DNA from: a virus
Direction: 5' to 3' (one strand)
Length of the DNA: 39,244 nt
UHGV virus genome: UHGV-0144129
Shown here: one piece after another, positions 1-39,244 of the stretch
Layout: the number at the start of each line of letters is the position of its first letter
Position numbering within the stretch: position 1 is the stretch's first letter
Notes under the pieces: generated by a model
Database searches by the model: none
What the model saw: the letters and a program-made list of their open reading frames with translations, nothing else
Told to the model about the DNA's origin: nothing
Translations under genes and position numbers: made by a program

Positions 1-202
1 TTACGTTTATCATGTTAACTCATCATTATTACATCATCACTGTAAATAATTAAATTAACTTCCATAACATTAAAATATGTATCCACTGACGCTTTTTTAC
101 ATAACGAAGAATTGACCATTTTGTCCTGTTGTGCCTTAATGTAAGTACCGTCCACGGCGTGGGACATACTTCAAGGAACCTTTTGTGAGTCAGGCAACCA
201 GT

Positions 203-376
203 ATGCGAAAACGACACCGATTTAACAGTCGCATGACCCGTATCGTACTGCTCATCAGCTTTATCTTCTTCTTTGGCCGTTTTATCTACTCGTCCGTCGG
301 TGCCTGGCAGCACCATCAGAGCAAAAAAGAAGCTCAGCAATCCACACTCTCCGTCGAATCACCGGTACAACGTTAG
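203..376 (+). CDS. small single-TM membrane protein (host)
   Basis: ORF track 185-376 begins with GTG; first in-frame ATG at 203. One hydrophobic helix (IVLLISFIFFFGRFIY) and a polar tail. No family recognised. Confidence 0.3.
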   Translation: MRKRHRFNSRMTRIVLLISFIFFFGRFIYSSVGAWQHHQSKKEAQQSTLSVESPVQR

Positions 377-686
377 CGGTTACCTTCTCCACTCTCACAG
401 AACATAACGGCACCTCGCTGTCGGATGCTTTTGCTCTTTGAGATTATCAAAGCGGCAGATATTCTTTCATCTTAAATTTTACGTTTTTGTTCTGACTGAA
501 GTTCATCCTGTTCGGCTGCGAAATAAATACATCATTAATACATATGTTGTGATGATGTATTTTTATAAATTATTTCCCGCATGAATTTTAATAAATTTAA
601 TCTATTCCTTTATACGCAATACATTTACTTTCCTCTTTTGATGATCTTAAATGTCTCATTTTTCGTAATGTGTATAACAAGGAATA

Positions 687-1205
687 GTGATGAAATTTAA
701 AAAATGTCTTCTGCCTGTGGCAATGTTAGCGTCATTCACTCTGGCAGGATGCCAGTCAAATGCTGATGATCATGCCGCCGATGTTTATCAAACCGATCAA
801 CTGAATACCAAACAAGAAACTAAAACCGTTAATATTATTTCCATTCTTCCCGCAAAAGTTGCCGTAGACAACGCCCAAAATAAACGGAACGCACAAGCCT
901 TCGGCGCGCTTATTGGCGCTGTCGCTGGCGGTGTTATCGGCCACAACGTCGGGTCTGGCAGCAATTCCGGAACGACAGCAGGTGCAGTTGGCGGCGGAGC
1001 TGTTGGCGCAGCAGCGGGTTCTATGGTGAATGATAAAACCTTAGTGGAAGGTGTTTCTTTAACATATAAGGAAGGCACCAAAGTGTATACCTCCACCCAG
1101 GTGGGTAAAGAGTGCCAGTTTACGACAGGTTTAGCCGTTGTTATTACCACGACGTATAACGAAACGCGTATTCAGCCAAATACCAAATGTCCTGAAAAGA
1201 GCTAA
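687..1205 (+). CDS. outer-membrane lipoprotein, glycine-zipper type
   Basis: Signal peptide ending in lipobox LAGC. Long Gly/Ala zipper (GALIGAVAGGVIGHNVGSG...) typical of OsmB/YcfJ-like lipoproteins. The antisense ORFs over it come from the same Gly/Ala-rich repeat. Confidence 0.6.
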   Translation: MMKFKKCLLPVAMLASFTLAGCQSNADDHAADVYQTDQLNTKQETKTVNIISILPAKVAVDNAQNKRNAQAFGALIGAVAGGVIGHNVGSGSNSGTTAGAVGGGAVGAAAGSMVNDKTLVEGVSLTYKEGTKVYTSTQVGKECQFTTGLAVVITTTYNETRIQPNTKCPEKS

Positions 1206-1220
1206 TAATCAGGAGGAGTC

Positions 1221-1760
1221 ATGAAGAAAGTTTTTCTTTGCGCCATCTTAGCCTCCTTAAGCTATCCGGCTATCGCCTCATCATTGCAGGATCAACTCTC
1301 GGCTGTCGCAGAAGCGGAACAGCAAGGTAAAAATGAAGAGCAAAGGCAGCATGACGAATGGGTCGCGGAGCGCAACAGGGAAATCCAGCAAGAGAAGCAA
1401 CGTCGCGCAAACGCCCAGGCCGCGGCTAATAAAAGAGCGGCAACGGCAGCAGCGAATAAGAAAGCTCGTCAGGATAAACTGGACGCCGAAGCCACTGCGG
1501 ACAAAAAACGCGATCAAAGTTATGAAGATGAGCTACGTAGCTTAGAGATTCAGAAACAAAAACTGGCGCTGGCGAAAGAAGAAGCCCGCGTCAAGCGCGA
1601 AAACGAATTTATCGATCAGGAACTGAAGCACAAAGCTGCGCAAACCGATGTGGTGCAATCTGAAGCTGACGCAAACAGAAATATGACTGAAGGCGGTCGC
1701 GATCTGATGAAAAGCGTGGGTAAAGCAGAAGAGAACAAATCGGACAGCTGGTTTAATTAA
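1221..1760 (+). CDS. secreted coiled-coil protein (DUF1090-like)
   Basis: SD aggagg 8 nt upstream of ATG. Signal peptide (..AIASS), then a K/E/Q/A-rich heptad-like sequence. Family assignment is from memory of composition only. Confidence 0.45.
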   Translation: MKKVFLCAILASLSYPAIASSLQDQLSAVAEAEQQGKNEEQRQHDEWVAERNREIQQEKQRRANAQAAANKRAATAAANKKARQDKLDAEATADKKRDQSYEDELRSLEIQKQKLALAKEEARVKRENEFIDQELKHKAAQTDVVQSEADANRNMTEGGRDLMKSVGKAEENKSDSWFN

Positions 1761-1800
1761 TCGATGTAAGTAACTTCAAGCCTATAATTCTTGAAGATAA

Positions 1801-1835
1801 AAAACCCTCTGTAGTAACAGAGGGTTTTGTTCATT
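1801..1835 (+). terminator. rho-independent terminator after the host gene pair
   Basis: aaaaccctctgt-agtaac-agagggtttt hairpin followed by a T-run. Confidence 0.55.
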
Positions 1836-2087
1836 CATAGTGCAGGGATCAAAATCATTCCCACTCAGCTATCAATGAGAAAATAAAATATAAATAAATC
1901 AATGCATTGAAACAAACCACTTAGCAGATACCACGAAAAATACCATGTCTCAATAATAGAGCTGTCTACAGGCTGTTCAGACGAACAATATGGCCGCTCT
2001 ACTCCTAATAGAGTCCTTAGCTCGGTCACATCACTAATTTCAACATAGATGTGAACAAAATGAGGCATCAACGCACCTATTCAGTTA

Positions 2088-3602
2088 GTGTATTTGATAT
2101 CGTATGTGGCAACAAAAAATGGAGTTACAATCTTGAAAGTAAGCGAGTTATCTAGCCAAATTGGCCGACTTTACGGCTTAAACAACATCAACATAATTAT
2201 GGGCCGAAACGGTGCGGGAAAAAGTCGTTTCCTTCGTGATATCGAACAAACAATCAGCCAGAACAAGCAGCAATTTTATGTCCGGTATGTAAGTCCAGAG
2301 CGAGCAGGATCGTTCAAGCGTGATGGCACCGTCCTCACAAATATGAGCGACAACCCCGAATGGCTGAGGCACACTCGGGCAGTTAATCAGGCAAGCAACT
2401 TCAAAGCTGCATCGGCTATGCTATTTCGCGAGGCCGAGACGCTTTACTTACGTCGACTTGCCAATACTCCGGAAATTCGAACTGATCTAACGCGAAACTT
2501 TCAGACAGACCGATTAAGTAAAATTAATCAGCTTCTCACTAACATTTCGCTCGAGATGGGTAATGTCGATTATGAGTTTCGATCACTTGTAGATGGTCAG
2601 ATTATTGATCCGGCCCAAATCAGTAGCGGTGAATCGGAAGCGGTTGCATTAGCCGCGGAAATCATCTATTTCTTCGACACAATAGATCCGGAGAAATTCA
2701 ACGTACTCCTCCTCGATGAGCCTGATGTACATCTGCACCCCGACCTCCAAGCTAGACTGGGCAAGCTGATAATCAGTATGCTCGACGAATTTAGAACACA
2801 CGCGAACAGTATTGCCATATGCTTATCCACCCATAGTTCCCCGCTCGTCTGTTCTCTTGCCGCCTCCCCATATGTATCAATCGGCACGAAGAGCTTTGCA
2901 GTGAATGAAATCTCATTGATACCGGCCAGCGATGAACTTCGAAAGATTGCACCATTCTTCGGGCACCCCCTATCGCTTTCTCTTAGCGAAGACGCTGCAT
3001 TAATTTTGGAAGGAGAGGACGACGAACGAGTCTGGCAACAAGCGGCCAGAACATCACAGGGTCGAATAAAAATCTTTCCCGTACTAGCAGGTAGCGTAGA
3101 TCAACAGAGTCAACTTGAGGATTTTTGCGTAGACCTCCTTAGTACACTCTATGACAATCCAATCGCCTTTTCCCTTCGTGATGGCGATGGTGTAATCAAC
3201 GAGTCGCTTGAACATCGCCTACCTCTTAAACGCTATCGCTTACGATGCTACGCTATCGAAAATGTTCTTTTGACTGATTCATGCCTTGCAGTAATGAATG
3301 TTACATGGGTGGAATTTGTAGACGCAGCCAAAAAATGGGTTGAGGATAATCAAACACACTCCGACATAGCGTTGATTGCAAAACTAATGGAATCGAACGA
3401 CCGATTGCGTCACAAGAAGATCAAGAAAATCCGCCAACTCGTCTGTGCTATTGTTGAGTGTAAAAAACCTTGGGAGGTAGTAGTTGGACAAGCAATCGGG
3501 GCATTGACCAGAGAAGACCTTGAAAACTCGAATATGTTGATCGATTTTCTTGGAGGAGAGATGGTCAGCGACGTCATCTTCAGGGACGCAATAAACCCAT
3601 GA
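2088..3602 (+). CDS. OLD-family-like ABC ATPase with Toprim-like nuclease domain (GajA / AriAB-like), putative anti-phage defence protein
   Basis: Walker A GRNGAGKS, ABC signature SSGESEAVALAAEI, Walker B VLLLDEPDVHLHP, H-loop LSTHS. C-terminal half has a Toprim-type glutamate (LILEGEDDE) and a DxD (LRDGDGV) about 60 aa later. Start uncertain: GTG at 2088 or TTG at 2133 preceded by GGAG. Confidence 0.55.
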   Translation: MYLISYVATKNGVTILKVSELSSQIGRLYGLNNINIIMGRNGAGKSRFLRDIEQTISQNKQQFYVRYVSPERAGSFKRDGTVLTNMSDNPEWLRHTRAVNQASNFKAASAMLFREAETLYLRRLANTPEIRTDLTRNFQTDRLSKINQLLTNISLEMGNVDYEFRSLVDGQIIDPAQISSGESEAVALAAEIIYFFDTIDPEKFNVLLLDEPDVHLHPDLQARLGKLIISMLDEFRTHANSIAICLSTHSSPLVCSLAASPYVSIGTKSFAVNEISLIPASDELRKIAPFFGHPLSLSLSEDAALILEGEDDERVWQQAARTSQGRIKIFPVLAGSVDQQSQLEDFCVDLLSTLYDNPIAFSLRDGDGVINESLEHRLPLKRYRLRCYAIENVLLTDSCLAVMNVTWVEFVDAAKKWVEDNQTHSDIALIAKLMESNDRLRHKKIKKIRQLVCAIVECKKPWEVVVGQAIGALTREDLENSNMLIDFLGGEMVSDVIFRDAINP

Positions 3603-3617
3603 GAATGACCTGATACT

Positions 3618-4013
3618 ATGACCACGATTGATCCGCCCTCATGGTATCAGTATTTATTTTATAACCCGCCTCTCAATACACCAAGAGATTGCGGTAAAGT
3701 GGAGCAGCATGATTACCAGCTTTATCTGGCGATAAATGATATTGAGCATACGAAAACGAAAGCAATGTCATCTAAGACCAATAGTATCTGCGAGCAGTTC
3801 CATAAAACGATACTGAACGAGTTTTATCAGGTGACGTTCCGCAAAAAGTTATATGATGATCTTGAAGCATTACAATCGGTTCTTGATGAATGGCGGGTTC
3901 ACTATAATAATGAGCGAACCCATCAGGGAAAAATGTGCAGTGGCCGAACGCCGATGGAAACGTTACTTGATGGAAAGCACATCTGGGATGAGAAAAACTT
4001 AAGCCAGATGTAA
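3618..4013 (+). pseudogene. C-terminal remnant of a DDE (rve-type) IS transposase
   Basis: KTNSICEQFHKTILNEFY ... YNNERTHQGKMCSGRTPMETL resembles the C-terminal end of an integrase-core domain (IS481/IS3-like). No N-terminal HTH or DDE core upstream. No inverted repeats recognised. Confidence 0.4.
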
Positions 4014-4100
4014 TCTGACAGATACCTTTATAAATAGCCGGTAATTGTCAGATCAGGTCTGATCTAATACAACTTAACTGTGTTATGAGCAATACTGAGG

Positions 4101-4877
4101 ATGGATATGGAACCAGAGAAATTTGCTGAAACTGCAATAGGATTTACCAAAAGCCCTCTTGGTATCATTGCACTCTTTATTGTTCTCGTTTATGGATTTG
4201 CCTCTTTCGTCGTTGGCTTTGGTAATGGCTTATCAGAGCATATAGCTCCCCTTATTTATTTCATGGTTTTCTTTCCTGTCATTGTGTTTCTTGGCTTTCT
4301 CTGGCTTGTTGCGAAACATCATAATAAGCTTTACGGGCCGTCAGATTTCAAAGATGAAAATAATTTTTTAAGAGCGCAAATAGCTACAGCAGCATCATTG
4401 ACCGCCGCCACAGCAAAACAGCCTGAAAATAGTGCAGGGGTCACTGAAAGCCAACTGCGAAAAATCGTCAACGTTGTATCCAATGCAAAACGGCAGAGTA
4501 AGCATGAAAAATGGCGAAATCGTATTTTATGGGTGGATGATCGACCAGAAAATAATGTTTACGAAAGACAGGCATTTGAGGCACAGGGAATAGAGTTCGC
4601 TTTAGCTCTTTCAACTGACGAAGCCTTAGAATTGTTAAAAACAAATAAGTTTGCAGCTATTATTTCGGATATGGATCGCAAAGAAGGGGCGCAAGAAGGT
4701 TATGTCTTACTAGAAAGATTACGCGCAATGGGAGACAAAACTCCTTTTATGATCTATGCGTCCTCAGATCTACCAGAGCACAAGAGAATGGCGAGAGAAA
4801 GAGGTGCAATTGGCTCCACTAATCGAGCAGAAGAACTCTTTCAAATTGTCATGGGTGCGATTACCAATGGCTCATAA
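4101..4877 (+). CDS. two-TM membrane protein with C-terminal CheY-like receiver (REC-like) domain
   Basis: Two hydrophobic helices at the N-terminus. C-terminus reads beta1 ILWVDD, beta3 AAIISDMDRKEG (Asp at acceptor position), beta4 FMIYASS, then a Lys-containing segment. AT-rich codon usage. Confidence 0.45.
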   Translation: MDMEPEKFAETAIGFTKSPLGIIALFIVLVYGFASFVVGFGNGLSEHIAPLIYFMVFFPVIVFLGFLWLVAKHHNKLYGPSDFKDENNFLRAQIATAASLTAATAKQPENSAGVTESQLRKIVNVVSNAKRQSKHEKWRNRILWVDDRPENNVYERQAFEAQGIEFALALSTDEALELLKTNKFAAIISDMDRKEGAQEGYVLLERLRAMGDKTPFMIYASSDLPEHKRMARERGAIGSTNRAEELFQIVMGAITNGS

Positions 4878-5092
4878 CAAAGCCATTAAATTCGCCCCCT
4901 ACGGCTACGGTTGCCGGGCGCTCACAACGGCCAGTATCTCATTTGTCGATTTGATCGATCTCATTGTAAGCACTTCCGGCTAGACTGTTTTGGAATACCG
5001 CCATTTTGTTGGTAATGGCTTTTATCTTTAGGCCATAGCCGATGTTATAGAGTTACGGCCTTAAAAATAGAAGTCATACACTCAATGAAAAA

Positions 5093-5130
5093 CCAATAAA
5101 AAATGCCAGTCAGCAAACTGACTGGCATTA
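5093..5130 (-). terminator. rho-independent terminator closing the phage late/lysis operon
   Basis: Perfect hairpin aatgccagtcag-caaa-ctgactggcatt. On the minus strand it is followed by a T6 run. Confidence 0.55.
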
Positions 5131-5273
5131 AAGTTAGTTGGAAAGGCTTAATTTACTATTTATAGCCAGTCCTACTCCCACTCAATTATTTACGGCATGC
5201 ATAACCAATTGACTGGTAACAACTTTCTGTAACCTTATTTTCACCGTACCGTTTTATATACCGTCACCGGAAA

Positions 5274-5771
5274 TCAGTGCCACGATTTTTGCTTCTTCAG
5301 TGAATCGTATTGCTGCTCGCAGAATTCCCCTGCGATACGATACTTTTCAGCCTCAGCTGCTGTTGCGTTGTAAACTCGGTTGCTTTCTTCAAGCATGTCG
5401 GCGAGCACACCGATGACCTTGCTGGCTGGCGTGCCAGGGGGGAAAGATCCGGTATAGTGTTCGGCGAGCCGCCTGGTTTTGTCAAGCTCGGCGCGCATGC
5501 TGTCAGCAGCGGAATTAGCATACTCAGCATCAGCACGCGCCGCATCGATACGGGATTGTGCTTCACGTTCAATTTGTGTTTTCTCCTGCTCACGCTGTGA
5601 CCTTAACTTATCATCAGCCTGTTTCTGATCTTCCTTCGCCTGAGCATACCCGGCATCGTACTGGCGGCTGCCATGCACATTCCAGGCAACAACGCAGCTG
5701 GCCACCAGAGCAGCAAGCATCGACACGATAAGCAACTGTTTCCAGTATGCTTTCACGAATGCCTTGATCAT
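5274..5771 (-). CDS. Rz-like i-spanin
   Basis: N-terminal TM (LLIVSMLAALVASCVVAW) then a charged coiled coil. Last gene of the lysis cassette. ATGA overlap with the upstream gene. Confidence 0.6.
   Translation of the reverse strand: MIKAFVKAYWKQLLIVSMLAALVASCVVAWNVHGSRQYDAGYAQAKEDQKQADDKLRSQREQEKTQIEREAQSRIDAARADAEYANSAADSMRAELDKTRRLAEHYTGSFPPGTPASKVIGVLADMLEESNRVYNATAAEAEKYRIAGEFCEQQYDSLKKQKSWH
5297..5545 (-). CDS. Rz1-like o-spanin lipoprotein, embedded in the +1 frame of Rz
   Basis: Internal Met of ORF 5297-5593 gives MRRVLMLSMLIPLLTAC with lipobox LTAC, followed by a Pro-rich mature part. Lies entirely inside Rz. Confidence 0.5.
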   Translation of the reverse strand: MRRVLMLSMLIPLLTACAPSLTKPGGSPNTIPDLSPLARQPARSSVCSPTCLKKATEFTTQQQLRLKSIVSQGNSASSNTIH

Positions 5772-5992
5772 ATACTTACCTTCGGCTGAAATCGGCGAAC
5801 GTTAATTGGCTCACCATATGGCCATGACCAATTCAGCCAGGTAAATGTTTTCAGCTCGCACATCGCATCGAAAAATTCACCAGGATCGATGTCGGAATAG
5901 CTGCAAACTATTTCCAGACCACGTTCTGTTTCTTGCAAAGCAACTGTATCTGTTTCCCAGCGGGGAATGAGCAAAGAAAATAGTTTATTCAT
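5768..5992 (-). CDS. hypothetical protein, translationally coupled between endolysin and Rz
   Basis: Start ATG at 5992 overlaps the endolysin stop (ATGA); its own stop overlaps the Rz start. 74 aa, Trp-rich, no family recognised. Confidence 0.4.
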
Positions 5993-6615
5993 AAAAGCAC
6001 CTTCTTGGCCGAAAGATACCGTACACGGCGATCGTCGATGCCGTTCCGGCCACCATTGATAATCAGAGTTACACGTGCAATATCGCCGGTATACTTCATG
6101 CATCCTTTGCTGGCGAAGAACCACGCCGCGCTACGAGCCGCGTATTCGTCCTGCACCAACAGTTCAGGATTCTCCAGCAGGTCCACTTTCAGGCCGTTTC
6201 CGCAATCACGATAGTTATTCAAACCGGTAATCTGGATAAGTCCGCGGCCACGGTAATTCCAGCCATCACCAGAGGCATTGTTCCCCATGCGTTTGCTGTA
6301 CACCAGATTGGCAATCGCACGCTGGCGCTCAGGTGGCAATGGTGGCTCGCCTGCACGACGACCCAATGCGTTAGCCTGTCCCTGAGTAAGACGACCGGCA
6401 CGAACGAAGTTAGCCAGTCCGGTGACGCTGTAATTGAAATTCTCCTGCAACCTGGTGAAGCCACCAGACTCATGCCCGACCTGAGCAATAAACATTGCCT
6501 GATCTTCGGGTTTTCTGATACCAAACTCTTTCATCGCAGAAGTTATATGCGAGAACCAGCGTGCGGCCAGAGCCTCGCTAATACCAGCAGCTCGCTGGAA
6601 TTGTTTAATCTCCAT
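5989..6615 (-). CDS. endolysin, glycoside hydrolase family 19-like
   Basis: Internal Met ([11 protein letters not shown]...) preceded by [16 protein letters not shown] matches the GH19 catalytic-region signature (AQxxHETGG). Follows the holin-like genes. Confidence 0.7.
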
Positions 6616-6913
6616 GTTTAGACCTCGATGTTTTGAAAATCTGAACAACGTTACCGCGTGTTTTAATAACCGCGGCAAGCATGACAGCGTTGATAATGAC
6701 CTCAGATAAATCCACAGCCATTGGCGTACGTAACCAGATTGCATAGGCGACACGAACAGGAATACTGGCCGCAGCAACAATAAGGAAATAAGCAAGCCAC
6801 CCTCCCCATCTTCGATGTTGAGAGCCGTTACGCCGGAATGTGACAACGCGAATTGCTATGCCAGTACAAATAATTGCATTGGTGATAAGCAAAACAAGCT
6901 CATTAGTTACCAT
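6605..6913 (-). CDS. holin-like small membrane protein
   Basis: 102 aa with 2-3 predicted TM helices and a basic C-terminus. Overlaps the endolysin start by 11 nt. Confidence 0.45.
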
Positions 6914-7313
6914 CGCCTTTTCTCCCAGGAATTAACTGGCGTGGATTATCAGAACGGTGATAGAGCCATATACCAATTCGCACTGCGACAATTGCTGACA
7001 CGAATGCGCCAGCAGAGAAAACAATCCCTTTCTCGAAAGAGTCCTGCGTGATGGTAGGTATCATGCTGGCTATTCCGATAAGAATTGATGTTGTTGGTTT
7101 GTAAAAGAGAAGACCACAAAGAAAGCTGAGTATCGACAAGAGTACACGACGACGAACAGGATACTCTACAGCAGAGGTAACAAATATTACCGCACCAGCC
7201 AGAGCACCGAGAGCCACCTCTGGCGGAACGCCGTAGACGACAGAGGCCAGCGCACCCAAGCTTAACCCTTGATTCAGTGAATCCGCCGTAACCGTGCCAT
7301 TCATGGTAACCAC
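6903..7313 (-). CDS. holin/antiholin-like membrane protein
   Basis: 136 aa with several hydrophobic helices, immediately downstream of the tail fibre gene and upstream of the endolysin. Confidence 0.4.
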   Translation of the reverse strand: MVTMNGTVTADSLNQGLSLGALASVVYGVPPEVALGALAGAVIFVTSAVEYPVRRRVLLSILSFLCGLLFYKPTTSILIGIASMIPTITQDSFEKGIVFSAGAFVSAIVAVRIGIWLYHRSDNPRQLIPGRKGDGN

Positions 7314-7401
7314 CGTTTATTGTGCATAAAAACCCCCTTAGAAGATGAGGTCCATCATACACAATAAACCATTTACGGATAATAATTACCTAAACTTGGT
7401 C

Positions 7402-10053
7402 TTATTTTGATTCCAATAGTTCGAGTCGCTCTTCAATACGATCGCATCGGCGGCGCTGATATGCAGCCTCAAGCCAAGCGCACTGGTCAGGCCGTATGCC
7501 CCATGAACTACCCGCTTTTTTAACCAGCCTCTGTTCTCCGGTGTCATATTCGACGGTGACCAACTCACCAGACGCATCGGTAATCTCTTTAGTCGCGATT
7601 ACCGGCTCAAAAATATCGTCCCACTCGTCATAGCAAAGAAGGCCAAATCTGGTTCCATCAATTCCGTGCGCCAGGAATACATCTCTTACCTGCTGAGCCA
7701 TGACGCCAAAATGCCATCTGGCACCATCGCCCTTCATGGATATAGCGTCGAGCCATCGATACGCCACAACAGAAATATCGCCCCAGGCATCAAGAATGCT
7801 GTCTCTATCAGAAGAAAGCATTTCACTTAAATCTGATATTGCCTCGGGATTGGTTTTCAGCGTGGCATCTGATGAAACGGTTGGGGCATTTGCAAAGTAG
7901 GCGTCTTTAATACGAAACGATGCCTGACCAAAATTATAGGTATTGTCAGCAAACGGGCGAAGACCTGTATTATAAAACCGCCAGCGTATGGTTCCTCCCA
8001 ATGCTGTCGGGTCGCTGTTGCATGCAATATCCACCGTGGTGGCAGACCTAAACACAGAAGAACTACCGCCCAATACCAAGCTATTTGCGCTAGCTGTAGC
8101 CTGCTGGTCAAGGACCAATATTTTCTGAGAGTTTGTAGTTGCACCGGCATATGATGATGCAGTGATGCGGTTTAATTGGTTTGTATCAGGATCTGCGTTT
8201 TGCTGAATGGTTAAGTTAGATGCCCACTGTGCCGGTCGCTGGCGCACAAATACAAAGTCACCAGAAGGATTAGTTGCAACCAAATAACTAATGCCACTAT
8301 CAGATGAATAATAGTTGACTATAAAAGTCTGATTATTCGCATTCAGTATTTCAACATATGTGCTGGAAGGGATTGCCACGCCAGATATATCAGCAATGCT
8401 GACAGTCCCTGTGTAAAAATTAAATGCCTTCTGACTCATCTCCTGCATATAGCGAAGAATTTCAGTCATGTTAGTGAACAACGTACCATCTACAGGGTTA
8501 ACAATCCCCTTCGCACTACGGGGATATACCCCAATGCTCGCGTGATCGATATCAAATCCGCGGTAAAGCCTGGATGCAGGTGTAAAATCGATAGCATCTT
8601 TATCAGTGGAGAAATCTTCGAAAATAACCAAACCTGAATTGTAAGGTTCAGAGCCAGTTCTTTCCTGATGAATGTAAAGTGAATAAATGGATTTTCCATC
8701 CTGAGAAACACAAACGCCTTCATTTTCTATGCGAGTGACGTTCAATCCTGCGGCTTTCATTAAATCCATCATGGCCTGAGGATGAAGCATTGATTCAGTT
8801 CGCTTTGTACCGTCAGGGTTAAAAACTTTGCTGCCCTGATATTCGTTATATCCTGCGCTTCCTGCCCCATCAGCTATGAAGCCGCCATAGCCGCAGACAA
8901 AGTAGTTATCACCTACCGCAATACCCTGACGCTTGTTGAAATAAGGCGCATAAGGTGAGGTGCTTTTAGTTACATACCCAACATCATGTAACGGCAGCGT
9001 TATAGTTGACAGGCGATTGAAACCACTGTCGAACACTGCAAGTACAGTTCTTGTGATTTTCTGTCCTACTTCTGGCGCATTCTGCTCAACGAGCCATATA
9101 CCTCTTCTGTAGCTGAACTGGTTGAATAATCCAACATCATGGTTTTGTACAAGAGGCAGATTGCTTCCGTATAATGCCCCCTCCATATTAAATTCACGCA
9201 GTATTCCGTTTGTGTGACCAACAAACATTTTTTTTGGGCCATAGTCTGACGTAACCACGATTCCTTCAGCAGCGAAGCCTGGGCCGCCAGCCTGAACATA
9301 GAAATAACCTTGATAAATACCAGATATGTTAAATACTGCGACGACATTATTCGTCTGTTTAGGCTCAAATGGATAAGTGATGTATATCAAATCTTCGCTA
9401 ACGCAGAATCCTTGAGGATACATATAAGTTGCTGACGGGTTAGCAGCCATAATCGCATCATATTCAGGAAAAAGAAGCGGCATCGTAGCTACAATCTTTC
9501 TTTGGTGATTTGTAAAAATATCGTTTTTAGCGCTGTTAGGTGTAGGCGTTACACCTCCAGTAAAAAGATCATCAACATAACCTTTATTGACAGCATCGTT
9601 TCTGTCAGTGGCATTTGCTAGATTTGATATCTTATTATTTTTTGCATCATAATAGTTAGCCAGAATGCTTGGTTTTATAAGTGCTAACCTCATCCATGAA
9701 AAACACTTTTGAATAAGCATTGTCAGTTTATCGAACGCGTCTTCATGTACCTCAGCGAAGAACTTACCCTGATTACGCAAATCAGTATCCTGCGTAACCG
9801 GGAGCTCTCGTGATATAGAAATATGATAACCGTTAGCCAACGCCTTCGACAGAATTACATTACCGCCATTATATCCTCCAGCATTGGTTACTGTGTAGTC
9901 AGTATCCAGAACCAATTCTGTTACGTTCCCGTTCAGGTCAGACACCTGAACAACCAGGTCGGATTTTTTGAAAATACGGAAGGTATACGGAAATGATGTC
10001 GTAGCTCCGTTACCAGTGTATTCGTTGTGGTCAACTTCGGTTGAGACCGTCAT
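7402..10053 (-). CDS. tail fibre / tailspike with T7 gp17-like N-terminal anchor and C-terminal intramolecular chaperone (S74-type) domain
   Basis: N-terminus (YTGNGATTSFPYTFRIF...LDTDYTV) follows the T7 gp17 tail-attachment pattern. C-terminus (WHFGVMAQQVRDVF...GIDGTRFGLL) matches the auto-cleaving chaperone domain of endosialidases and L-shaped fibres. Position is after the internal virion genes, as in T7. Confidence 0.7.
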   Translation of the reverse strand: MTVSTEVDHNEYTGNGATTSFPYTFRIFKKSDLVVQVSDLNGNVTELVLDTDYTVTNAGGYNGGNVILSKALANGYHISISRELPVTQDTDLRNQGKFFAEVHEDAFDKLTMLIQKCFSWMRLALIKPSILANYYDAKNNKISNLANATDRNDAVNKGYVDDLFTGGVTPTPNSAKNDIFTNHQRKIVATMPLLFPEYDAIMAANPSATYMYPQGFCVSEDLIYITYPFEPKQTNNVVAVFNISGIYQGYFYVQAGGPGFAAEGIVVTSDYGPKKMFVGHTNGILREFNMEGALYGSNLPLVQNHDVGLFNQFSYRRGIWLVEQNAPEVGQKITRTVLAVFDSGFNRLSTITLPLHDVGYVTKSTSPYAPYFNKRQGIAVGDNYFVCGYGGFIADGAGSAGYNEYQGSKVFNPDGTKRTESMLHPQAMMDLMKAAGLNVTRIENEGVCVSQDGKSIYSLYIHQERTGSEPYNSGLVIFEDFSTDKDAIDFTPASRLYRGFDIDHASIGVYPRSAKGIVNPVDGTLFTNMTEILRYMQEMSQKAFNFYTGTVSIADISGVAIPSSTYVEILNANNQTFIVNYYSSDSGISYLVATNPSGDFVFVRQRPAQWASNLTIQQNADPDTNQLNRITASSYAGATTNSQKILVLDQQATASANSLVLGGSSSVFRSATTVDIACNSDPTALGGTIRWRFYNTGLRPFADNTYNFGQASFRIKDAYFANAPTVSSDATLKTNPEAISDLSEMLSSDRDSILDAWGDISVVAYRWLDAISMKGDGARWHFGVMAQQVRDVFLAHGIDGTRFGLLCYDEWDDIFEPVIATKEITDASGELVTVEYDTGEQRLVKKAGSSWGIRPDQCAWLEAAYQRRRCDRIEERLELLESK

Positions 10054-10156
10054 GTTAAATCTCCAGATAGTCGCAGCACCCGTTGCGCCGCATATCTGGT
10101 TATTCTATTACCTGAAAAACCACATATGGATAGATAATCCATAAATACGAAAAGAT

Positions 10157-10173
10157 ATTACCTTTCAGGTGAT
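10157..10173. promoter_or_regulatory. operator-like imperfect palindrome ATTACCT-TTC-AGGTGAT (family A)
   Basis: Member of a recurring TTACCT-N3-AGGTAA family. Lies about 50 bp upstream of the LexA box. Confidence 0.4.
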
Positions 10174-10209
10174 TTGCAAAACGTGCTGGATAGCAAACAA
10201 ATTATTTGC

Positions 10210-10229
10210 TACTGTATAAATATACAGTT
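10210..10229 (+). promoter_or_regulatory. LexA (SOS) box
   Basis: TACTGTATAAATATACAGTT is CTGT-N8-ACAG with an AT-rich spacer and TA flanks; 18 of 20 match the E. coli consensus TACTGTATATATATACAGTA. It sits about 20 bp upstream of the ATG at 10249. Confidence 0.65.
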
Positions 10230-10248
10230 ATTGCATGGAGAAGATAAG

Positions 10249-10506
10249 ATGCAGCAGTATCACTATCCACTGGAAGACGGATTTACCGAAAGGATTCACA
10301 CGCCGGGAGGCGTCAGGTCACTGGTGGAGGGATCGCACTTGATGAAATTACTCCGGGATCTCGATAAGGATGGATTTAATGTCGATGGCCCACTTGCCGA
10401 ACTGACTGCACTGATTAACTACGTCACCAGCTCACAGATGTCTATGCGGGATCTGCAAACACATCTCGACTATTGTGCCGAACAATTACGAAAACAAACC
10501 CGGTAA
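10249..10506 (+). CDS. SOS-controlled mini-antirepressor (stand-alone copy of the Ant C-terminal domain)
   Basis: GGAG 8 nt upstream of ATG. The 85 aa product aligns over its whole length with the C-terminal about 80 aa of both Ant proteins (PLxxGxxxxIHxPxGV...DGxxVxGxxAELTxxxxYxxxxxxxxRDxQTHxxY). Confidence 0.55.
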   Translation: MQQYHYPLEDGFTERIHTPGGVRSLVEGSHLMKLLRDLDKDGFNVDGPLAELTALINYVTSSQMSMRDLQTHLDYCAEQLRKQTR

Positions 10507-10528
10507 ATTTAAAGGCCGCAAGAGCGGC

Positions 10529-11257
10529 CTATCGTTTCGCTTTGTGCTCATCCCAGCACGTTTTGCACCATGCCATTAAGCCGTCCGCATTTTGATTATT
10601 AGGGTAAAAGCTGGTTCGTTTTCTGCGGACATTACAAATTGGGCACCACTTCATATGGCGTGTATTCTTTGGGCCATCGAGACACCTTGCACACCATTTA
10701 GTCAATCCATCTGGATTTTTTGACGATTTCCTGAATTTTTCATATGGAAGGTTTATTCTGCATCGCAAGCACTGCTTGCTACCACTTGAAACTCTGTTAG
10801 CTGATTCTTCTTTTGGCGGCGATACAGAAGGTATTCTTGCTGGCTCTGATATTGCCTGAGGTGCTTTTTTAGATGACTGAGACGATATGTCATCACCAGG
10901 GAATCTTCCATGATATGCCGGACGCGTTGACACTCCAGGTGGAATCTCAGCTGTAAACGGCTTTGGCTGAATCAGTTGCCTCTCTTTTGCTAACTCCTGC
11001 TGTTTATAATATGTCTGGATTACCGCACTATCATAAGCAGGAGGTGCGGAAATATTAGGCGCATTACCTCCAGTTTTTTGAAACTGAGTAGAGGTGTGTT
11101 CTATCACCTGTGTACGATTAATCGTTATCTCCCCATCTTCGGTCTTTATCGTTTTGTTATGATTAACGACCGTACGATCAGAGATCTTAGTCTTGTTCTG
11201 GTTGATAACGTAAATAATCACCGCAACCACACCAACAACTATCCAGAAAACTTCCAT
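10529..11257 (-). CDS. membrane-anchored protein with tandem zinc-ribbon motifs
   Basis: SD GAGG before ATG. N-terminal TM helix, Pro/Ser-rich linker, then two repeats of a P/ADGLxxWCxxC unit with extra CxxC pairs. Transcribed immediately before the tail fibre gene. Confidence 0.5.
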   Translation of the reverse strand: MEVFWIVVGVVAVIIYVINQNKTKISDRTVVNHNKTIKTEDGEITINRTQVIEHTSTQFQKTGGNAPNISAPPAYDSAVIQTYYKQQELAKERQLIQPKPFTAEIPPGVSTRPAYHGRFPGDDISSQSSKKAPQAISEPARIPSVSPPKEESANRVSSGSKQCLRCRINLPYEKFRKSSKNPDGLTKWCARCLDGPKNTRHMKWCPICNVRRKRTSFYPNNQNADGLMAWCKTCWDEHKAKR

Positions 11258-11276
11258 TGCTTTTCCTCACAATAAC

Positions 11277-11293
11277 ATTACCTTAAAGGTAAT
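11277..11293. promoter_or_regulatory. operator-like perfect palindrome ATTACCT-TAA-AGGTAAT (family A), with an adjacent half-site at 11301-11311
   Basis: Perfect 7-3-7 inverted repeat 20 bp upstream of the ATG of the minus-strand gene ending at 11257. A TTTCAGGTGAT half-site follows 8 bp later. Confidence 0.45.
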
Positions 11294-11656
11294 ATCTTGC
11301 TTTCAGGTGATCAAGCGTTAAACGTAATCAACCAAATACGGTTGATTTTAATATTTCTTCGCGTTTATCATTACCTTTGCGGTAAATTTACATTGCACTC
11401 CTCTTGTGCCATAGTAATCGGGCACTGGCAAAATCCAGTGCCGGGATTGGTCTCCCGGATTACTAAGTGGCGCATACCACGCCAGACGTGGTTTTTTTAT
11501 GCGTATAGCACAGTCATGCCAGAATTATGGTGGGCTGAATGGGGGTCCGAAAGGACGCCGGTACCACTTAGGCCGGTAAGACCAACTCCGTTCAGTTCAC
11601 CACCATCTGATTGGTCTCAGCGGTGGTGATGTAATTCGCTAAGTGGAGACGCCATC

Positions 11657-12313
11657 ATGAACGCTCAACTCATCCCCGTATTCAACGGCACTATATCTAA
11701 CGAAACAGCCCTACTTTGTAATGCCCGCGATCTGCACGCTTTTTTAGGTGTTAAAAAGGTGTTTGCAGCATGGATTACAAATCGCATATCAGAATACGAA
11801 TTCATTGAAAATCAAGACTATATTTTGCTTTCCAATTTGGGAAAGCAAACATCTGGTAGAGGCGGCCACAACCGCAAAGAGTACCACCTCACCCTTGATA
11901 CAGCCAAAGAGCTGGCGATGGTCGAGCGTAACGAAAAAGGTCGCCAGGTGCGACGCTACTTCATTGAATGCGAGAAACGTTTAAGACAACAAGAAACAAA
12001 AGTGGAGAAGGTCTTGTCAGGCTTCATGCCCGCCATTATGGAGGCGATCAAGCTGGAAGACAAAAAAGAATACAGCGCCCCACTGAAGCCCGGCTACCGT
12101 AGCCTGATTCATTCGCCGTCTGGTGTTCTCGGCCTGACGGAGAACTCACTGCTGATGAATTTGCTGAACCAGTTACAGGAAGACGGGCACGATGTATCGG
12201 GCGCGGCGGCGGAGCTGACCACCATGTTCTGCTACATCGTTGGTGTGAGCAAATGCCTGCGTGATATCCAGACGCACGCGGAGTACATCAACGACAAGGC
12301 AGGATTCTTCTGA
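11657..12313 (+). CDS. antirepressor-like protein (second Ant; Bro-N/ORF6N-like N-domain plus shared Ant C-domain)
   Basis: N-terminal region ([22 protein letters not shown]...) resembles phage antirepressor / Bro N-terminal domains. The C-terminal 80 aa are near-identical to the C-terminus of the Ant at 13323-14267. Confidence 0.55.
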
Positions 12314-12337
12314 CAGAACGGCGGCACAGGGATGTGC
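12083..12337. repeat. left arm of a ~255 bp inverted repeat (3' end of ant2 plus 25 bp of 3' UTR)
   Basis: Reverse complement matches 13300-13555 at roughly 95 percent, by eye alignment. Confidence 0.7.
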
Positions 12338-12385
12338 CTTTAAATAATTCTGTACAGATTGCAGACTGGGGGTGAATAGCGTACT

Positions 12386-12402
12386 ATTACCTCACGGGTG
12401 AT
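12386..12402. promoter_or_regulatory. operator-like imperfect palindrome ATTACCT-CAC-GGGTGAT (family A)
   Basis: Same left half-site as the other family A sites; about 140 bp upstream of the gene at 12543. Confidence 0.3.
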
Positions 12403-12542
12403 CCATAGCGATTAGGCACCGATACAGGAGGAGCCCACATGAGAAAATTTGACGAGTACGAAGGCGTTTAACATTCGGATAGTTCATTTACCCTAATGGT
12501 AAATCCCGCTTAAAGAAGCATCTATATATTATGAGGTGATGT

Positions 12543-13178
12543 ATGCCACAACAACTGCTGAATCCGGCAAAGGTAACTGAGGTTTTCGCTCATCTGAACG
12601 AAACTCCAGACAACCGCGCCCTGTATTCAGAGTTAGTGAACGGCAACGATGTCACATCTGATGTCAAAGGCGTTTCTCTGGCTCCTGGATACCGCGTTGT
12701 CCGTGTAGACGATCGTAAGAAAGGCGAGATTCCACAGGCGCACTTTGAACTGTCATTGATAAATGACCTCACCGAAGAGGTAGTGTATTACAATCGTGTC
12801 ATTATCCAGCCTGACAGCTATCTTAACTGCCGTCCTGTCACGCAGATATTGGTATGGAGAACCCAGAAGCCTAAGCATCGTGCTGTGCTTCATGATTTCG
12901 CCGGCATCATCTTCATGAACTACCTCTTGGAACGGTACGATATCATCGTGTCAGATCGCAACCAGACTCATGAAGGCATGTCGTTCTGGCAGGCTCGCAT
13001 GTATGACGCACTGGAACTTGGCCTCCACCTCTATGGTTACGACATGATGACATGCGAGCTGATAGAGATGAATAACGAGGAAGAGCTTGAGAAAGGTGAA
13101 ACCTGGTTGTGGGGTGATGCGGAAAACTTCCAAAACAGATTGGCCATAATTTCAAAGCATAAGCTGCCAATAAAATAG
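12543..13178 (+). CDS. hypothetical protein (cargo between the inverted repeats)
   Basis: 211 aa ORF with normal codon usage and its own terminator. No motif recognised. Confidence 0.5.
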   Translation: MPQQLLNPAKVTEVFAHLNETPDNRALYSELVNGNDVTSDVKGVSLAPGYRVVRVDDRKKGEIPQAHFELSLINDLTEEVVYYNRVIIQPDSYLNCRPVTQILVWRTQKPKHRAVLHDFAGIIFMNYLLERYDIIVSDRNQTHEGMSFWQARMYDALELGLHLYGYDMMTCELIEMNNEEELEKGETWLWGDAENFQNRLAIISKHKLPIK

Positions 13179-13185
13179 TTCTTTA

Positions 13186-13208
13186 AGCCCGCGGCGCGGG
13201 CTTTTTTG
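13186..13208 (+). terminator. rho-independent terminator of the 12543-13178 gene
   Basis: gcccgcg-gcg-cgggc hairpin followed by T6. Confidence 0.55.
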
Positions 13209-13244
13209 TGTCTGCGGATTCCCGCCCGGGTGGCGGTGGTATTC

Positions 13245-13272
13245 GTTAAAAACAAGGCCGCGAAAGCGGCCT
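13245..13272 (-). terminator. rho-independent terminator of ant
   Basis: ggccgcgaaagcggcc hairpin; on the minus strand it is followed by a ttgttttt run. Confidence 0.5.
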
Positions 13273-13284
13273 GTGACATGTCAC
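13273..13284. repeat. perfect 12-bp palindrome GTGACATGTCAC (family B, copy 1)
   Basis: Exact palindrome; identical copies at 31802-31813 and 34253-34264. Confidence 0.5.
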
Positions 13285-13299
13285 GATAGTTCCGTTTTG

Positions 13300-13555
13300 C
13301 ACATCCCTGTGCCGCCGTTCTGTCAGAAGAACCCTGCCTTGTCGTTGATGTACTCCGCGTGGGTCTGGATATCACGCAGGCACTTGCTCACACCGACGAT
13401 GTAGCAGAACATGGTGGTCAGCTCCGCCGCCGCGCCCGATACATCGTGCCCGTCGTCCTGTAACTGGTTAAGCAGATTCATCAGCAGTGAGTTCTCCGTC
13501 AGGCCGAGAACACCCGACGGCGAATGAATCAGACTGCGGTAGCCGGGCTTCAGCG
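13300..13555. repeat. right arm of the ~255 bp inverted repeat (3' end of ant plus 3' UTR)
   Basis: See the left arm at 12083-12337. Confidence 0.7.
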
Positions 13556-14267
13556 GATAACCATAACATTTTGTCTGTGTTTTAATTGCCTCACGAAGCG
13601 CATCTAACATCTTGACTGCCACTTCATCATTCTCTGATGCAGATCCAGCAGGGAGATGCTCCCCTTCAAGCGGAACCCGAGCAACAAGAGACAACGCTTC
13701 GGCGAATTGATCTTCATCAATTTCTTTGTACGAACAGCCAAAATGAGATTTCAGTGACGACCACATGGTGATCATCGCCTTAGCCTGTTTTTCTTTTGGC
13801 AGAGACTGACCGCGACTCATGACGAGTTGTTTAATGGCTTCCTGCTGTTCAGTGGTTATTTTACCCGGCAACGCCTTTTTAGCTTTGCGTGGGTTAACCA
13901 CATGGCCTTTAGTCCAGTACTCGTAGAGCACATCGTCACACTCTTCCTGATACTGGATTACCTTGTCGCGGATTTCAGGGCGGACTTTGTTAGGGCTGAT
14001 GGTTTGCAACCAGCCAGCAAGTTTGCGAAGTGCCAAACAAATAATCTCACGGCGCTGTTCATCCCCAGGAAGCTGCATTGTGATTTTCACAATGCAGGTT
14101 TTAAACCGCTGCTTCATTTTCGTAAACTGTGAAGCCCAATCCATACCCATGCCTTCAACGATAGGTTTCATTGGGGTGTACGGTTCTCCGTTGTGATTGA
14201 CAACATAAAGTTCTGCGCCGTGGAATGGCACGTTGATAGTAGATACCGCTGTTGCTATACTCGTCAT
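13323..14267 (-). CDS. ant: antirepressor Ant (AntA-type N-domain plus shared C-domain)
   Basis: N-terminus (INVPFHGAELYVVNHNGEPYTPMKPIVEGMGMDW) is AntA-like. Directly downstream of the arc-like gene, as in P22 immI. Confidence 0.7.
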   Translation of the reverse strand: MTSIATAVSTINVPFHGAELYVVNHNGEPYTPMKPIVEGMGMDWASQFTKMKQRFKTCIVKITMQLPGDEQRREIICLALRKLAGWLQTISPNKVRPEIRDKVIQYQEECDDVLYEYWTKGHVVNPRKAKKALPGKITTEQQEAIKQLVMSRGQSLPKEKQAKAMITMWSSLKSHFGCSYKEIDEDQFAEALSLVARVPLEGEHLPAGSASENDEVAVKMLDALREAIKTQTKCYGYPLKPGYRSLIHSPSGVLGLTENSLLMNLLNQLQDDGHDVSGAAAELTTMFCYIVGVSKCLRDIQTHAEYINDKAGFF

Positions 14268-14339
14268 GTCGTTAATTCCTATACGTAGTTTTACGATACT
14301 GAAGCCCTGACGGTCTGGCCACCGTTGGGCTTCGCTGTT

Positions 14340-14507
14340 TTATGCCACGCTATTCTTCTCACCAGTGAGTCCATACACTTTCCTCAGCTGATAGATAATC
14401 TCTGTATTGAACTTTCGGCATTCTTTTTCGCCATTTCTTTCAATAGCTAACTTCACATCGTCCGGAAAACGAACTCGTCGTTGACACATCTCTTTTGCTT
14501 TTTGCAT
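14340..14507 (-). CDS. Arc-like ribbon-helix-helix repressor
   Basis: Start is the internal ATG (MQKAKEM...) with SD AAGGAG 7 nt upstream. The RRVRFPDDVKLAIERNGEK...NTEIIYQLRK region has an RHH beta-strand plus two helices. Sits between the mnt-like gene and ant. Confidence 0.55.
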   Translation of the reverse strand: MQKAKEMCQRRVRFPDDVKLAIERNGEKECRKFNTEIIYQLRKVYGLTGEKNSVA

Positions 14508-14521
14508 TTCATATCTCCTTA

Positions 14522-14536
14522 GCCCCACCGTGGGGC
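14522..14536. promoter_or_regulatory. operator-like palindrome GCCCCAC-C-GTGGGGC at the ant promoter
   Basis: Perfect 7-1-7 palindrome just upstream of the arc SD. Its CCACNGTGG core recalls the P22 mnt operator (from memory). Confidence 0.4.
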
Positions 14537-14542
14537 AAAACA

Positions 14543-14571
14543 ATTGTCACACCGTGCGTCATTGATGTCAA
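14543..14571 (-). promoter_or_regulatory. candidate sigma70 promoter for arc-ant (P_ant-like)
   Basis: Minus strand: perfect -35 TTGACA (complement of 14566-14571), 17-bp spacer, -10 GACAAT (complement of 14543-14548). The palindrome above lies at the predicted start site. Confidence 0.4.
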
Positions 14572-14627
14572 GCACACGGTGAGGCATACTTCAATCATTG
14601 CAAGTAACTCAATATTTGGTGAAGAAC

Positions 14628-15059
14628 ATGAGCAGAGAAGATCCACAACTAAGGATCAGACTTCCCGTTGAAGTAAAAGAAAAAATAGAAATTTCTGCAA
14701 AAGCCAATAAGCGCTCAATGAACGCTGAAATAGTACAACGTCTTGACACCAGCTTTCTGAAAGATATTCATGAAGATGACGTAATTTCTGCTTATGAAGC
14801 AAAAATTATTGCAAACAATGCACGGCATGAAATATCAAATATTATTTTCAAAAGAACTTTTAATGAAATCAATAAGAAAATAACACTTGGACATACAAGT
14901 TTTTATATAAACCTTAATGACCTTGAACTGGAATCACTTGCAGATAATGATTACCAGATCATCTTTGAAAAAACATTTAATAAGCTCAATGAACTAGGTT
15001 ACATCATCTGTGAAAACTCATGGGATGCAGATGGTTTTGGAATTGAAATACCTGAATAG
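14628..15059 (+). CDS. mnt: Mnt-like ribbon-helix-helix repressor with a long AT-rich C-terminal extension
   Basis: MSREDPQLRIRLPVEVKEKIEISAKANKRSMNAEIVQRLDTSF closely parallels the N-terminus of P22 Mnt (sequence recalled from memory). Divergent from arc-ant. About 60 extra C-terminal residues compared with P22 Mnt. Confidence 0.6.
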   Translation: MSREDPQLRIRLPVEVKEKIEISAKANKRSMNAEIVQRLDTSFLKDIHEDDVISAYEAKIIANNARHEISNIIFKRTFNEINKKITLGHTSFYINLNDLELESLADNDYQIIFEKTFNKLNELGYIICENSWDADGFGIEIPE

Positions 15060-15149
15060 GAAGAACAAAAGGCGTGTACATATTACACGTCTTTAATACA
15101 ATTGAAAAACGCCACATTACTGATGTATGTTACAACAAGGAGCGATATT

Positions 15150-15713
15150 TTGAAAACCATATCTATATTAAAGGTTGCATTAGGCGTCGCTATTATTTTG
15201 ACTCTCTCAATATTGTTTTATTTTTACCACAAAAAAACTGCTATTGCTCTTGATGGTCACGCGGCAAACTCATTTTTCTCAGAGTACATAGTGCCGCTAT
15301 CAGGAAGCGGTATAACAAATAAATATACTGACTATGACATCAAATATGGAATTGATGATGGGGAGACTATTGCATTACATGTAATCATTAAAAACCTAAT
15401 GACAGTAAATAAAAATACAGACTTCAACGATAAAAATACAATACATCACAACAACAGCAAAACATTAATTTCTTATAGTAGCAACATCTATACGGATAAA
15501 TACCTAAAATACATCTCAGAAGATACAATAAAAGCAACCAGCGAAAAGTTAAAAAACATATATTGTGCATCCGGCAGTTTTCACAAATTATCGCCGCAAG
15601 AGCGTTTATTCTACGAAGCAAGAAAACAACGTAAGTCAATAATATTACATTATTATGCTGATTCAGGGGAGTCACTCATATTTAATATTGGGGTTTCCCC
15701 TGAATCATGCTAA
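15150..15713 (+). CDS. AT-rich membrane-anchored moron protein (candidate superinfection-exclusion or defence factor)
   Basis: Best start is TTG at 15150 with SD AAGGAG 7 nt upstream (the ORF track starts it at 15102). N-terminal TM helix (ISILKVALGVAIILTLSILFYF), then an N/K/Y/I-rich domain. Opposite strand to the flanking virion genes. Confidence 0.45.
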   Translation: MKTISILKVALGVAIILTLSILFYFYHKKTAIALDGHAANSFFSEYIVPLSGSGITNKYTDYDIKYGIDDGETIALHVIIKNLMTVNKNTDFNDKNTIHHNNSKTLISYSSNIYTDKYLKYISEDTIKATSEKLKNIYCASGSFHKLSPQERLFYEARKQRKSIILHYYADSGESLIFNIGVSPESC

Positions 15714-15724
15714 AGGCGTTTAAC

Positions 15725-18700
15725 TCACCGCATCACCGGATCCACCTGGTTTATTAGTGGCGCAATCCAGAACAGGTTATTGCCTGGTATCAGGGTTCGG
15801 ACATTATGCACAATACGATCACCGGCATCACCATTCAACACTCCTGCGGTCACATCAATGATGCTATCCGCAAGACCAAATGACGGTCCGAATAGAGATC
15901 CTACGAATCCACGACTGGCATACCTAGACTGTGTGCCAGTGCCAAATAAAGCCCCCAGCCCAACAGCACCACCAGTAGCCTTTTCAGCCATGTTGTTATA
16001 TTCCATCAATGGCCCAAGAATACCGGATCTATCTATACCCTCAAGCACCAGCTTCTCTGGTGACCAGTCAACATTTTTCCCTTTCGATGCTTCTTTTAGC
16101 GCATAGACCAGTGAGCCAAGAGCAATCTGAAATGCAGTGCCATAATAAAATTGCGCAGTTCCTTCCTGTAACCCACCAAGTAGCGCACGGTTGTATGAAG
16201 CCGTTGTGAATGATTTAAACTGAAATATCGTTCGCCCCATTGGAGTACTCGCCCATAAAGGTGTGTCACCAATACCGGGGGTGATGATAGTGTTATTAAC
16301 GTCTTTCAGAACCGCTGACTGGAATACTCCGGCAACGTACTGATCGTCCCATTTATCAAAGTTACCAATGTGCCATCCATCAATTACCTCACCATGTTTC
16401 TCGAACTCACTGCGAATACGCGCAGCCATATTGTCGTTGATACCGAGTTTTGCCATGCGACGTGCAGAAAACGCACCAGACAAAATACCGTCTGACGTGA
16501 GCATTCCGTTCATGGATTTGTTTATGTCATTAAATCGATCCATGAGTGTCAGCTTGCCGAAGGCATCAGTAATTCGCTCCATTCCTGCTTCGACTGCTGT
16601 TGTCCTGGAAGAACTGTCAACAAGATCACCAATTGCACGAGAACGTGAATGTAGTACAGCTTCCAATCCAATCCCCATCTTCAACATCTCTTCTTTGCTG
16701 GCCTTAAATGCCGGTGATTGGGATATCTGAGAAGCATAGCCTTTCATGGTGTTACGGAAACCATTAACCATAACCCCTCTGGCCAAATCTGGAATAGCTG
16801 ATACTGTCATTCCACCGAGTTTGGTCGTGAAGTTCACATCCCGCAGAAAAGCGCCAGCACGAACAAAAAACGAAGACGGATCATCAGGCATACCATATGT
16901 ACCAACAAGACGATCGCGTAATGCTGTTATGTCTCTGAGATCATTTGCTCTTGATTTTGAAAGTCTGGACTGTTCTTTCCGTAATTCCTTTTCGTACTTT
17001 CGCATTAATGAATCGAGTTTACCCTGAGGAACAACTTCACCATTGCTCTCATAACGTGCTTTCAGATTTGCCACACTTTCGTCATATTTCGCCTTTATTT
17101 TTTTAGGCACTTCCCGTAACAGACTGTCATATTCGTCCTCAATTAATTGCAGACGCTCAGTCATAGTTCGTTTGCCAAATGTTCTCGTCAGCTCAATTTC
17201 TGCTGCCGCTTCACGGATATGACGTTGCAGCACGTAATTCACATCACTTTCAAGATAATCCCTGATAAGACTATCAGGAACATTTAATGTTCTTTCTTTC
17301 GTACTACCTGCGGCTTTTACAGAAAATACGCTGACAAAATCCTGTGGAACCTTAGCACCAGTAATTTTATTAATTACGATATCCGCTGCAATTTCAGCAT
17401 CCTCAGGATCCAGTGTTTTATTTCCTCTCGACCACCAGTCAACCAAAATACGTCGAAATTTATCGCGTTCACTGATTATTTTTCCAACTTTATATATGCG
17501 TGGGAAATAGCTTGCCTGGCCTAATGCTTTCAGTTCTTCATCTGGCGGCAATAAACCAAGCTTTTGCATTTCAACTTTCACCCGATTTAATACAGTTCGC
17601 ATCGCCTGCGCCGTTTCCTGAACAACAGGATTAGCATGCACATCACCGCTTCGCATAGCATTCCCAACCTGCTGACGAAATGAATCAAAACTCATGTCAC
17701 CACCATCAGCTTTATACTTTGCGTATGCCTGTTTATTTCCGACAACAACAGCAGCTTCTTCACGCTGCCATCCACGTGTACGGGTTTCTACAGCTACCGG
17801 TGTTTCAATCCCCCTTTCATTTCCTTTAAGGGTGAAATTATTTTCGGCTAACTCCAGCGTTGTTTTTCGCACCGTCTTGGACGGAGACTCCATTAACCTT
17901 GTCAAAGGAGTAAGATAGCTCCCTGCTTTCCATGCAGCCTTTCCAACCCACCCACCGGAAACAGGGGTTAAATCATCCAGAGTCGCTGTATCAATTTTCA
18001 TAGCACCAACACTACCACCATCGGAAAGCGAAGCGGCAGCCCTGTCAGTCGCTGATGTAATGCTCATATTATCAAGAGCATCAGCAACCTCACGTGTGGC
18101 TGCAGCCCGGACGGATGGCGAAAGCGCAACACCAGCACTGGCAAACACGCCGCTCATCATCGCACCCGCTGCAACGTGAGCGGCACTTTCACCCCATGAG
18201 CGTGTTATTTGCTGATTATTCAGTACAACCTCGCTTAATGCTGTACCGGCAGCACCAATCGCAATCTGTGAGCCAATACGCGCCAGTGCCCCTCCTTGAG
18301 CACCGGGAATAAACATTGACGCAACAGTAACCGGATCCATTCCCGCAGCAATACTGGCAAGGGTTCCAACTACGCCAGCATCAGACAATAAACGTCTGTC
18401 TTCATTTTCATCATCTATCTGCTGCTTAATCCACGCCGTTTCCTCTGGCGATCGGGAATCTGCAAATTTCGCCCCCCAGTATTCATAACCGTGCAACTCA
18501 TTTTTATCAGCATATGGGTTATAACCCTCGACCGGTTCAAACTGTCTGGCTGGGCGGAAAAAACCAGACAGAATATTGTTCTGTCGCATTGCAGCCCCCC
18601 ATACGGAAGGCTCAGGTGGCAATGGCTCAGGATTAGCCCCTTCCGGAAGGGCAACATCAAACCCAGTTTGTTCCGGCAAAACATTACCTGACGGGATCAG

Positions 18701-18739
18701 TCCGTTATTAAGATCTTCAGCTTGTGCATAAACTGGCAT
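15725..18739 (-). CDS. internal virion / ejection protein (T7 gp15/gp16-like by position)
   Basis: 1004 aa ORF, the last of the large genes between tail tubular B and the tail fibre. Assigned by synteny and size. Confidence 0.5.
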   Translation of the reverse strand: MPVYAQAEDLNNGLIPSGNVLPEQTGFDVALPEGANPEPLPPEPSVWGAAMRQNNILSGFFRPARQFEPVEGYNPYADKNELHGYEYWGAKFADSRSPEETAWIKQQIDDENEDRRLLSDAGVVGTLASIAAGMDPVTVASMFIPGAQGGALARIGSQIAIGAAGTALSEVVLNNQQITRSWGESAAHVAAGAMMSGVFASAGVALSPSVRAAATREVADALDNMSITSATDRAAASLSDGGSVGAMKIDTATLDDLTPVSGGWVGKAAWKAGSYLTPLTRLMESPSKTVRKTTLELAENNFTLKGNERGIETPVAVETRTRGWQREEAAVVVGNKQAYAKYKADGGDMSFDSFRQQVGNAMRSGDVHANPVVQETAQAMRTVLNRVKVEMQKLGLLPPDEELKALGQASYFPRIYKVGKIISERDKFRRILVDWWSRGNKTLDPEDAEIAADIVINKITGAKVPQDFVSVFSVKAAGSTKERTLNVPDSLIRDYLESDVNYVLQRHIREAAAEIELTRTFGKRTMTERLQLIEDEYDSLLREVPKKIKAKYDESVANLKARYESNGEVVPQGKLDSLMRKYEKELRKEQSRLSKSRANDLRDITALRDRLVGTYGMPDDPSSFFVRAGAFLRDVNFTTKLGGMTVSAIPDLARGVMVNGFRNTMKGYASQISQSPAFKASKEEMLKMGIGLEAVLHSRSRAIGDLVDSSSRTTAVEAGMERITDAFGKLTLMDRFNDINKSMNGMLTSDGILSGAFSARRMAKLGINDNMAARIRSEFEKHGEVIDGWHIGNFDKWDDQYVAGVFQSAVLKDVNNTIITPGIGDTPLWASTPMGRTIFQFKSFTTASYNRALLGGLQEGTAQFYYGTAFQIALGSLVYALKEASKGKNVDWSPEKLVLEGIDRSGILGPLMEYNNMAEKATGGAVGLGALFGTGTQSRYASRGFVGSLFGPSFGLADSIIDVTAGVLNGDAGDRIVHNVRTLIPGNNLFWIAPLINQVDPVMR

Positions 18740-21456
18740 TATTTAGATCCCCACGAAAAGTAATCTTTAAATTTGTCCATACGTTCGTTATGCAGGCGCT
18801 GATACTGCTCATCCAGAGCGCGATGCTTGTCTTTGAAGTTTCGTATAGCCTGTCCACGCATAATTTCTTCCTGCTCGTACTGCTCCCGTTCCTGCTGCAT
18901 TTTCTTATAGGGTTCCCAATCTTCTAGTGATGGTTCCCAACGCATAGGACGCCCATGTTTGTTATAAAACGGCTGGACCCGATCGATGCCATTTTCATCC
19001 TTAGTTCTTACCATAATGGCGTAATCACCATTACGGGGTGTTAACACGTCAGGGGTTATGAATAATTCTCCATTAATACGACTCTCAGGGGTTTTTGTCT
19101 CAACTACAGGAGCATTACCTGACGTGATCCCAAGCAACGTCGGGCTGGTTGTTATAATCTCTTTGCGCTCACCGTACATCAGCCGTTCTTTTTCAGCTTT
19201 CCACTGCGCCGCCTGCCAGCCTGACGGCCCATATTGATAAAGCGCCTCCGGTGCATATTTCATAAACTGCGCTTCTCCGTTAACCTCGCTGATACTCCAG
19301 GTGCGGGCTATCTGCTGGTTGGTCATTTGCTTCGCTACGTCAGCGTTACCACCAGCAACGCGGTAGTTAATGTCATACAGCGTCTGATAGTCATTACGGA
19401 ATCTAGCTGCTTCCGGCGTCTGGTCATCCGCAGACGGATCCCAACGGAACCACTGCGCCATATTGCTGACAGCAGAATTCATCGCCTTGCTGCGATCATT
19501 TTTGTACTCTTTTGAACTCTGCGTTGATGCCAATTGAGCTTTAAGAGCATCGGTCTGGTTGTACGTAAGGTTCTGCGCCTGCTCGATAGCCGCATCAGCA
19601 GACATGCCAGAATCAGTTAGTTGCTTAACAGTCAGATAAAAACCCTGCATATCCTTCGGCATATTTCCAATAGATGCATTGTCTGTTTCATATAACCGAC
19701 TAAACAGTTCCGCCGCATTTTTAACCACTTCCTGATTGCTGGATCGGGATACTGCTGAAAGCTGCGTGATGACCTGCGAAGGCATTATGCCAGTCTGAGC
19801 CACAAGCCGAACAACCCCATCATGAGTGGAGGCATCATTAATACGAAAGTTCTGCGCCATTTCTGTGTAATCAGCAGCTTTCTGCATTGACTTGTTGCTT
19901 GGGTCTAATTTTTCACCTATTGTCAGCGCCTCATTGAATCTGCGTGAATCCCGTTGCGCCTGAATTGCTTCATTTGATCTCTGAAGCAATGCAGACAATT
20001 TTCCGTAAGCATCGAGTTTTAACGCATAGTGAGGATCGTTAACCTCAGGCTTCACTTTCTGCATTTCTTCTTGCTGCTGAGAAGGAGGCAAATACTGAAT
20101 TGCCTGGAATATTCTCGCGTTATCAATCGCTATATCCAGTTGATTGATTATTTTATCTGCGTTTTTTCCATACCCCCTGATGATGGTCTCCTGAGCCGGT
20201 ATATAATCTGGAACCTCACCGTTATATAGCTGGGCCATGGTGTTATTAATAGCTGGCTCAAGCTGTTCTAATATTAACTTCCTTTGCTTTTCTATCTGAC
20301 TATTAGCAAGGTTATCTATTTGATAAATAGTCAGCGGATCCATTCCAGTTTTATTTTTTCTATATCGGGAAAGCCACCCTTGTGTTTCTGATGGAAGATT
20401 TCGGATAAATTCTTCTTCTGATATTTCACCTTTACGTGGATCACCGACTTTAGCGATCAGTTTATCCACGTTACCCATCCCCCAGTTATATGCTGCTCCG
20501 GTCAATATTTCGGAACCGTACTTACCATACAGTTGATTTACATAGTCACTGGCGAGCATTTCATGCTGTTGTTCGTCCGTAGGGTTGTATTCAACGCCAC
20601 GCTTGGCCGCCAGTTCTTTTCCTGTGCCCGGCATTAACTGGTATTTCCCCTGGGCTCTCTCTCCAGAAGATGTTATCGGTCCCTCAAGAAGACTACCATC
20701 AGGATTAAAATGTCGATCACCTGATTCAACAAGGCGTATGGCACGCATGTCCATGCCTCCAGAATCATTTTTCTGAAACAGACCATTTAGCCATCCTTCT
20801 GGATTGGCAGCGGCATAATTCTTCGCCCGCATTTCTGTGGCACTGCGATCATCACTTTCTATTTCTTCCAGAATGCGTTCTTGTGACCATCCCCTGGCAG
20901 CTCCATATCTGGCAATGGCTACCATTCTGGAATTTCTGGCTAAAGTGGCAGTTTGCGGGTCATTCCAAGCATCCGCTTCATTTTGTATCCATAATTTTCT
21001 CGTTGCCTGATATTGCTCATCTTCATAGGCATTTGTCTGCCCTATCTCATGTCTGAGAACTCCAGTACTGAACTGAATTTTCTGTGTTCTGGCTTGTTGC
21101 AAAAACATATTTCTTGCAGCTTCATCAGTCAATGAAGCAGCTATTTCTTCCACATCCTGATCAAATCCAGATATGTACTCTTGCCCCTTACCAATCGCAT
21201 TTTTGCCTTGTTGTGCATAAAAACCGGTTTGAGGGTTATAAAGACGTTCATTGCTGCGCTGATTAAGCTGAAGGATGGCATCCTGAGACAATGCAACATT
21301 CGCTTTCTGCCTGGCTTCACCATATGCCACCGCATACTGATCTGCGACATTCGCCAGCACTTGGCCTGCTTGAGGAACATCGAAGGTCTGAAAACCACCA
21401 GTTTGCACACCACGACTTTGCACCTGACGTCCGGATGTAGTAGGAACAACAGGCAT
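18739..21456 (-). CDS. internal virion protein with lytic transglycosylase (SLT) domain
   Basis: SLT motifs LVESG ... GKYQLMPGTG ... AAYNWGMGNV (ES / GLMQ / AYNAG pattern). 905 aa. Position matches T7 core proteins. Confidence 0.65.
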   Translation of the reverse strand: MPVVPTTSGRQVQSRGVQTGGFQTFDVPQAGQVLANVADQYAVAYGEARQKANVALSQDAILQLNQRSNERLYNPQTGFYAQQGKNAIGKGQEYISGFDQDVEEIAASLTDEAARNMFLQQARTQKIQFSTGVLRHEIGQTNAYEDEQYQATRKLWIQNEADAWNDPQTATLARNSRMVAIARYGAARGWSQERILEEIESDDRSATEMRAKNYAAANPEGWLNGLFQKNDSGGMDMRAIRLVESGDRHFNPDGSLLEGPITSSGERAQGKYQLMPGTGKELAAKRGVEYNPTDEQQHEMLASDYVNQLYGKYGSEILTGAAYNWGMGNVDKLIAKVGDPRKGEISEEEFIRNLPSETQGWLSRYRKNKTGMDPLTIYQIDNLANSQIEKQRKLILEQLEPAINNTMAQLYNGEVPDYIPAQETIIRGYGKNADKIINQLDIAIDNARIFQAIQYLPPSQQQEEMQKVKPEVNDPHYALKLDAYGKLSALLQRSNEAIQAQRDSRRFNEALTIGEKLDPSNKSMQKAADYTEMAQNFRINDASTHDGVVRLVAQTGIMPSQVITQLSAVSRSSNQEVVKNAAELFSRLYETDNASIGNMPKDMQGFYLTVKQLTDSGMSADAAIEQAQNLTYNQTDALKAQLASTQSSKEYKNDRSKAMNSAVSNMAQWFRWDPSADDQTPEAARFRNDYQTLYDINYRVAGGNADVAKQMTNQQIARTWSISEVNGEAQFMKYAPEALYQYGPSGWQAAQWKAEKERLMYGERKEIITTSPTLLGITSGNAPVVETKTPESRINGELFITPDVLTPRNGDYAIMVRTKDENGIDRVQPFYNKHGRPMRWEPSLEDWEPYKKMQQEREQYEQEEIMRGQAIRNFKDKHRALDEQYQRLHNERMDKFKDYFSWGSK

Positions 21457-22034
21457 CAGTAACCTCCTATTTTGAATCGGGAGTCAGAATTCATAAAGCC
21501 TGAGTTAGATAACATTGGCGTTCCACCACCAGATGCACTTCCTTTAGAGAATGGGCTCCACGTTCCTCCGCTCATCTGGTATGCACCGTATGCTTTTAGT
21601 GGTGCCGTTAACAAAGTGCTGGTCATCGATGATTTAGCAGCCGACTGAGCAGCAGCCCCCTGTGCCTGAGCATTCATTCCCTGAACCTGATACCCATATG
21701 CCTCACGCTGAGCATTATTCACTGTCGTTAACGCATCAAGAGTGCCGAACTGAGCATTATCCGCAAAAACGTCAAGAGCTGTTCCGCTACTTAATTCCGC
21801 ACCGGTAGCCCCCATAGTAGCCGCCGCAGTGCCTGAGCGTTGACGCATTTCACGACGACGCTGATCCGCTTCAATATTCCCACGATTGATTGAATCCTGT
21901 GCCTGAGCTTCAGCAATTTCAGTATTCCGATCTGCTATGGCTGACTGGTATTTTGCCTGCTTGCTCTGGCTGTACATTGACGCTGCTGTGGATGCCACTG
22001 TGACGGCAACCAAAGCGATGGCTGGGTTACACAT
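21456..22034 (-). CDS. internal virion protein (gp14-like by position)
   Basis: 192 aa, Ala/Gln/Gly-rich with an N-terminal hydrophobic segment. Synteny only. Confidence 0.4.
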   Translation of the reverse strand: MCNPAIALVAVTVASTAASMYSQSKQAKYQSAIADRNTEIAEAQAQDSINRGNIEADQRRREMRQRSGTAAATMGATGAELSSGTALDVFADNAQFGTLDALTTVNNAQREAYGYQVQGMNAQAQGAAAQSAAKSSMTSTLLTAPLKAYGAYQMSGGTWSPFSKGSASGGGTPMLSNSGFMNSDSRFKIGGY

Positions 22035-22498
22035 TATTTTCTCTCCATGTGAAATCTGTGGAAATTAAGACCAAGAGCACCATAAGGCGCGGCTTCTTCA
22101 AGCCTGAATCCAAGCCAGTGCAGCCATGCTTTGGCAACATGGTTTCGCTCGTCGACGTAGTTTTCCAGGCGCGGATAAACTGCCAGCATCTGCTGCAATA
22201 CAGGGCGGCAGTGGCGAAGAAATGTCTTCTGATATTTTTCAATACGGCTGGTTCCTACCAGCCAGGGCGTACCATTGCCACCGATCATTGACGCCGGAGA
22301 TACGCCAAACATGGTTACCAGTTCTCCGTTCGCAAATCCTGACCAGGCCATAGTCGCAGTGCGAAGACCAACACGCAGCGCATCTTCGGTAGTCATCAGC
22401 GATACCGCATACAGTTCGTCAATATCAGCCTGACGAACATCCGGCAAAATCATCTGAAGATGCTCTTCGGTAGCGGGAACAATTCGAACATCGATCAT
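22034..22498 (-). CDS. virion assembly / internal protein (gp13-like by position)
   Basis: 154 aa ORF between the gp12-like and gp14-like genes. Synteny only. Confidence 0.35.
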   Translation of the reverse strand: MIDVRIVPATEEHLQMILPDVRQADIDELYAVSLMTTEDALRVGLRTATMAWSGFANGELVTMFGVSPASMIGGNGTPWLVGTSRIEKYQKTFLRHCRPVLQQMLAVYPRLENYVDERNHVAKAWLHWLGFRLEEAAPYGALGLNFHRFHMERK

Positions 22499-24969
22499 CA
22501 GAATCCCCCAACAGTAAGGCGAGGAATAACGGCAAGAACAGACAGCGGCAACGGGTCAAGCTGACGGATTCTTACACGTCCGTTTTTGCCCCAGTTACTG
22601 TCCAGTTTCACTTCTACTTTTCCGGTAGCGTCATCAACAGGATCATCGTAGAACTCGAATTCACGCTGTGGATATTCGTACCATTTACCGCCGGGCGTAG
22701 TCGCCCAGATGCCGCGGCTGGCATTCACAACCAGAGTAACGGATGGGATCACCTGTTTTTTGTCCAGCAGCGTTTCCTGTCCGTTAATGTTGATATCCAG
22801 TGTTTCGAATTCAGCAGTTATTGGCAGGCCGATGTGCACTACAGCCCCCGGTGATTCCAGCGTGACGGCACCTCCGGAAACTACTTTCTGTGGTTCCACG
22901 TTCGCATCAGAGAGGATGTTTACGGTCTGACCTTCAAGATGAGACAAGCCGCCAAATGCCCGGCGCGCCATCTGCCAGTTCGTGGTGGCCACATTCCTGA
23001 GGGATGGCGGGACGTTCCTGTTAGCACGAACCACTACAGCGGTGTTGCTGGTTACAGAAATAATGTCGCAACGTAATTCTTTTGACACTTCATCGCCAGT
23101 ATCAGGATCAGTTCCGGTATAAGGGAACTGTAGTTGCGCACCGACATCACTACTGGTGAAGTACGCACCACCAGAAATACTGATTGTATATTCCGCGCGG
23201 TAATCCCATTCGCCAGAACCACCAGTGATGGTCATCGTTCTGTCAGACGTATTTCTTCCATCATAGCTAAGGCCAGAATCAACAAAGAAAGCATCTTCAT
23301 CGCTGGTAAATAAACGGCTGGACAGTCGCTCGATGTATCTCACTGTTTGCCCGTTAACGGTTCGGTTAACGACGAAATACACTGCATCTTCATTTCCTTC
23401 GCTGATACTGCATGTGCTTTCATATTTTCCGGTACTGGATTGTGGTGCCCATGCAAAAACCTGCTGATCACGCAAATAGGTCATCACCAGTAATTTACCG
23501 TCATCACGAATGCAGAAGGCGCTGGAGTAAGGGACAATAGAGAAGCACCAGTCAACAATGCTGTGCTTCTGAAAAAGATGATTGGCAAGGATGGTCAGGT
23601 CGTTCCCCTGATAGCCGTCAACATCGAATGAGTAGGCCAGATCACGGACAACACTGCCTTTCTCCTGGACGAACAGAGCAATATTCGCCACGGCAATTGG
23701 TGGGACATTGCTAGAGCCATTTGATCCCTGAGAGCTGAATGCAAATGATGATGGGGTTAACACTTTGTTCTGGTCGCCGGTGATGACGTACTCACCTCCA
23801 GAAGTCAGTGCCACCAGCGAACCGACATCAATCAGGTGGCGGATCTCATTAACCTGACGCCCGGCATAGGTGTAGATAATTCTGTCGTCATCCTGCGTAG
23901 GATTGCTTTTGCCAAAATCCTTATAATCCCCGGTACGGCTGGCCCAGATAGTCTGAGGGAACGCAGTCGATGCGGCGAAGTAAAGACGTTGTTGATAATA
24001 AACAACAGTGCCAGGATAACCATTAACACTGTTCCAGGCATATTTAGCCCATTTATAGCTGGCATTATCCTCGCCAACTACCTGCGAAGGGATATAGGAA
24101 ATCACCTCGGCAGTTGCAGTAGTTCCATTTGCAGCAGTGATACGGGCAATGCCAAAACCACTGTGCAGATATTCCCACTCAATGCCAGTATCATCATCAC
24201 CGGATCCGCCCCAGCCATCCCATGATGTGCCTTCTGTATGCGAAGGGCGCAAAGTACCTGTTTTGCCTGCTGTAACGGCGCGATAGTAGTTACTGTCTGC
24301 ACGGCGAATATCGCCAATCGACGTACTCTTACTGGTTTCCCATACCGGCACTGAATCCACTGCAGGCTGTTCCAGATAGAACAATTTGCCTACCTGCTCC
24401 GCGCCAAAAATAGAGGCGCTTGCCGTTAACGTAATTGTCCCGGTGCTGGCGCTGGCATAAACCGTCACTGACTCGTCAATATTGATATCTTCAAATGGCC
24501 CGTTCTTCGTTACCACATCAACCAGTTGCCAGTTGTCATGAGCATATCGGCGCAACTCTTTCGGCGGGTATGCCGGGTGAACCAGCGTAAGCACGTCGGC
24601 GCTTTGCGTGAATTTAATTCGGAACAGATCGGCTTCAGTATATGGCGTGGCAATTTCATAAATAACATTGCTGCTGTTCAGCACCAACGCACCATCTTTG
24701 ATAACGCGCATGTACTGGTGTCCGAACTCCAGAGCATAGGTCTGAACCGTCGAGAACTGGAACGGAATCAGGCGGCATTTCCGATTTGGGTATTTGGCGG
24801 CACCGACAAAACGCGTACCAGGTCGATTCTCAACGCCGCCATACTGCCGCACGATAAAGTTATCGCACTTGCGCAATGCCACCTGGTACTTCGCCATGTC
24901 GATACGACCGTACAACGACGGTCCAATCTCACCACCGGCAAAGCTGGGCTGGATCCAACTGATAGCCAT
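22498..24969 (-). CDS. tail tubular protein B (T7 gp12-like nozzle)
   Basis: N-terminus MAISWIQPSFAGGEIGPSL parallels the T7 gp12 N-terminus (MALISQSIKNLKGGISQQP, from memory). 823 aa. Directly after the gp11-like gene. Confidence 0.65.
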   Translation of the reverse strand: MAISWIQPSFAGGEIGPSLYGRIDMAKYQVALRKCDNFIVRQYGGVENRPGTRFVGAAKYPNRKCRLIPFQFSTVQTYALEFGHQYMRVIKDGALVLNSSNVIYEIATPYTEADLFRIKFTQSADVLTLVHPAYPPKELRRYAHDNWQLVDVVTKNGPFEDINIDESVTVYASASTGTITLTASASIFGAEQVGKLFYLEQPAVDSVPVWETSKSTSIGDIRRADSNYYRAVTAGKTGTLRPSHTEGTSWDGWGGSGDDDTGIEWEYLHSGFGIARITAANGTTATAEVISYIPSQVVGEDNASYKWAKYAWNSVNGYPGTVVYYQQRLYFAASTAFPQTIWASRTGDYKDFGKSNPTQDDDRIIYTYAGRQVNEIRHLIDVGSLVALTSGGEYVITGDQNKVLTPSSFAFSSQGSNGSSNVPPIAVANIALFVQEKGSVVRDLAYSFDVDGYQGNDLTILANHLFQKHSIVDWCFSIVPYSSAFCIRDDGKLLVMTYLRDQQVFAWAPQSSTGKYESTCSISEGNEDAVYFVVNRTVNGQTVRYIERLSSRLFTSDEDAFFVDSGLSYDGRNTSDRTMTITGGSGEWDYRAEYTISISGGAYFTSSDVGAQLQFPYTGTDPDTGDEVSKELRCDIISVTSNTAVVVRANRNVPPSLRNVATTNWQMARRAFGGLSHLEGQTVNILSDANVEPQKVVSGGAVTLESPGAVVHIGLPITAEFETLDININGQETLLDKKQVIPSVTLVVNASRGIWATTPGGKWYEYPQREFEFYDDPVDDATGKVEVKLDSNWGKNGRVRIRQLDPLPLSVLAVIPRLTVGGF

Positions 24970-25577
24970 CAGGACAACCTCGCAATGGTAAACTCGTCAA
25001 CCGGTGGCTGTGGTTCCTGTGATTCATTCTGGCTATGCGAGCCAGCACTAAGAATCACGCGATTGTACATATTGAGGGCAAACGTACCGAGGTCTGCATT
25101 CCCAGTCAGCGCCATGTTAATAGCTGCCGCAAGACGCCAGGCCAACGCCTCCATAAAAATGGCATCAAACATGTTCACATCTGTAACGCGAGAGACATAC
25201 TTGAGCCATGCCTGAGGCTGGTCTGTGTAGATCAACTTTCCTGTTCCGTTGGTGTCTGCACCAACTTCGTACTGAACGCGCATTGATGCTGTTGGATTGC
25301 GTACACCAGGAAGCATAATTTCAGTAATGCGCAGACAATCTGACGGGTACTGGTACGCATATTCCCAGTCAGGCGGTGGATTGCTCGTATCTGCAAGCGC
25401 CACGCGTTTGGTAGCAAAGTTCCAGTCAAAATCAGAAAGCACAGCATCACGGCAGGCCTCAAAGTGCAGCGAACATTCCCCCGCTTCCTTGCTGGCTTCC
25501 GTCAGGCTGTTAATGCTGCGGCTGTTGCCAATATTGGACAGCGCACGATTACAGATCTCTACTACAGAGGCCATCAC
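24969..25577 (-). CDS. tail tubular protein A (T7 gp11-like adaptor)
   Basis: VEICNRALSNIGNSRSINSL parallels T7 gp11 (AVNDILASIGEPPVSTL, from memory). About 200 aa. Directly upstream of the gp12-like gene. Confidence 0.6.
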   Translation of the reverse strand: MMASVVEICNRALSNIGNSRSINSLTEASKEAGECSLHFEACRDAVLSDFDWNFATKRVALADTSNPPPDWEYAYQYPSDCLRITEIMLPGVRNPTASMRVQYEVGADTNGTGKLIYTDQPQAWLKYVSRVTDVNMFDAIFMEALAWRLAAAINMALTGNADLGTFALNMYNRVILSAGSHSQNESQEPQPPVDEFTIARLS

Positions 25578-25903
25578 TCACCTCCGTTACCGTACAGAGT
25601 TTCAGCCGCTGATTTTTCTACATCCCCGGAAACAGGAGCGATCGCCATATCAGTGATCTGCAGATCGGCGCTGCGATTAACGCCATCGTCAGTTTCTCTG
25701 GCAGACAGGCCTCGAATAACAGCCTTTGCAGTTATCATCACTTCCGTTCCGACGCCCTGAGGTTGCGCCTTCAGCTTATTCAATGTGTCGTTATTAAGAG
25801 TGATGCACAGCCCCCACGGGTATTCATCGCGAGTTCTGGTTTCTCCGCTCTCATCCTGGTAGCTGTCAGTGCCGGTTTTGAGGTTTACGAGTTCCATATA
25901 CAC
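25574..25903 (-). CDS. hypothetical virion-module protein
   Basis: 109 aa ORF coupled to the gp11-like gene (overlapping stop/start). Confidence 0.35.
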   Translation of the reverse strand: MYMELVNLKTGTDSYQDESGETRTRDEYPWGLCITLNNDTLNKLKAQPQGVGTEVMITAKAVIRGLSARETDDGVNRSADLQITDMAIAPVSGDVEKSAAETLYGNGGE

Positions 25904-25947
25904 TCCTGCAATAAAGGGGCCGAAGCCCCTTGTCTGATTCGCGAGGC

Positions 25948-34602: not shown

Positions 34603-34873
34603 TATTTACCTTTATCGCGAACACCTTTACCGGTTTATCACCGAAGTGCGGATGTGTGATTGTCTTGATTTCATATCCGTCATACGGAACATCAATTCTA
34701 CGGCTGGAATCGTCGCGCTTCGGATATCCCTTTGTGATAATCAGGCGGTCATACTCCCGGAACATAATTCGCTTATTCCAGTAGTCATTACACAAGCGAT
34801 ACTCTTCCGTTTTCTCTCCACGAATCATGGCATCGAAGTATTCACCTTTGACGGCAAGTTGCAGGTTAGCCAC
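34592..34873 (-). CDS. ASCH/PUA-like (DUF3850-like) small protein
   Basis: LAVKGEYFDAMIRGEKTEEYR pattern at the N-terminus resembles ASCH-domain phage proteins. Family assignment is tentative. Confidence 0.35.
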   Translation of the reverse strand: MANLQLAVKGEYFDAMIRGEKTEEYRLCNDYWNKRIMFREYDRLIITKGYPKRDDSSRRIDVPYDGYEIKTITHPHFGDKPVKVFAIKVNIDG

Positions 34874-35153
34874 GACCTTCCTCCTTTGGCTTGTGAATTT
34901 GTATCGTCATGCCGCTTTGAGTGGTGACTACAACGACAGAACCAGGCTGAAGGCTGTTAAGATTGAATGCTTCGTAAAACGAATCCAATGCCAGTGCTTT
35001 TTTATTCTTTCGGTTCCACCAACGCCATCCCTTGCTACAGGCTACATCGACAATCCACTGTCCACTCCTGTAAGCCATATAAAACCAGATGAGCAAAACC
35101 TGAAGGAATGCTATCCAGTCAATAATCGTATATTTCGCGAAGGAGTCCATCAC
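34866..35153 (-). CDS. small membrane protein
   Basis: Start at the internal ATG that overlaps the upstream stop (ATGA). TM helix YTIIDWIAFLQVLLIWFYMAY. Confidence 0.4.
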   Translation of the reverse strand: MMDSFAKYTIIDWIAFLQVLLIWFYMAYRSGQWIVDVACSKGWRWWNRKNKKALALDSFYEAFNLNSLQPGSVVVVTTQSGMTIQIHKPKEEGRG

Positions 35154-35836
35154 TTCACCTCCTGCGGCGGTTCTGGTAGCGGCATCCAGAACAAGGCGTT
35201 CCCTAACCACGATAAAGTGCCGTCGCTCAACTCCACGTATTCCCCTTGTACCTGTCCTGCCATATACTCGCCGTGCTTTGAATAAATTAAAATCCAATCA
35301 TCTTGAGGGGGCATTCGCTCACTACAGCTTATCCAACCATCCGGAATTACCGGAGAGTTGCCATTTACATCGAAGTTTGGCTCTGCGTCCTGAACCAGGA
35401 GGATGTAACCATTCTTGGCTGTATCAAGTTCTAACGCTTCGGTGACGGTGCCGAAATAGCGATTACCTAAATCAGCATCACAAGTGCTTATATCAATGGA
35501 AACTTCCATGCCTTCGATTAATTCTGGCAAGTTGTAAGTTTGGCTTACAGGTTGGCTACCCTGAAGCATGGCGGCGCGGTGACACCAGATAATCCAGCCA
35601 AGCGCCATATCCCATGCCATGTATTCTCTATCGCCATTTTTTGCCCTACGGCGATCTACAGATTCCCCGAAACGCTTCTCCATAAATAATTCATAGGCTG
35701 CTCGTTCATCCGATACTACTGCCAGCGATGCCAGAGCAATTTCATAAGCCCGACGCTCAATATTGTCTCGGACGTCCAGGCTGCCTATACGCTCTCTGAT
35801 TTCTTTAATCAGTTCTTTGTCGGTTAAAGTGGTCAT
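35150..35836 (-). CDS. DUF551-domain protein (Eaa-like)
   Basis: C-terminus DGWISCSERMPPQDDWILIY ... WMPLPEPP is the DUF551 signature found in lambdoid early-region proteins. Confidence 0.5.
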   Translation of the reverse strand: MTTLTDKELIKEIRERIGSLDVRDNIERRAYEIALASLAVVSDERAAYELFMEKRFGESVDRRRAKNGDREYMAWDMALGWIIWCHRAAMLQGSQPVSQTYNLPELIEGMEVSIDISTCDADLGNRYFGTVTEALELDTAKNGYILLVQDAEPNFDVNGNSPVIPDGWISCSERMPPQDDWILIYSKHGEYMAGQVQGEYVELSDGTLSWLGNALFWMPLPEPPQEVK

Positions 35837-36366
35837 GCTGCGTTTCCTTCTTTCTTATTAACAATTACACCGTCATATATTTCATTAAGGTGTCCTCTTA
35901 GCTCCATGCGCCTTAATGCAGATAACATGTAATCGCATTCAACCTGCTTATTCCCAGTAAATGGCTTATCGTCAGGATTACCCCAACAGCAATTACCCCT
36001 GGGCCATCCATGTACTTTCCGTACTCTTCCGTTAACAACGTGAAGTAATCCCCAGCCGGGAGGTAAATCCTCAACTGAAATAATTTCCGGCTCACTAATA
36101 AAGAATCGCCAGTCGCCCATGCCAAGTGAGGGATTTTTACGGAAACGCTTTTTTCTATCTGCCAACAAGTCAGCACGAGAACACTTCGCCTCTATCAGGC
36201 ATGATGCTGAATTTCTGAATCCCATAGCATCTGGCTGTTCTCCGGTACTGGTTACAGCAACAAAGCGGTCATGAAAGCAAACCTTGAACCCGTTGCGCTT
36301 AAGGAACTTGTACGCAATCTGACAGAGTTCGTGGTGTGTTAACGCCATATCACTTTCCTTTCCCAT
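35833..36366 (-). CDS. putative PD-(D/E)XK-fold nuclease
   Basis: QPDAMGF ... CLIEAKCS gives a PD ... ExK arrangement. 177 aa. Motif-only call. Confidence 0.35.
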   Translation of the reverse strand: MGKESDMALTHHELCQIAYKFLKRNGFKVCFHDRFVAVTSTGEQPDAMGFRNSASCLIEAKCSRADLLADRKKRFRKNPSLGMGDWRFFISEPEIISVEDLPPGWGLLHVVNGRVRKVHGWPRGNCCWGNPDDKPFTGNKQVECDYMLSALRRMELRGHLNEIYDGVIVNKKEGNAA

Positions 36367-36377
36367 GTTGTCATGTG

Positions 36378-36665
36378 TTAGTCCTCATCCACTTCAACCC
36401 CATATTTCAGCGTGATGCCGTGCCAATCATCAGCCCAACTGGTTAGCCCTGGCGCATCAATGCTAGGCATATAGACGCTTGCAGTGTGGTAGCCCTTATC
36501 GTTATCAATGCTGGCAACGTGCTCGCCGTTGTATGCGCTCAGCGTGTCCAGGACGCTATAAAACTTTCCTCCGGCTGCCCTGAAATCCTTTACAGCCTTT
36601 ACAAGGCGATTCCACGCTTTTTCCTGTTCTGGCGTCAGGTCGATTAATTCCTGCAAAGTTGCCAT
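36378..36665 (-). CDS. hypothetical protein
   Basis: 95 aa acidic ORF, coupled to its neighbours. Confidence 0.35.
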   Translation of the reverse strand: MATLQELIDLTPEQEKAWNRLVKAVKDFRAAGGKFYSVLDTLSAYNGEHVASIDNDKGYHTASVYMPSIDAPGLTSWADDWHGITLKYGVEVDED

Positions 36666-36666
36666 A

Positions 36667-37401
36667 TCACCCTCCTTTGATGCCTATATTTACAGCCAGG
36701 CAAGCCTCTTTGAGCACCCAGTCAATAGCGTCTTTCCATGCCCCTGTTTCGACGGGAGGATTCGTGTGCTTTACCTGGTCGTAGAAGCGTACTGCTTTAA
36801 CCAGTCCTTCCGGCACCACTGGCACTGGCTGTTTAGCTTCTAAATCAGCAATTCTGTCAACCACGGCATCGACGGCATCTGAAAAACTGAAACAGTTACT
36901 CCACTCCGGCCTGTTCCCAGTTGCTGCAAAGTACATATCAGCTAAAGCAGACTCAGCATGGTCACGCTCATTGATGAGTAGCTCTTCGCTTTTCTCCAGT
37001 TCAGCAATACGCTTACTCCCATCCGAGATAACACCTTCGTAATACTCACGCTGCTCGTTGAGTTTTGATTTTGTCTGCTCAAGCTCAACGCGCAGCTTCC
37101 CTACCGTTAGCGCAATTTCCTCGTTCTCCTGGTCACGGCGTTTGATGTATTGCTGGTTTCTTTCCCGTTCATCCAGCAGTGCCTGCACTACTTCTGGGTT
37201 GAAAGCTGCGATATAACGAGCGTTGTTCTCTGCGTTTTTCTGTCCATCAAAGCCGGTCCATTTGATAACGTCTTCACATCGTTTATCACCGGGCGTATGC
37301 ACCGCATACGTACCAGTACCCGTCGAAATAAATGCGACCCATTCGCCCTGTGTTGCCTGTTTTGCTATCTCACGCAGTGCCTGATAATTAATTTCGCTCA
37401 T
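36667..37401 (-). CDS. Ead/Ea22-like protein
   Basis: MSEINYQALREIAKQATQGEWVA N-terminus and a central coiled coil, typical of Ead/Ea22-like proteins of lambdoid early regions. Confidence 0.5.
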   Translation of the reverse strand: MSEINYQALREIAKQATQGEWVAFISTGTGTYAVHTPGDKRCEDVIKWTGFDGQKNAENNARYIAAFNPEVVQALLDERERNQQYIKRRDQENEEIALTVGKLRVELEQTKSKLNEQREYYEGVISDGSKRIAELEKSEELLINERDHAESALADMYFAATGNRPEWSNCFSFSDAVDAVVDRIADLEAKQPVPVVPEGLVKAVRFYDQVKHTNPPVETGAWKDAIDWVLKEACLAVNIGIKGG

Positions 37402-37416
37402 TCATCGCCCCACTCA

Positions 37417-37574
37417 TCACAATATGCTTCGACAGGTGTTTTTCCTGCTTCGTAGTCATCACGCCAGGCTTCAGCATCAGCAGCACTTCCACCACGTAAC
37501 TCTGCATAATCCATTAACAGTTCATGCCATTCTTCAAAACTGACGTTGTATTTAGTTGAACCAAAATCAGCCAT
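37417..37574 (-). CDS. small acidic protein (52 aa)
   Basis: Hand-translated; not in the ORF track because it is under 60 aa. Strong SD GGAGGAAG before the ATG; stop 16 nt from the next start. Confidence 0.3.
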
Positions 37575-37657
37575 TTTGTTCTTCCTCCTCGTCTTTTATT
37601 TCGTGATATGAGTAATTGCAGTAGTTAAAGAAAATTTCTTTTGCTTCGTCATGAATT

Positions 37658-37885
37658 TCATCTGGTGTTGTCGCCAACAACATCGCAGAATGCCTGAACT
37701 GCCTTACGAGCCAGTTCATTCTCCGCCGCCAGCGCATTAGCACGCGCCAGTTGCACTTCCAGTTGCGTTGCCAAATCGCTGATCAGCTTTGCCACACTGC
37801 GCATATCAACGGCACCACATTCTGCTTTCAGTTCCGAAGCCATCTCATGCCCGGCGGCAACTAACCCTTTGATATTACTTTCCAT
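37658..37885 (-). CDS. hypothetical protein
   Basis: 75 aa helical ORF in the nin-like region. Confidence 0.35.
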   Translation of the reverse strand: MESNIKGLVAAGHEMASELKAECGAVDMRSVAKLISDLATQLEVQLARANALAAENELARKAVQAFCDVVGDNTR

Positions 37886-37946
37886 CTTTACCCTCGCTTA
37901 TCCACATAACTTATTGATTACATTGATAACTAAAAAGATCGTCGAT

Positions 37947-38291
37947 TCAGAACTCTTCGATGTTCCAGCCACCACCTGCTTTCTTTGGTTTAACCGTTAC
38001 CCCGATGATTCGGAACGGATACTGATCTGCGGCGACTTTGGTTTTCACCCTGGCGTCGTCGGTCCAGAAACCTTTCACTTCGTGCAGTTCCATCTCGCCG
38101 GTGGCGAGCATCACAGCAAAATCGGGCGTATAGAACGTGTTGTCAGCTAACCGCAACTTGATACCCTCAAATCGATACCAGACGATTCCCCCTGCACGTT
38201 TACGCTGCTCAAGGTGCTGGCAATACGCAGATTCTGTTTTGTTCATCTGGCCTGTTTTGAGTCGACCAAGAGCCTGTATCTGTTTTCTCAT
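37947..38291 (-). CDS. putative Holliday-junction-resolvase-like nuclease (PD-(D/E)XK fold, DUF1064-like)
   Basis: YTPDFAV ... GEMELHEVKG gives a PD ... E.K arrangement as in Hjc-type resolvases. First gene after P, where lambdoid phages carry recombination/resolvase functions. Confidence 0.35.
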   Translation of the reverse strand: MRKQIQALGRLKTGQMNKTESAYCQHLEQRKRAGGIVWYRFEGIKLRLADNTFYTPDFAVMLATGEMELHEVKGFWTDDARVKTKVAADQYPFRIIGVTVKPKKAGGGWNIEEF

Positions 38292-38295
38292 GATT

Positions 38296-38310
38296 TACCT
38301 CTAAGGTAAT
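38296..38310. promoter_or_regulatory. operator-like perfect palindrome TTACCT-CTA-AGGTAA (family A)
   Basis: Lies 5 bp upstream of the ATG of the 37947-38291 gene and overlaps its SD. Confidence 0.4.
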
Positions 38311-38356
38311 TAAAAACCACATAAGACACGAAATCAATAGAGTTTAGAATATTTTG

Positions 38357-38371
38357 TTACCCAACAGGTAA
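38357..38371. promoter_or_regulatory. operator-like palindrome TTACCC-AAC-AGGTAA (family A, one mismatch)
   Basis: About 47 bp from the previous site, just downstream of a weak hairpin plus T7 terminator after P. Confidence 0.35.
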
Positions 38372-38408
38372 TTGTAGAGACGTAAAAAAATGCGCTATCG
38401 CGCTGGTA

Positions 38409-39194
38409 TTACTTGATAAATCCTGCCGCCTTTCCCCGCCTGTATTCCTCCATCAGCCACTGCGCCGGTGTTATTCCCCCAAGGGTGGCGGCGTTAGGCA
38501 TGCACCCGAAACTTCTCCCTGGTGGATGGTAAACGTCTCTCCCTGTGCCCGGAGGTGTACTCATGGGCTCTGGCTTTGCCTGTATGCTGATCACCGGATC
38601 GGGTATCTGCTGTCCGGAAGCCACCTTTTTCGCCCAATCATCGAGCAGCCTGCGCGCGTGTTTCTCAACCTCAATCTCGCTAAGCTGGCGCTGATACATT
38701 GCACGGCGGGTATCACATACGACCCAGTACATAACCGGATGTCGCCACGGGAATCTTTCGGGACCACCAGGATATAAACTTTTTTCCTTGCTGTACCGGT
38801 GAAACTCCGCCATCACATCATCAATGGTGACGCCAAGAACCATCTTGCTGTCTTTACACCACTTGATGAATTGCCCTGGCGACGGCCAGAACGGAGACTC
38901 ACTGGCGCGGGCGTGGCGCATACCAGCAGAAACCTGTTCACGGGTTCGGATCCCCCCTTCGGCAAACGCAGCAATCCACTGCTGTTTTGCAGCAACTTCC
39001 TGCTCTGGCGTCTTCAGGTTGGTTACCACTGCCGCCGGAAACAGTTGTTTCAGCTGTTTGAAAAGGGCATCAACAAGCCTCTCTGCTGACATGTTCACCA
39101 CGTTGTCATTGTTGGTGTACTGATGCTCATAACCTGACATGCGAGAAAGGGCTTCTCCGTCACGGTTTTGTATCGCGGTAAAAACGTTGTTCAC
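38409..39194 (-). CDS. P: replication protein P-like (DnaB helicase loader)
   Basis: EQVSAGMRHARASESPFWPSPGQFIKWCKD matches lambda P (EQVNAGMRVARRQNRPFLPSPGQFVAWCRE, from memory). Proposed start is GTG at 39194 with SD GGAGGA 6 nt upstream, overlapping the stop of the upstream gene; the track start is ATG 39209. Confidence 0.7.
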   Translation of the reverse strand: MNNVFTAIQNRDGEALSRMSGYEHQYTNNDNVVNMSAERLVDALFKQLKQLFPAAVVTNLKTPEQEVAAKQQWIAAFAEGGIRTREQVSAGMRHARASESPFWPSPGQFIKWCKDSKMVLGVTIDDVMAEFHRYSKEKSLYPGGPERFPWRHPVMYWVVCDTRRAMYQRQLSEIEVEKHARRLLDDWAKKVASGQQIPDPVISIQAKPEPMSTPPGTGRDVYHPPGRSFGCMPNAATLGGITPAQWLMEEYRRGKAAGFIK

Positions 39195-39244
39195 AAGAAA
39201 TCCTCCCATGCTTCAGGGCTGTTCCAGTGCGGAACGTTGTTATC
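39191..39244 (-). CDS. 3' end of the upstream replication gene (O-like initiator), truncated by the window edge
   Basis: Open frame running into the window edge and ending ...DNNVPHWNSPEAWEDFL with stop TGA overlapping the P start (GTGA). Confidence 0.35.
   Translation of the reverse strand, partial: DNNVPHWNSPEAWEDFL

Follow-up and report, generated by a model that had tools for sequence, protein, structure and literature searches.

PARIS, Class 4 of the OLD superfamily, consists of an ABC ATPase, AriA, and a DUF4435/Toprim protein, AriB, and it includes clades in which the two are merged into a single gene, AriAB. The acidic residues of AriB are E26, D30, D88, E90 and E122 (PMC11464382). 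Class 1 of the superfamily comprises P2 Old, Thermus scotoductus OLD, Vibrio cholerae Vc OLD and Escherichia coli YbjD, with 500–600 aa as the operational length cut-off (PMC12392090). Gabija GajA and retron Eco8 OLD represent Classes 2 and 3, respectively. Whether lone OLD-type genes suffice for defence is still an open question in reviews (PMC10568477). The window analysed here, the whole 39,244-nucleotide stretch of UHGV virus genome UHGV-0144129, encodes a single-chain protein that, judging from profile matches and a structural model, is probably a divergent, compact, fused PARIS-like member of this superfamily. The gene and its flanking elements are as follows.

1868–2132, plus strand: conserved leader of 265 bp, including the GGAG at 2121–2124, defined by cross-genus alignment.
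2133–3602, plus strand: ATPase-Toprim CDS, 489 aa from a TTG start; the mechanical ORF runs from 2088; AF2 mean pLDDT 79.5.
3610–3660, plus strand: hairpin resembling an intrinsic terminator, CUGAUACUAUGA...UCAUGGUAUCAG with a U-rich tail after it; RNA fold −18.9 kcal/mol, z = −3.9.

The ORF listing gives a plus-strand frame of 504 aa at 2088–3602 that starts with GTG. All the motifs quoted in a first-pass annotation (GRNGAGKS, SSGESEAVALAAEI, LLLDEPDVHLHP, LSTHS, LILEGEDDE and RDGDGV) were found in its translation. The GTG start itself was not borne out and was rejected in favour of TTG 2133, which is most likely the true start of a 489-aa protein. This is the start of the RefSeq CDS (WP_000868467.1, 489 aa, whose present label is just 'AAA family ATPase'), it is preceded by a GGAG ribosome-binding site, and it agrees with the starts of the homologues. 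The sequence M-K-x-x-E-L opens most aligned homologues at this position, including all those from Enterobacterales and Pseudomonas, and nine of the ten orthologous CDSs examined have a TTG/CTG-type start codon there.

The leader aligns from its first base with the corresponding sequence in Serratia (89%), Klebsiella (82%), Enterobacter (73–78%) and Pseudomonas (67%). It had no match in Rfam, and positions 1–5400 gave a sub-threshold Qrr match and nothing else. A regulatory RNA in the leader gained no support: the RNAalifold covariation term was positive (penalising), only 2 of 43 pairs were compensated and Rfam gave no match. Nor was there support for an upstream ORF, whose ATG is not kept in Pseudomonas, or for a minus-strand ORF (1865–2071), which is broken by indels in other genera. 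A simple sigma-70 scan found no promoter in the leader. At the other end of the gene, the inverted repeat of the terminator is likewise found 3' of the gene in Pseudomonas aeruginosa and Vreelandella. With its conserved leader, conserved TTG and own terminator, the gene is a self-contained monocistronic unit.

Homologues of the protein number in the hundreds. The gene is under strong purifying selection (dN/dS 0.05–0.14), and neither half shows any variation in its catalytic residues across 82 diverse homologues; together these findings indicate that it is functional and rule out a pseudogene or decaying remnant. Considering the Pfam scores, the number of homologues and the selection, the ORF and its motif set are far beyond chance.

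The N-terminal half contains the complete set of motifs of an OLD-superfamily ATPase (Walker A, signature, Walker B and H-loop).

2133–2915, plus strand: ABC-ATPase domain, aa 1–261, with Pfam AAA_15 and AAA_21 above their cut-offs; it contains the next four features.
2202–2225, plus strand: Walker A.
2622–2639, plus strand: signature SSGESE.
2706–2741, plus strand: Walker B/D-loop, LLLDEPDVHLHP.
2826–2837, plus strand: H-loop.

The scores were 53 bits for AAA_15 (E = 5e-14, cut-off 32.1) and 45.6 bits for AAA_21 (E = 1e-11, cut-off 27). In an alignment of 82 diverse homologues, 27–52% identical to the window protein, residues K30, S31, S164, D195, Q206 and H234 are invariant. The domain carries a conserved insertion of about 100 aa (aa 55–160), in part of which the model confidence is low. 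A profile search of the PDB retrieved AriA as the best match (1.2e-15), followed by retron PtuA, Eco8 OLD and GajA, and the alignments to Eco8 OLD and GajA extend from Walker B to the Toprim glutamate. The best PADLOC match of the whole protein was PDC-M01A (62 bits), covering aa 32–265 only; being confined to the ATPase domain, it was rejected as a guide to the architecture.

The C-terminal half has the glutamate and DxD of the OLD-superfamily Toprim, both invariant across the same 82 homologues.

2985–3272, plus strand: Toprim core, aa 285–380, with LILEGEDDE at 3000–3026, RDGDG at 3177–3191 and IEN at 3255–3263.
3273–3599, plus strand: C-terminal helical domain, aa 381–489, pLDDT >90.

In the AF2 model, the strand bearing E293 is followed by a helix, a strand, a helix and the strand bearing D350xD352, the canonical Toprim topology. 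[quoted passage not shown] The expected Toprim signal in profile searches was obtained narrowly. The window protein reached 13.1 bits with DUF4435 (PF14491; E = 0.08), where the cut-off is 27, the value of Rousset et al. 2022, and had no match to OLD-like_TOPRIM (PF20469) at E ≤ 1. Among the 82 diverse members, 29 matched DUF4435 (E ≤ 0.1; best E = 1.7e-5) and four matched OLD-like_TOPRIM (best E = 2.7e-4).

When the C-terminal half was compared alone with PADLOC models, AriB (23.9 bits, E = 9.5e-6) and AriAB were the sole families matched; OLD and GajA models were not. Fold comparison of this half gave AriB, TsOLD, BpOLD and XccOLD as top matches. The spacing of its acidic residues agrees with that of the five acidic residues of AriB, so that the likeness to AriB combines structural similarity with five predicted acidic metal ligands. 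Family-wide Pfam scans, PADLOC models and Foldseek thus point to AriB of PARIS as the closest relative of the C-terminal half, followed by the OLD nucleases. Interdomain geometry in the AF2 model is moderately confident (pTM 0.62).

A PDB search with a profile of 10 diverse C-terminal halves returned only noise, with no solved AriB/OLD chain. A phmmer search with the C-terminal domain, run on 1.84 billion representatives, retrieved scarcely anything but its own family in the best 150 of 238 matches; on the same best 150 of 238, the helical domain is nearly confined to an architecture of about 485 aa (238 clusters at 50% identity). A sequence-only tie of the C-terminal domain to solved structures was rejected on these two results. 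Support for the link to AriB/OLD therefore comes from family HMMs and fold comparison. The DUF4435 score, far under the Pfam cut-off, the lack of an OLD-like_TOPRIM match, the failure of the C-terminal profile to retrieve a solved AriB/OLD chain and the moderate confidence in the interdomain geometry count against the reading as a fused PARIS-like nuclease.

Alternatively, the protein could be a conventional Class 1 OLD like P2 Old, TsOLD and Vc OLD, a lone gene whose Toprim domain attacks DNA by nicking or degradation, with only superficial kinship to PARIS. The absence of a conserved partner fits this reading, which we nevertheless regard as unlikely: PARIS components score best for both halves, the C-terminal half matches no OLD or GajA model in PADLOC, and OLD-like_TOPRIM is found in far fewer family members than DUF4435. 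The protein is also shorter than the 500–600 aa of Class 1, although this is a marginal miss of a heuristic range (489 aa; family typically 480–500). The nearest kin are therefore AriA and AriB of PARIS and not P2 Old or GajA; the first-pass annotation had named the latter two alongside fused PARIS AriAB.

Two features lie downstream of the terminator within the islet.

3690–4013, plus strand: IS481-family transposase remnant, C-terminal fragment only (NCBIfam transpos_IS481, 9e-23; Pfam rve_3).
4101–4877, plus strand: membrane-anchored orphan receiver-domain protein (Pfam Response_reg, 1.8e-7, aa 142–237).

No GajB-like helicase lies downstream, as had been observed, and the next feature is the IS481 remnant, which RefSeq treats as a pseudogene without its N-terminus. 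Among the neighbours in the window, no helicase and no PADLOC match were found, the receiver-domain protein included. The first-pass annotation had left two alternatives, a lost partner or a single gene. Clustering of about 48 loci across phyla detected no recurring neighbour around the ATPase-Toprim gene, and since the gene also has its own conserved leader and terminator, these comparisons indicate a single-gene system from which no partner has been lost.

A two-gene system would need as partner either the receiver-domain protein or a GajB-like gene that the IS481 insertion has destroyed. The receiver gene does follow on the same strand at a distance of 500 bp, the ATPase and receiver pair is 93–97% identical between E. 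coli and Klebsiella aerogenes, and a transposase remnant separates the two genes. However, only E. coli and K. aerogenes islets have a receiver gene beside the ATPase, a conserved terminator parts the two genes, guaA directly follows that terminator in P. aeruginosa and Vreelandella, and other genes follow it in Serratia and Enterobacter. Together with the clustering of the loci and the lack of helicase or PADLOC matches among the neighbours, this leaves the two-gene reading largely refuted and highly improbable. The receiver gene is extra cargo of the islet and not a partner of the ATPase-Toprim gene.

The islet in which the gene resides is delimited by two copies of an att core.

1855–1867, no strand assigned: displaced native guaA 3' end, the outer att-core copy and left islet boundary (TCATTCCCACTCA, reverse complement of ..GAGTGGGAATGA).
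5172–5186, no strand assigned: inner att-core copy (CTACTCCCACTCAAT), the right islet boundary and left prophage boundary.

Islet-free E. coli genomes match the window up to 1867 only and then run into guaA. In prophage-free strains, it is the inner core copy that acts as the actual guaA 3' end (..GAGTGGGAGTAG). The left junction, T(C/T)A(T/C)TCCCACTCA followed by GCTATCAAT, is intact in K. aerogenes and P. aeruginosa and degenerate in S. marcescens and two Enterobacter species. The core itself, GAGTGGGA, has copies at 1859–1866 and 5176–5183 and is the att core of the GIsul2 family at the guaA end (PMC9376610). Between the boundaries (1868–5171), the islet contains only the ATPase-Toprim gene, the IS481 remnant and the receiver gene; no tyrosine integrase of its own was found there, and the integrase adjoining guaA is that of the prophage (WP_021537587.1).

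The gene had been placed at the prophage/chromosome junction as prophage cargo, between a host terminator and the lysis operon. The host terminator (hairpin 1801–1828) and the lysis genes (from 5274) are real, and the gene lies outside the prophage att boundary. In UPEC132, the three-gene islet is found between yfgI and guaA with the prophage absent; the reverse-strand stop codon of guaA starts at the equivalent of window position 5172, and the match stops at 5186. The ATPase-Toprim gene was detected in 28 of 5,426 complete E. coli genomes and is thus rare and accessory in this species; most of the 28 carry the islet without the prophage. The islet is independent of the adjacent prophage and older than it. 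Prophage cargo was rejected on these grounds, tblastn having also found no homologue in 50,697 phage records. A plasmid-borne origin was likewise rejected, as the sole match in 72,556 plasmid records was a 4.9-Mb chromosome filed as a plasmid. The surrounding DNA had been described as AT-richer, which is weakly the case (GC 0.41–0.46 over 2000–5000); the same AT-richness is seen in the host genes yfgH and yfgI on the left.

The guaA islet recurs in Klebsiella, Serratia, Enterobacter and Pseudomonas, and in Vreelandella the gene is also located at guaA. The smallest such islet, in P. aeruginosa, measures 1.9 kb and contains the ATPase-Toprim gene alone. Between the window and K. aerogenes, dS is 0.22 for this gene and 0.82 for the neighbouring guaA. 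From this distribution and these dS values, the islet appears to be accessory and mobile. It resembles GIsul2-family islands and CR2-sul2 in its insertion into the last bases of guaA with core copies on either side. Like CR2-sul2, which is mobilised in trans by the GIsul2 integrase (PMC9376610), it has no integrase of its own. It differs from GIsul2 in carrying none of the GIsul2 genes. The guaA 3' end serves as a stacking site, each newly integrated prophage or ICE pushing an old att-flanked islet outward, which shows how a defence gene can mimic prophage cargo; the same context may reveal defence cassettes mobilised in trans.

By analogy with PARIS, P2 Old, Vc OLD and Gabija, we infer an anti-phage function, control of the nuclease by the ATPase and a nucleic-acid substrate. 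In this reading, an AriA-like ABC ATPase (aa 1–261) shares one chain with an AriB/DUF4435-like Toprim nuclease that ends in a helical domain (aa 285–489). The ATPase half, probably oligomeric through the conserved insertion of about 100 aa, would keep the putative two-metal Toprim site (E293, D297, D350, D352 and E376) inactive until ATP-dependent sensing of an infection-associated cue. The nuclease would then cut nucleic acid and abort the infection, with tRNA (the AriB substrate) or DNA (that of OLD and GajA) as the candidate substrate. With both halves in one covalent chain, activation would have to be conformational and could not proceed by effector release as in two-gene PARIS. A defence gene of a known kind is thus plausible by analogy. 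We found no paper mentioning WP_000868467.

Several observations count against a defence reading. The family is absent from the 50,697 phage and 72,556 plasmid records; phages or satellites are the typical carriers of P2 Old and PARIS. The gene usually lies outside defence islands. It is also unusually conserved for an immune sensor, with a dN of 0.12 in the comparison of E. coli and P. aeruginosa, below the 0.24 of guaA.

Might the gene instead serve the islet, through addiction or stabilisation, exclusion of rivals for the guaA att site, or nucleic-acid processing? It occupies the same distal position in the guaA-att islets of five genera, with differing cargo on its guaA side, and both its very high conservation and its absence from phages and plasmids are in keeping with such a role. 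OLD-family proteins without a defence function also exist, such as the archaeal ATPase Cran1 (PMC12796447). In Alphaproteobacteria, however, the gene is a lone insertion away from guaA and usually has no mobile-element genes nearby, and in Vreelandella the order is reversed, with the gene adjoining guaA and the other cargo distal. No recombinase or partner is conserved, and all characterised bacterial relatives are defence effectors. We therefore consider a non-immune role improbable.

Returning to a PARIS-like defence enzyme, a broader scenario can be outlined, to which we give little credence. The family might form a distinct clade among single-chain PARIS-like enzymes, compact and unusually conserved, with about 200 aa fewer than the merged AriAB known so far. 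In Gammaproteobacteria, an integrase-less, att-flanked mini-islet at the guaA 3' end might have it as signature cargo. Co-resident prophages, ICEs or GIsul2-type islands would then supply guaA-specific integrases acting in trans, by which the islet would pass from genus to genus as a cis-mobilisable defence cassette. If this were true, the strong conservation would reflect sensing of a conserved host-side perturbation and not of a fast-evolving phage protein.

If active, the protein would represent a minimal single-polypeptide form of PARIS/OLD logic, with sensing and nuclease gating inside one 489-aa chain. It would then be a tractable model of ABC ATPase control over Toprim effectors and another lone OLD-type gene sufficient for defence.

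Among known systems, the protein shares with PARIS an ATPase for which AAA_15 and AAA_21 both score above the Pfam cut-offs, and an AriB-like fold in the nuclease half. It differs in its DUF4435 score (13 bits, cut-off 27), and only about 12% of residues are identical to AriB. The PADLOC AriAB model was matched with 50.8 bits (E = 2.6e-14) over positions 220–523 of 694 only, suggesting that the 489-aa window protein has far shorter N-terminal and coiled-coil parts than this 694-position model. The fused chain would also make release of AriB from an AriA hexamer impossible, and the family was not found on phages or satellites, unlike PARIS. The merged-AAA_21 rule as published has a cut-off of only 20 bits, so a defence-finder tool may well call the window protein. 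With Class 1 OLDs, it shares the lone gene; it differs from them in lacking matches to OLD-like_TOPRIM and, in its C-terminal half, to the Old model, and both of its domains are nearer AriA and AriB. GajA and Eco8 OLD gave the best whole-chain Foldseek matches (8u7i_A, 8e-9, and 9lpa_B, 1.9e-8). In contrast to Gabija, the gene is followed by a terminator, the IS481 remnant and the receiver-domain gene, and a helicase occurs in no related locus cluster. In contrast to retron-associated OLDs, no reverse transcriptase was found among the annotated neighbours and no msr/msd ncRNA by Rfam in positions 1–5400.

The gene was first read as an ORF of 504 aa from a GTG (2088..3602, +), and every ATPase-Toprim motif quoted in the first-pass annotation is present in its translation. 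Window positions 1-6000 are 100% identical to Escherichia coli strain P4 (NZ_CP072688.1), and the host is E. coli. In P4, RefSeq labels the product 'AAA family ATPase' (WP_000868467.1, 489 aa) and starts it at window position 2133. We accept 2133, in place of the GTG at 2088, as the most likely start, because a TTG there is preceded by GGAG (2121-2124), homologues share an MKxxEL N-terminus and the start region is conserved across genera. MKxxEL lies at this position in most of 38 aligned homologues, including all those from Enterobacterales and Pseudomonas; several Alphaproteobacterial entries in the alignment have longer annotated N-termini. The stretch '..GGAGTTAC.ATCTTGAAAGT' is kept at the start region in Klebsiella, Serratia, Enterobacter and Pseudomonas, TTG is the start codon in all six DNA-aligned sequences (E. 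coli, Klebsiella, Serratia, two Enterobacter and Pseudomonas) and in the Vreelandella orthologue, and the Methylobacterium and Rhodoplanes CDSs open with a Leu codon (TTG/CTG-type). Such a conserved weak start would fit a need to keep the amount of a potentially toxic product low. The best-conserved non-coding stretch is the 3' ~90 bp of the 265-bp leader; neither an RNA structure nor a uORF found support in the leader. Residue numbers refer to the 489-aa protein unless the 504-aa ORF is stated.

Residues 1-261 form an ABC-type ATPase. Both Pfam profiles that the first-pass annotation had named for this half, AAA_15 (E=5.5e-14) and AAA_21 (E=1.3e-11), matched above their curated cut-offs. When a profile of 82 diverse family members was compared with solved structures, the top match was AriA of PARIS (1.2e-15), followed by retron PtuA-type ATPases, the retron Eco8 OLD nuclease (4.8e-12) and GajA (7e-12), and the Eco8 OLD and GajA alignments run from Walker B to the Toprim glutamate. 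An insertion at residues 55-160 is conserved and poorly predicted in the monomer AlphaFold2 model.

The expected Toprim or DUF4435 signature was borne out for part of the family and only narrowly for the window protein. DUF4435 was matched by 29 of the 82 members (best 1.7e-5) and OLD-like_TOPRIM by four in a Pfam scan, whereas the window protein alone stayed below threshold for DUF4435 (E=0.08, over aa 307-401 in the numbering of the 504-aa ORF) and did not match OLD-like_TOPRIM. For ten diverse members, the last 228 residues were also run against PADLOC: AriB (seven of ten; 9.5e-6 for the window protein) and fused AriAB were the sole families matched, and none of the models for GajA, Old, AbiLii, mad4 or the retron I-B Toprim was. 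The canonical Toprim order is seen in two AlphaFold2 models, one of the full-length chain (pLDDT 79.5) and one restricted to residues 262-489 (pLDDT 85, pTM 0.83): a strand ending at E293, helix, strand, helix, a strand ending at D350-G-D352, and a helical domain. Foldseek ranked AriB first (2.2e-3) and the C-terminal region of Xanthomonas OLD second, and placed the whole-chain model nearest to GajA and Eco8 OLD.

This C-terminal domain defines a tight family, with 238 clusters at 50% identity among 1.84 billion representatives. Among the matches listed, most full-length members have 480-500 aa with the domain at about 270-480, and the remainder consist largely of short fragments, plus a few longer proteins. 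The phyletic spread of full-length relatives covers Proteobacteria, Cyanobacteria, Bacteroidota, Actinomycetota, Verrucomicrobiota and CPR bacteria. Across the 82 members (27-52% identical to the query), the invariant residues are K30/S31 (Walker A), S164 (signature), D195 (Walker B), Q206 and H234/S235 (H-loop) in the ATPase and E293, D350 and D352 in the Toprim domain, where E376/N377 are nearly invariant. Together with these residues, the high identity among Enterobacterales, Pseudomonas, Rhizobiales and Sphingomonadales homologues (66-94%) and a Nei-Gojobori dN/dS of 0.05-0.14 (in comparisons with Alphaproteobacteria, synonymous sites are saturated) indicate strong purifying selection. Despite this, the gene is accessory in E. 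coli (28 of 5,426 complete genomes). The family was absent from 50,697 phage and 72,556 plasmid records. Very high conservation and absence from phages and plasmids are atypical, and leave room for a sensor of a host cue or a function serving the element.

The following features lie downstream of the gene:

3610-3660, terminator-like hairpin and U-tract after the ATPase-Toprim gene (z=-3.9)
3690-4013 (+), C-terminal fragment of an IS481-family transposase, between that terminator and the receiver gene
4101-4877 (+), receiver-domain orphan, 258 aa for the ORF as called, 256 aa if begun at 4107 as in RefSeq

The first-pass annotation had suggested either a lost partner or a single-gene system. 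Clustering of every ORF up to 5 kb from the gene, in about 48 loci, showed no recurrent neighbour save guaA/guaB in Gammaproteobacteria; this and the gene's own hairpin and U-tract, also kept in Pseudomonas and Vreelandella, argue against a lost partner. No helicase, reverse transcriptase or ncRNA was found nearby, in agreement with the reported absence of a GajB-like helicase. In Sphingobium and Mesorhizobium the gene is inserted alone between housekeeping genes, and in Microvirga it is closely followed by transposase and integrase genes. The ATPase-Toprim gene is thus a single-gene system from which nothing has been lost. The receiver gene accompanies it in E. coli and K. aerogenes only (96.7% DNA identity between the islet copies). 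Its product has a C-terminal Response_reg domain (1.8e-7; weak cREC_REC match, 5.7e-3) and a hydrophobic N-terminus that, read by eye rather than with a prediction tool, is probably membrane-spanning; it lacks an output domain, matches no PADLOC model and has no kinase encoded nearby. Equal spacing suggests that the K. aerogenes locus also holds the IS481 remnant, so that the islet seems to have gained its right-hand part separately and at an older date. An Rfam match to Qrr at 5096-5165 (-) is sub-threshold, with 24 bits where the gathering score is 50 (E=0.36); it overlaps a strong bidirectional terminator hairpin (5102-5129) and is almost certainly due to chance.

The gene had been taken for prophage cargo. 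In P4 the order is yfgG, yfgH, yfgI, ATPase-Toprim gene, IS481 remnant, receiver gene, prophage (lysis genes to integrase) and guaA, but UPEC132 and many other strains lack the prophage, and in them the same three-gene islet sits immediately between yfgI and guaA, which rules that reading out. Islet-free E. coli genomes match the window only to base 1867 and then run into guaA, which places the att copies:

1855-1867, TCATTCCCACTCA, displaced native guaA end
5172-5186, CTACTCCCACTCAAT, second att copy, the guaA terminus in prophage-free strains and the prophage boundary in the window

In prophage-free E. coli, the islet provides a surrogate guaA terminus, GAGTGGGAGTAG in place of GAGTGGGAATGA. 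The two att copies at 1855-1867 and 5172-5186 share TCCCACTC (GAGTGGGA read on the opposite strand), the att core of GIsul2-family islands, whose integration site is the 3' end of guaA (PMC9376610). K. aerogenes and S. marcescens, as well as P. aeruginosa and two Enterobacter species, keep the left junction '...TCCCACTCA|GCTATCAAT...' and the 265-bp leader after it. Since the islet occurs without the prophage, is flanked by att copies and shares its junction across genera, the gene is part of an old integrase-less islet flanked by att cores and shifted outward by later integrations. Its trans-mobilisation by guaA-specific integrases is plausible, as this was demonstrated for the att-flanked CR2-sul2 unit (PMC9376610). 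For E. coli against K. aerogenes, the gene has a dS of 0.22 and adjacent guaA one of 0.82; for E. coli against P. aeruginosa, dN is lower for the gene (0.12) than for guaA (0.24). Transfer between genera appears more recent than host divergence.

The stretch from the gene to guaA differs among hosts. It is empty in P. aeruginosa (islet of 1.9 kb) and in Vreelandella (core-flanked islet of ~4.6 kb with other cargo upstream of the gene); E. coli and Klebsiella have the receiver gene there, Serratia a HipA toxin module and Enterobacter genes of no known function. An extra element is stacked beside guaA in E. coli P4 and Enterobacter mori (prophage) and in another P. aeruginosa strain (ICE). At the loci compared (window 1855-1867 and 5172-5186; fetched loci L004/L005, L008, L074, L076 and L009), the guaA 3' end acts as a stacking site for the mini-islet, other small units and a prophage or ICE, parted by TCCCACTC core copies. 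In E. bugandensis (L074), a core copy at position 6500 directly follows the ATPase gene and precedes a second one-gene unit. In P. aeruginosa L004, the first gene (7885-11910, -) of the stacked ICE (TrbI, DUF2274) is a possible defence gene in its own right, encoding a 1,341-aa HTH and STAND-type NTPase.

The prophage (~5187-39244) has podovirus-like features in the P4 annotation (T7 gp14-family core protein, Bbp16 capsid cement protein, a large tail fibre at 7402-10053), a lysis cassette at 5274-7313 (two holins, GH19 endolysin, DUF2514) and an integrase adjoining guaA past the window end. A very similar lysis cassette adjoins the orthologous ATPase-Toprim gene in E. mori (L076). The prophage also carries one tRNA gene:

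31103-31179 (+), tRNA-Arg(UCU)

Phage tRNAs can counter tRNA-cleaving defences such as PARIS, but tRNA-Arg(UCU) is also a common rare-codon supplement. Because this gene lies ~1.9 kb further along than collinearity with P4 predicts (31103 versus about 29232), the window probably comes from another strain or the prophage has an indel.

PARIS uses its ATPase, AriA, to sense the trigger and its Toprim nuclease, AriB, to cleave tRNA (PMC11464382, PMC12409363), and Class 1 OLDs require both ATPase and Toprim residues in vivo (PMC10568477, PMC12392090). By analogy with these characterised relatives, we propose that the ATPase half, probably oligomeric via the insertion, would keep a two-metal Toprim site inactive; an infection cue would lift this inhibition in an ATP-dependent manner, and the nuclease would then cut tRNA or DNA and abort infection. 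As the two halves are fused, activation would have to be conformational rather than by effector release.

No paper in the literature mentions WP_000868467. The identification is about what a specialist would expect from the motifs; less expected are the guaA-att islet context and the unusual conservation. Under the context-based scheme the gene is a single-gene Class 1 OLD, its product slightly below the Class 1 length range. By domain similarity it is nearest to Class 4, PARIS, of which merged single-gene forms have already been described; the PADLOC AriAB model is about 200 residues longer, and the protein falls below the Pfam cut-offs for both DUF4435 and OLD-like_TOPRIM. We file it as a probable divergent member of the OLD/PARIS ATPase-Toprim effectors, an assignment explicitly short of a demonstrated PARIS system. 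The AriB metal ligands E26, D30, D88, E90 and E122 (PMC11464382) are matched in order, with similar spacing, by the acidic residues E293, D297, D350, D352 and E376.

Follow-up and report, generated by a model that had tools for sequence, protein, structure and literature searches.

A membrane-anchored receiver protein encoded by a fossil integron cassette at guaA of Escherichia coli

Results and discussion

The question raised by this locus is what a receiver domain does when it is attached to a membrane hairpin and encoded by a lone gene. The gene lies in a stretch of 39,244 nt of UHGV virus genome UHGV-0144129, referred to below as the window. The original prediction had described an orphan receiver-like protein with two N-terminal TM helices and had proposed it as a candidate effector or sensor of an undescribed system. 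Features located around the gene, here designated 2TM-REC, are listed in Table 1.

Table 1. Features predicted around the 2TM-REC gene, with positions in the window
Feature	Position (nt)	Strand	Basis and remarks
Islet of 3.3 kb in the yfgI-guaA spacer	1858-5184		Direct repeats of the guaA 3′-end core (YTCCCACTCA) at nt 1858-1867 and 5175-5184
ABC-type ATPase gene with a weak C-terminal DUF4435 match (OLD/PARIS-AriAB-like)	2133-3602	+	Pfam, PADLOC
IS3-family transposase remnant (rve_3, N-terminus missing)	3690-4013	+	Pfam rve_3, 5.5e-10; RefSeq pseudogene
5′ cassette boundary	4082-4106	+	GTTATGA core-site remnant and short conserved leader with GAGG ribosome binding site
2TM-REC coding sequence	4107-4877	+	256 aa plus stop; RefSeq CDS WP_000433086.1
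TM hairpin	4152-4313	+	TM1, approximately residues 16-38; short periplasmic loop, 39-47; TM2, approximately 48-69
Atypical receiver (REC)	4515-4862	+	Residues 137-252; Pfam, AF2, Foldseek PDB, phmmer to 6ont and RcsC, CheY clade alignment
attC-like 3′ flank	4872-5029	+	Alignment, pattern search and inverted repeat; far boundary approximate

The gene and its membrane hairpin

An intact ORF was found in the ORF list at nt 4101–4877 of the plus strand. The likely start was the second ATG, located two codons downstream of, and in frame with, the one used in the original prediction; it is preceded by GAGG 6 nt upstream and agrees with the start of the RefSeq entry, which is named "response regulator". 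The GC content of 38–42% agrees with the description of the gene as AT-rich. The gene is real, and its product sits in the inner membrane with a CheY-like receiver domain on the cytoplasmic side.

Both N-terminal TM helices were recovered as hydrophobic stretches by sequence reading and as AF2 helices, the latter at residues 17–38 and 46–75 with low confidence in the TM region (pLDDT 54–69). Because the loop between TM1 and TM2 contained neither Lys nor Arg and positive charges were located C-terminal of TM2, both termini should be cytoplasmic (N-in/C-in). TM2 is followed by a conserved juxtamembrane motif, KHHNKLYGPSDF. The TM helices were the most conserved part of the protein, with mean column identities of 95% (TM1) and 92% (TM2), versus 84% for the receiver domain and 63% for the linker.

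A match to PHROG 26238 spanned residues 14–104, that is, the TM module. Elsewhere this 2TM module was joined to REase-like and further C-terminal domains, and on one viral contig a protein carrying the module adjoined a CI/LexA-like repressor. In a further protein (P0223) the module was combined with a MacB periplasmic domain; this may be a gene-call fusion.

The receiver domain

The C-terminal domain, read in the original prediction as a CheY-like receiver, matched Pfam Response_reg (PF00072) with 31.7 bits, just above the cutoff of 30.2, whereas the match to Pfam cREC_REC was weak (E = 0.0057; 17.7 bits versus a cutoff of 27). AF2 returned the (beta-alpha)5 order for this domain with pLDDT 82–93. 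In the Foldseek search of PDB, every one of the top 50 matches was a receiver domain or a receiver-like protein; for isolated receiver-domain chains, the target TM-scores were about 0.75–0.85. The TIR and SLOG folds, between which and REC a structural comparison had been proposed, were thereby excluded.

The residues of the active site were examined by alignment with CheY. D144 and D145 of the predicted ILWVDD motif and D188 of the ISD motif aligned with CheY D12, D13, and D57, respectively, and each was conserved in at least 90% of 150 representatives; the codon of D188, which occupies the phospho-acceptor position, is at nt 4668–4670. The Lys following FMIYASS, previously taken as the receiver Lys, turned out to be K226 in helix alpha4. 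At the Thr/Ser position after beta4 (CheY Thr87) the protein possessed Ala218, which was invariant in a 16-sequence alignment; among about 200 homologues, Ala predominated at this position (about 165), while 18 had Ser and 13 had Thr. The position of CheY Lys109 after beta5 was variable (Arg, Asn, Asp, or Ser) and preceded by a conserved GSTN, the canonical Lys being absent. With Ala in place of the conserved Thr and without the canonical Lys, the domain is, as judged from its residues, an atypical receiver with an incomplete catalytic set and a retained acidic pocket. A pocket lacking these two residues may never become phosphorylated, and the receiver could instead be a constitutive dimerization or adaptor module.

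The loops facing the pocket (LWVDDxPxNN, ISDMGR, YAGS, and GSTN) were nearly invariant across all fusion contexts described below, which speaks for a conserved site of binding or catalysis and against a passive scaffold. The E. coli copy departs from this pattern at the D+2 position, having Asp (DMDR) versus the Gly (DMGR) present in 202 of about 250 homologues. This G190D substitution in the E. coli lineage affects a mostly invariant Gly adjacent to the acceptor Asp and, taken with the pseudogene state of the Rosenbergiella copy (see below), suggests that the E. coli allele may be attenuated.

Origin as an integron cassette

Its flanks identify the 2TM-REC gene as a single-gene integron cassette, now stranded as a fossil in E. 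coli. On the 5′ side, the crossover was placed between G4082 and T4083, reading G followed by TTATGAGCAATA, which matches cassettes elsewhere. The leader GTTATGAGCAATAAGGAG was located directly 3′ of the attC sites that precede homologues in Acidithiobacillus (locus L004), Sulfuritalea (L005), and Chlorobium (L007).

On the 3′ side, the inverse core TCATAAC overlapped the REC stop codon, and nt 4875–4925 were homologous to an attC of the Chlorobium array (about 50 nt, roughly 90% identical). Possible attC stem arms, complementary to each other, were observed at nt 4879–4888 and 5013–5022 (inverted repeat I4). The 3′ core site in the window was degenerate, with TATC instead of GTTR, and the far cassette boundary is therefore uncertain. 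The attC-like region (putative 150 nt) folded only weakly better than shuffled sequences (z = -1.47, not significant), and its 3′ arm can also be read as a local terminator-like hairpin at nt 5000–5019. As the fold was not significant, the attC of the window was called a degenerate remnant and the cassette assignment was based on flank homology.

In Acidithiobacillus, a divergent intI (TIGR02249, 275.6 bits; cutoff 265) is followed by a run of same-strand cassettes, the third of which is the homologue; an attC hairpin with a fold z of -7.06 begins at the stop codon of this homologue. Variants of the REC clade adjoined intI in loci L037 (457.5 bits) and L039 (448.7 bits; same model and cutoff); in all three loci the cassettes were on the strand opposite to intI. 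The Vibrio loci were typical superintegron arrays, toxin-antitoxin cassettes included. No intI was present in the window. The stop codon coincided with an attC-like site in 5 of the 52 loci tested, as against 3 of 1080 random positions, and attC hairpins starting at the stop codon were observed in L004, L007, L008, L014, and L065. A home-made genome-wide attC scan gave about 40% false positives, and of it only the stop-codon test with random-position controls was retained.

The islet at guaA

The cassette is contained in an islet that is absent from E. coli K-12, where alignment showed a yfgI-guaA spacer of 92 bp. Searching the window for the repeat YTCCCACTCA gave 3 matches versus 0.14 expected; the third, at nt 24172, is unrelated to the two that bound the islet. 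The islet is a decayed element integrated at the 3′ end of guaA, holding the REC cassette together with the ATPase gene, which is unrelated to it, and the remnant of the IS. As originally described, the transposase remnant lies between the REC and ATPase genes.

The islet had also been thought of as prophage cargo. This reading was ruled out by the occurrence of the islet without a prophage in most carriers. The epsilon15/phiV10-like prophage of the window is a separate and later insertion at the same guaA site, and the 'viral' matches in IMG/VR came from this E. coli locus as well, at the border of predicted prophages.

Irrespective of the role of the family in other hosts, the E. coli copy might be a passenger without function that is decaying inside a degraded integrative element, a reading that we consider unlikely. 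The signs of decay are several: the islet was carried by just 28 of 5426 complete E. coli genomes, the promoter search found nothing above background for the REC gene itself, the conserved Gly is lost through G190D, the attC is degenerate, an IS remnant is adjacent, and a copy at the same guaA-proximal site in Rosenbergiella is a pseudogene. However, all 28 carriers had an intact ORF with an identity of at least 99.7%, and a Kluyvera genome possessed the REC gene with 98% identity at the same locus. Moreover, the ATPase gene and the IS remnant lie upstream of the REC gene in the same orientation, which makes read-through transcription possible.

Search for partner genes

The adjacent ATPase gene, predicted as an OLD-like gene of the same islet, was confirmed in this position and showed the Pfam domains AAA_15/AAA_21 plus the weak DUF4435. 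Co-occurrence of the two genes did not extend further: of 57 related loci, the ATPase was present only in L001 to L003, which represent the E. coli and Kluyvera islet. It belongs to an independent, widely transferred single-gene family with 66% to 94% identity across Proteobacteria, and inspection by eye revealed no convincing attC or cassette boundary beside it.

Clustering of the ORFs from the 57 loci detected no neighbor family common to the loci beyond local synteny, which ruled out a partner role of the ATPase or of any kinase. In E. coli, no histidine kinase was annotated within 12 kb on either side, as had been predicted. With neither a kinase nor a classical output domain, the description of the protein as an orphan is appropriate. 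At the P. cavernicola locus, RADAR was considered on account of an adenosine deaminase and Ham1, and was dropped as the deaminase has only 270 aa.

Homologues and domain shuffling

A total of 1957 homologues were found, the full-length relatives sharing 58% to 92% identity across phyla, and homologues were also observed in archaeal MAGs. The defense-island or prophage-cargo context proposed for them was not the rule, the homologues being integron cassettes or solitary insertions beside housekeeping genes. The latter were of many unrelated kinds, and most non-integron loci were not defense islands. Homologues were not found on sequenced phages, true plasmids, or plasmid-borne mobile integrons.

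The same REC clade (approximately 45% to 64% identical) followed TIR, caspase, and HSDR_N REase-like domains as well as a different single-TM module, and it was also present in STAND-TPR and ParA/MinD-TPR proteins. For the top 150 representatives, no kinase or DNA-binding output family was among the 25 listed of 49 matched Pfam families. No family of PADLOC-DB v2 matched the 2TM-REC protein at E ≤ 1; in the fusion proteins, PADLOC models matched only the TIR or caspase parts and never REC. The sole PADLOC similarity was a marginal one (E = 0.0077) between PycTM and a related TM module in locus L050. A full-text literature search yielded no such protein, and neither the accession nor integron-borne, membrane-anchored receivers gave anything specific when searched for. 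The PADLOC and literature results support the statement that this is not a described system.

It is well established that a receiver consisting of a single domain can serve as a phosphate sink, an example being DtcB of Detocs (10.1101/2023.01.24.525353). By this precedent, 2TM-REC would be a membrane-tethered single-domain regulator phosphorylated by host kinases and serving as a sink, connector, or decoy, in line with its RefSeq name and with the conservation of the Asp-Asp pair and the acceptor Asp in almost all members. Several observations argue against such a phosphorelay accessory, which is the least probable of the alternatives considered. The phospho-switch Thr/Ser and Lys are absent; no kinase was located near any family locus except for one unrelated HATPase_c protein in L026; and the high cross-phylum identity and cassette mobility argue that the protein did not co-evolve with a cognate kinase. 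Its closest relatives carry REC together with TIR, caspase, or REase domains instead of signaling outputs, and a sink role would leave the extreme conservation of the TM helices unexplained. The decoy function suggested originally is weakened by the same missing residues and the same mobility.

The presence of this REC clade on effector domains and in STAND-TPR and ParA/MinD-TPR proteins alike would also fit a module for homotypic interaction, comparable to effector-associated or Death-like domains. Such a module would bring effectors tagged with REC (2TM, TIR, caspase) to STAND/TPR sensors that bear REC themselves and are encoded at other sites of the genome, and the protein would be just the executioner arm of a system of several genes. 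Receivers commonly dimerize via the alpha4-beta5-alpha5 face, and this region (EHK...GAxGSTN...EL) was strongly conserved here. In addition, Kaur et al. place receivers among the effector-side domains of ternary conflict systems (PMC7159879, PMC8195603). Nevertheless, an adaptor is quite unlikely: a REC-bearing NTPase, or any other conserved gene, adjoined none of about 55 loci, dependence on a partner is hard to reconcile with a one-gene cassette that enters very different hosts including archaeal MAGs, and in the multidomain proteins REC directly follows the effector domain and is not at the terminus typical of adaptors.

Finally, the TM hairpin itself might act constitutively in superinfection exclusion, injection block, or another membrane function, with a REC that senses nothing and merely stabilizes or dimerizes it. 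The degree of conservation of the helices is consistent with this, as is the position of the TM-module protein beside a CI/LexA-like repressor, a typical site for exclusion genes. There is also a precedent, since small TM proteins from integron cassettes were reported to confer resistance by blocking phage injection (10.1101/2024.07.02.601719; 10.64898/2026.03.17.712381). Such a blocker is very unlikely, however, as the pocket loops of REC are nearly invariant in all contexts and as TIR and caspase, enzymatic killers in need of gating, occur with the same REC.

Proposed mechanism and significance

The best explanation, a tentative one, is that 2TM-REC is a self-contained switch and effector encoded by a stranded cassette, in which an inner-membrane hairpin is connected through a poorly conserved helical linker to a cytoplasmic, kinase-independent receiver. 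The analysis shows the gene with its topology-type features, fold, and residue pattern, its origin from a cassette and an islet, the absence of a partner gene, and the shuffling of domains; the direction of signaling, the cue, the effect on the membrane, and any role in defense are inferred. The receiver retains an acidic pocket of the Mg2+/phosphoryl type with very conserved loops and without the Thr and Lys of the classical phospho-switch; because these are missing, the cue is probably host-independent, such as a small phosphodonor, a nucleotide-like ligand, or a metal, and not a cognate kinase. Upon sensing, the receiver would control packing or oligomerization of the highly conserved TM hairpin, which would then perturb the membrane or block a membrane step, and the outcome may be growth arrest or exclusion under phage attack or other stress. 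The original idea of a membrane effector, there a pore-forming one, gated by a flavodoxin-like domain fits the shuffling of the REC and 2TM domains. 2TM-REC is accordingly presented as a candidate one-gene stress or anti-phage switch.

A broader proposal, possible and yet more doubtful, is that 2TM-REC, 1TM-REC, TIR-REC, caspase-REC, and REase-REC proteins constitute an unrecognized one-gene class of immune or stress systems, in which a kinase-independent receiver senses a universal cue of infection or stress and frees a swappable killing domain, and which has been spread by integrons between bacterial phyla and possibly to archaea.

Should the proposed mechanism hold, receivers would be stand-alone sensors, and not endpoints of kinase relays, that directly gate membrane, TIR, caspase, or nuclease effectors. 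The Detocs precedent would be extended to a far simpler one-gene format, and a function would be provided for a widespread family now annotated merely as "response regulator". The 2TM-REC family is easy to test, being compact (256 aa) and extremely conserved. The locus also provides a clean case of an integron cassette fossilized in the E. coli chromosome, at the guaA 3′-end hotspot for phage and island integration, and shows one way in which genes from environmental cassettes arrive in pathogenic lineages of E. coli.

Comparison with known systems

In a canonical two-component system the receiver has a cognate histidine kinase or phosphotransferase encoded nearby, or carries an output domain; 2TM-REC has no cognate kinase nearby and carries no output domain. 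Atypical or pseudo-receivers resemble it in keeping the CheY fold with an incomplete catalytic quintet, but 2TM-REC keeps the three acidic residues, loses only Thr and Lys, and has family-specific, nearly invariant pocket loops.

Detocs demonstrates that a receiver can gate cell-killing effectors, TM ones included (10.1101/2023.01.24.525353). Both share a receiver that retains the acceptor Asp and gates, in 2TM-REC presumably, a swappable cell-killing effector, TM and REase types among them. Detocs, however, is a three-gene operon encoding a TPR histidine kinase (DtcA), a lone or buffer receiver (DtcB), and a receiver-effector (DtcC), and neither dtcA, dtcB, nor dtcC was adjacent at any 2TM-REC locus examined. 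Furthermore, the receiver is N-terminal in DtcC versus C-terminal in 2TM-REC, and 2TM-REC is without the phospho-switch Thr and Lys; this comparison is one of gene content and description.

Kinase-independent receivers have been noted among conflict-system effectors, where they co-occur with caspase, TIR, REase, STAND, and TPR domains and were proposed as nucleotide-responsive switches (PMC7159879, PMC8195603). The systems concerned, reported by Kaur, Burroughs, Iyer, and Aravind in 2020 and 2021 (vWA-MoxR ternary, iSTAND2, and TERNS3; cREC), possess the repertoire of fusion partners seen in the 2TM-REC clade. As described there, these NTP-dependent conflict systems are multi-gene and occur in multicellular bacteria, whereas 2TM-REC is a lone integron-cassette gene; the 2TM-REC architecture and cassette mobility were absent from the searched parts of both papers.

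With respect to mobility, the nearest counterparts are the phage-resistance cassettes of integrons known as BRiCs. About one-third of the tested cassettes of unknown function gave phage resistance, and many of those possessed TM helices (10.1101/2024.07.02.601719). Like the 2TM-REC family, BRiCs are single-gene cassettes with attC, and many are small TM proteins (10.1101/2024.07.02.601719). One of them, Brc59, is an AriAB homologue, echoing the ATPase gene next to 2TM-REC. The 2TM-REC family is not among the described BRiCs; the term 'receiver' gave nothing in the mobile-integron paper, nor did 'receiver', 'response regulator', or 'CheY' in the cassette-recovery paper.

With respect to architecture, PycTM of Pycsar, the 2TM/Cap15-type effectors of CBASS, and the TM variants of ThsA each combine a small TM module with a cytoplasmic ligand sensor, as does 2TM-REC. 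The sensor fold differs, being REC here and not cNMP-binding, SAVED, SLOG, or Macro, and those effectors sense a nucleotide made by a neighboring cyclase or TIR gene, whereas no signal-producing gene accompanies 2TM-REC. In effectors of the Pycsar, CBASS, and Thoeris type, TM and TIR are interchangeable on one sensor domain, and this swapping matches the exchange of 2TM, 1TM, and TIR modules on the REC clade.

Gene product and receiver fold

The open reading frame originally predicted was present, with its likely start moved to the second in-frame ATG, which had GAGG six bases upstream and corresponded to the start of RefSeq entry WP_000433086.1, a 256-aa "response regulator". Residues 142–237 matched Pfam Response_reg just above the cutoff (31.7 versus 30.2 bits), matches to cREC_REC and OKR_DC_1_N were below threshold, and those in NCBIfam were weak only, to receiver parts of many regulators. 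AlphaFold2, given a 16-sequence alignment, produced two long N-terminal helices (residues 17–38 and 46–75, pLDDT 54–69), in agreement with the two TM helices predicted, followed by a low-confidence linker and a confident (beta-alpha)5 domain (residues 139–254, pLDDT 82–93). In a Foldseek search against the PDB, the top 50 matches were all receiver domains or receiver-like proteins, with target TM-scores of about 0.75–0.85 for isolated receiver-domain chains and 15% to 25% identity; a TIR or SLOG fold was thus ruled out, and Pfam, AlphaFold2, and Foldseek all agreed with the predicted CheY-like receiver (REC). Read from the sequence, the interhelix loop lacked both Lys and Arg, and TM2 was followed by four positive charges, a pattern that fits a putative N-in/C-in topology with a cytoplasmic receiver.

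Features of the E. coli locus
Feature	Position (nt)	Strand	Remarks
Direct repeats	1858-1867 and 5175-5184		YTCCCACTCA, guaA 3'-terminal core; pattern search
Islet	~1868-5172		Lies between the two direct repeats
ABC-type ATPase gene	2133-3602	+	AAA_15/AAA_21, weak DUF4435; PADLOC best matches PDC-M01A, AriA, AriAB
5' cassette boundary	4082/4083		Between G and TTATGAGCAATA; common to Acidithiobacillus, Sulfuritalea, and Chlorobium copies
REC gene	4101-4877	+	ORF list; likely start 4107
epsilon15/phiV10-like prophage	~5177 to 39244		Integrated at guaA 3' end; far end past the window
Prophage spanin, endolysin, and holin genes	5274-7313
Prophage tail fibre gene	7402-10053

Residues of the receiver pocket

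When aligned with the Francisella 1452 receiver, RcsC, and CheY, the protein had D144/D145 as the Asp-Asp pair and D188 (codon nt 4668–4670) at the phospho-acceptor position, where an Asp had been predicted. Because both the fold and the acidic pocket were found, the protein belongs to the REC superfamily. The conserved Thr/Ser position after beta4 was occupied by Ala218, invariant in the 16-sequence alignment, and in the wider homologue set the position was Ala in about 165, Ser in 18, and Thr in 13. The Lys noted in the original prediction was K226, which lies inside helix alpha4, and the post-beta5 Lys position, following a conserved G-S-T-N, was variable. Since the acidic residues are retained and the Thr/Ser and Lys are replaced, the metal/phosphoryl pocket is kept and the two residues that link phosphorylation to conformational switching in classical regulators are missing, which argues against a classical phospho-switch. 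The pocket-facing loops formed a near-invariant family signature (LWVDDxPxNN, ISDMGR, TPFxIYAGS, and GAxGSTN) and, together with the retained acidic triad, would favour a pocket that binds a phosphoryl donor, a nucleotide, or a metal. At D+2, Gly (ISDMGR) was present in 202 of about 250 homologues, whereas the E. coli/Klebsiella lineage had Asp (ISDMDR; D190, codon nt 4674–4676), a change beside the acceptor that may be attenuating or may alter kinetics.

Neither a kinase nor an output domain accompanied the protein, consistent with its designation as an orphan; this, together with the replaced Thr and Lys, sets it apart from canonical response regulators. That it serves as a phosphate sink seems unlikely.

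Distribution and integron origin of the family

A word-indexed search yielded 1957 homologues; the best 120 of these were nearly all 252–260 aa, shared 67% to 92% identity, and came from Enterobacterales, Pseudomonas, Vibrio, Pseudoalteromonas, Acidithiobacillus, Nitrosomonas, and others. An exhaustive HMMER search gave 169 representative clusters at E <= 1e-30, and a one-genome-per-species scan added full-length copies (58% to 88% identity) in further groups including Chlorobium, Flavobacteriia, Pseudobacteriovorax, and Vicinamibacterales. Full-length homologues (58% to 70% identity) also occurred on two archaeal-binned contigs, from a Thermoplasmatota MAG, in which attC-like sites flanked the gene on both sides, and a Methanotrichaceae MAG; these could represent archaeal integrons or mis-binning, a binning artefact being possible.

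Clustering of all adjacent ORFs revealed no neighbour family in common across 57 loci, OLD-like genes included, and the annotated neighbours were unrelated housekeeping genes (transporters, acyl-CoA ligases, glycosidases, asparaginase, and LysR regulators) rather than the defence island that had been proposed. This lack of common neighbours is explained by the REC gene being, at the family level, an integron cassette. In Acidithiobacillus concretivorus, it was the third same-strand ORF after a divergent intI (TIGR02249, 275.6 bits; cutoff 265) and a textbook attC hairpin began at its stop codon (DNA fold z = -7.06); variants of the REC clade lay beside intI in two more genomes (457 and 449 bits). 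The Vibrio cyclitrophicus loci were arrays of the superintegron type, in which short same-strand ORFs stood together with IS insertions and toxin-antitoxin cassettes, and the arrays varied from strain to strain. Overall, an attC-like site starting at the stop codon was found at 5 of 52 family loci versus 3 of 1080 random positions. In Psychroserpens (Flavobacteriia; two loci), short inverted repeats lay on either side of the gene (GTTGTACACA upstream, TGTGTACAAC downstream) and resemble core/inverse-core sites of another attC type.

The islet at guaA

Both cassette ends were kept by the window copy. An IS3-family remnant stopped a few bases upstream of the 5' boundary, and the 3' flank, in which the inverse core TCATAAC came first and covered the stop codon, was about 90% identical over about 50 nt to an attC belonging to another cassette in the Chlorobium array. 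As the E. coli locus has no integron, the cassette is stranded there. The far half of its attC was degenerate, with a fold that was not significant. The same islet was found at the same place in Kluyvera with the REC protein 98% identical. That the gene is a decaying passenger in E. coli is unlikely.

Of 5426 complete E. coli genomes, 28 carried the segment comprising the ATPase gene, IS remnant, and REC gene, in all cases on the chromosome and at least 99.7% identical, and in most carriers it lay directly between yfgI and guaA without a prophage, contrary to the prophage-cargo context predicted. The prophage begins at the same site at which the islet ends. The REC gene is thus neither cargo of the resident prophage nor core genome. 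The repeat pattern had three matches in the window versus 0.14 expected, and the repeats bracketing the islet are the signature of a since-decayed integrative element that targeted the guaA 3' end. Given these repeats and a K-12 spacer of only 92 bp at this position, the guaA 3' end appears to have been struck twice, first by that element and later by the prophage.

Near guaA of Rosenbergiella nectarea (locus L025, nt ~7818–8629), a frame-shifted, truncated REC gene had the same attC-like 3' flank, showing a stranded cassette decaying in another genus. In a Pseudoalteromonadaceae MAG, the REC gene adjoined xseA-guaB, together with an attC-like 3' flank and two small ORFs downstream of it. This neighbourhood matches the one in E. 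coli, at a different junction, and the match may be a coincidence.

The ATPase formed its own single-gene family (66% to 94% identity across Enterobacterales, Pseudomonas, Rhizobiales, and sphingomonads) and looks like a candidate one-gene PARIS/OLD-like system. Brc59, an AriAB homologue, has been reported as an integron cassette; no convincing attC was found beside the ATPase gene in the window. The REC gene is not linked to the ATPase, which belongs to a separate, equally mobile family.

Domain shuffling and proposed function

The fused REC modules examined were about 45% to 64% identical to that of the window, versus about 20% to 25% for generic receivers. REC followed a TIR domain in 7 of the top 150 representatives plus six genome loci, and a caspase domain in two, one also with an FGE-sulfatase domain; it also followed HSDR_N restriction-endonuclease-like domains within very large STAND/AAA-TPR proteins and a different single-TM module, itself cassette-borne. 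The clade occurred further in nSTAND1 and ParA/MinD-TPR proteins and in an FtsZ-like protein whose N-terminal domain was HEPN/RES. Among the Pfam families listed for the top 150 representatives, which were 25 of the 49 that matched, none was a kinase, DNA-binding, or cyclase output. Since REC stands immediately after the killing domain in the multidomain relatives, the recurring unit is "effector-REC". An adaptor function for REC-bearing STAND sensors is quite unlikely for a gene found with no common neighbour.

Solitary TIR-REC proteins of about 310 aa, all with the same REC clade, were observed in Bacteroidota and Chloroflexota (L031, L032, L035, L036, L040, and L043; also P0194, P0209, P0251, and P0269). 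By eye, they had a Glu in the usual TIR motif, and they are the easiest relatives for testing REC-controlled NADase activity.

The 2TM module matched PHROG 26238 and was found elsewhere with a PD-(D/E)xK-like domain (motif read as FDG...GIEIK), a beta-rich domain, and a helical domain. On an IMG/VR viral contig (L077, nt 3451–4882), a 213-aa 2TM protein with another C-terminal domain was encoded directly downstream of a CI/LexA-like repressor, a position typical for prophage exclusion or defence genes. Mean column identity within the family was 95% and 92% for the TM helices, compared with 84% in REC and 63% in the linker; 59 divergent representatives gave 71% and 64%, 56%, and 24%, respectively. 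As the helices are the most conserved part, a passive anchor is unexpected. A constitutive membrane blocker is unlikely, given the near-invariant pocket loops of the receiver.

Combination of one cytoplasmic domain with TM, TIR, caspase, or nuclease modules follows a sensor-effector grammar, as known from Pycsar, CBASS, and Thoeris proteins. Detocs proteins share it (10.1101/2023.01.24.525353), and kinase-independent receivers in conflict systems have been suggested to be nucleotide-responsive switches (PMC7159879, PMC8195603). On the basis of this grammar and that suggestion, we propose that the receiver would act as the switch and the TM hairpin as the effector, and, given that the gene operates as a solitary mobile cassette, that the cue may be host-independent.

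Comparison with known systems

The possibility that the protein is Detocs was rejected: Detocs has DtcA and DtcB, whereas the REC gene is accompanied by neither and the domain order of its product is reversed. No PADLOC model was matched by the protein, and a literature search found no paper on it or on the 2TM-REC architecture. The family, whose proposed function is putative, is both large and compact and lends itself to direct testing. Receiver-gated effectors and kinase-independent receivers in conflict systems are already known kinds; unusual in this family are the one-gene format, the cross-phylum integron mobility, and the very strong constraint on the TM helices.

Follow-up and report, generated by a model that had tools for sequence, protein, structure and literature searches.

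A probable Uetakevirus prophage at guaA with remotely T7-like tail and ejection genes and a P22-type immI cassette

Results

The DNA analyzed here, the 39,244 nucleotides of UHGV virus genome UHGV-0144129 (the window), very probably holds the left four-fifths of a temperate podovirus prophage of the genus Uetakevirus (epsilon15/phiV10/TL-2011b type) at the 3' end of guaA, a genus reading that applies to the part in the window, as the formal criterion is a whole-genome similarity value and the element extends past 39244. Positions 15000–39244 were 98.3% identical over 84% to Escherichia phage TL-2011b (NC_019445/JQ011317), a phage of the EHEC O103:H25 Norwegian outbreak strain with the same gene order, which has been handled as a Uetakevirus (PMC11522302). 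The identities to phiV10 were 97–99% at the nucleotide level from TerS through the gp13-like gene. An earlier note on this DNA had called for a gene-order comparison with epsilon15-like phages; in their gene maps, TL-2011b, phiV10, the prophage of strain P4 and the complete KC-Dl-1 prophage (guaA-int...lysis) were all collinear with the window.

The prophage runs from about 5175 to the end of the window at 39244, where it runs off; the repressor, the recombination genes and the integrase lie beyond, and attL is likewise not in the window. Its left end is the att core CTCCCACTCAAT (5175..5186), which is made up of the final guaA codons (..IEWE*) in reverse complement and was placed by aligning the window with the unoccupied UPEC132 site and the attP of phiV10/TL-2011b. 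The core attgagtgggaatgatt published for phiV10, epsilon15, and ZX5 matches it (PMC9782041). The prophage thus begins at the att core and not at 5274, the start of the previously proposed span.

Profile and homology searches found each gene of the previously proposed minus-strand order at its place. TerS (33360–34034; PF03592) and TerL (31888–33363; PHROG_2), both on the minus strand, lie ahead of the portal gene as had been reported. The portal protein (28775–30454, minus strand; PF12236, E 4e-187) is of the T7 gp8 type, and PHROG 332 and 449 cross-match T7 gp8. Two features are oriented against the late genes: a tRNA-Arg(TCT) (31103–31179, plus strand; ARAGORN; Rfam 73 bits), also included in the annotation of KC-Dl-1, and a 139-aa ORF (31378–31797, plus strand; PHROG 4846). 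Downstream of the portal, the minus-strand genes for a Bbp19-like protein (28482–28778; PF25181) and a 233-aa capsid-assembly protein (27784–28485; PHROG 458) precede the capsid gene; the Bbp19-like gene is an addition to the earlier gene list.

The 233-aa protein carries a "protease/peptidase" label in databases. However, it is predicted to be all-helical, with a disordered N-terminal portion of 80 aa rich in Pro/Ala/Asp/Lys, and no invariant Ser or Cys was found among 33 diverse homologs. These tests lean toward a scaffolding protein rather than a protease, and so favor the name scaffold given to it before over the database label.

The major capsid protein (26783–27775, minus strand; PF20911, E 2e-149) is of the epsilon15 gp7/BPP-1 type with an HK97 fold. 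It aligned almost over its full length with PDB entries 3j4u, 8cjz, and 3j40, leaving no space for a delta domain. Between the capsid and adaptor genes are three capsid-accessory genes that had gone unlisted, all on the minus strand: the Bbp16 cement (26294–26731), a 114-aa ORF (25948–26292), and the gp10 staple (25574–25903), with PF21628/PF21190 matches (1e-51, 5e-47) for the cement and staple block.

All tail and ejection genes are on the minus strand. The tail adaptor, the gp11 equivalent (24969–25577, 202 aa), gave an AF2 model with a pLDDT of 86, for which Foldseek returned the Carin-1 connector (E 2e-16) and T7 gp11 (7box, E 5e-7, TM ~0.6); both Carin-1 and LME-1 outscored T7 gp11. The tail nozzle, the gp12 equivalent (22498–24969, 823 aa), matched the Carin-1 "Tail Nozzle" (8ck1_A, E 3e-217) and LME-1 orf18. 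Four genes for internal or ejection proteins span 15725–22498. The gp13-like protein (22034..22498, 154 aa) belongs to PHROG 308, which is also home to T7 gp13. The gp14-like protein (21456..22034, 192 aa) matches PF24072 T7_gp14 (E 2e-8), and its gene is named "virion core protein, T7 gp14 family" by PGAP in P4 and KC-Dl-1. At the gp15 position, a 905-aa protein (18739..21456) contains an SLT lytic transglycosylase domain (PF01464, residues 263–342), as had been claimed for a core protein, and shares PHROG 14342 with the N-terminus of T7 gp16. The gp16-like protein (15725..18739, 1004 aa; PHROG 342, E 1e-209) spans profile positions 203–1225 of the PHROG that also contains T7 gp16 and lacks an N-terminal transglycosylase domain. 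Its tblastn matches were weak and fell on podophage internal virion proteins (Ralstonia, Pelagibacter, and Escherichia megetsur phages). The gp14/15/16-like ejection proteins of epsilon15 and their synteny with T7 were described previously (PMC8954989).

The tailspike (7402–10053, minus strand; PF13884) has PHROGs 1640, 8460, and 27277 in common with T7 gp17. Its N-terminal ~165 aa form a T7 gp17-type tail-attachment domain and its C-terminus an S74 intramolecular chaperone, with PDB matches to the Carin-1 fiber N-terminus and the K1F chaperone, respectively. Its receptor-binding middle (7500–9500) matched neither TL-2011b nor phiV10 at the DNA level.

The lysis cassette is on the minus strand and contains two holin-family membrane proteins (6605–6913, PF05449; 6903–7313, PF16931), a GH19 (chitinase-like) endolysin (5989..6615; PF00182, E 4e-9), a 74-aa ORF (5768..5992; PHROG 2241), the Rz i-spanin (DUF2514, 5274..5771; PF10721, E 5e-22), and, embedded in Rz, an Rz1 o-spanin (5297–5545) whose translated frame has a signal peptide and the lipobox LLTAC. 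Strain P4 has an identical endolysin gene, whose PGAP annotation agrees with this assignment; the endolysin was missing from the earlier note, and its place within the cassette differs from T7. Holin and Rz/Rz1 are present as proposed, but a holin-endolysin-spanin set is generic and the order is not T7-specific.

At the other end of the window, a lambdoid-style early or "nin"-like region (34261..39209, minus strand) has orthologs in phiV10 and TL-2011b. It encodes a regulator (34261–34602), DUF4752 (34866–35297), DUF551 (35150–35836), Ead/Ea22 (36667–37401; Ead_Ea22, 8.7e-43), and DUF1064 (37947–38291) proteins and a lambda P homolog (38409–39209; PF06992, 1.5e-56). Profile matches bear out the previous lambda P, Ead/Ea22, and DUF551 assignments. 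A P-type helicase loader is thus present, but the term "lambda-type replication" derives from this homolog alone; the initiator of the closest relatives, whose gene lies beyond the window, is a protein with HTH and DnaT domains and not lambda O.

The ejection genes and the tailspike are set apart by a stretch of about 5.6 kb (10.1–15.7 kb) with regulatory and accessory genes, of which only immI had been noted. Divergent from the tailspike is a small antirepressor, Ant (10249..10506, plus strand, 85 aa), 87% identical to Ant (SPC32H_020) of Salmonella phage SPC32H, with a SOS (LexA) box, TACTGTATAAATATACAGT (10210..10228, plus strand), immediately 5' of it. Next to it, a 242-aa accessory protein (10529..11257, minus strand; PHROG 6762) has C-terminal zinc-finger-like repeats and weak endonuclease VII/Lar-like matches. 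An AntA-type antirepressor (11657..12313, plus strand, 218 aa; PF08346, E 4e-26) has an Ant-like C-terminal domain by alignment. Upstream of its gene, an isrK-like sRNA (11422–11498, plus strand; RF01394, 67.7 bits) and a C4-type antisense RNA (11523–11607, plus strand; RF01695, 61.2 bits) both exceeded their Rfam gathering scores. A 211-aa ORF (12543..13178, plus strand; PHROG 1349), absent from TL-2011b, phiV10, and P4, is flanked by inverted-repeat arms of 258 nt (12080–12337/13299–13556).

The P22-type immI proposed earlier for the middle of the prophage is complete and positioned as in P22. It comprises a P22-type Ant (13323..14267, minus strand, 314 aa; P22_AR_N PF10547, E 1e-44), the sar antisense RNA spanning the arc-ant junction (14269..14336, plus strand; RF00262, 45.2 bits, E 3.5e-6, gathering score 43), an Arc-like ribbon-helix-helix repressor (14340..14507, minus strand, 55 aa), and, divergent from arc-ant, a Mnt-like repressor with an N-terminal Arc/Mnt RHH domain (14628..15059, plus strand, 143 aa; PF03869, E 1e-14). 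The Arc-like protein had no Pfam match and owes its name to a weak P22 Arc match (32% over 40 aa), its position and the RefSeq name of the TL-2011b ortholog. Past mnt, a ~187–203-aa protein with an N-terminal membrane helix and low G+C (15102..15713, plus strand; PHROG 8033) occupies the place of sieA on the P22 map. Similar to immI of P22 (sieA-mnt-arc-sar-ant), the cassette has the ejection-protein genes on one side and the tailspike on the other. The identities to P22 were, however, only 32–40%: the Mnt-like protein was 32% identical to P22 Mnt over 88 aa and is longer (143 vs. 83 aa), and the membrane protein had no similarity to SieA. Ant was 40% identical to P22 Ant over residues 1–214 only; the ~100 residues beyond include a swapped ~80-aa Ant-like domain, homologous to the small Uetakevirus Ant and 43% identical to it. 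Three antirepressor genes, for the small, AntA-type, and P22-type Ants, thus have one effector domain in common.

Discussion

The T7 similarity of this phage, a relation at the level of profiles and folds, is remote and confined to genes for the portal, tail, and ejection proteins. Similar to T7 class III, the genes run from portal through capsid-assembly protein, capsid, adaptor, nozzle, gp13-gp16, and fiber to holin and spanins, and the sizes from adaptor to gp16 are comparable (202/823/154/192/905/1004 aa in the window and 196/794/138/196/747/1318 aa in T7). Pfam and PHROG families, the latter including those of gp13, gp16, the gp17 N-terminus, and the transglycosylase domain, and the adaptor fold are also common to both. 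However, pairwise identities were only ~11–15% where alignable, BLASTP and phmmer searches with T7 proteins gave essentially nothing above noise, and hhalign did not match the adaptor profile to T7 gp11. "T7-like" therefore rests on Pfam/PHROG profiles, one predicted fold, and synteny. Different from T7, the capsid, scaffold, and terminase families are others, the terminase lies upstream, the transglycosylase domain is on the gp15-position protein instead of gp16, and the phage is temperate, without an RNA polymerase, with its endolysin inside the lysis cassette. Thus, the T7-like virion proposed before holds for the portal, tail, and ejectosome, whose genes share both ancestry and order with T7 gp8 and gp11-gp17, but not for the capsid and terminase, and T7 likeness does not extend to replication and transcription genes. 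The closest solved structures are those of Carin-1, a Cobetia marina phage (PDB 8CK1/8CJZ), and Legionella phage LME-1 (9EFK), which resemble this phage in the adaptor (33% identity), nozzle, fiber N-terminal domain, and capsid and differ from it in hosts and non-structural genes. Both have been described as structurally T7-like (PMC12407071).

Among its nearest relatives, TL-2011b was 98–100% identical in nucleotides at 13.0–21.5 kb (immI, the 187-aa membrane protein, and the 1004-aa and 905-aa ejection proteins) and 97–99% from nozzle to TerS, and has the same guaA-side host flank (yfgI, yfgH). It differs in the receptor-binding part of the tailspike, in lysis details including Rz (75–93% identity), in portions of the early region (36.5–37.5 kb), and in carrying the YafO toxin and an O-acetyltransferase in place of the 211-aa and 242-aa ORFs. 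phiV10 and epsilon15 share the genes from TerS and TerL through portal, capsid, adaptor, and nozzle to gp13/gp14 (97–99% and ~77% identity, respectively), lambda P, DUF1064, the small divergent Ant beside the tailspike, the lysis cassette, and guaA integration. Their ejection cassette, however, has three proteins (837/600/824 aa in phiV10) instead of two (905/1004 aa); they also lack the Mnt/Arc/sar/Ant immI and possess an O-antigen acetylase. The P4/FP4 E. coli prophage (NZ_CP072688, canine uterus) was 100% identical over 1–11000 (host flank, lysis, tailspike, and small Ant) and over 21500–28871 (gp14-like gene to portal), the compared P4 locus ending at 28871, but has the phiV10-type three-protein cassette and no immI. 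This copy is a recombinant of a P4-identical backbone and a ~10-kb TL-2011b-type block. Breakpoints mapped with 500-nt tiles place the block at ~11.3–21.6 kb, with immI and the two large ejection proteins, a clean cassette swap relative to P4.

The abrupt switch from 100% identity with P4 to 98–100% with TL-2011b, together with a right end outside the window, could also indicate an assembly chimera or a defective remnant rather than a functional phage. We consider this extremely unlikely, as none of the structural ORFs is shortened compared with its orthologs and the same joint arrangement, from nozzle/gp13/gp14 through the SLT and 1004-aa proteins to immI, is present in 36 complete genomes, six IMG/VR loci and the complete KC-Dl-1 prophage at the guaA site. 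Equally hard to credit is descent of the virion module from a P22-like phage (Lederbergvirus). immI matches P22 in content and location, and epsilon15 gp14- and gp16-like proteins group with P22 (PMC8954989), but the portal belongs to the T7 gp8 family (PF12236), the gp11/gp12-type adaptor and nozzle are not found in P22, and the capsid is of the epsilon15/BPP-1 type. Moreover, no P22 gp1/gp4/gp10/gp26-type portal, tail-hub, or needle genes are present, and when both large ejection proteins and the tailspike were compared by BLASTP with gp20, gp16, and gp9 of P22, no match reached E<=0.05.

The earlier note implied an unusual, recent chimera of a virulent T7-family phage (Autographiviridae) with lambdoid and P22-like temperate phages. 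Genuine synteny with T7 gp8 and gp11-gp17 and the presence of lambda P, Ea22, DUF551, and immI are in its favor. Yet no gene in the window encodes a phage RNA polymerase, a DNA polymerase of the T7 type, a primase-helicase, or a gp9/gp10-family protein, and similarity to T7 at the profile and fold level only argues for an ancient relationship. The whole arrangement is also 97–99% identical to long-known phages and occurs in ~9% of complete E. coli genomes (nozzle gene in 506 of 5426). A recent chimera is thus highly improbable, and a T7/lambdoid hybrid of this kind was rejected because this DNA is nearly identical to TL-2011b and phiV10. The earlier description of the combination as uncommon likewise fails, since the layout is standard for Uetakevirus, TL-2011b had already been published, and 36 of the 5426 complete E. 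coli genomes carry the same immI and core-protein variant.

As a Uetakevirus prophage, the element may work as follows, by homology with its relatives. Lysogeny would be kept by the repressor encoded just past the window and countered by the small LexA-controlled Ant, native to the genus, and by a second Ant under C4/isrK-type RNA control; this variant would add the P22-type immI cassette (Mnt-like, Arc-like, sar RNA, and Ant) against the same repressor. Replication would use the lambda P-like helicase loader. TerS and TerL would fill with DNA an HK97-fold capsid of the epsilon15/BPP-1 type, assembled on the T7 gp8-type portal, with scaffolding probably provided by the 233-aa protein, and strengthened by the Bbp16 and gp10 cement proteins. 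The tail would consist of the gp11-type adaptor, the gp12-type nozzle, and tailspikes docked via their gp17-type N-terminal domain, and the ejectosome of gp14-, gp15-, and gp16-like proteins, with the transglycosylase domain on the gp15-position protein. Holin, the GH19 endolysin, and Rz/Rz1 would bring about lysis. The group is one of common, well-described temperate short-tailed phages of E. coli and Salmonella, of which this is an ordinary member: the prophage type and its combination of modules are already known and are neither new nor rare.

Placement and Limits of the Prophage

Megablast comparison assigned the region to the genus Uetakevirus, the group of epsilon15 and phiV10. Nucleotides 15000–39244 were 98.3% identical to Escherichia phage TL-2011b over 84%, and the prophage runs past the end of the window. 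The identities between phiV10 and the window were 97–99% over about half, and PAS61, phiV10, O157 typing phages 9 and 10, phiv142-3 and ZX5 gave coverages of 48–64% at 97–98%. The head and tail genes of epsilon15 were about 77% identical. The ICTV genus level is about 70% nucleotide similarity across the genome, and TL-2011b has been treated as a member of Uetakevirus (PMC11522302). The gene order was that of the genus: TerS, TerL, portal, capsid of the epsilon15 gp7 type with a gp10 staple, tail, ejection proteins, tailspike and lysis genes, with matches to PF20911 and PF21628. It was collinear with phiV10, TL-2011b, SPC32H and the P4 and KC-Dl-1 prophages. What the earlier note had noticed is confirmed, and its interpretation is supported in part. 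The region is of a known kind, essentially a known phage type, and its combination of modules is the one that defines a genus already described.

The E. coli chromosome occupies nucleotides 1–5186, which were 100% identical to many complete genomes and carry yfgG, yfgH and yfgI. A small island (2088–4877) separates yfgI from the prophage. It encodes an AAA ATPase and an orphan response regulator and contains the remnant of an IS integrase core; the ATPase matched the defence-system ATPase models PDC-M01A, AriA, PtuA and GajA (best E 1e-17). In K-12, guaA follows yfgI directly. In UPEC132, whose site is empty, the flank runs straight into the guaA stop codon. The 12-mer CTCCCACTCAAT at 5175–5186, the reverse complement of the last guaA codons, is the guaA end in the empty site of UPEC132 and the att core of the prophage, after which the window follows phage sequence. 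The attP regions of phiV10 and TL-2011b share it except for the first base. Because the window shares this core with both the empty site and the phage attP, the prophage starts at about 5175. The start of 5274 proposed earlier is therefore some 90 nt too late. The prophage continues past 39244. Integration at the 3′ end of guaA through a core attgagtggga.., as found here, is a trait of Uetakevirus with a published attP, and phiV10, epsilon15 and vB_EcoP_ZX5 have been shown to integrate there through the core attgagtgggaatgatt (PMC9782041). The part beyond the window can be read from a collinear, complete copy in E. coli KC-Dl-1, where a DnaT-domain initiator, a repressor, RecET-like genes, a methylase and an integrase lead to guaA.

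Gene Content

Gene families were assigned by Pfam and PHROGs. The head genes encode TerS (PF03592), TerL (PHROG 2), a portal of the T7 gp8 family (PF12236, E 4e-187) with a Bbp19-like protein beside it, a capsid protein (PF20911, epsilon15 GP7), a Bbp16 cement protein and a gp10 staple. They are accompanied by two "tail proteins" of 202 and 823 aa (PHROGs 394 and 376, respectively), two "internal virion proteins" of 154 and 192 aa, of which the latter matched PF24072 (T7_gp14), a 905-aa protein with an SLT domain at residues 263–342, and a 1004-aa protein of PHROG 342, "internal virion protein with endolysin domain." The other late products identified were a tailspike, a pair of holin-family proteins, an endolysin of family GH19 and the DUF2514 protein Rz. 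Given that the embedded frame 5297–5545 encodes a signal peptide and a lipobox, MRRVLMLSMLIPLLTAC, it is assigned as Rz1. Searches of ten structural proteins against NCBIfam gave no useful match, and TerL had none in the PDB sequence search.

In the early region, the lambda P, Ead/Ea22 and DUF551 proteins named in the earlier note were all found (PF06992, Ead_Ea22 and DUF551), together with DUF4752 and DUF1064 proteins. The lambda P-family helicase loader matched PF06992 over residues 45–205 (E 1.5e-56). "Lambda-type replication" is thus supported by this loader; the initiator gene is placed beyond 39244, and the initiator adjoining P in phiV10 and TL-2011b is an HTH_36 and/or DnaT-domain protein and not a member of the Phage_rep_O family.

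A tRNA-Arg(TCT) gene (31103–31179, plus strand; 73 bits in Rfam) is situated between TerL and portal and runs in the opposite direction to the late genes. An 83-aa ORF (31109–31360, minus strand) overlaps it with its 3′ end, and a 139-aa ORF (31378–31797) follows on the strand of the tRNA. No defence-system match was found by PADLOC for the 139-aa protein or for the accessory proteins of 211, 203 and 242 aa.

T7 Likeness of the Virion Genes

The BLASTP check proposed in the earlier note was run, with phmmer, between 23 window proteins and 16 T7 proteins. All matches were at noise level except those of the SLT domain to the N-terminus of gp16 and, weakly, of the 1004-aa protein to gp16. Profile and fold comparisons did, however, link the portal, tail and ejection modules to T7. 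The AF2 model of the 202-aa adaptor (pLDDT 86) matched in Foldseek the Carin-1 connector (E 2e-16), LME-1 and then T7 gp11 (7box: E 5e-7, TM about 0.6, 12% identity), followed by about twenty other podophage adaptors and nothing else; hhalign of a shallow, 23-sequence adaptor profile against T7 gp11 was negative. The 823-aa protein matched the Carin-1 "Tail Nozzle" (E 3e-217). T7 gp13 and the 154-aa protein have PHROG 308 in common, and T7 gp16 and the 1004-aa protein PHROG 342. The 1004-aa protein aligned to positions 203–1225 of the latter profile and thus lacks the N-terminal transglycosylase domain, which is carried instead by the 905-aa protein at the gp15 position (PHROG 14342, PF01464). 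In tblastn, the 1004-aa protein also weakly matched podophage internal virion proteins, among them those of Ralstonia, Pelagibacter and Escherichia (megetsur) phages. Moreover, PHROGs 1640, 8460 and 27277 are common to the N-terminus of T7 gp17 and the first ~165 tailspike residues.

Hence a gp8-type portal, gp11 adaptor, gp12 nozzle, gp13–gp16 internal proteins and a gp17 N-terminal domain follow one another in the T7 order, by remote homology only. Epsilon15 ejection proteins resembling gp14, gp15 and gp16 in T7 synteny, with a T7-like core stack, have already been recorded (PMC8954989), and LME-1 and Carin-1 have been described as structurally T7-like without sequence similarity (PMC12407071). 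These profile and fold links and the synteny make "T7-like virion" an apt description of portal, tail and ejectosome, in the sense of an ancient relationship; it does not extend to the capsid, the terminase or anything outside the late region. The capsid belongs to PF20911/PHROG 212, whereas T7 gp10 belongs to PHROG 267, and the closest solved capsid structures were BPP-1 3J4U, Carin-1 8CJZ and epsilon15 3J40. TerS and TerL lie upstream of portal, as was noted before, whereas those of T7-like phages are at the right end. A T7 lysis order had also been claimed. Holin and Rz/Rz1 genes are indeed present, but the cassette of holins, endolysin, a small ORF and Rz/Rz1 is a generic arrangement, while T7 keeps its lysin elsewhere and has terminase genes interleaved.

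The shared portal, tail and ejection modules might suggest membership in Autographiviridae. ORFs for a phage single-subunit RNA polymerase or for T7-type replication genes were found neither in the window nor in the complete KC-Dl-1 relative. With these, a gp9-family scaffold, a gp10-family capsid and a right-end terminase all lacking, membership was rejected. The reading of the prophage as a P22-like phage was also considered and rejected.

A Probable Scaffold Rather than a Protease Between Portal and Capsid

The gene between portal and capsid (27784–28485) encodes a 233-aa protein that is named protease, endoprotease or peptidase in nearly all records and "capsid assembly protein" in a few Pelagibacter phage records; its relatives at ≥80% identity were all listed as "peptidase." It had no match in Pfam, NCBIfam or, with either the single sequence or a profile, PDB. 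Among 33 diverse representatives, drawn from a very large family with 13,806 cluster representatives, A121, W150, D157, G161 and G162 were invariant, and there was no conserved Ser or Cys. The N-terminal third is a disordered, 80-residue stretch rich in Pro, Ala, Asp and Lys, after which helices follow. The AF2 model contained only helices and disorder at low confidence (pLDDT 43), so that its secondary-structure trend counts as weak evidence. In addition, the 330-aa capsid protein aligned end to end with the capsid chains of mature virions, leaving no room for a delta domain.

The want of a protease match and of a conserved Ser or Cys, the helical and disordered make-up and a capsid without room for a delta domain make a scaffold, although unproven, more plausible than the protease label of the databases. 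The family-wide protease/peptidase annotation is probably wrong and looks like a propagated guess. The earlier assignment as scaffold is thus favored, but without detectable likeness to T7 gp9: hhalign of the 33-sequence profile against gp9 gave a probability of 0.2%.

The immI Cassette and Three Antirepressors

The call of a P22-type immI was fully borne out, as Mnt-like, Arc-like, sar and Ant elements were all found at the position equivalent to that of P22, here between the 1004-aa gene and the tailspike gene. The Mnt-like RHH protein (14628–15059, plus strand; PF03869, E 1e-14) was 32% identical to P22 Mnt. The 55-aa Arc-like protein (14340–14507, minus strand) had weak similarity to that of P22, 32% over 40 aa, and no Pfam match. 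The sar RNA (14269–14336, plus strand; Rfam RF00262, 45.2 bits against a gathering score of 43) is antisense to the arc-ant junction. Ant (13323–14267, minus strand) contains P22_AR_N and was 40% identical to P22 Ant over residues 1–214. The mnt and arc-ant genes diverge from a 120-nt intergenic region with a promoter-like site at 14571–14543. In P22, sieA-mnt-arc-sar-ant lies between gene 16 and the tailspike gene 9; at the sieA position, the window has a low-G+C gene (15102–15713, plus strand) for a membrane-anchored protein without sequence similarity to SieA.

The TL-2011b orthologue of the Mnt-like protein (gp40, 113 aa, "hypothetical"; 30507–30848 of comparison locus L001) has a RefSeq start that is too late and loses the N-terminal Arc/Mnt RHH domain. 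With the 143-aa reading that PGAP uses in KC-Dl-1, the alignment to P22 Mnt again begins at residue 1.

Three antirepressor genes, each under different control, are found in this one prophage (10210–10506, 11422–12313 and 13323–15059). The small Ant (85 aa; 10249–10506, plus strand) and SPC32H Ant were 87% identical, and a consensus SOS box precedes the window gene by 21 nt. Similar to SPC32H, and as in Uetakevirus, its gene is divergent from the tailspike gene behind a predicted LexA site. The AntA-type protein (11657–12313, plus strand) is encoded behind isrK-like and C4-type RNA genes, and the P22-type Ant is placed under the Mnt/Arc/sar circuit. Elsewhere in the window, at 31295–31310, the LexA-box pattern CTGTN8ACAG is matched exactly a second time, by CTGTAAACCAGTACAG.

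The P22_AR_C domain was not found in the window Ant, which has only P22_AR_N and whose alignment to P22 ends at residue 214; its C-terminal ~80 aa are homologous to the small Ant of Uetakevirus. The two large Ant proteins scarcely differ over their C-terminal ~80 aa, which matched the small Ant over its whole length at 43% identity (E 1e-16). From these matches, the P22-type Ant appears to have acquired the resident effector domain, and the immI of the window would work like that of P22 as a domain-swapped variant. If the ~80-aa domain that all three proteins share, a homologue of SPC32H Ant, binds repressor, immI may have been fitted to the repressor of the resident Uetakevirus through a C-terminal swap, bringing three induction signals to bear on one repressor, a proposal to which we give somewhat less than even chances.

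The duplicated coding segments for the Ant C-termini form a 258-nt inverted repeat (12080–12337 and 13299–13556) whose arms are 96% complementary. The 961-nt segment between them holds a 211-aa ORF (12543–13178, PHROG 1349) that TL-2011b, phiV10 and P4 lack. Through this repeat, the segment might be inverted or exchanged as a cassette.

Variable Cassettes and Frequency

Mosaic structure was mapped by comparison of 500-nt tiles. The prophage of the canine strain P4 was 100% identical to the window at 1–11000 and 21500–28871, where the fetched P4 locus ends, whereas 13000–21500 had no counterpart in P4 or phiV10 and was 98–100% identical to TL-2011b. By this tile comparison, the mosaic is a clean one, and a block of about 10 kb with the two large ejection proteins, the membrane protein and immI has been exchanged relative to P4. 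An assembly chimera was considered and rejected.

Among near-identical relatives (comparison loci L005–L084), the large ejection proteins that follow an almost invariant nozzle-gp13-gp14 block come in at least four alternative sets: 837/600/824 aa, 915/1129 aa, 905/1004 aa (the window, 15725–21456) and 873/565/849 aa. In the set of the window, the gp15-position protein has the transglycosylase domain and the gp16-like protein is without it. The tailspike (7402–10053) also varied. Its receptor-binding part (about residues 165–640) had no DNA match in TL-2011b or phiV10, whereas two canine strains, P4 and FP4, carry it at 100% identity. It matched a PHROG with the annotation "glycerophosphoryl diester phosphodiesterase" (E 3e-24), and an S74 chaperone domain of the endosialidase type forms the end of the tailspike.

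The nozzle gene was present at ≥80% coverage, mostly with 95–100% identity, in 506 of 5426 complete E. coli genomes, and also in 485 IMG/VR stretches; immI together with the gp16-like block occurred in 36 complete genomes. Cassette types were counted from a search with the nozzle protein that returned only 99–100% identical copies. Among the 61 IMG/VR loci with enough flank, nine had the TL-2011b-type ejection cassette, six of them with immI. The combination had been thought uncommon. This does not hold, as about 9% of complete E. coli genomes carry the phage type and the immI-bearing variant has been sequenced as TL-2011b: within a common prophage, the combination recurs as a minority variant, already published with that phage.

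These results are corrective. The T7 likeness is ancient, at the level of folds and confined to portal, tail and ejectosome, and what varies comes as discrete cassettes: the set of ejection proteins, immI, the receptor domain of the tailspike and the accessory genes. If the antirepressors do converge on one repressor, LexA/SOS, C4/isrK-type RNA and Mnt/Arc/sar would be independent inputs, and the novelty would lie in lysogeny control and not in the virion. The P4 block swap, the four ejection cassettes and the three antirepressors with a shared domain provide usable examples for module exchange or induction control in temperate podoviruses.

What the first reader, a model, noticed from the sequence alone, without database searches (positions are those of the whole stretch)
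7402..10053. Tail fibre/spike with self-cleaving C-terminal chaperone: likely polysaccharide depolymerase
The conserved N-terminal anchor and the C-terminal intramolecular chaperone signature bracket about 550 aa of central sequence. In such proteins the centre is usually a beta-helix glycanase that sets host serotype specificity. The middle is likely the host-range determinant and the recombination-prone part.
Basis: partly seen in the sequence, partly recalled or inferred. Interest (0 to 1): 0.4.

Follow-up and report, generated by a model that had tools for sequence, protein, structure and literature searches.

The report
K2-capsule phage tailspike with beta-propeller head
This prophage tailspike has the predicted anchor and self-cleaving chaperone, but its centre is a five-bladed beta-propeller, not a beta-helix, and it is related to a gene inside the E. 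coli K2 capsule locus, so it most likely targets that teichoic-acid-like capsule.

Summary
ORF 7402..10053 (-) encodes an 883-aa tailspike of an epsilon15/phiV10-like prophage in E. coli. It has a conserved N-terminal anchor (1-~165) and a Peptidase_S74 chaperone (728-883, Ser728/Lys733).

The propeller is 40% identical (E 1e-63) to an exported hypothetical protein. That protein is the last gene of region 2 of the CFT073 K2 capsule locus, which makes a poly(galactosyl-glycerol-phosphate) polymer.

Of 19 complete E. coli genomes carrying this spike, 17 carry the K2 gene, against 2.6% of all genomes. A Mu-like prophage fibre with a 53%-identical module is also almost confined to K2 genomes. A Rahnella strain has both a K2-like locus and a homologous spike.

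The spike is therefore most likely K2-capsule specific. The centre is indeed the mosaic, host-range-setting part. Whether the propeller cleaves the polymer or only binds it is unproven; an invariant E/R/K/Q/E/E set is consistent with catalysis. It is a new variant of a known kind.

The parts
7402..10053 (-). Complete tailspike CDS (883 codons plus stop)
   Evidence: ORF list. 100% identical to SCU-101 WP_097564300.1. phrog_1171 'tail spike protein' at E 1e-218.
10061..10064 (-). Shine-Dalgarno GGAG, 7 nt upstream of the ATG
   Evidence: Read directly from the sequence.
9754..10053 (-). Residues 1-100: N-terminal beta domain, the particle-binding anchor of epsilon15 gp20/phiV10 type
   Evidence: phrog_1640 at E 4e-102. 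61-80% identity to epsilon15/phiV10/PAS61 N-termini. PDB 28lx/8ck1 N-terminus at E 1.9e-25. Strands 9-82 at pLDDT ~90 in the full-length model.
9508..9753 (-). Residues 101-182: helical neck and linker. It is still part of the conserved N-terminal module up to about residue 165.
   Evidence: Helix 106-125 and low-confidence 126-176 in the monomer model. Weak Phage_T7_tail match at 134-161, below the cut-off.
8611..9507 (-). Residues 183-481: five-bladed beta-propeller, the putative K2-capsule recognition or cleavage domain
8719..9267 (-). Span holding the family-invariant polar residues: E263 (9265-9267), R335 (9049-9051), K374 (8932-8934), Q376 (8926-8928), E443 (8725-8727), E445 (8719-8721)
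   Evidence: Conservation over 118 family members is 96, 88, 99, 100, 100 and 100%. Codons were checked. Each lies at or next to the start of a strand in a different blade. Convergence in the central cavity is inferred, not measured.
8233..8610 (-). Residues 482-607: small alpha/beta 'tower-like' domain that follows the propeller in most family members
   Evidence: AF2 pLDDT ~94. Co-conserved with the propeller in phage members (matches reach query 415-495). Absent from the standalone capsule-locus proteins.
7873..8232 (-). Residues 608-727: beta-rich stalk, presumed to form a triple beta-helix in the trimer
   Evidence: Strands 626-700 at pLDDT 60-85 in the monomer model. Residues 665-727 align to the stalk end of K1F endoNF in 3gw6, and 637-727 to spike 9vvr.
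7405..7872 (-). Residues 728-883: C-terminal intramolecular chaperone (Peptidase_S74), predicted to be released by self-cleavage before Ser728
   Evidence: Pfam PF13884 at E 2.8e-12. 3gw6 at E 3e-39, phi29 gp12 chaperone 3gud at E 1.3e-19, T5 pb1 4uw8 at E 1.1e-11. pLDDT 85-94.
7855..7872 (-). Predicted catalytic dyad of the chaperone: Ser728 (7870-7872) and Lys733 (7855-7857), motif S-D-A-T-L-K
   Evidence: Alignment to 3gw6, where the Ser911Ala position and Lys916 coincide with S728 and K733. The Pfam S74 profile starts at residue 728. Codons were checked.

Best explanation
The gene encodes the single tailspike of an epsilon15/phiV10-like temperate podophage integrated beside yfgI.

Assembly. 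Three chains are brought into register by the C-terminal S74 chaperone. The chaperone then cuts itself off before Ser728 (Ser728/Lys733 dyad), leaving a 727-residue spike.

Architecture of the mature spike, in order:
- an epsilon15 gp20-type N-terminal anchor that plugs into the tail;
- a helical neck;
- three five-bladed beta-propellers, one per chain;
- a small tower-like domain;
- a beta stalk.

This is the endosialidase layout, with the sialidase propeller exchanged for one of the type used by phages of Gram-positive bacteria to recognise wall teichoic acid.

Proposed function. The propeller recognises the E. coli K2 capsule, a teichoic-acid-like poly(galactosyl-glycerol phosphate). Recognition would occur in the central cavity, lined by the invariant residues E263, R335, K374, Q376, E443 and E445. 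I propose that the propeller also cleaves the polymer, letting the short-tailed virion tunnel through the capsule. The chemistry is unknown; attack on or next to the phosphodiester is the most attractive guess.

The propeller shares ancestry with an exported protein encoded as the last region-2 gene of the K2 capsule locus itself.

Status of each step.
- Shown: domain architecture, fold, homology to the K2-locus protein, co-occurrence with K2 loci, mosaicism.
- Inferred: trimerisation and self-cleavage, K2 as receptor, cavity as the site, catalysis.
For: Architecture. The models come (pLDDT 92.8; pLDDT 84.7).

Fold.
- Foldseek finds the 80alpha, phi11, P68 and NF5 RBPs at E 1e-8 to 7e-12.
- BFVD finds a Staphylococcus phage vB_SscM-1 tail fibre at TM 0.77 and the Bacillus phage GA-1 neck appendage.
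- A Staphylococcus siphophage baseplate protein is a true sequence homologue: 32% identity, E 1e-46.

K2 link.
- Standalone, signal-peptide-bearing propeller proteins sit in region 2 of group-2 capsule loci. They lie next to a TagD-like cytidylyltransferase and a TagF-like polymerase of about 1250 aa.
- In CFT073 (O6:K2) this is WP_001208051.1, 40% identical to spike residues 187-480, E 1e-63.
- K2 is a teichoic-acid-like poly(glycosyl-glycerol phosphate) (PMC5974469; reference title).

Co-occurrence.
- 17 of 19 spike-carrying complete genomes have the K2 gene, against 141 of 5426 overall. Fisher p is 7e-26, or 3e-18 after collapsing obvious duplicates.
- A Mu-like prophage tail fibre with a 53%-identical module (P0005) occurs in roughly 55-60 genomes. 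Only 3 of them lack the K2 gene, and an O25b:H4-ST131 strain is among the carriers.
- Rahnella rivi FC061912-K has both a K2-like locus and a 64%-identical spike.

Catalysis (indirect).
- Six polar residues are 88-100% conserved across 118 members at 24-79% identity, in phage and cellular proteins alike.
- The positionally equivalent modules in sibling prophages are enzymes.
- Most family members carry no other candidate catalytic domain.
- Phage ZCEC08, whose spike is 41.5% identical over 184-883, makes haloed plaques.
Against: - No activity or binding has been measured for any member of this family.
- The closest solved relatives (phi11 Gp45, P68 gp17, NF5 gp18) are described as receptor binders with no enzymatic activity.
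- No sequence-level link to Gp45 exists (HMM against PDB; hhalign probability 4%).
- There is no match to any known phosphodiesterase or glycosidase family.
- A few members are fused to separate GDSL esterases. phrog_22693, to which the centre also matches, carries a 'glycerophosphoryl diester phosphodiesterase' label. Both would fit a purely binding role for the propeller.
- The invariant acidic residues could hold a structural metal ion in the propeller channel rather than act in catalysis.
- The co-occurrence statistics ignore clonal relatedness. Several carriers are near-duplicates, and K types were inferred from one locus gene, not typed.
- Two spike carriers (B19695, Nord58) lack the K2 gene.
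- The window itself does not include the host's kps locus.
Confidence: 0.45

Rival explanations
1. The spike is K2-capsule specific, but the propeller is only a lectin-like adhesin. It binds the galactosyl-glycerol-phosphate repeat reversibly, as proposed for phi11 Gp45 and wall teichoic acid. The virion reaches the outer membrane without degrading the capsule, for example through thin or unencapsulated patches or with the help of another factor.
For: The closest solved folds are receptor binders with no known activity. There is no hit to any hydrolase or lyase family. Some relatives carry separate esterase domains, and phrog_22693, which the centre also matches, is labelled as a phosphodiesterase family. 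A related module sits on a Mu-like contractile-tail fibre, where binding alone would suffice. All the K2-association evidence fits this reading equally well.
Against: The constellation E263/R335/K374/Q376/E443/E445 is invariant across hosts as different as Staphylococcus and E. coli. That is unusual for a specificity-determining lectin site; receptor-binding sites are reported to differ between NF5 and S. aureus phages. A pure lectin encoded with a signal peptide inside a capsule synthesis locus is hard to rationalise. Sibling prophages carry enzymes at this position. A related phage makes haloed plaques.
Confidence: 0.33
2. The propeller recognises a different surface glycan, such as an O-antigen or another polysaccharide. 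The association with K2 loci would then be a by-product of clonal structure: the prophage and K2 simply travel in the same ExPEC lineages.
For: The carriers include obvious near-duplicates (SCU-101 twice; P4/FP4; 439/446/447/463). No O typing or MLST was done. Epsilon15 and phiV10, whose anchors this spike shares, are O-antigen specific (established knowledge; N-terminal homology). Two carriers lack the K2 gene.
Against: Homology to a gene of the K2 locus itself. The same association holds for a second, unrelated prophage type; its carriers come from humans, dogs and wastewater and include an O25b:H4-ST131 strain, and only 3 of them lack the K2 gene. The same pairing of a K2-like locus with a homologous spike occurs in Rahnella, a different genus. 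Fold relatives recognise teichoic acids, the chemical class to which K2 belongs.
Confidence: 0.12
3. One reading: the centre is a right-handed parallel beta-helix glycanase of the classical tailspike type.
For: This is the commonest fold in such proteins, about 86% of detected depolymerase folds in DepoScope's survey (PMC11326577).
Against: There are no beta-helix Pfam hits. The AF2 model, with pLDDT above 95 over residues 184-605, is a propeller plus an alpha/beta domain. All top fold matches are propellers.
Confidence: 0.02
4. The protein is an endosialidase (K1-type endo-N-acetylneuraminidase), as homologues are annotated in several phage records.
For: Homologues in phages PBM-2, ST1UNAM, U8 and ZCEC08 are labelled 'endo-N-acetylneuraminidase'. 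The C-terminus is strongly similar to that of K1F endoNF.
Confidence: 0.01

Closest known systems
K1F endosialidase endoNF (GH58 tailspike; PDB 3gw6 for stalk end plus chaperone)
   Same: The overall layout is the same: N-terminal particle anchor, one beta-propeller per chain, C-terminal beta stalk, and a self-cleaving S74 chaperone with a Ser/Lys dyad. Both are capsule-directed spikes of short-tailed coliphages. Residues 665-883 are homologous (E 3e-39).
   Different: The propeller here has five blades and shows no sequence similarity to the six-bladed sialidase domain. The likely substrate is the K2 poly(galactosyl-glycerol phosphate), not polysialic acid. The anchor is of the epsilon15 type, not the T7 type.
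Receptor-binding proteins of Gram-positive phages: phi11 Gp45 (5efv), 80alpha RBP (6v8i), P68 gp17 (6iab), NF5 gp18 (9m7x)
   Different: There is no detectable sequence homology to Gp45. Those proteins have a coiled-coil stem and dock to siphophage or podophage baseplates. They lack the C-terminal stalk and S74 chaperone. They belong to phages of Gram-positive hosts.
CFT073 K2 capsule locus protein WP_001208051.1 (last gene of region 2, 'hypothetical protein') and its orthologues in Atlantibacter, Rahnella and Pantoea
   Same: This is the closest cellular homologue of the propeller: 40% identity over 297 residues, E 1e-63. All the invariant residues are retained.
   Different: These are standalone proteins of about 330-350 aa with a signal peptide and no anchor, tower, stalk or chaperone. 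They are host-encoded, and no function is given in the genome annotation or in the papers read here. Spike and standalone propellers are only 30-40% identical, so there has been no recent exchange.
Salmonella phage epsilon15 gp20 and E. coli phage phiV10 tailspikes
   Same: Same phage type and gene position. The N-terminal anchor is 61-68% identical.
   Different: Their receptor-binding parts are unrelated to this one; the homologue in Salmonella phage VB_ST_E15 is annotated as right-handed parallel beta-helix repeat-containing. By established knowledge they act on O-antigen.
Bacillus phage phi29 gp12 neck appendage (3gud)
   Same: It is a spike with a homologous self-cleaving C-terminal chaperone (E 1.3e-19). 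By established knowledge it degrades a poly(glycerol phosphate) teichoic acid.
   Different: Its catalytic part is a beta-helix, not a propeller.

Membership tests
Peptidase S74 / C-terminal intramolecular chaperone domain (CIMCD) | Sequence match to PF13884 above the gathering score | tested here: met
   47.1 bits against a cut-off of 22, E 2.8e-12, residues 728-797.
Peptidase S74 / C-terminal intramolecular chaperone domain (CIMCD) | Conserved Ser-Lys catalytic dyad at the cleavage site | tested here: met
   S728 and K733 align with the Ser911(Ala) and Lys916 positions of 3gw6. Codons were verified.
Peptidase S74 / C-terminal intramolecular chaperone domain (CIMCD) | Trimer-dependent autoproteolytic release of the domain | not testable with these tools
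   This needs expression of the wild type and an S728A mutant, followed by SDS-PAGE or mass spectrometry.
Epsilon15 gp20 / phiV10-type tailspike N-terminal anchor | Homologous N-terminal ~160 residues, in a prophage with epsilon15-like virion genes | tested here: met
   phrog_1640 at E 4e-102. 61-80% identity to epsilon15, phiV10 and PAS61. Neighbouring capsid staple gp10, T7 gp14-family core protein, portal and GH19 lysis cassette.
Right-handed parallel beta-helix depolymerase tailspikes | Central right-handed parallel beta-helix | tested here: not met
   No beta-helix Pfam hit. The model is a propeller plus an alpha/beta domain at pLDDT above 90.
Endosialidase (GH58) | Six-bladed sialidase propeller homologous to the endoNF catalytic domain | tested here: not met
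phi11 Gp45-type receptor-binding protein (stem-platform-tower) | Five-bladed beta-propeller platform domain | tested here: met
phi11 Gp45-type receptor-binding protein (stem-platform-tower) | Detectable sequence homology to Gp45 | tested here: not met
   A family HMM searched against PDB gives no hit to 5efv at E up to 1. hhalign of the family profile against Gp45 gives a probability of 4%.
phi11 Gp45-type receptor-binding protein (stem-platform-tower) | Coiled-coil stem docking to a siphophage baseplate, and two tandem tower domains at the C-terminus | tested here: not met
   The N-terminus is an epsilon15-type beta domain. Only one tower-like domain is present, followed by a stalk and S74.
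Five-bladed propeller glycoside hydrolases (GH43/GH32/GH62 clan) | Fold plus the family's catalytic Asp/Glu residues and sequence signature | tested here: inconclusive
Glycerophosphodiester phosphodiesterase (GDPD), the label of phrog_22693 | GDPD TIM-barrel domain (PF03009) | tested here: not met
   No GDPD hit in this protein or in 54 long family members. The PHROG match covers profile positions 403-858 of 968, so its functional label may derive from a part of those proteins not matched here.
K2-capsule-specific phage receptor-binding proteins (functional class proposed here) | Occurrence restricted to hosts with the K2 capsule locus | tested here: met
   17 of 19 carriers against a 2.6% background. 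For the related Mu-like fibre, all but 3 of about 55-60 carriers have the K2 gene. The test was not phylogenetically corrected.
K2-capsule-specific phage receptor-binding proteins (functional class proposed here) | Binding to or degradation of purified K2 polysaccharide | not testable with these tools
   This requires biochemistry.

The most novel reading that the evidence does not exclude
The propeller defines a new class of capsule depolymerase. It would be a metal- or acid-assisted enzyme that cuts teichoic-acid-like poly(glycosyl-polyol phosphate) polymers at or next to the phosphodiester, using the invariant E263/R335/K374/Q376/E443/E445 site. The same enzyme family would then serve two roles: as an endogenous, exported capsule-processing enzyme encoded in K2-type capsule loci, and as the business end of spikes and fibres of phages infecting both Gram-negative (K2-type capsule) and Gram-positive (wall teichoic acid) hosts. 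That would imply that the 'platform' propellers of some staphylococcal phage RBPs may also be catalytic.
Probability: 0.25. Interest if true: 0.8.

Novelty: new variant of a known kind. Interest (0 to 1): 0.58.

Why it matters
K2 is the capsule of CFT073 and of many other extraintestinal pathogenic E. coli. A 2025 paper's list of K antigens with known phage depolymerases (PMC12488582) does not include K2, and my literature searches found no described K2-specific spike.

If confirmed, the finding would supply several things:
- a K2-specific recognition or degradation module for typing, phage engineering or anti-capsule therapy;
- a function to test for the uncharacterised last gene of the K2 locus;
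- evidence that phages of Gram-negative and Gram-positive bacteria use one propeller scaffold for one chemical class of surface polymer.

It also corrects a recurring annotation error: 'endo-N-acetylneuraminidase' is being transferred through the shared chaperone domain.

Tried and rejected
- NCBIfam scan of the spike gave no hit.
- A family HMM against PDB sequences and hhalign against phi11 Gp45 gave no sequence link. The relation to Gp45 therefore rests on fold only.
- The AFDB50 fold library was unavailable.
- The Pfam scan of the whole 118-member alignment exceeded the size limit. It was rerun on 54 long members.
- I looked for co-variation between spike propellers and the capsule-locus propeller of the same host, as a sign of recent exchange. 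All pairs are 30-40% identical, so there is no such signal.
- Literature searches for a described E. coli K2-specific phage or depolymerase, and for the lytic phages carrying homologues, returned nothing specific. The exception is the haloed plaques of ZCEC08.
- A search for gene names of K2 region 2 in PMC3983267 found nothing.
- I tried to judge clonal independence of the carriers from the yfgH-yfgI flank. It was uninformative beyond showing that P4/FP4 share the window's left junction and SCU-101 does not.
- The promoter scan found no convincing sigma-70 site between the upstream terminator-like hairpin and the start codon.
Full report
**Observation.** The finding's coordinates coincide exactly with an 883-codon ORF on the minus strand (7402..10053). 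A GGAG ribosome-binding site lies at 10061-10064. A strong terminator-like hairpin at 10513-10530 closes the upstream 242-aa ORF.

The window is E. coli chromosome carrying an epsilon15/phiV10-like prophage beside yfgI. In the near-identical SCU-101 copy, the gene (WP_097564300.1, 'tail fiber domain-containing protein') is followed by two holins, a GH19 endolysin and a DUF2514 spanin. After an accessory region, it is preceded by T7 gp14-family core, capsid-staple, major-capsid and portal genes.

The N-terminal ~165 residues match phrog_1640 at E 4e-102. They are 61-80% identical to the N-termini of epsilon15, phiV10 and PAS61 spikes, and they match the N-terminus of the solved spikes Dpo31/36.

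Residues 728-797 match Pfam Peptidase_S74 well above its threshold. Residues 665-883 align to the K1F endosialidase chaperone structure 3gw6 at E 3e-39, and Ser728 and Lys733 fall on the catalytic dyad positions. The phi29 gp12 and T5 pb1 chaperones also match.

**What the centre is.** Pfam and NCBIfam recognise nothing between residues 166 and 727. An exhaustive HMMER search with residues 166-660 found 283 clusters of relatives (111 at E below 1e-30). The match regularly covers spike residues ~183-595.

With 118 of these sequences as the alignment, AlphaFold2 gave a very confident model (pLDDT 92.8, pTM 0.86). A full-length run agreed (pLDDT 84.7). The domains are:
- a beta domain at 9-82;
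- a helical neck;
- a five-bladed beta-propeller at 184-480;
- a compact alpha/beta domain at 485-605;
- a beta stalk at 626-700, of lower confidence as expected for a monomer model of a trimeric fibre;
- the chaperone at 739-882.

There is no beta-helix.

The relation to Gp45 is structural only. A family HMM finds nothing in PDB, and hhalign gives a 4% probability. Some staphylococcal baseplate proteins, however, are genuine sequence homologues. The phage HHU-22 protein, encoded between Tal/SGNH and BppU, is 32% identical at E 1e-46.

**The link to the K2 capsule.** Seven relatives are short (330-353 aa), begin with signal peptides, and consist of the propeller alone. Their genes lie in region 2 of ABC-transporter-dependent (group 2) capsule loci. 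The gene order is kpsM, kpsT, a TagD-like cytidylyltransferase, a TPR protein, a TagF-like polymerase of about 1250 aa, an XcbB/CpsF-family protein and the propeller protein, followed by convergent kpsS, C, D, E and F. This holds in metagenomic contigs and in Atlantibacter, Rahnella and Pantoea genomes.

The same arrangement is the K2 locus of E. coli CFT073 (O6:K2:H1). Its last region-2 gene, WP_001208051.1 ('hypothetical protein', 331 aa), is 40% identical to spike residues 187-480 (E 1e-63) and 50% identical to the metagenomic protein.

K2 is a teichoic-acid-like poly(glycosyl-glycerol phosphate) made by a TagF-like polymerase (PMC5974469; Jann et al. 1980 title).

I then asked whether the spike travels with K2. 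A chimeric query (spike centre plus the CFT073 propeller gene) showed that 19 complete E. coli genomes carry the spike centre and 17 of them also carry the K2 gene. The K2 gene is otherwise present in 141 of 5426 genomes. Fisher p is 7e-26, or 3e-18 after collapsing obvious duplicates.

A second module is 53% identical (P0005) and forms the tail fibre of an unrelated Mu-like prophage. It occupies 63 places in roughly 55-60 genomes, of which only 3 lack the K2 gene. The carriers come from humans, dogs and wastewater and include an O25b:H4-ST131 strain.

In a different genus, Rahnella rivi FC061912-K has both a K2-like locus and a prophage spike 64% identical to this one, with the same anchor.

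These three lines, together with the chemistry shared with wall teichoic acid, make K2 the most likely receptor. I put this at about 0.8, that is, the best explanation and the binding-only rival combined. Clonal non-independence and the absence of formal K and O typing are the main caveats. Two carriers lack the K2 gene.

**Mosaicism.** The first ~340 nt of the gene are found in 495 E. coli genomes, fused to SGNH/GDSL esterase, GH28-like, sialidase or endosialidase centres. The full gene is in 19. Conversely, the propeller module occurs behind epsilon15-type, T7-type, TSP1-type, tail-collar, BppU and endosialidase-type N-termini, and in 18 of 54 long relatives in front of S74.

**Binding or cleavage?** Across 118 family members (24-79% identical to the query), six polar residues are almost invariant: E263 96%, R335 88%, K374 99%, Q376 100%, E443 100% and E445 100%. 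E443 and E445 belong to the RIENEG motif. Each residue sits at or next to the start of a strand in a different blade. In propellers that is where residues lining the central cavity come from; this placement is inferred, because I had no access to the model coordinates.

Several observations favour a catalytic site:
- the invariance extends across phage and cellular members and across very different hosts;
- an exported homologue sits inside a capsule locus;
- sibling prophages carry enzymes at this position;
- most relatives lack any other catalytic domain;
- phage ZCEC08, whose spike is 41.5% identical over 184-883, makes haloed plaques.

Other observations weigh against it:
- the closest solved relatives are regarded as binders;
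- no known hydrolase signature is present;
- a few relatives are fused to separate esterases;
- the acidic residues might simply hold a structural metal.

I commit to depolymerase (0.45) over pure adhesin (0.33), and I mark catalysis as inference.

**Comparison and novelty.** Architecturally the protein is an endosialidase-like spike: anchor, propeller, stalk and self-cleaving chaperone. Its propeller, however, is of the kind used by phages of Gram-positive bacteria. It is not a member of GH58, of the beta-helix spikes, or of GDPD. Membership of the Gp45 family holds at fold level only.

The 'endo-N-acetylneuraminidase' labels on homologues in phage records (PMC12001532) are best explained by the shared chaperone domain and should not be propagated.

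I found no description of an E. coli K2-specific phage protein in the held literature. I also found no description of the homology between a phage spike and the K2-locus gene. The sequence itself is already public but unannotated. I therefore rate it a new variant of a known kind, of moderate to good interest.

Noticed in passing
window 2088-4877 (+): A 3.4-kb block lies between yfgI (1221-1760) and the prophage lysis end. It holds a 504-aa AAA_15/AAA_21/ABC-type ATPase (weak generic PADLOC hits: PDC-M01A 1e-17, AriA 3e-15), an rve_3 integrase-core fragment (3618-4013) and a 258-aa ORF with a response-regulator receiver domain (4101-4877). The block is absent from the otherwise near-identical SCU-101 locus, while strains P4/FP4 match the window continuously through its start (to base 2050). 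It could be a small defence or mobile island.
   Followed up: partly
L010 (E. coli CFT073 NC_004431) 11695-12690; record 3520204-3521199: The last gene of K2 capsule region 2 (WP_001208051.1, 'hypothetical protein', 331 aa, signal peptide) is a standalone five-bladed-propeller homologue of the spike centre. It is present at 95% identity or more in all 141 K2-gene genomes. No function is given for it in the annotation or in the papers read.
   Followed up: partly
L010 10661-11689 (CFT073 K2 locus, XcbB/CpsF-family protein): Its sequence contains a G-C-S-K-G nucleophile-elbow motif, read from the DNA printed. This suggests an alpha/beta-hydrolase-type enzyme. It may be the 'putative acetyltransferase' whose frameshift is proposed to distinguish K2a from K2ab (PMC13171606).
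   Followed up: no
L011 3001-5376 (E. coli GCA_032431415.1): A Mu-like prophage (Gp45/46/47/48 baseplate genes) carries a 791-aa tail fibre (P0005, a cluster of 365 sequences). Its propeller module is 53% identical and it has an S74 chaperone. It too is almost confined to K2-locus genomes, and some genomes carry both prophages, for example P4, Ecol_AZ146, A1.S1.18 and 98889.
   Followed up: partly
phage records PV029541, OQ469755, MT862763, PP213477, PV833354: Homologous spikes are annotated 'endo-N-acetylneuraminidase', although only the C-terminal chaperone resembles endosialidase. This is probably annotation transfer.
   Followed up: yes
window 10529-11257 (-): A 242-aa ORF lies directly upstream of the spike. 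It has an N-terminal hydrophobic segment and a C-terminal Cys-rich region (weak Stc1-like hit, E 5e-4, below threshold). A strong terminator-like hairpin follows at 10513-10530. Its function is unknown.
   Followed up: no
window 31103-31179 (+): A prophage-borne tRNA-Arg (anticodon TCT) lies among the head genes. It is also annotated in the SCU-101 copy.
   Followed up: no
L008 (Rahnella rivi FC061912-K) 1-11204, and protein P0002: The same Rahnella strain encodes a K2-like capsule locus (TagF-like polymerase 44% identical to the E. coli K2 enzyme) and a prophage spike 64% identical to this one. This is an independent instance of the locus-spike pairing.
   Followed up: partly

Follow-up and report, generated by a model that had tools for sequence, protein, structure and literature searches.

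The locus at 10157-10506 very probably encodes an orthologue of the antirepressor Ant of phage SPC32H, a LexA-repressed protein that would give the SOS response an input to prophage induction. This reading draws on homology, synteny, a LexA box, a cognate repressor (Rep) and that repressor's lack of a cleavage domain. The SPC32H-type Ant/Rep system is already known, and the mechanism of the E. coli copy is not new. A first-pass annotation made from the sequence alone had proposed a LexA-repressed antirepressor here, and the 87% identity to SPC32H Ant, together with the same synteny and box and the cognate Rep, argues for that proposal at the level of sequence. The features of the locus are as follows.

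7402..10053, minus strand: tail-fibre gene, divergent from ant
10157-10173, no strand: Rep-operator-type palindrome ATTACCTTTCAGGTGAT, between the divergent tail-fibre and ant genes
10187-10192, plus strand: putative -35 element TGGATA of the ant promoter (P_ant), in the block T.CTGGA.A, invariant in eight phages
10210-10215, plus strand: putative -10 element TACTGT of P_ant, formed by the left arm of the LexA box
10210-10229, plus strand: LexA box TACTGTATAAATATACAGTT, an 18/20 match to the consensus TACTGTATATATATACAGTA
10237-10243, plus strand: Shine-Dalgarno sequence GGAGAAG, read from the sequence, with GGAG at 10237-10240
10249-10506, plus strand: ant, very probably an 85-aa antirepressor and SPC32H Ant orthologue (ATG at 10249, stop codon ending at 10506)
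10513-10530, no strand: GC-rich hairpin between the convergent ant and the gene at 10529..11257 (minus strand)

The locus lies in a stretch of 39,244 nucleotides (hereafter the window) that represents an E. coli prophage of the epsilon15/phiV10-like (Uetakevirus) type, the region being 95-99% identical to phiV10, TL-2011b and other E. coli Uetakevirus (epsilon15-like) podophages. Host genes (yfgH, yfgI, an AAA ATPase and others) occupy positions 1 to ~5200, and the prophage then runs in the order Rz, endolysin, holin, tail fibre, ant, structural genes, terminase and replication genes. The arrangement tail fibre (minus)/ant (plus)/structural genes (minus) is common to SPC32H, phiV10, TL-2011b and epsilon15; in E. 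coli P4, ant likewise stands alone at the end of the structural block, divergent from the tail-fibre gene. Over its last 400 nt the window does not differ from E. coli P4 and SCU-101; the prophages of these two strains continue past the window end with cro, rep, recombination genes and int, the last adjoining guaA.

A PDB-wide sequence search with the 85-aa protein returned one match, chain E of 5D50 ('Anti-repressor protein', E 1.4e-46), with 72 of 83 residues identical (87%) and residues 2-84 aligned to 3-85, that is, over the whole length. The homologous gene in the SPC32H GenBank record (KC911856) is annotated 'ant: anti-repressor protein'. When 50,697 phage records were searched with Ant by tblastn, the matches were confined to 35 Uetakevirus-type records. 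At 90% identity the family comprises 147 clusters, all from Enterobacteriaceae, and among the clusters listed nearly all are 85-86 aa long or represent the same ORF taken from an upstream start. A mechanical ORF listing gave a 110-aa ORF with a TTG start here (10174..10506); its start precedes the LexA box, and the homologues are 85-86 aa long with a conserved Shine-Dalgarno sequence and ATG, so we rejected it as the gene. The 85-aa ORF with a good ribosome-binding site was correctly recognised in the first-pass annotation.

Of 5426 complete E. coli genomes, 529 (~10%) carry the ant locus, and in all 529 its product is called 'hypothetical protein'. No Pfam or NCBIfam model matched Ant, which has no DinI, Tum or other Pfam domain; it does match PHROG 450, labelled 'unknown function'. 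Routine annotation therefore misses an antirepressor that has been crystallised and given a defined function, and the SOS inducibility of these prophages is unpredictable from current annotations. Downstream of ant, a terminator scan called the hairpin at 10513-10530 on the minus strand, and the corresponding position in the epsilon15 record carries an annotated rho-independent terminator. The hairpin is likely a bidirectional terminator that makes ant monocistronic.

Upstream of ant, TACTGTATAAATATACAGTT is the sole sequence in the 39-kb window that matches TACTGTATATATATACAGTA with no more than 3 mismatches (it has 2), and none of 100 shuffled sequences contained such a match. Its end lies 19 nt before the ATG, in agreement with the near-consensus box about 20 bp upstream of the ORF noted earlier. 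The shorter core CTGT-N8-ACAG was found 3 times in the window against 0.54 expected. One further copy, at 26753, lies within a GC-rich hairpin, and the other, at 31295 (TGCTGTAAACCAGTACAGCC), departs from the consensus at more than 3 positions; both have spacers without AT-richness and probably arose by chance.

We aligned the intergenic region between the tail-fibre gene and ant from 8 phages of E. coli, Salmonella, Enterobacter and Klebsiella. Mean column identity was 75%, and four blocks were invariant or nearly so: TATTACC..AACC..ATATG.AT near the tail-fibre gene, the palindrome ATTACC-N5-GGTAA, T.CTGGA.A, and, nearly invariant, the LexA box TA.TGT......ATACAGT. The box is kept across the E. 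coli, Salmonella and Enterobacter phages; its left arm is degenerate in those of Klebsiella, which have ATGT for CTGT, so LexA control may be weaker in them. The block GCATGGAGAAGA, in the Shine-Dalgarno region, is kept in the compared E. coli and Salmonella phages, substituted in Enterobacter phages and diverged in Klebsiella phages.

A simple promoter scan called no consensus sigma-70 promoter upstream of ant. From the conserved blocks and the likeness to promoter p95 of phage 186, we infer that P_ant consists of TGGATA and TACTGT separated by a 17-nt spacer, the proposed -10 agreeing with TATAAT at 3 of 6 positions. The LexA box would then overlap the ant promoter. In the 186 p95/tum record, a -10 element TACTGT is annotated inside the LexA box TACTGTATGTTTATACAGTA, the same layout as proposed for P_ant, and this 186 box is almost identical to that of SPC32H.

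The partner of Ant was sought with SPC32H Rep as the query. In the window, tblastn gave nothing (E above 1), because the immunity region lies just beyond the window end. As rep is outside the window, we examined it in genomes that match both the right end of the window and the ant locus exactly. In the P4 and SCU-101 prophages, a Rep homologue of 194 aa (WP_000836290.1) is encoded ~1.5 kb past the window end. It matches PDB 5D50_A ('Repressor') with E 4e-42, is 42% identical to SPC32H Rep and contains two HTH regions, and a domain search found no Peptidase_S24 domain in it. The stretch NLVNRW in its N-terminal HTH region is conserved with SPC32H Rep and may be the recognition helix. Homologues of Ant and Rep occur in the same set of ~35 phage records. 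With only 42% of residues shared between this Rep and that of SPC32H, a conserved interface between Ant and Rep is an assumption.

Compared with the SPC32H Ant/Rep pair (PDB 5D50, 5D4Z), Ant is 87% identical and of nearly the same length (85 aa here, 86 aa in SPC32H). In both phages ant is divergent from the tail-fibre/tailspike gene, the CTGT-N8-ACAG core of the LexA box is equally far from the start codon, a palindrome ATTACC-N5-GGTAAT of the same operator family lies upstream of ant, and Rep is a two-HTH protein that lacks an S24 domain. The two differ in that the host here is E. coli, Rep is only 42% identical, and the window prophage has in addition a ~5-kb island with two larger Ant-ended proteins. 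On each feature that sequence analysis can address, the locus belongs with the SPC32H Ant family.

Over ~1 kb around ant, only two differences separate the deposited SPC32H and SPC32N records: a SNP in the tailspike gene and a C to A change in the LexA box. The latter falls in the CAG arm (CTGTATGTTTATACAG in SPC32H, CTGTATGTTTATAAAG in SPC32N), and at the homologous position the box in the window is intact. Kim and Ryu reportedly found in 2013 that Rep stays uncleaved during the SOS response, that ant is repressed by LexA, and that a single base change in the LexA box causes SPC32N to make Ant constitutively. The change in the deposited SPC32N sequence matches that account, as far as a sequence comparison can speak to it.

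By orthology and on published evidence, we would expect the E. coli copy to behave as follows with regard to binding by LexA, contact of Ant with Rep, and induction. In the lysogen, host LexA would sit on 10210-10229, over the -10 element and start of a weak sigma-70 promoter, and keep ant silent. Upon DNA damage, activated RecA would promote self-cleavage of LexA, and a monocistronic ant mRNA would be made from the promoter to the hairpin at 10513-10530. The 85-aa product would bind Rep, a two-HTH protein without an S24 autocleavage domain, and, if the SPC32H precedent applies, an Ant tetramer would engage two Rep dimers and break the DNA-binding Rep tetramer. The TTACC-N5-GGTAA operators would thereby be freed and the lytic genes turned on. 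For these Salmonella phages, one paper describes an antirepressor that appears once LexA has cleaved itself and that blocks the repressor through direct contact between the two proteins (PMC7380047, citing Kim & Ryu 2013), and another describes the SPC32H Ant tetramer binding two Rep dimers and breaking the DNA-binding Rep tetramer (PMC9638917, citing Kim et al. 2016). In E. coli, a microcin that damages DNA induced phiV10-type Uetakevirus prophages 21- to 47-fold (bioRxiv 10.64898/2026.05.26.727859), in line with the LexA-Ant model.

The palindrome ATTACCTTTCAGGTGAT at 10157-10173 is one mismatch off a perfect ATTACCT-N3-AGGTAAT. Allowing up to 2 mismatches, ATTACCT-N3-AGGTAAT occurs at 7 sites in the window against 0.10 expected; allowing up to 1 mismatch, the core TTACC-N5-GGTAA occurs at 10 sites against 0.77 expected. 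In the identical prophage, members of the TTACC-N5-GGTAA family fill the interval between rep and cro and the stretch immediately behind rep. SPC32H carries three of them in the interval from rep to the divergent gene, plus a perfect one ahead of ant. In the epsilon15 RefSeq record, palindromes, including one upstream of gp19 (the ant of that phage), are annotated as 'repressor; lysogeny' binding sites. The palindrome, earlier assigned to a 'family A', is thus a putative Rep operator of a kind already annotated in epsilon15.

Which promoter this operator serves can be read in two ways. We give an even chance to the possibility that it is the Rep operator of a leftward promoter for the tail-fibre and lysis genes, with ant under LexA alone. 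A composite of TTACC-N5-GGTAA followed, after a spacer defined as N28..40, by (A/T)TATGTGGTT occurs three times in the same orientation, each time preceding a minus-strand unit, with the motif 28 nt away at the tail-fibre gene and 32 and 41 nt away at the other two units:

operator 10173..10157 and motif 10127..10118, minus strand: composite before the tail-fibre gene
operator 30781..30765 and motif 30723..30714, minus strand: composite before the gp3 homologue
operator 38371..38357 and motif 38324..38315, minus strand: composite before the DUF1064 gene

In epsilon15 the motif comes after the repressor sites annotated ahead of gp3 and the resolvase gene, and it also stands before the lysis cassette. 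In the 8 aligned phages, no gaps interrupt the interval from the motif block to the palindrome. Moreover, the hairpin after ant would block late read-through, so that the tail-fibre and lysis genes need a promoter of their own. Against this, the 10-mer ATATGTGGTT taken alone is not enriched in the window (5 copies against 2.7 expected, with 14 of 100 shuffled sequences reaching 5), the promoter scan called no leftward consensus promoter, and one operator can serve both divergent promoters. It is the repeated pairing of ATATGTGGTT with operators, rather than the motif itself, that suggests a leftward promoter. The geometry of the palindrome fits a module for leftward tail-fibre transcription at least as well as it fits ant.

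A second reading, which we consider rather unlikely, is that Rep bound at 10157-10173 also damps P_ant, so that ant is doubly controlled. LexA cleavage would then release a trickle of Ant, removal of Rep would allow more ant transcription, and the positive feedback would sharpen the commitment to induction. In favour of such double control, the palindrome is of one family with the rep-cro and post-rep operators and lies just 14 nt upstream of the proposed -35 element; throughout the genus it keeps both its sequence and its distance from the LexA box, and epsilon15 has an annotated repressor site there, in an IHF-operator-gene order like that upstream of gp3. On the other hand, the palindrome is located at about -50 to -66 from the proposed start, off the promoter core, and the operator also fits the leftward module. 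In addition, SPC32N keeps a perfect palindrome, has one base of the LexA box changed and is said to make Ant constitutively; if so, Rep binding is hardly a sufficient lock on ant. The second layer of control proposed in the first-pass annotation is upheld as to the palindrome, which is real and belongs to the Rep-operator family, but, if SPC32N does make Ant constitutively, not as a sufficient second lock on ant.

Other known antirepressors resemble Ant to different degrees. Tum of phage 186, and likewise that of Fels-2, is alike in logic: the promoter of its small gene is covered by a LexA box, and the product is an antirepressor that inactivates a non-cleavable CI. By BLASTP, however, Ant shows no detectable similarity to 186 Tum (E 0.056, 14/47 identical) and, having no DinI or other Pfam domain, was rejected as a member of the Tum family; Tum is annotated as a DinI-type RecA-filament-binding protein, and 186 is a P2-like myovirus, whereas the prophage here is of a podovirus. 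The target repressors of Tum and Ant are unrelated. Ant is reportedly (Kim and Ryu again) structurally distinct from the antirepressors of Sipho- and Myoviridae. GfoA and GfhA of Gifsy-1/Gifsy-3 are like Ant in logic, as judged from published descriptions: the Gifsy antirepressors are small, LexA-repressed proteins that inactivate non-cleavable repressors, with cross-talk between prophages possible (PMC7380047). The earlier comparison with Gifsy and 186 Tum therefore stands for the functional logic and fails for homology to Tum.

The small Ant has a counterpart at the C-terminus of each of two larger proteins encoded downstream in the window, as had been claimed. These proteins and their regulatory surroundings are as follows.

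11422-11498, plus strand: IsrK-like sRNA (Rfam isrK, 67.7 bits, above the gathering score), in the leader of the AntA fusion
11523-11607, plus strand: C4 antisense RNA (Rfam C4, 61.2 bits, above the gathering score), in the same leader
11657..12313, plus strand: paralogue 1, with an AntA domain (Pfam, 4e-26) and an Ant-like C-terminus (aa 135-218)
13323..14267, minus strand: paralogue 2, with a P22_AR_N domain (Pfam, 1e-44) and an Ant-like C-terminus (aa 232-314)
14269..15059, no strand: P22 immI-like module of paralogue 2, made up of the next three features
14269-14336, plus strand: sar antisense RNA (Rfam, 45.2 bits against a gathering score of 43)
14340-14507, minus strand: arc-like gene (PHROG 'Arc-like repressor')
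14628-15059, plus strand: mnt-like gene (Pfam Arc, 1e-14; PHROG 'Arc-like repressor')

With the 85-aa Ant as the query, tblastn against the window detected the C-termini of paralogue 1 (41% identity, E 3e-14) and paralogue 2 (46% identity, E 1e-14). Both match residues 3-79 of 5D50_E (E 4.6e-14 and 1.4e-13, respectively) as well as PHROG 450, and an alignment of the two with the small Ants of five phages contained 22 invariant positions. Neither larger protein has a Pfam match to P22_AR_C, and the small Ant matches neither P22_AR_N nor P22_AR_C in Pfam. Within the phage collection, the Ant-like domain is found in the Uetakevirus set only. The Salmonella members of the set have the free form of Ant only; among those of E. 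coli, Enterobacter and Klebsiella, many have a fusion as well.

Paralogue 2 resembles the ant of P22 immI (mnt-arc-sar-ant), since its P22_AR_N domain is accompanied by arc-like and mnt-like genes and sar; TL-2011b is annotated with the same arrangement, an Arc-like repressor together with an anti-repressor Ant. The small ant is unlike P22 immI in having no arc, mnt, sar or RNA controls. Paralogue 1 resembles the ant of P1/P7 immI (c4 RNA-icd-ant) in that AntA stands behind a C4 RNA, here joined by IsrK. Rep-type operators at 11278 and 11371 also precede the AntA fusion, and that at 11371 abuts or overlaps predicted promoters. Unlike in P22 and P1/P7, the C-terminal part of both proteins here is replaced by a domain like SPC32H Ant.

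A single prophage thus appears to place one putative Rep-binding module under three separate controls, an arrangement of which we found no description. We tentatively propose, as a possibility somewhat short of even, that Rep serves as a hub for SOS, superinfection/anti-immunity and RNA signals, and that Ant perhaps acts across heteroimmune Uetakevirus prophages. The free 85-aa Ant under LexA may report DNA damage; the AntA-Ant fusion may provide a second input, following P1 immI logic, behind the IsrK and C4 RNAs and the Rep-type operators; and the P22_AR_N-Ant fusion may provide a third under Arc/Mnt/Sar control, following P22 immI logic. That Ant is 87% conserved and Rep 42% is the reason why Ant might act across heteroimmune prophages, in a Gifsy-like manner.

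It is very improbable that the ORF is instead an SOS-induced accessory gene, for example for a DinI-like modulator of RecA/LexA, with the prophage induced by another route such as the larger Ant proteins: the lack of a Pfam or NCBIfam model, the labels 'unknown function' in PHROG 450 and 'hypothetical' in the 529 E. coli genomes, and the far stronger conservation of Ant than of its supposed target would allow it, but full-length identity of 87% to a protein crystallised with Rep, strict co-occurrence with Rep homologues, the lack of similarity to Tum or DinI, and antirepression demonstrated in Salmonella relatives without the larger Ants all argue for an antirepressor.

The Ant-like domain recurs at the C-terminus of 'antirepressors' of the AntA, P22_AR_N and Bro-N types, and this shared C-terminus offers a hypothesis on which part of large antirepressors carries the specificity for the repressor. 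The larger Ant-ended proteins of the window sit on the ~5-kb island, which SPC32H and epsilon15 do without; P4 carries a Bro-N gene where the window has the AntA/immI island.

Ant of the window (10249-10506), the orthologue of the LexA-controlled antirepressor of Salmonella phage SPC32H, is 87% identical to SPC32H Ant, whereas its cognate repressor Rep (L005:15359-15943, at a locus outside the window) is just 42% identical to SPC32H Rep. Enterobacter phages showed a similar imbalance (78-86% for Ant, ~45% for Rep); Klebsiella phages did not, with both proteins at ~64%. The operators are conserved, and so is the NLVNRW stretch in the HTH region at the N-terminus of Rep. This pattern is a hint that antirepression is cross-reactive or that modules were exchanged.

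Of 5426 complete E. coli genomes, 529 carry the ant locus; among the matches listed the gene is labelled 'hypothetical protein' in all cases. No model for the protein was found in Pfam or NCBIfam, and PHROG 450 (Ant) carries the label 'unknown function', although the orthologue has a crystal structure.

Between ant and the structural genes lies a mosaic island of ~5 kb (10500-15750), at least 80% of which is covered in only 2 of the 5426 genomes. In E. coli strain P4, whose sequence is identical at either end of the prophage, a Bro-N gene replaces the AntA and immI modules. The leader of the AntA-domain antirepressor gene (11657..12313) holds two RNAs, each matched in Rfam above the gathering score:
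11422-11498, plus strand, IsrK-like Hfq-binding sRNA
11523-11607, plus strand, C4 antisense RNA
A similar arrangement is found in P1 immI. The predicted promoters upstream of the gene are flanked by Rep-type operators (palindromes of the TTACC-N5-GGTAA family, putative Rep binding sites) at 11278 and 11371. Two further operators precede 12543..13178, which encodes a 211-aa protein of PHROG 1349 (function unknown), and a mini-ORF of 10 codons (12440-12472) lies between them:
12387-12401, Rep-type operator
12488-12502, Rep-type operator

Another module (13323-15059) resembles P22 immI in the following elements:
14628..15059, plus strand, mnt-like gene
14340..14507, minus strand, arc-like gene
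14269-14336, plus strand, sar antisense RNA
within 13323-15059, ant gene with a P22_AR_N N-terminus
The product of this ant gene ends in an SPC32H-Ant-like domain in place of P22_AR_C.

On the minus strand, a composite of a Rep-type operator, a gap of 28-41 nt and the 10-mer (A/T)TATGTGGTT recurs in the window ahead of three genes:
operator 10157-10173, motif 10118-10127, minus strand, tail-fibre gene
operator 30765-30781, motif 30714-30723, minus strand, gp3 homologue
operator 38357-38371, motif 38315-38324, minus strand, DUF1064 gene
In epsilon15 the two elements are likewise paired ahead of gp3 and ahead of the resolvase gene. The 10-mer by itself is not enriched in the window; the composite may represent a promoter module of the late or middle type.

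Another site, TGCTGTAAACCAGTACAGCC (31293-31312), resembles a LexA box only weakly; it departs from the LexA consensus at more than 3 positions and is probably a chance match. It lies 66 nt upstream of ORF 31378..31797, a moron-like ORF of 139 aa beside the phage tRNA-Arg (31103-31176).

What the first reader, a model, noticed from the sequence alone, without database searches (positions are those of the whole stretch)
10157..38371. Dispersed operator family TTACCT-N3-AGGTAA (six copies): an unidentified regulon
Perfect or near-perfect copies occur at 10157-10173, 11277-11293 (plus a half-site at 11301-11311), 12386-12402, 30765-30781, 38296-38310 and 38357-38371. Every copy is intergenic and sits at a transcription-unit start: upstream of the mini-antirepressor, in the divergent region between the zinc-ribbon gene and ant2, upstream of the 211-aa cargo gene, upstream of the tRNA locus next to a TTGACA hexamer, and twice between P and the first nin-like gene just after a weak terminator. 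That distribution suggests one DNA-binding protein, probably the prophage repressor or a dedicated accessory regulator, coordinating antirepressors, the moron locus and delayed-early genes. No candidate binding protein is encoded inside the window with certainty.
Basis: seen in the sequence. Interest (0 to 1): 0.65.

Follow-up and report, generated by a model that had tools for sequence, protein, structure and literature searches.

The report
Prophage repressor operators, epsilon15-type phage
The repeated palindrome is real and is the binding site of the master repressor (Rep) of an epsilon15/phiV10/TL-2011b-like prophage. The same sites are already annotated in phage epsilon15, so this is an ordinary, largely known feature, not an unidentified regulon.

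Summary
The core TTACC-N5-GGTAA occurs 10 times in the window with at most 1 mismatch, against 0.77 expected. All copies are intergenic if terS starts where it does in epsilon15. Four copies were missed: 11371, 12488, 33956 and 33974.

The window is an epsilon15-like (Uetakevirus, TL-2011b-type) prophage inserted at guaA. Its closest relatives encode a 194-aa repressor about 1.5 kb beyond the window end. That repressor is homologous to Salmonella phage SPC32H Rep (PDB 5D50_A, E=4e-42). The same palindrome flanks the rep gene at the PL and PR promoters.

The epsilon15 RefSeq record annotates ATTACC-N5-GGTAAT as 'repressor' binding sites at the homologous dispersed positions. Seven genomes from four host genera keep the sites in the same relative positions, with invariant half-sites and a free spacer. 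They also keep a fixed 62-bp pair (63 bp once) at two promoters.

The 'mini-antirepressor' is the SPC32H Ant homologue (E=1.4e-46) and sits behind a LexA box.

Best model: tetrameric Rep silences each lytic transcription unit directly, and SOS-induced Ant releases all of them at once. Rep binding was not tested here.

Novelty is low. A second, unannotated palindrome (AACCATATATGGTT) at late promoters is the more interesting by-product.

The parts
10158..10172 (.). Rep operator in the divergent region between ant and the tail-fibre gene (TTACCTTTCAGGTGA).
   Evidence: Homologous to the annotated epsilon15 repressor site 19895-19911. On the minus strand it fills the spacer of TTGCAA-N16-TATCTT, which points at the tail-fibre gene. 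The flanking hexamers are conserved in 6 genomes.
10210..10229 (+). LexA (SOS) box TACTGTATAAATATACAGTT in the ant promoter.
   Evidence: the only match in the window, with 0 expected.
10249..10506 (+). ant: small antirepressor, homologue of SPC32H Ant. It inactivates Rep.
   Evidence: PDB 5D50_E, E=1.4e-46, nearly identical over 83 residues.
11278..11292 (.). Rep operator (perfect) upstream of the 242-aa zinc-ribbon gene 10529-11257(-).
   Evidence: The same site is in TL-2011b at 34478.
11301..11311 (.). Half-site CTTTCAGGTGAT. Probably a truncated copy of the 10158 site left by recombination.
   Evidence: Read from the sequence. The minus strand ATCACCTGAAAG is identical to the minus strand of the 10158 site. 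It is also present in TL-2011b (flanks). Its function was not tested.
11371..11385 (.). Rep operator at the start of the isrK-C4-antA unit.
   Evidence: predicts TTGATT-N18-TATCAT ending at 11371, so the operator begins at the last base of the -10. Syntenic copies: phiV10 20497, Tyrion 21393, TL-2011b 34385.
11422..11607 (+). isrK-like and C4 antisense RNAs, the leader of the AntA-type antirepressor gene 11657-12313. These are regulated targets.
   Evidence: Rfam RF01394 at 67.7 bits, RF01695 at 61.2 bits. (AntA domain, E=4e-26).
12387..12401 (.). Rep operator after antA and before the cargo genes.
   Evidence: Homologous site in TL-2011b at 33333, with a shared flank.
12488..12502 (.). Rep operator 41 bp upstream of the 211-aa gene 12543-13178.
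   Evidence: perfect core. The gene belongs to PHROG 1349, function unknown.
30744..30780 (+). Promoter TTGACA-N17-TACCTT pointing at tRNA-Arg and the 139-aa gene, with the Rep operator 30766-30780 covering its -10.
   Evidence: TGTCAA lies exactly 16 nt from the operator in 6 of 6 genomes. Homologous to the annotated epsilon15 site 2931-2947.
33956..33988 (.). Pair of Rep operators (33956-33970 and 33974-33988, 18 bp apart) at the 5' end of terS.
   Evidence: Homologous to the annotated epsilon15 site 12-27, which lies upstream of terS there.
38295..38371 (-). Delayed-early promoter between P and the DUF1064 gene. It reads TTGATT (38337-38332)-N17-TTTAAT (38314-38309). Two Rep operators bracket it (38357-38371 and 38295-38309), 62 bp apart centre to centre. 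The downstream operator also contains the Shine-Dalgarno GAGGT of the first gene.
   Evidence: The 62-bp pair is conserved in all 7 genomes. The epsilon15 site 35906-35922 is annotated as repressor-binding.

Best explanation
The palindromes are the operators of the prophage's master repressor Rep. Rep is a 194-aa protein with an N-terminal helix-turn-helix and no self-cleaving peptidase domain. It is homologous to Salmonella phage SPC32H Rep and is encoded about 1.5 kb beyond the right end of the window.

In the lysogen, Rep binds ATTACC-N5-GGTAAT at or next to the core promoter of nearly every lytic transcription unit. According to the literature it binds DNA as a tetramer. Outside the window the units are PL and PR. 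Inside the window they are:
- the delayed-early promoter after P
- terS
- the promoter region between tRNA-Arg and the structural operon
- the region between ant and the tail-fibre gene
- the isrK-C4-antA antirepressor unit
- the zinc-ribbon gene
- the 211-aa cargo gene

At three promoters the operator starts at the last base of the -10. At one it contains the -10. At one it fills the spacer. Two promoters are bracketed by a pair of operators exactly 62 bp apart, which suits one tetramer holding both sites.

DNA damage cleaves LexA and derepresses the small Ant (10249-10506). Ant takes the Rep tetramer apart, and all operators are vacated together.

Shown here: the motif, its enrichment, its positions, its conservation, and the homologies. 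Inferred: Rep binding itself, repression at each site, and looping.
For: Enrichment: 10 copies against 0.77 expected, all intergenic.

The window is an epsilon15/phiV10/TL-2011b-type prophage.

Immunity region. In the two nearest contexts the motif occupies PR/PRM with 2 strong sites plus 1 weak one. E. coli P4 is 100% identical over the last 2445 bases of the window. Contig L008 carries the identical P and Rep. The motif also brackets PL (TTGACA-N17-AATTAT), with one site starting at the last base of the -10.

Homologies. Rep matches PDB 5D50_A at E=4e-42. Ant matches 5D50_E at E=1.4e-46. There is a LexA box.

Prior annotation. epsilon15 RefSeq marks seven 'repressor' binding sites, all ATTACC-N5-GGTAAT. 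Four are dispersed sites homologous to window sites.

Conservation. Site classes are syntenic in phiV10, epsilon15, Tyrion, SPC32H, TL-2011b and Klebsiella BUCT711. In 58 aligned sites from the six genomes, positions 1, 3-5 and 11-13 are invariant and the spacer is free.

Recognition helix. The stretch N36-W41 (NLVNRW) is invariant among Reps that are only 43% identical overall.

Spacing. The pairs at PL and at the delayed-early promoter are 62 bp apart in every genome, except one pair of 63 bp in the Klebsiella phage.

Literature. Rep binds palindromic DNA as a tetramer, the DNA-binding domains that pair up come from different dimers, and Ant splits the tetramer (PMC9638917, PMC9986798, both citing Kim et al. 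2016).
Against: No binding experiment could be done. The primary papers (Kropinski 2007; Kim and Ryu 2013; Kim et al. 2016) are not in the held library, so the published operator sequence could not be checked.

The epsilon15 'repressor' features may themselves be predictions.

rep lies outside the window, and the exact source genome is not in the collections.

Because every available Rep has the same recognition helix and the same motif, a clean protein-operator covariation test was not possible. The Moraxella Mcat9 relative gives only a weak hint.

The 76-aa Cro-like protein may bind some of the same sites.

For several sites (12387, 12488, 11278) no convincing sigma-70 promoter was found.
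Confidence: 0.9

Rival explanations
1. The sites are bound mainly by the 76-aa Cro-like lytic repressor, encoded next to rep, rather than by Rep. Alternatively both proteins bind them, as lambda Cro and CI share operators.
For: A Cro-like gene (PHROG 35, 'transcriptional repressor') sits divergently from rep, with the motif between the two genes. In lambdoid phages Cro and CI share operators (established knowledge).
Against: Shutting down terS, tail-fibre and delayed-early promoters during lytic growth would be counterproductive. The fixed 62-bp pairs suit a tetramer with two DNA-binding pairs, which is what is reported for Rep (PMC9638917). The epsilon15 record names the bound protein as 'repressor, lysogeny'. 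This reading complements the best explanation more than it competes with it.
Confidence: 0.06
2. The palindromes are conserved junction sequences where phage modules recombine, with no regulatory role of their own.
For: A truncated copy lies next to the inserted zinc-ribbon module (11301-11311). Sites sit at the borders of accessory modules that differ between P4, TL-2011b and the window.
Against: This does not explain the fixed geometry relative to -10 and -35 hexamers. It does not explain the 62-bp pairs, or the invariant half-sites with a free spacer at sites inside conserved backbone regions. It also does not explain their presence on both sides of rep. Recombination at operators is better seen as a consequence of their conservation.
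Confidence: 0.02
3. The palindromes act in RNA, as small hairpins for processing, termination or translation control.
For: Each can form a 6-7 bp stem with a 3-nt loop. One overlaps a Shine-Dalgarno sequence.
Against: The hairpins are weak (-4.0 to -5.3 kcal/mol, z from -0.3 to -2.6) and have no U tract. Across 58 aligned sites the stem positions are invariant rather than changing in compensating pairs. Several sites lie upstream of the predicted transcription start.
Confidence: 0.01
4. A host transcription factor binds the sites.
For: None specific. The motif is conserved across Escherichia, Salmonella, Enterobacter and Klebsiella phages, whose hosts share many regulators.
Against: There is no copy in the roughly 5 kb of host DNA in the window. 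The motif clusters around the phage's own rep gene. I recalled no enterobacterial regulator with this consensus; that is from memory and was not tested.
Confidence: 0.01

Closest known systems
Repressor-binding sites annotated in Salmonella phage epsilon15 (RefSeq NC_004775.2)
   Same: Same 17-bp palindrome ATTACC-N5-GGTAAT. Same dispersed positions: before terS, before the structural operon, between gp19 (ant) and the tail fibre, at PL, and before the delayed-early genes.
   Different: The window's prophage is TL-2011b-type. It has extra copies on accessory modules that epsilon15 lacks (zinc-ribbon gene, isrK-C4-antA, 211-aa gene). The epsilon15 record leaves several matching sites unannotated: the three at PR/PRM, 24704 and 35969.
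Rep/Ant immunity system of Salmonella phage SPC32H (PDB 5D50, 5D4Z; Kim and Ryu 2013; Kim et al. 2016)
   Same: Rep (E=4e-42) and Ant (E=1.4e-46) are homologues. There is a LexA box before ant. The SPC32H genome has 10 exact-core copies at the same kinds of position.
   Different: Rep is only 42-43% identical overall, although the recognition helix is identical. The published work as cited in held papers concerns the proteins. One held paper says the mechanism of gene repression 'has not been extensively characterized' (PMC9986798).
Phage P1 C1 repressor with operators scattered over the genome, including the immI operon (c4-icd-ant) and coi
   Same: One repressor controls many separate transcription units, including an antirepressor operon that starts with a C4 antisense RNA (for C4; the P1 facts are from my own knowledge).
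   Different: P1 operators are asymmetric 17-mers with a different sequence. C1 is unrelated to Rep. This is a functional analogy only.
Mycobacteriophage L5 gp71 'stoperators'
   Same: Many repressor sites are spread through the prophage (own knowledge; PMC1934351 mentions multiple asymmetric operators in mycobacteriophages).
   Different: Stoperators are asymmetric, depend on orientation, and block elongation inside transcribed regions. Here the sites are palindromic and sit at promoters.

Membership tests
Rep operator set of epsilon15-like (Uetakevirus) phages | Palindrome ATTACC-N5-GGTAAT | tested here: met
   10 copies with at most 1 mismatch to the core. The information profile of 58 sites gives T-T-A-C-C / G-G-T-A-A with flanking A and T.
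Rep operator set of epsilon15-like (Uetakevirus) phages | Copies flank the rep gene at the PL and PR promoters | tested here: met
   Met in the nearest relatives only, because rep is outside the window: E. coli P4 (L002 sites 13841, 13872, 13889, 14601, 14663) and contig L008.
Rep operator set of epsilon15-like (Uetakevirus) phages | Dispersed copies at the positions annotated in epsilon15 | tested here: met
   The terS, structural-operon, ant/tail-fibre and delayed-early classes line up in 6 genomes.
Rep operator set of epsilon15-like (Uetakevirus) phages | Physical binding by Rep | not testable with these tools
   Needs EMSA, footprinting or ChIP. The primary papers are not held.
SPC32H-type Rep/Ant induction circuit | Rep homologue without a self-cleaving peptidase domain | tested here: met
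   5D50_A, E=4e-42 over the full length. Pfam finds only helix-turn-helix families. The gene lies outside the window.
SPC32H-type Rep/Ant induction circuit | Small Ant homologue under LexA control | tested here: met
   5D50_E, E=1.4e-46. A LexA box lies 20 nt upstream of the start codon. LexA control itself is inferred.
Lambda-type CI operators (repressor cleaved with RecA) | Repressor carries an S24 peptidase domain | tested here: not met
   No peptidase family was found in Rep.
P22 Arc/Mnt operators (the window encodes an Arc-like protein) | The motif should occur only where arc or mnt is present | tested here: not met
   The motif is equally abundant in phiV10, epsilon15 and SPC32H, whose records annotate no Arc-like protein. 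There is no copy inside the Arc/Ant/sar module at 13323-15059.
Mycobacteriophage stoperators | Asymmetric sites, one orientation, inside transcribed regions | tested here: not met
   The sites are palindromic and lie at promoters.

The most novel reading that the evidence does not exclude
The prophage may carry two layers of dispersed control sites. The first is the Rep operator. It also seems to travel with, or be acquired by, newly inserted accessory modules. Examples are the zinc-ribbon gene, the isrK-C4-antA antirepressor and the 211-aa gene, and a truncated operator at 11301-11311 looks like a recombination scar. The second layer is an unannotated near-palindrome, AACCATATATGGTT. It is conserved before the structural, lysis and tail-fibre operons and after the cro terminator in six genomes. 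It would be the site of an unidentified regulator of late transcription, possibly the PHROG-536 protein encoded just before terS.
Probability: 0.35. Interest if true: 0.5.

Novelty: new member of a known kind. Interest (0 to 1): 0.22.

Why it matters
It gives a complete, testable map of the Rep regulon for a common E. coli prophage type. It shows that the repressor acts directly on late, delayed-early and accessory units, not only at the immunity switch. The strictly conserved 62-bp operator pairs offer a concrete DNA geometry to test against the published tetramer model of Rep. Beyond that, it mainly transfers existing knowledge from epsilon15 and SPC32H to this prophage.

Tried and rejected
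Literature. I tried to read the primary papers and none is held: Kropinski 2007 (DOI and PMC2698709), Kim et al. 2016 (PMC4983836), Kim and Ryu 2013 (PMC3807360). Searches for the operator sequence or for Uetakevirus operators found nothing relevant. The ZX5 paper does not describe operators.

Source genome. The exact source is not in the E. coli collection. Strain P4 is identical only over the replication end of the window and differs by a 703-bp indel and in the cargo region.

RNA hairpins. Rejected as the main reading: the folds are weak and the stems show no compensating changes.

Arc/Mnt-like proteins as binder. Rejected, because genomes with no Arc-like protein annotated keep the motif.

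Site near int. The copy next to int (beyond the window; TTACCTTAAAGGTAT in relatives) keeps a fixed mismatch and sits inside a longer conserved inverted repeat. I did not count it as an operator.

Covariation. Only a weak hint was obtainable, from Moraxella phage Mcat9.

Promoters. The promoter scan found no sigma-70 match for the structural-operon side of the 30766 site, or for the sites at 11278, 12387 and 12488.
Full report
**Observation**

Dinucleotide-preserving shuffles give 1.04 on average and never more than 5.

The conserved core is TTACC-N5-GGTAA. It has 10 copies with at most 1 mismatch, against 0.77 expected: 10158, 11278, 11371, 12387, 12488, 30766, 33956, 33974, 38295 and 38357.

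Four copies were missed. About 9.5% of the window is non-coding. All ten sites fall in that fraction if terS starts where it does in epsilon15 (P about 6e-11). Eight of ten do so with the longer RefSeq start (P about 2e-7).

**What the window is**

The region 10000-12700 and the right end match epsilon15-like podophages: phiV10, TL-2011b, ZX5 and others. Gene order follows phiV10 in reverse. The two very large virion proteins and the P22-type Arc/Ant module match TL-2011b.

The last 2445 bases are 100% identical to a prophage at guaA in E. coli strain P4. P4 is not the exact source. It differs by a 703-bp indel and in the cargo region.

Reading on from the window end in P4, the genes are a DnaT-like gene, a small gene, a 76-aa Cro-like gene, a divergent 194-aa helix-turn-helix repressor, the early-left operon, and integrase. 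A metagenome contig that carries the identical P protein has the identical repressor and 2995 of 3000 identical bases there.

**Who binds the sites**

*Immunity region.* Just beyond the window, the motif occupies the region between the cro-like gene and rep, with two good copies and one weak copy. It also brackets the PL promoter (TTGACA-N17-AATTAT). One copy lies upstream of the -35. The other starts at the last base of the -10.

*Homologies.* The repressor matches Salmonella phage SPC32H Rep over its whole length (PDB 5D50_A, E=4e-42). It sits 20 nt downstream of the only LexA box in the window.

*Prior annotation.* The epsilon15 RefSeq record carries seven 'protein_bind: repressor, lysogeny' features. 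Every one reads ATTACC-N5-GGTAAT. Four of them are the dispersed sites homologous to window sites: before terS, before the structural operon, between gp19 (ant) and the tail fibre, and before the delayed-early genes.

So the family is the Rep operator set of this phage group.

**Conservation**

The core is enriched in every relative examined: 14 copies with at most 1 mismatch in phiV10, 15 in epsilon15, 15 in Tyrion (Enterobacter), 18 in SPC32H, 14 in TL-2011b and 13 in Klebsiella phage BUCT711. Shuffles of SPC32H give about 0.7.

The sites fall into syntenic classes. In 58 aligned sites from the six genomes, positions 1, 3-5 and 11-13 never vary. The five central bases and the flanks vary freely. 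Invariance without compensating changes is what protein recognition predicts, not an RNA stem. The hairpins are also weak, at -4 to -5 kcal/mol.

The Reps of these phages are as little as 43% identical overall. Even so, the stretch N36-W41 (NLVNRW) of the N-terminal domain is invariant. This explains why they share one operator.

A distant N-terminal homologue in Moraxella phage Mcat9 has a different sequence at that stretch. It is preceded by degenerate TTACYT-N3-ARGTAA-like repeats. This is only a weak hint of covariation.

**Geometry and likely mechanism**

| Promoter | Hexamers | Operator position |
|---|---|---|
| PL (outside window) | TTGACA-N17-AATTAT | starts at the last T of the -10 |
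| isrK-C4-antA | TTGATT-N18-TATCAT | 11371, starts at the last T of the -10 |
| Delayed-early, after P (minus strand) | TTGATT-N17-TTTAAT | 38309-38295, starts at the last T of the -10 |
| tRNA-Arg | TTGACA-N17-TACCTT | 30766-30780, contains the -10 |
| Tail-fibre (minus strand) | TTGCAA-N16-TATCTT | 10158 site fills the spacer |

- The delayed-early hexamers were read from the sequence. That operator also contains the ribosome-binding GAGGT of the first gene.
Its exact 16-nt distance from the operator is conserved in 6 of 6 genomes.
- At the tail-fibre promoter both hexamers are conserved.
- The 10158 site lies about 25 bp upstream of the candidate ant -35 hexamer and 38 bp upstream of the LexA box. 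Direct Rep control of ant is therefore doubtful.

The operator pairs at PL and at the delayed-early promoter are exactly 62 bp apart, centre to centre, in the six Escherichia, Salmonella and Enterobacter genomes. In the Klebsiella phage they are 62 and 63 bp apart.

Papers that are held report that SPC32H Rep binds palindromic DNA as a tetramer. The two DNA-binding domains that pair on one site come from different dimers. Ant splits the tetramer into dimers that bind DNA poorly (PMC9638917, PMC9986798, both citing Kim et al. 2016).

The best-supported model follows from this. One tetramer can hold two operators and trap a promoter between them. Rep silences each lytic unit directly. SOS cleavage of LexA lets Ant be made. 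Ant then clears all operators at once.

Rep binding, repression at each site, and looping are inferred, not shown.

**What is particular to this prophage**

Copies occur on modules that epsilon15 and SPC32H lack:
- the 242-aa zinc-ribbon gene (PHROG 6762, with Lar-like and endonuclease VII-like zinc-ribbon similarity)
- the AntA-type antirepressor preceded by isrK and C4 RNAs
- a 211-aa gene of unknown function

Putting a second antirepressor under Rep control resembles phage P1, where C1 controls the c4-icd-ant operon (own knowledge). It would reinforce induction once Rep starts to fail. The third antirepressor module (P22-type Arc/Ant/sar) has no copy.

**Comparison and verdict**

The feature is a member of a known and already annotated operator family, in a well-studied repressor/antirepressor system. 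It works like the dispersed operators of P1 C1 but is unrelated in sequence and protein. It is not like the asymmetric stoperators of mycobacteriophage L5.

The label 'unidentified' is not.

Novelty is low. The residual value is the full site map, the conserved 62-bp pairs, and the wiring of accessory modules.

**By-product**

A second near-palindrome, AACCATATATGGTT, is enriched in all six genomes: 2-6 copies with at most 2 mismatches, against 0.07-0.27 in shuffles. It is syntenic before the structural, lysis and tail-fibre operons and after the cro terminator. It is not annotated in epsilon15 and has no identified binder.

Noticed in passing
window 7367-7380, 10118-10131, 11330-11343, 30714-30727; half copy 38315-38322: A second dispersed near-palindrome, AACCATATATGGTT. 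It has 4-6 copies per genome with at most 2 mismatches (2 in epsilon15, 3 in SPC32H), against 0.07-0.27 in shuffles. It is syntenic in six genomes before the structural operon, the lysis operon and the tail-fibre gene, and after the cro terminator. In the late units it ends 7 nt before a -10-like hexamer. At the antA and after-cro promoters it overlaps the -35. It is not annotated in epsilon15, and the binder is unknown.
   Followed up: partly
window 11422-11498 and 11523-11607, with 11657-12313: isrK-like and C4 antisense RNA genes precede an AntA-domain antirepressor, a P1 immI-like or Gifsy-1 IsrK/AnrP-like module. Two tandem promoter candidates were found. The upstream one ends at the Rep operator. 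The downstream one (TTTACA-N17-CATAGT) ends 7 nt before the isrK start.
   Followed up: partly
window 13323-15059: A third antirepressor module of P22 immI type. It has an Ant with a P22_AR_N domain (13323-14267, minus strand), sar antisense RNA (14269-14336) and an Arc-like protein within ORF 14598-15059 (plus strand). It carries no Rep operator. One prophage therefore carries three different antirepressor systems.
   Followed up: no
window 11293-11311: The 'half-site' shares 12 bases (ATCACCTGAAAG on the minus strand) with the operator at 10158. It lies at the edge of the zinc-ribbon gene module. It looks like a scar of recombination within an operator. The same arrangement is in TL-2011b.
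   Followed up: partly
window 33950-34034: The RefSeq-style terS start (TTG at 34034) puts two Rep operators inside the coding region. In epsilon15 the homologous operators lie upstream of the annotated start. The shorter start, near 33950, is probably correct here.
   Followed up: partly
L002 19745-19759 (beyond the window, next to int): A motif-like sequence, TTACCTTAAAGGTAT, is conserved in all relatives with the same mismatch. It sits inside a longer inverted repeat (GACGGTA...TACCGTC) near the attachment site. It may be an integrase or attP element rather than a Rep operator.
   Followed up: no
window 30800-31100: About 300 bases lie between the Rep-controlled promoter and tRNA-Arg, with no tRNA or Rfam hit. 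phiV10 annotates an ORF (p04) on the opposite strand there, and epsilon15 annotates an RNase III site. This may be a processed leader or an undescribed RNA.
   Followed up: no

Follow-up and report, generated by a model that had tools for sequence, protein, structure and literature searches.

In phage P22 the exclusion gene sieA occupies a slot between gene 16 and gene 9, and members of the SieA family have three to four transmembrane (TM) helices and the motif FxRYPxEAxxFNK (PMC10883804). A second slot, downstream of cI, is a recognised hotspot of prophage defence genes, e.g. rexAB and bstA (PMC8585504; see also PMC12724215). Here we describe a gene for a membrane-anchored tandem zinc-ribbon protein, located at 10529..11257 on the minus strand of the window, the whole stretch of 39,244 nucleotides that was analysed. 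The genome in the window belongs to a temperate podophage of E. coli resembling epsilon15 and phiV10 (Uetakevirus), and around the locus it shares 94-98% identity with phages TL-2011b and phiv142-3. In this temperate podophage the gene has the position of sieA, in the interval from the last ejection-protein gene to the tailspike gene. A place downstream of the repressor gene was found for its homologues in at least eight distant lineages, whereas the window gene lies instead in an immI-like block under an immunity operator. [quoted passage not shown]

The ORF encodes 242 amino acids from an ATG start, its stop codon occupies 10529-10531 (minus strand), and a GAGGA Shine-Dalgarno sequence (11264..11268, minus strand) is found 6 nt 5' of the ATG. 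It was intact in all 52 copies of the E. coli clade in IMG/VR. In these copies dN/dS of the zinc-ribbon part was ∼0.07, whereas the linker displayed near-neutral drift. The gene is under purifying selection, which is strong on the ribbons. Among 5426 complete E. coli genomes 129 (2.4%) carry it; all of these copies are chromosomal and labelled ‘hypothetical protein’, and a tblastn search of plasmids for the protein gave zero matches. The gene has no RefSeq CDS call in TL-2011b, yet the 242-aa ORF is intact there, and the possibility that a 1089-bp misc_feature of that phage marks a longer pseudogene was rejected for this reason. The gene is a real, conserved accessory gene of temperate phages, neither structural nor essential.

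The surrounding block is a composite immI-like region that combines arc-sar-ant with isrK-C4-ant. Read leftward, the order begins with the internal-virion or ejection proteins (15725-24969, minus strand) and continues with the Arc-like genes (14340-14543 and 14598-15059), the sar RNA (14269-14336), Ant1 (13323-14267), a gene of PHROG 1349 (12543-13178) and Ant2 (11657-12313), which is preceded by the isrK (11422-11498) and C4 (11523-11607) RNAs. The zinc-ribbon gene follows, then an 85-aa ORF on the opposite strand that encodes the Ant C-terminal domain on its own (10249-10506), and finally the tailspike gene (7402-10053), which has the same orientation as the zinc-ribbon gene in the E. coli clade. 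An earlier note, made from the sequence alone, had placed the gene just before the tail fibre gene. The two genes are not immediate neighbours, as the 85-aa ORF intervenes. A plus-strand ‘ORF’ at 11297-11629 was rejected as a gene, since it spans the isrK and C4 RNAs.

Together with its transcription signals the ORF forms an accessory cassette of 858 bp (10507..11364), made up of terminator, ORF and promoter/operator, where phiv142-3 has 25 bp instead. The flanks of the cassette are 97-99% identical to phages without the gene (phiV10 and phiv142-3), and its GC content is the same as that of the flanks. The terminator is a GC-rich hairpin, AGGCCGCTCTTGCGGCCT, followed by a T-run (10513..10530); it begins at the stop codon and also serves a gp19-like ORF in tail-to-tail orientation. 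On the upstream side, a predicted sigma-70 promoter (11286..11314, minus strand) consists of TTGATC (11309-11314), a 17-nt spacer and TACCTT (11286-11291); it was absent from a generic promoter scan. A perfect 17-bp palindrome of the immunity (CI/Cro-type) family, ATTACCTTAAAGGTAAT (11277..11293), overlaps the predicted -10 element. It lies 19 nt upstream of the ATG (20 bp in the earlier note). The window has 12 copies of the motif where 1.33 would be expected, a count reached by none of 100 shuffled sequences. The Ant2 promoter diverges from that of the zinc-ribbon gene, and the paired operators are 93 bp apart.

In relatives from Enterobacter, Citrobacter, Salmonella and Superficieibacter the gene is reversed. 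It is preceded there by a strong terminator and a TTGACC-17-TACCTT promoter, with ATTACCTTATGGGTAAT over the -10 element. The same set of promoter, operator and terminator around a reversed gene indicates that the cassette moves as a whole unit.

Immunity operators are exemplified by lambda OL/OR and by the C1 operators dispersed over the P1 genome. Copies of the motif are found on both sides of the repressor gene in TL-2011b and phiv142-3: two are in the interval towards the leftward operon, and the repressor-cro intergenic region has one strong and two weaker sites; further sites precede terS and early genes. By analogy, we conclude that the motif is the likely operator of the immunity repressor. 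The TL-2011b repressor (gp10) consists of HTH domains alone, and its lack of S24 fits a phage that is induced through antirepressors. The position of the operator over the -10 element predicts that the zinc-ribbon gene would be repressed by CI in the stable lysogen and expressed early after infection or induction. The overlap bears out the link to the regulatory circuit that was proposed earlier, and the gene is an accessory (‘moron’-type) gene belonging to the immunity circuit.

Around 30 diverged loci from IMG/VR and genomes were compared. Most hold the gene in a variable block beside the last ejection-protein gene, on which it is usually convergent, and in podophages the far side of the block is a tailspike or terminase gene. 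The gene is on the strand opposite the structural genes and far from the tailspike in most relatives. Several podophage backbones share the slot, including Serratia T7-like prophages and Yersinia phage YeP5. Distant homologues are found 15-55 bp downstream of a cI gene with HTH and S24 domains, and on the same strand, in at least eight lineages; these include Aeromonas phage phiARM81mr, genomes of Acinetobacter, Marinobacterium and Neptunomonas, and further IMG/VR lineages. An operon of cI, the zinc-ribbon gene and a SNase/Excalibur nuclease gene, in this order, is present in one lineage. The homologue abuts the 3' end of cI convergently in three more lineages. In L095, where the arrangement is convergent, the region upstream of the homologue and the lineage's own cI-cro region share the 11-mer TAAATCTTAGA. 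Altogether, the gene spans phages of differing replication and morphology types.

These positions make it extremely improbable that the product is a virion component or a tail-fibre assembly chaperone, a role suggested solely by its closeness to the tailspike and their shared orientation in the E. coli clade. phiV10 and phiv142-3 lack the gene despite homologous tailspike N-termini. The gene comes with a separate promoter and has terminators on its flanks, it is on the opposite strand and far from the tailspike in most relatives, it neighbours cI in distant phages, and its product has a stable membrane anchor. We consider the role effectively excluded, as the gene forms an indel, carries transcription signals of its own and is not a genus-wide member of the late operon. 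The earlier note likewise suggested that the protein is not a virion component; the 858-bp indel, the self-contained promoter, operator and terminator, the mostly opposite strand and the cI-adjacent homologues all agree with this, and the profile and structure searches that it proposed gave no identification as a tail assembly chaperone or structural protein.

The two independent slots, the sieA position and the place downstream of cI, instead point to exclusion or defence. The regulation is awkward, with predicted repression in the lysogen here as opposed to co-transcription with cI elsewhere. Predicted silence in the lysogen tells against an exclusion role, because classical prophage exclusion genes are expressed there, as the cI-co-transcribed homologues would be. 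The two layouts overlap in one phase, early infection or establishment of lysogeny, and this keeps alive a role as a modulator of the lysis-lysogeny switch. Such a protein, made early under CI repression and alongside the antirepressors, or together with cI, would sequester or stabilise a repressor, an antirepressor or an FtsH-type protease at the membrane, in the manner of lambda CIII. We regard this as unlikely, although several observations speak for it besides establishment-phase expression in both layouts: the setting within arc-sar-ant and isrK-C4-ant, the divergence from the Ant2 promoter with operators 93 bp apart, the shared immunity operator and the linkage to cI in other lineages, the L095 11-mer common to the homologue's upstream region and the cI-cro region, and a TL-2011b repressor without S24, which implies that the switch depends on accessory proteins. 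On the other hand, the gene is dispensable, as closely related functional phages do without it. It has no likeness to any known regulator, known antirepressors have neither a membrane anchor nor nuclease-type zinc modules, and no partner gene is consistently linked to it. A purely regulatory role, as suggested earlier, is possible; exclusion or defence is favoured over it, being what accessory genes in both slots usually do.

The architecture of the protein was analysed with an AlphaFold2 model built on an alignment of 61 sequences; a shallower model was made too. Residues 3-20 (11198..11251, minus strand) are strongly hydrophobic and form a predicted TM helix (pLDDT ∼90), as previously noted. 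The helix is preceded by an acidic ME without a basic residue and followed by NQNKTK. From the absence of basic residues before the helix and the presence of NQNKTK after it we infer, by the positive-inside rule, a signal-anchor topology with the N-terminus out and the C-terminus in, which would place the large C-terminal part in the cytoplasm. A cytoplasmic location also suits the eight putative zinc-binding cysteines. In the predicted topology only ∼2 residues are on the outside and almost nothing projects into the periplasm, so that the protein has no sensing domain there and the membrane-signalling role proposed earlier finds no support in the form in which it was put forward. A lysis regulator or antiholin was also considered and rejected: the lysis cassette is at 5274-7313, the TM helix is strongly hydrophobic and not SAR-like, and homologues adjoin cI.

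Next to the membrane, residues 22-59 (11081..11194, minus strand) form a conserved two-stranded beta-hairpin of 18+18 residues in the model (pLDDT 78-93). A lone hairpin of this size is unlikely to be stable by itself, and it is therefore probably an element for oligomerisation or partner binding, by strand addition. A helix is predicted with moderate confidence at residues 77-93 (10979..11029, minus strand). The segment 94-158 (10784..10978, minus strand) is a disordered linker, the length and sequence of which vary among homologues; its description as Pro/Ser-rich is borne out by 11 Pro and 11 Ser in 65 residues. This domain order is common to ∼60 cluster representatives (50% identity) across the Gammaproteobacteria. 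In alignments of 31, 51 and 61 members the conserved plan starts with ‘ME’, a hydrophobic stretch of ∼17 residues and N-(K/R)-(T/S), followed by a Thr/Ile/Arg-rich segment, a variable Pro-rich spacer and two ribbons.

Two other membrane proteins share this general layout and suggest alternative functions. In phi29 p16.7, an N-terminal TM helix is combined with an oligomerisation segment and a C-terminal nucleic-acid-binding module. The same domain logic, together with the early, CI-repressed expression predicted in the window, would fit a membrane anchor for the phage's own DNA that ties replicating or entering genomes to the inner membrane and so organises replication or packaging in the p16.7 manner. 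This is very unlikely for a gene that is an indel missing from close relatives and is carried by phages of varied replication and morphology, and co-transcription with cI in lysogens would serve no replication purpose. A host-takeover function at the membrane is quite unlikely as well, either as a division inhibitor in the manner of P1 Icd, lambda Kil and DicB or as a single-chain sensor-effector of abortive infection, in which the ribbons would sense DNA and an oligomer of the TM helix and hairpin would damage the membrane. The layout of N-out anchor, charged segment, P-rich linker and C-terminal globular domain is ZipA-like, and one member bears an automatic JGI ‘ZipA’ label. P1 icd, kil and dicB are prophage division inhibitor genes under repressor control, the long hairpin beside the TM helix is a sign of oligomerisation, and rexAB has a counterpart in the homologues downstream of cI. 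Against this function, the C-terminal domain bears no relation to the part of ZipA that binds FtsZ, toxicity is not in evidence, and a constitutive division block ill fits stable carriage in 129 E. coli genomes and co-transcription with cI in many prophages. ZipA homology was itself rejected, as the label is automatic and the C-terminal domain unrelated; neither the zinc-ribbon protein nor the ‘ZipA’-labelled homologue had a ZipA Pfam match, only Stc1 and zinc-ribbon matches.

The C-terminal part consists of two ribbons, both on the minus strand and each with a net charge of +7. Ribbon 1 spans residues 159-197 (10667..10783) with C163, C166, C189 and C192, and ribbon 2 spans residues 198-242 (10532..10666) with C205, C208, C231 and C234. 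The four CxxC pairs thus begin at C163, C189, C205 and C231. The duplication of the unit, already proposed from the sequence, is real: residues 159-197 and 198-242 align with a score of 69, compared to 22.9 +/- 4.9 (maximum 46) in 1000 shuffles. In alignments of 51-61 diverse homologues seven of the eight cysteines are invariant and C208 is at least 90% conserved, and W188, W230 and D183-G184 of a DG motif are invariant too. AlphaFold2 predicts a beta-beta-beta-beta-alpha fold for the ribbons (pLDDT 93-97). As a pair they have a net charge of +14 and a pI of 9.9, which, taken with the homology described below, is compatible with nucleic-acid binding.

The ribbons carry a putative Cys4 structural zinc site with the fold of HNH/EndoVII (His-Me finger) nucleases. 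A Foldseek comparison with viral models gave 29 matches at E<1e-3, the majority of them to HNH endonucleases, EndoVII and ‘Stc1 domain’ proteins, and the PHROG matches involve N-terminal modules in the EndoVII, HNH, primase and Lar-like families. Searches of the PDB gave less: Foldseek of the first model returned nothing below E 1.9, and a profile search of the PDB sequences returned PacI alone (E 0.13). No His or Asn is conserved across the family in the 51-61 homologue alignments, and apart from D183 and D225 (DG motif) no Asp is invariant; H201 is kept only among close relatives. The protein ends directly after ribbon 2 and has no nuclease core. With neither a family-wide His or Asn nor a core after the ribbons, no HNH/His-Me active site is evident, and an active nuclease was rejected because catalytic residues are not conserved. 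In other proteins this zinc unit is joined to SF1 helicases, to HEAT repeats or to a J-domain, and many soluble proteins bear up to 10-14 tandem copies of it. The fusions to HEAT repeats and a J-domain mean that the unit could bind protein instead of DNA.

Family searches modify the statement that no family could be recognised. It stands in that there was no significant match in Pfam, NCBIfam or PADLOC: the NCBIfam search gave noise only, and PADLOC (PADLOC-DB 2.0) gave 0 families at E<=1. It does not stand for PHROG 6762 (function unknown), which matches over the full length (E 5.7e-150; residues 1-242 aligned to positions 1-242 of a 242-position profile). Pfam Stc1 (PF12898) matches below threshold in two stretches (21.1 bits against a gathering cut-off of 24.8, E 4.7e-4), while relatives with the same zinc unit score above it (P0091, 39.2 bits; P0122, 29.7; P0181, 25.0), and P0181 bears the precomputed Pfam accession PF27269.1. 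The protein has the tandem Cys4 arrangement of Stc1, with four CxxC pairs and a real duplication. Lar-like restriction alleviation (PHROG 5558) was rejected, as residues 201-241 only were aligned with positions 7-47 of 130, i.e. a ribbon alone. No SieA-like match was found in PHROGs. A word-indexed search recovered 33 homologues, from Enterobacterales, and an exhaustive profile search recovered 1734 proteins with the zinc unit, among them ∼60 representatives (50% identity) with the full architecture. Literature searches on the family, on Stc1 in phages, on zinc-ribbon or transmembrane prophage proteins and on PF27269 returned nothing relevant, experiments included.

Taken together, the anchor, the oligomerising hairpin, the tether and the basic zinc modules of nuclease origin suggest that the protein acts on DNA or the ejection conduit. 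In the preferred reading, exclusion or defence, the N-terminal anchor would insert the protein into the inner membrane, and the long beta-hairpin just beneath it would probably mediate oligomerisation. The flexible linker of ∼65 residues would hold the two very basic Cys4 ribbons in the cytoplasm. The ribbons would go back to zinc modules that serve DNA binding or structure in HNH/EndoVII-type nucleases, without the catalytic residues, and, so tethered, might attach at the inner face of the membrane either to nucleic acid or to the conduit's cytoplasmic end. Such binding could block or trap entering foreign DNA and thereby bring about superinfection exclusion or defence. A related reading, which we hold to be doubtful, is exclusion or abortive defence by a single polypeptide in which the catalytically dead, nuclease-derived ribbons would sense foreign DNA as it enters or replicates and either trap it at the site of entry or trigger TM-hairpin oligomers that breach the membrane. 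This would make the protein a one-protein functional analogue of RexA/RexB in gammaproteobacterial prophages, controlled directly by the immunity repressor.

If exclusion or abortion is the true function, the protein represents a widespread, undescribed defence family, with ∼60 clusters and presence in 2.4% of complete E. coli genomes, that is missing from current defence databases. Its logic would be unusual, with DNA-binding modules borrowed from nucleases and placed on a membrane tether. If it is a modulator of the switch, it would be a new membrane-bound player in the lysis-lysogeny control of antirepressor-driven phages. The two layouts, co-transcription with cI and predicted operator repression, also provide a tractable case of rewired timing of an accessory function.

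Compared to known systems, the ribbons resemble the Cys4 modules of PacI, Hpy99I, T4 EndoVII-like and phage HNH endonucleases. In contrast to the beta-beta-alpha-Me (His-Me finger) nucleases, they are membrane-anchored and come without a nuclease domain or catalytic His/Asn/Asp. The tandem pattern CxxC-x(22)-CxxC is common to the protein and the Stc1 domain; Stc1 is a eukaryotic adaptor between RNAi and chromatin, and a functional parallel is not implied. phi29 p16.7 and E. coli ZipA are analogues in architecture only, in that a membrane anchor and a spacer precede a C-terminal binding domain near the cytoplasmic face, and ZipA has a Pro-rich flexible linker too; neither is homologous, and their C-terminal domains are unrelated to the ribbons. 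lambda rexAB and BTP1 bstA share the slot downstream of cI with the distant homologues, but not with the window gene, and RexA, RexB and BstA have no homology to the zinc-ribbon protein. More generally, no sequence similarity to SieA, Imm, RexB or another known exclusion protein was found. P22 SieA and the zinc-ribbon protein are both inner-membrane, accessory products of an immI region that occur in some relatives only (PMC10883804). They differ in that the zinc-ribbon protein has one TM helix, no FxRYPxEAxxFNK motif and no sequence homology to SieA, whereas SieA has no zinc ribbons. SieA is expressed from the prophage, whereas in the window an immunity operator overlaps the -10 element and the exclusion role is a prediction. 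If that prediction is true, this locus would be the second case, after P22 SieA, of exclusion genes beside podophage ejection-protein genes.

The seemingly non-coding gap of 400 bp that lies upstream of the zinc-ribbon gene (10529-11257, minus strand) contains two RNAs with significant matches in Rfam, both on the plus strand. The first is the Hfq-binding small RNA isrK (11422-11498, 67.7 bits), and the second is a C4 antisense RNA of the P1/P7 type (11523-11607, 61.2 bits). Together they form the joint leader of the antirepressor Ant2 (11657-12313). A mechanically predicted ORF at 11297-11629 (plus strand) is an artefact of the isrK and C4 RNAs.

Closer to the gene, within the cassette that holds the zinc-ribbon ORF and just upstream of its -35 element, is a palindrome with 8-bp arms, AATCAACC-N6-GGTTGATT (11326-11347), which could be a terminator or a site for a second regulator. 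At the equivalent place, relatives from outside E. coli carry TGTGACATGTCACA instead. An 85-aa ORF (10249-10506, plus strand), similar to epsilon15 gp19 and assigned to PHROG 450, separates the zinc-ribbon gene from the tailspike gene; it is a free-standing version of the C-terminal domain that the two Ant proteins of the window have in common. In distant prophages of the Marinobacterium type, the gene downstream of the zinc-ribbon gene overlaps it by 34 nt and encodes a nuclease with SNase and Excalibur domains (locus L094, 8654-9307; locus L150, 6657-7310), and the resulting operon has the order cI, zinc-ribbon gene, nuclease gene. The nuclease is probably extracytoplasmic. Far from this region, a tRNA gene was detected on the plus strand at 31103-31176 (Rfam, 73.3 bits). 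In phiv142-3, a related phage, the annotation places a tRNA-Arg(tct) gene between the blocks of head and terminase genes.

The operator ATTACC-N5-GGTAAT is dispersed throughout the genome (10157, 11277, 11370, 12386, 12487, 30765, 33955, 33973, 38294 and 38356), with sites ahead of each gene of the immI (antirepressor) block, two just upstream of terS, and others in the early region. The repressor gene of the close relative TL-2011b is also flanked by this operator, a pattern that suggests a genome-wide regulon under one repressor, as in P1. In this phage group the immunity repressor (TL-2011b, locus L088, 5306-5890) has HTH domains and is devoid of an S24 peptidase domain, so that induction is expected to proceed through the several antirepressors, not through RecA-mediated cleavage.

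Next to the last ejection-protein gene, GC content drops to 0.31-0.36 at 14600-15700, compared to ∼0.45 in the flanks. This island, which was probably acquired recently, harbors an Arc/ParG-like gene (14598-15059) and a gene of PHROG 8033 (15102-15713). The sar RNA, the antisense RNA of P22 immI, was found at 14269-14336 (plus strand, 45.2 bits), flanked by two minus-strand genes, ant1 at 13323-14267 and one for an Arc-like protein at 14340-14543. Because sar lies beside these two genes, a single phage combines the arc-sar-ant module of P22 type with the isrK-C4-ant module of P1/Gifsy type.
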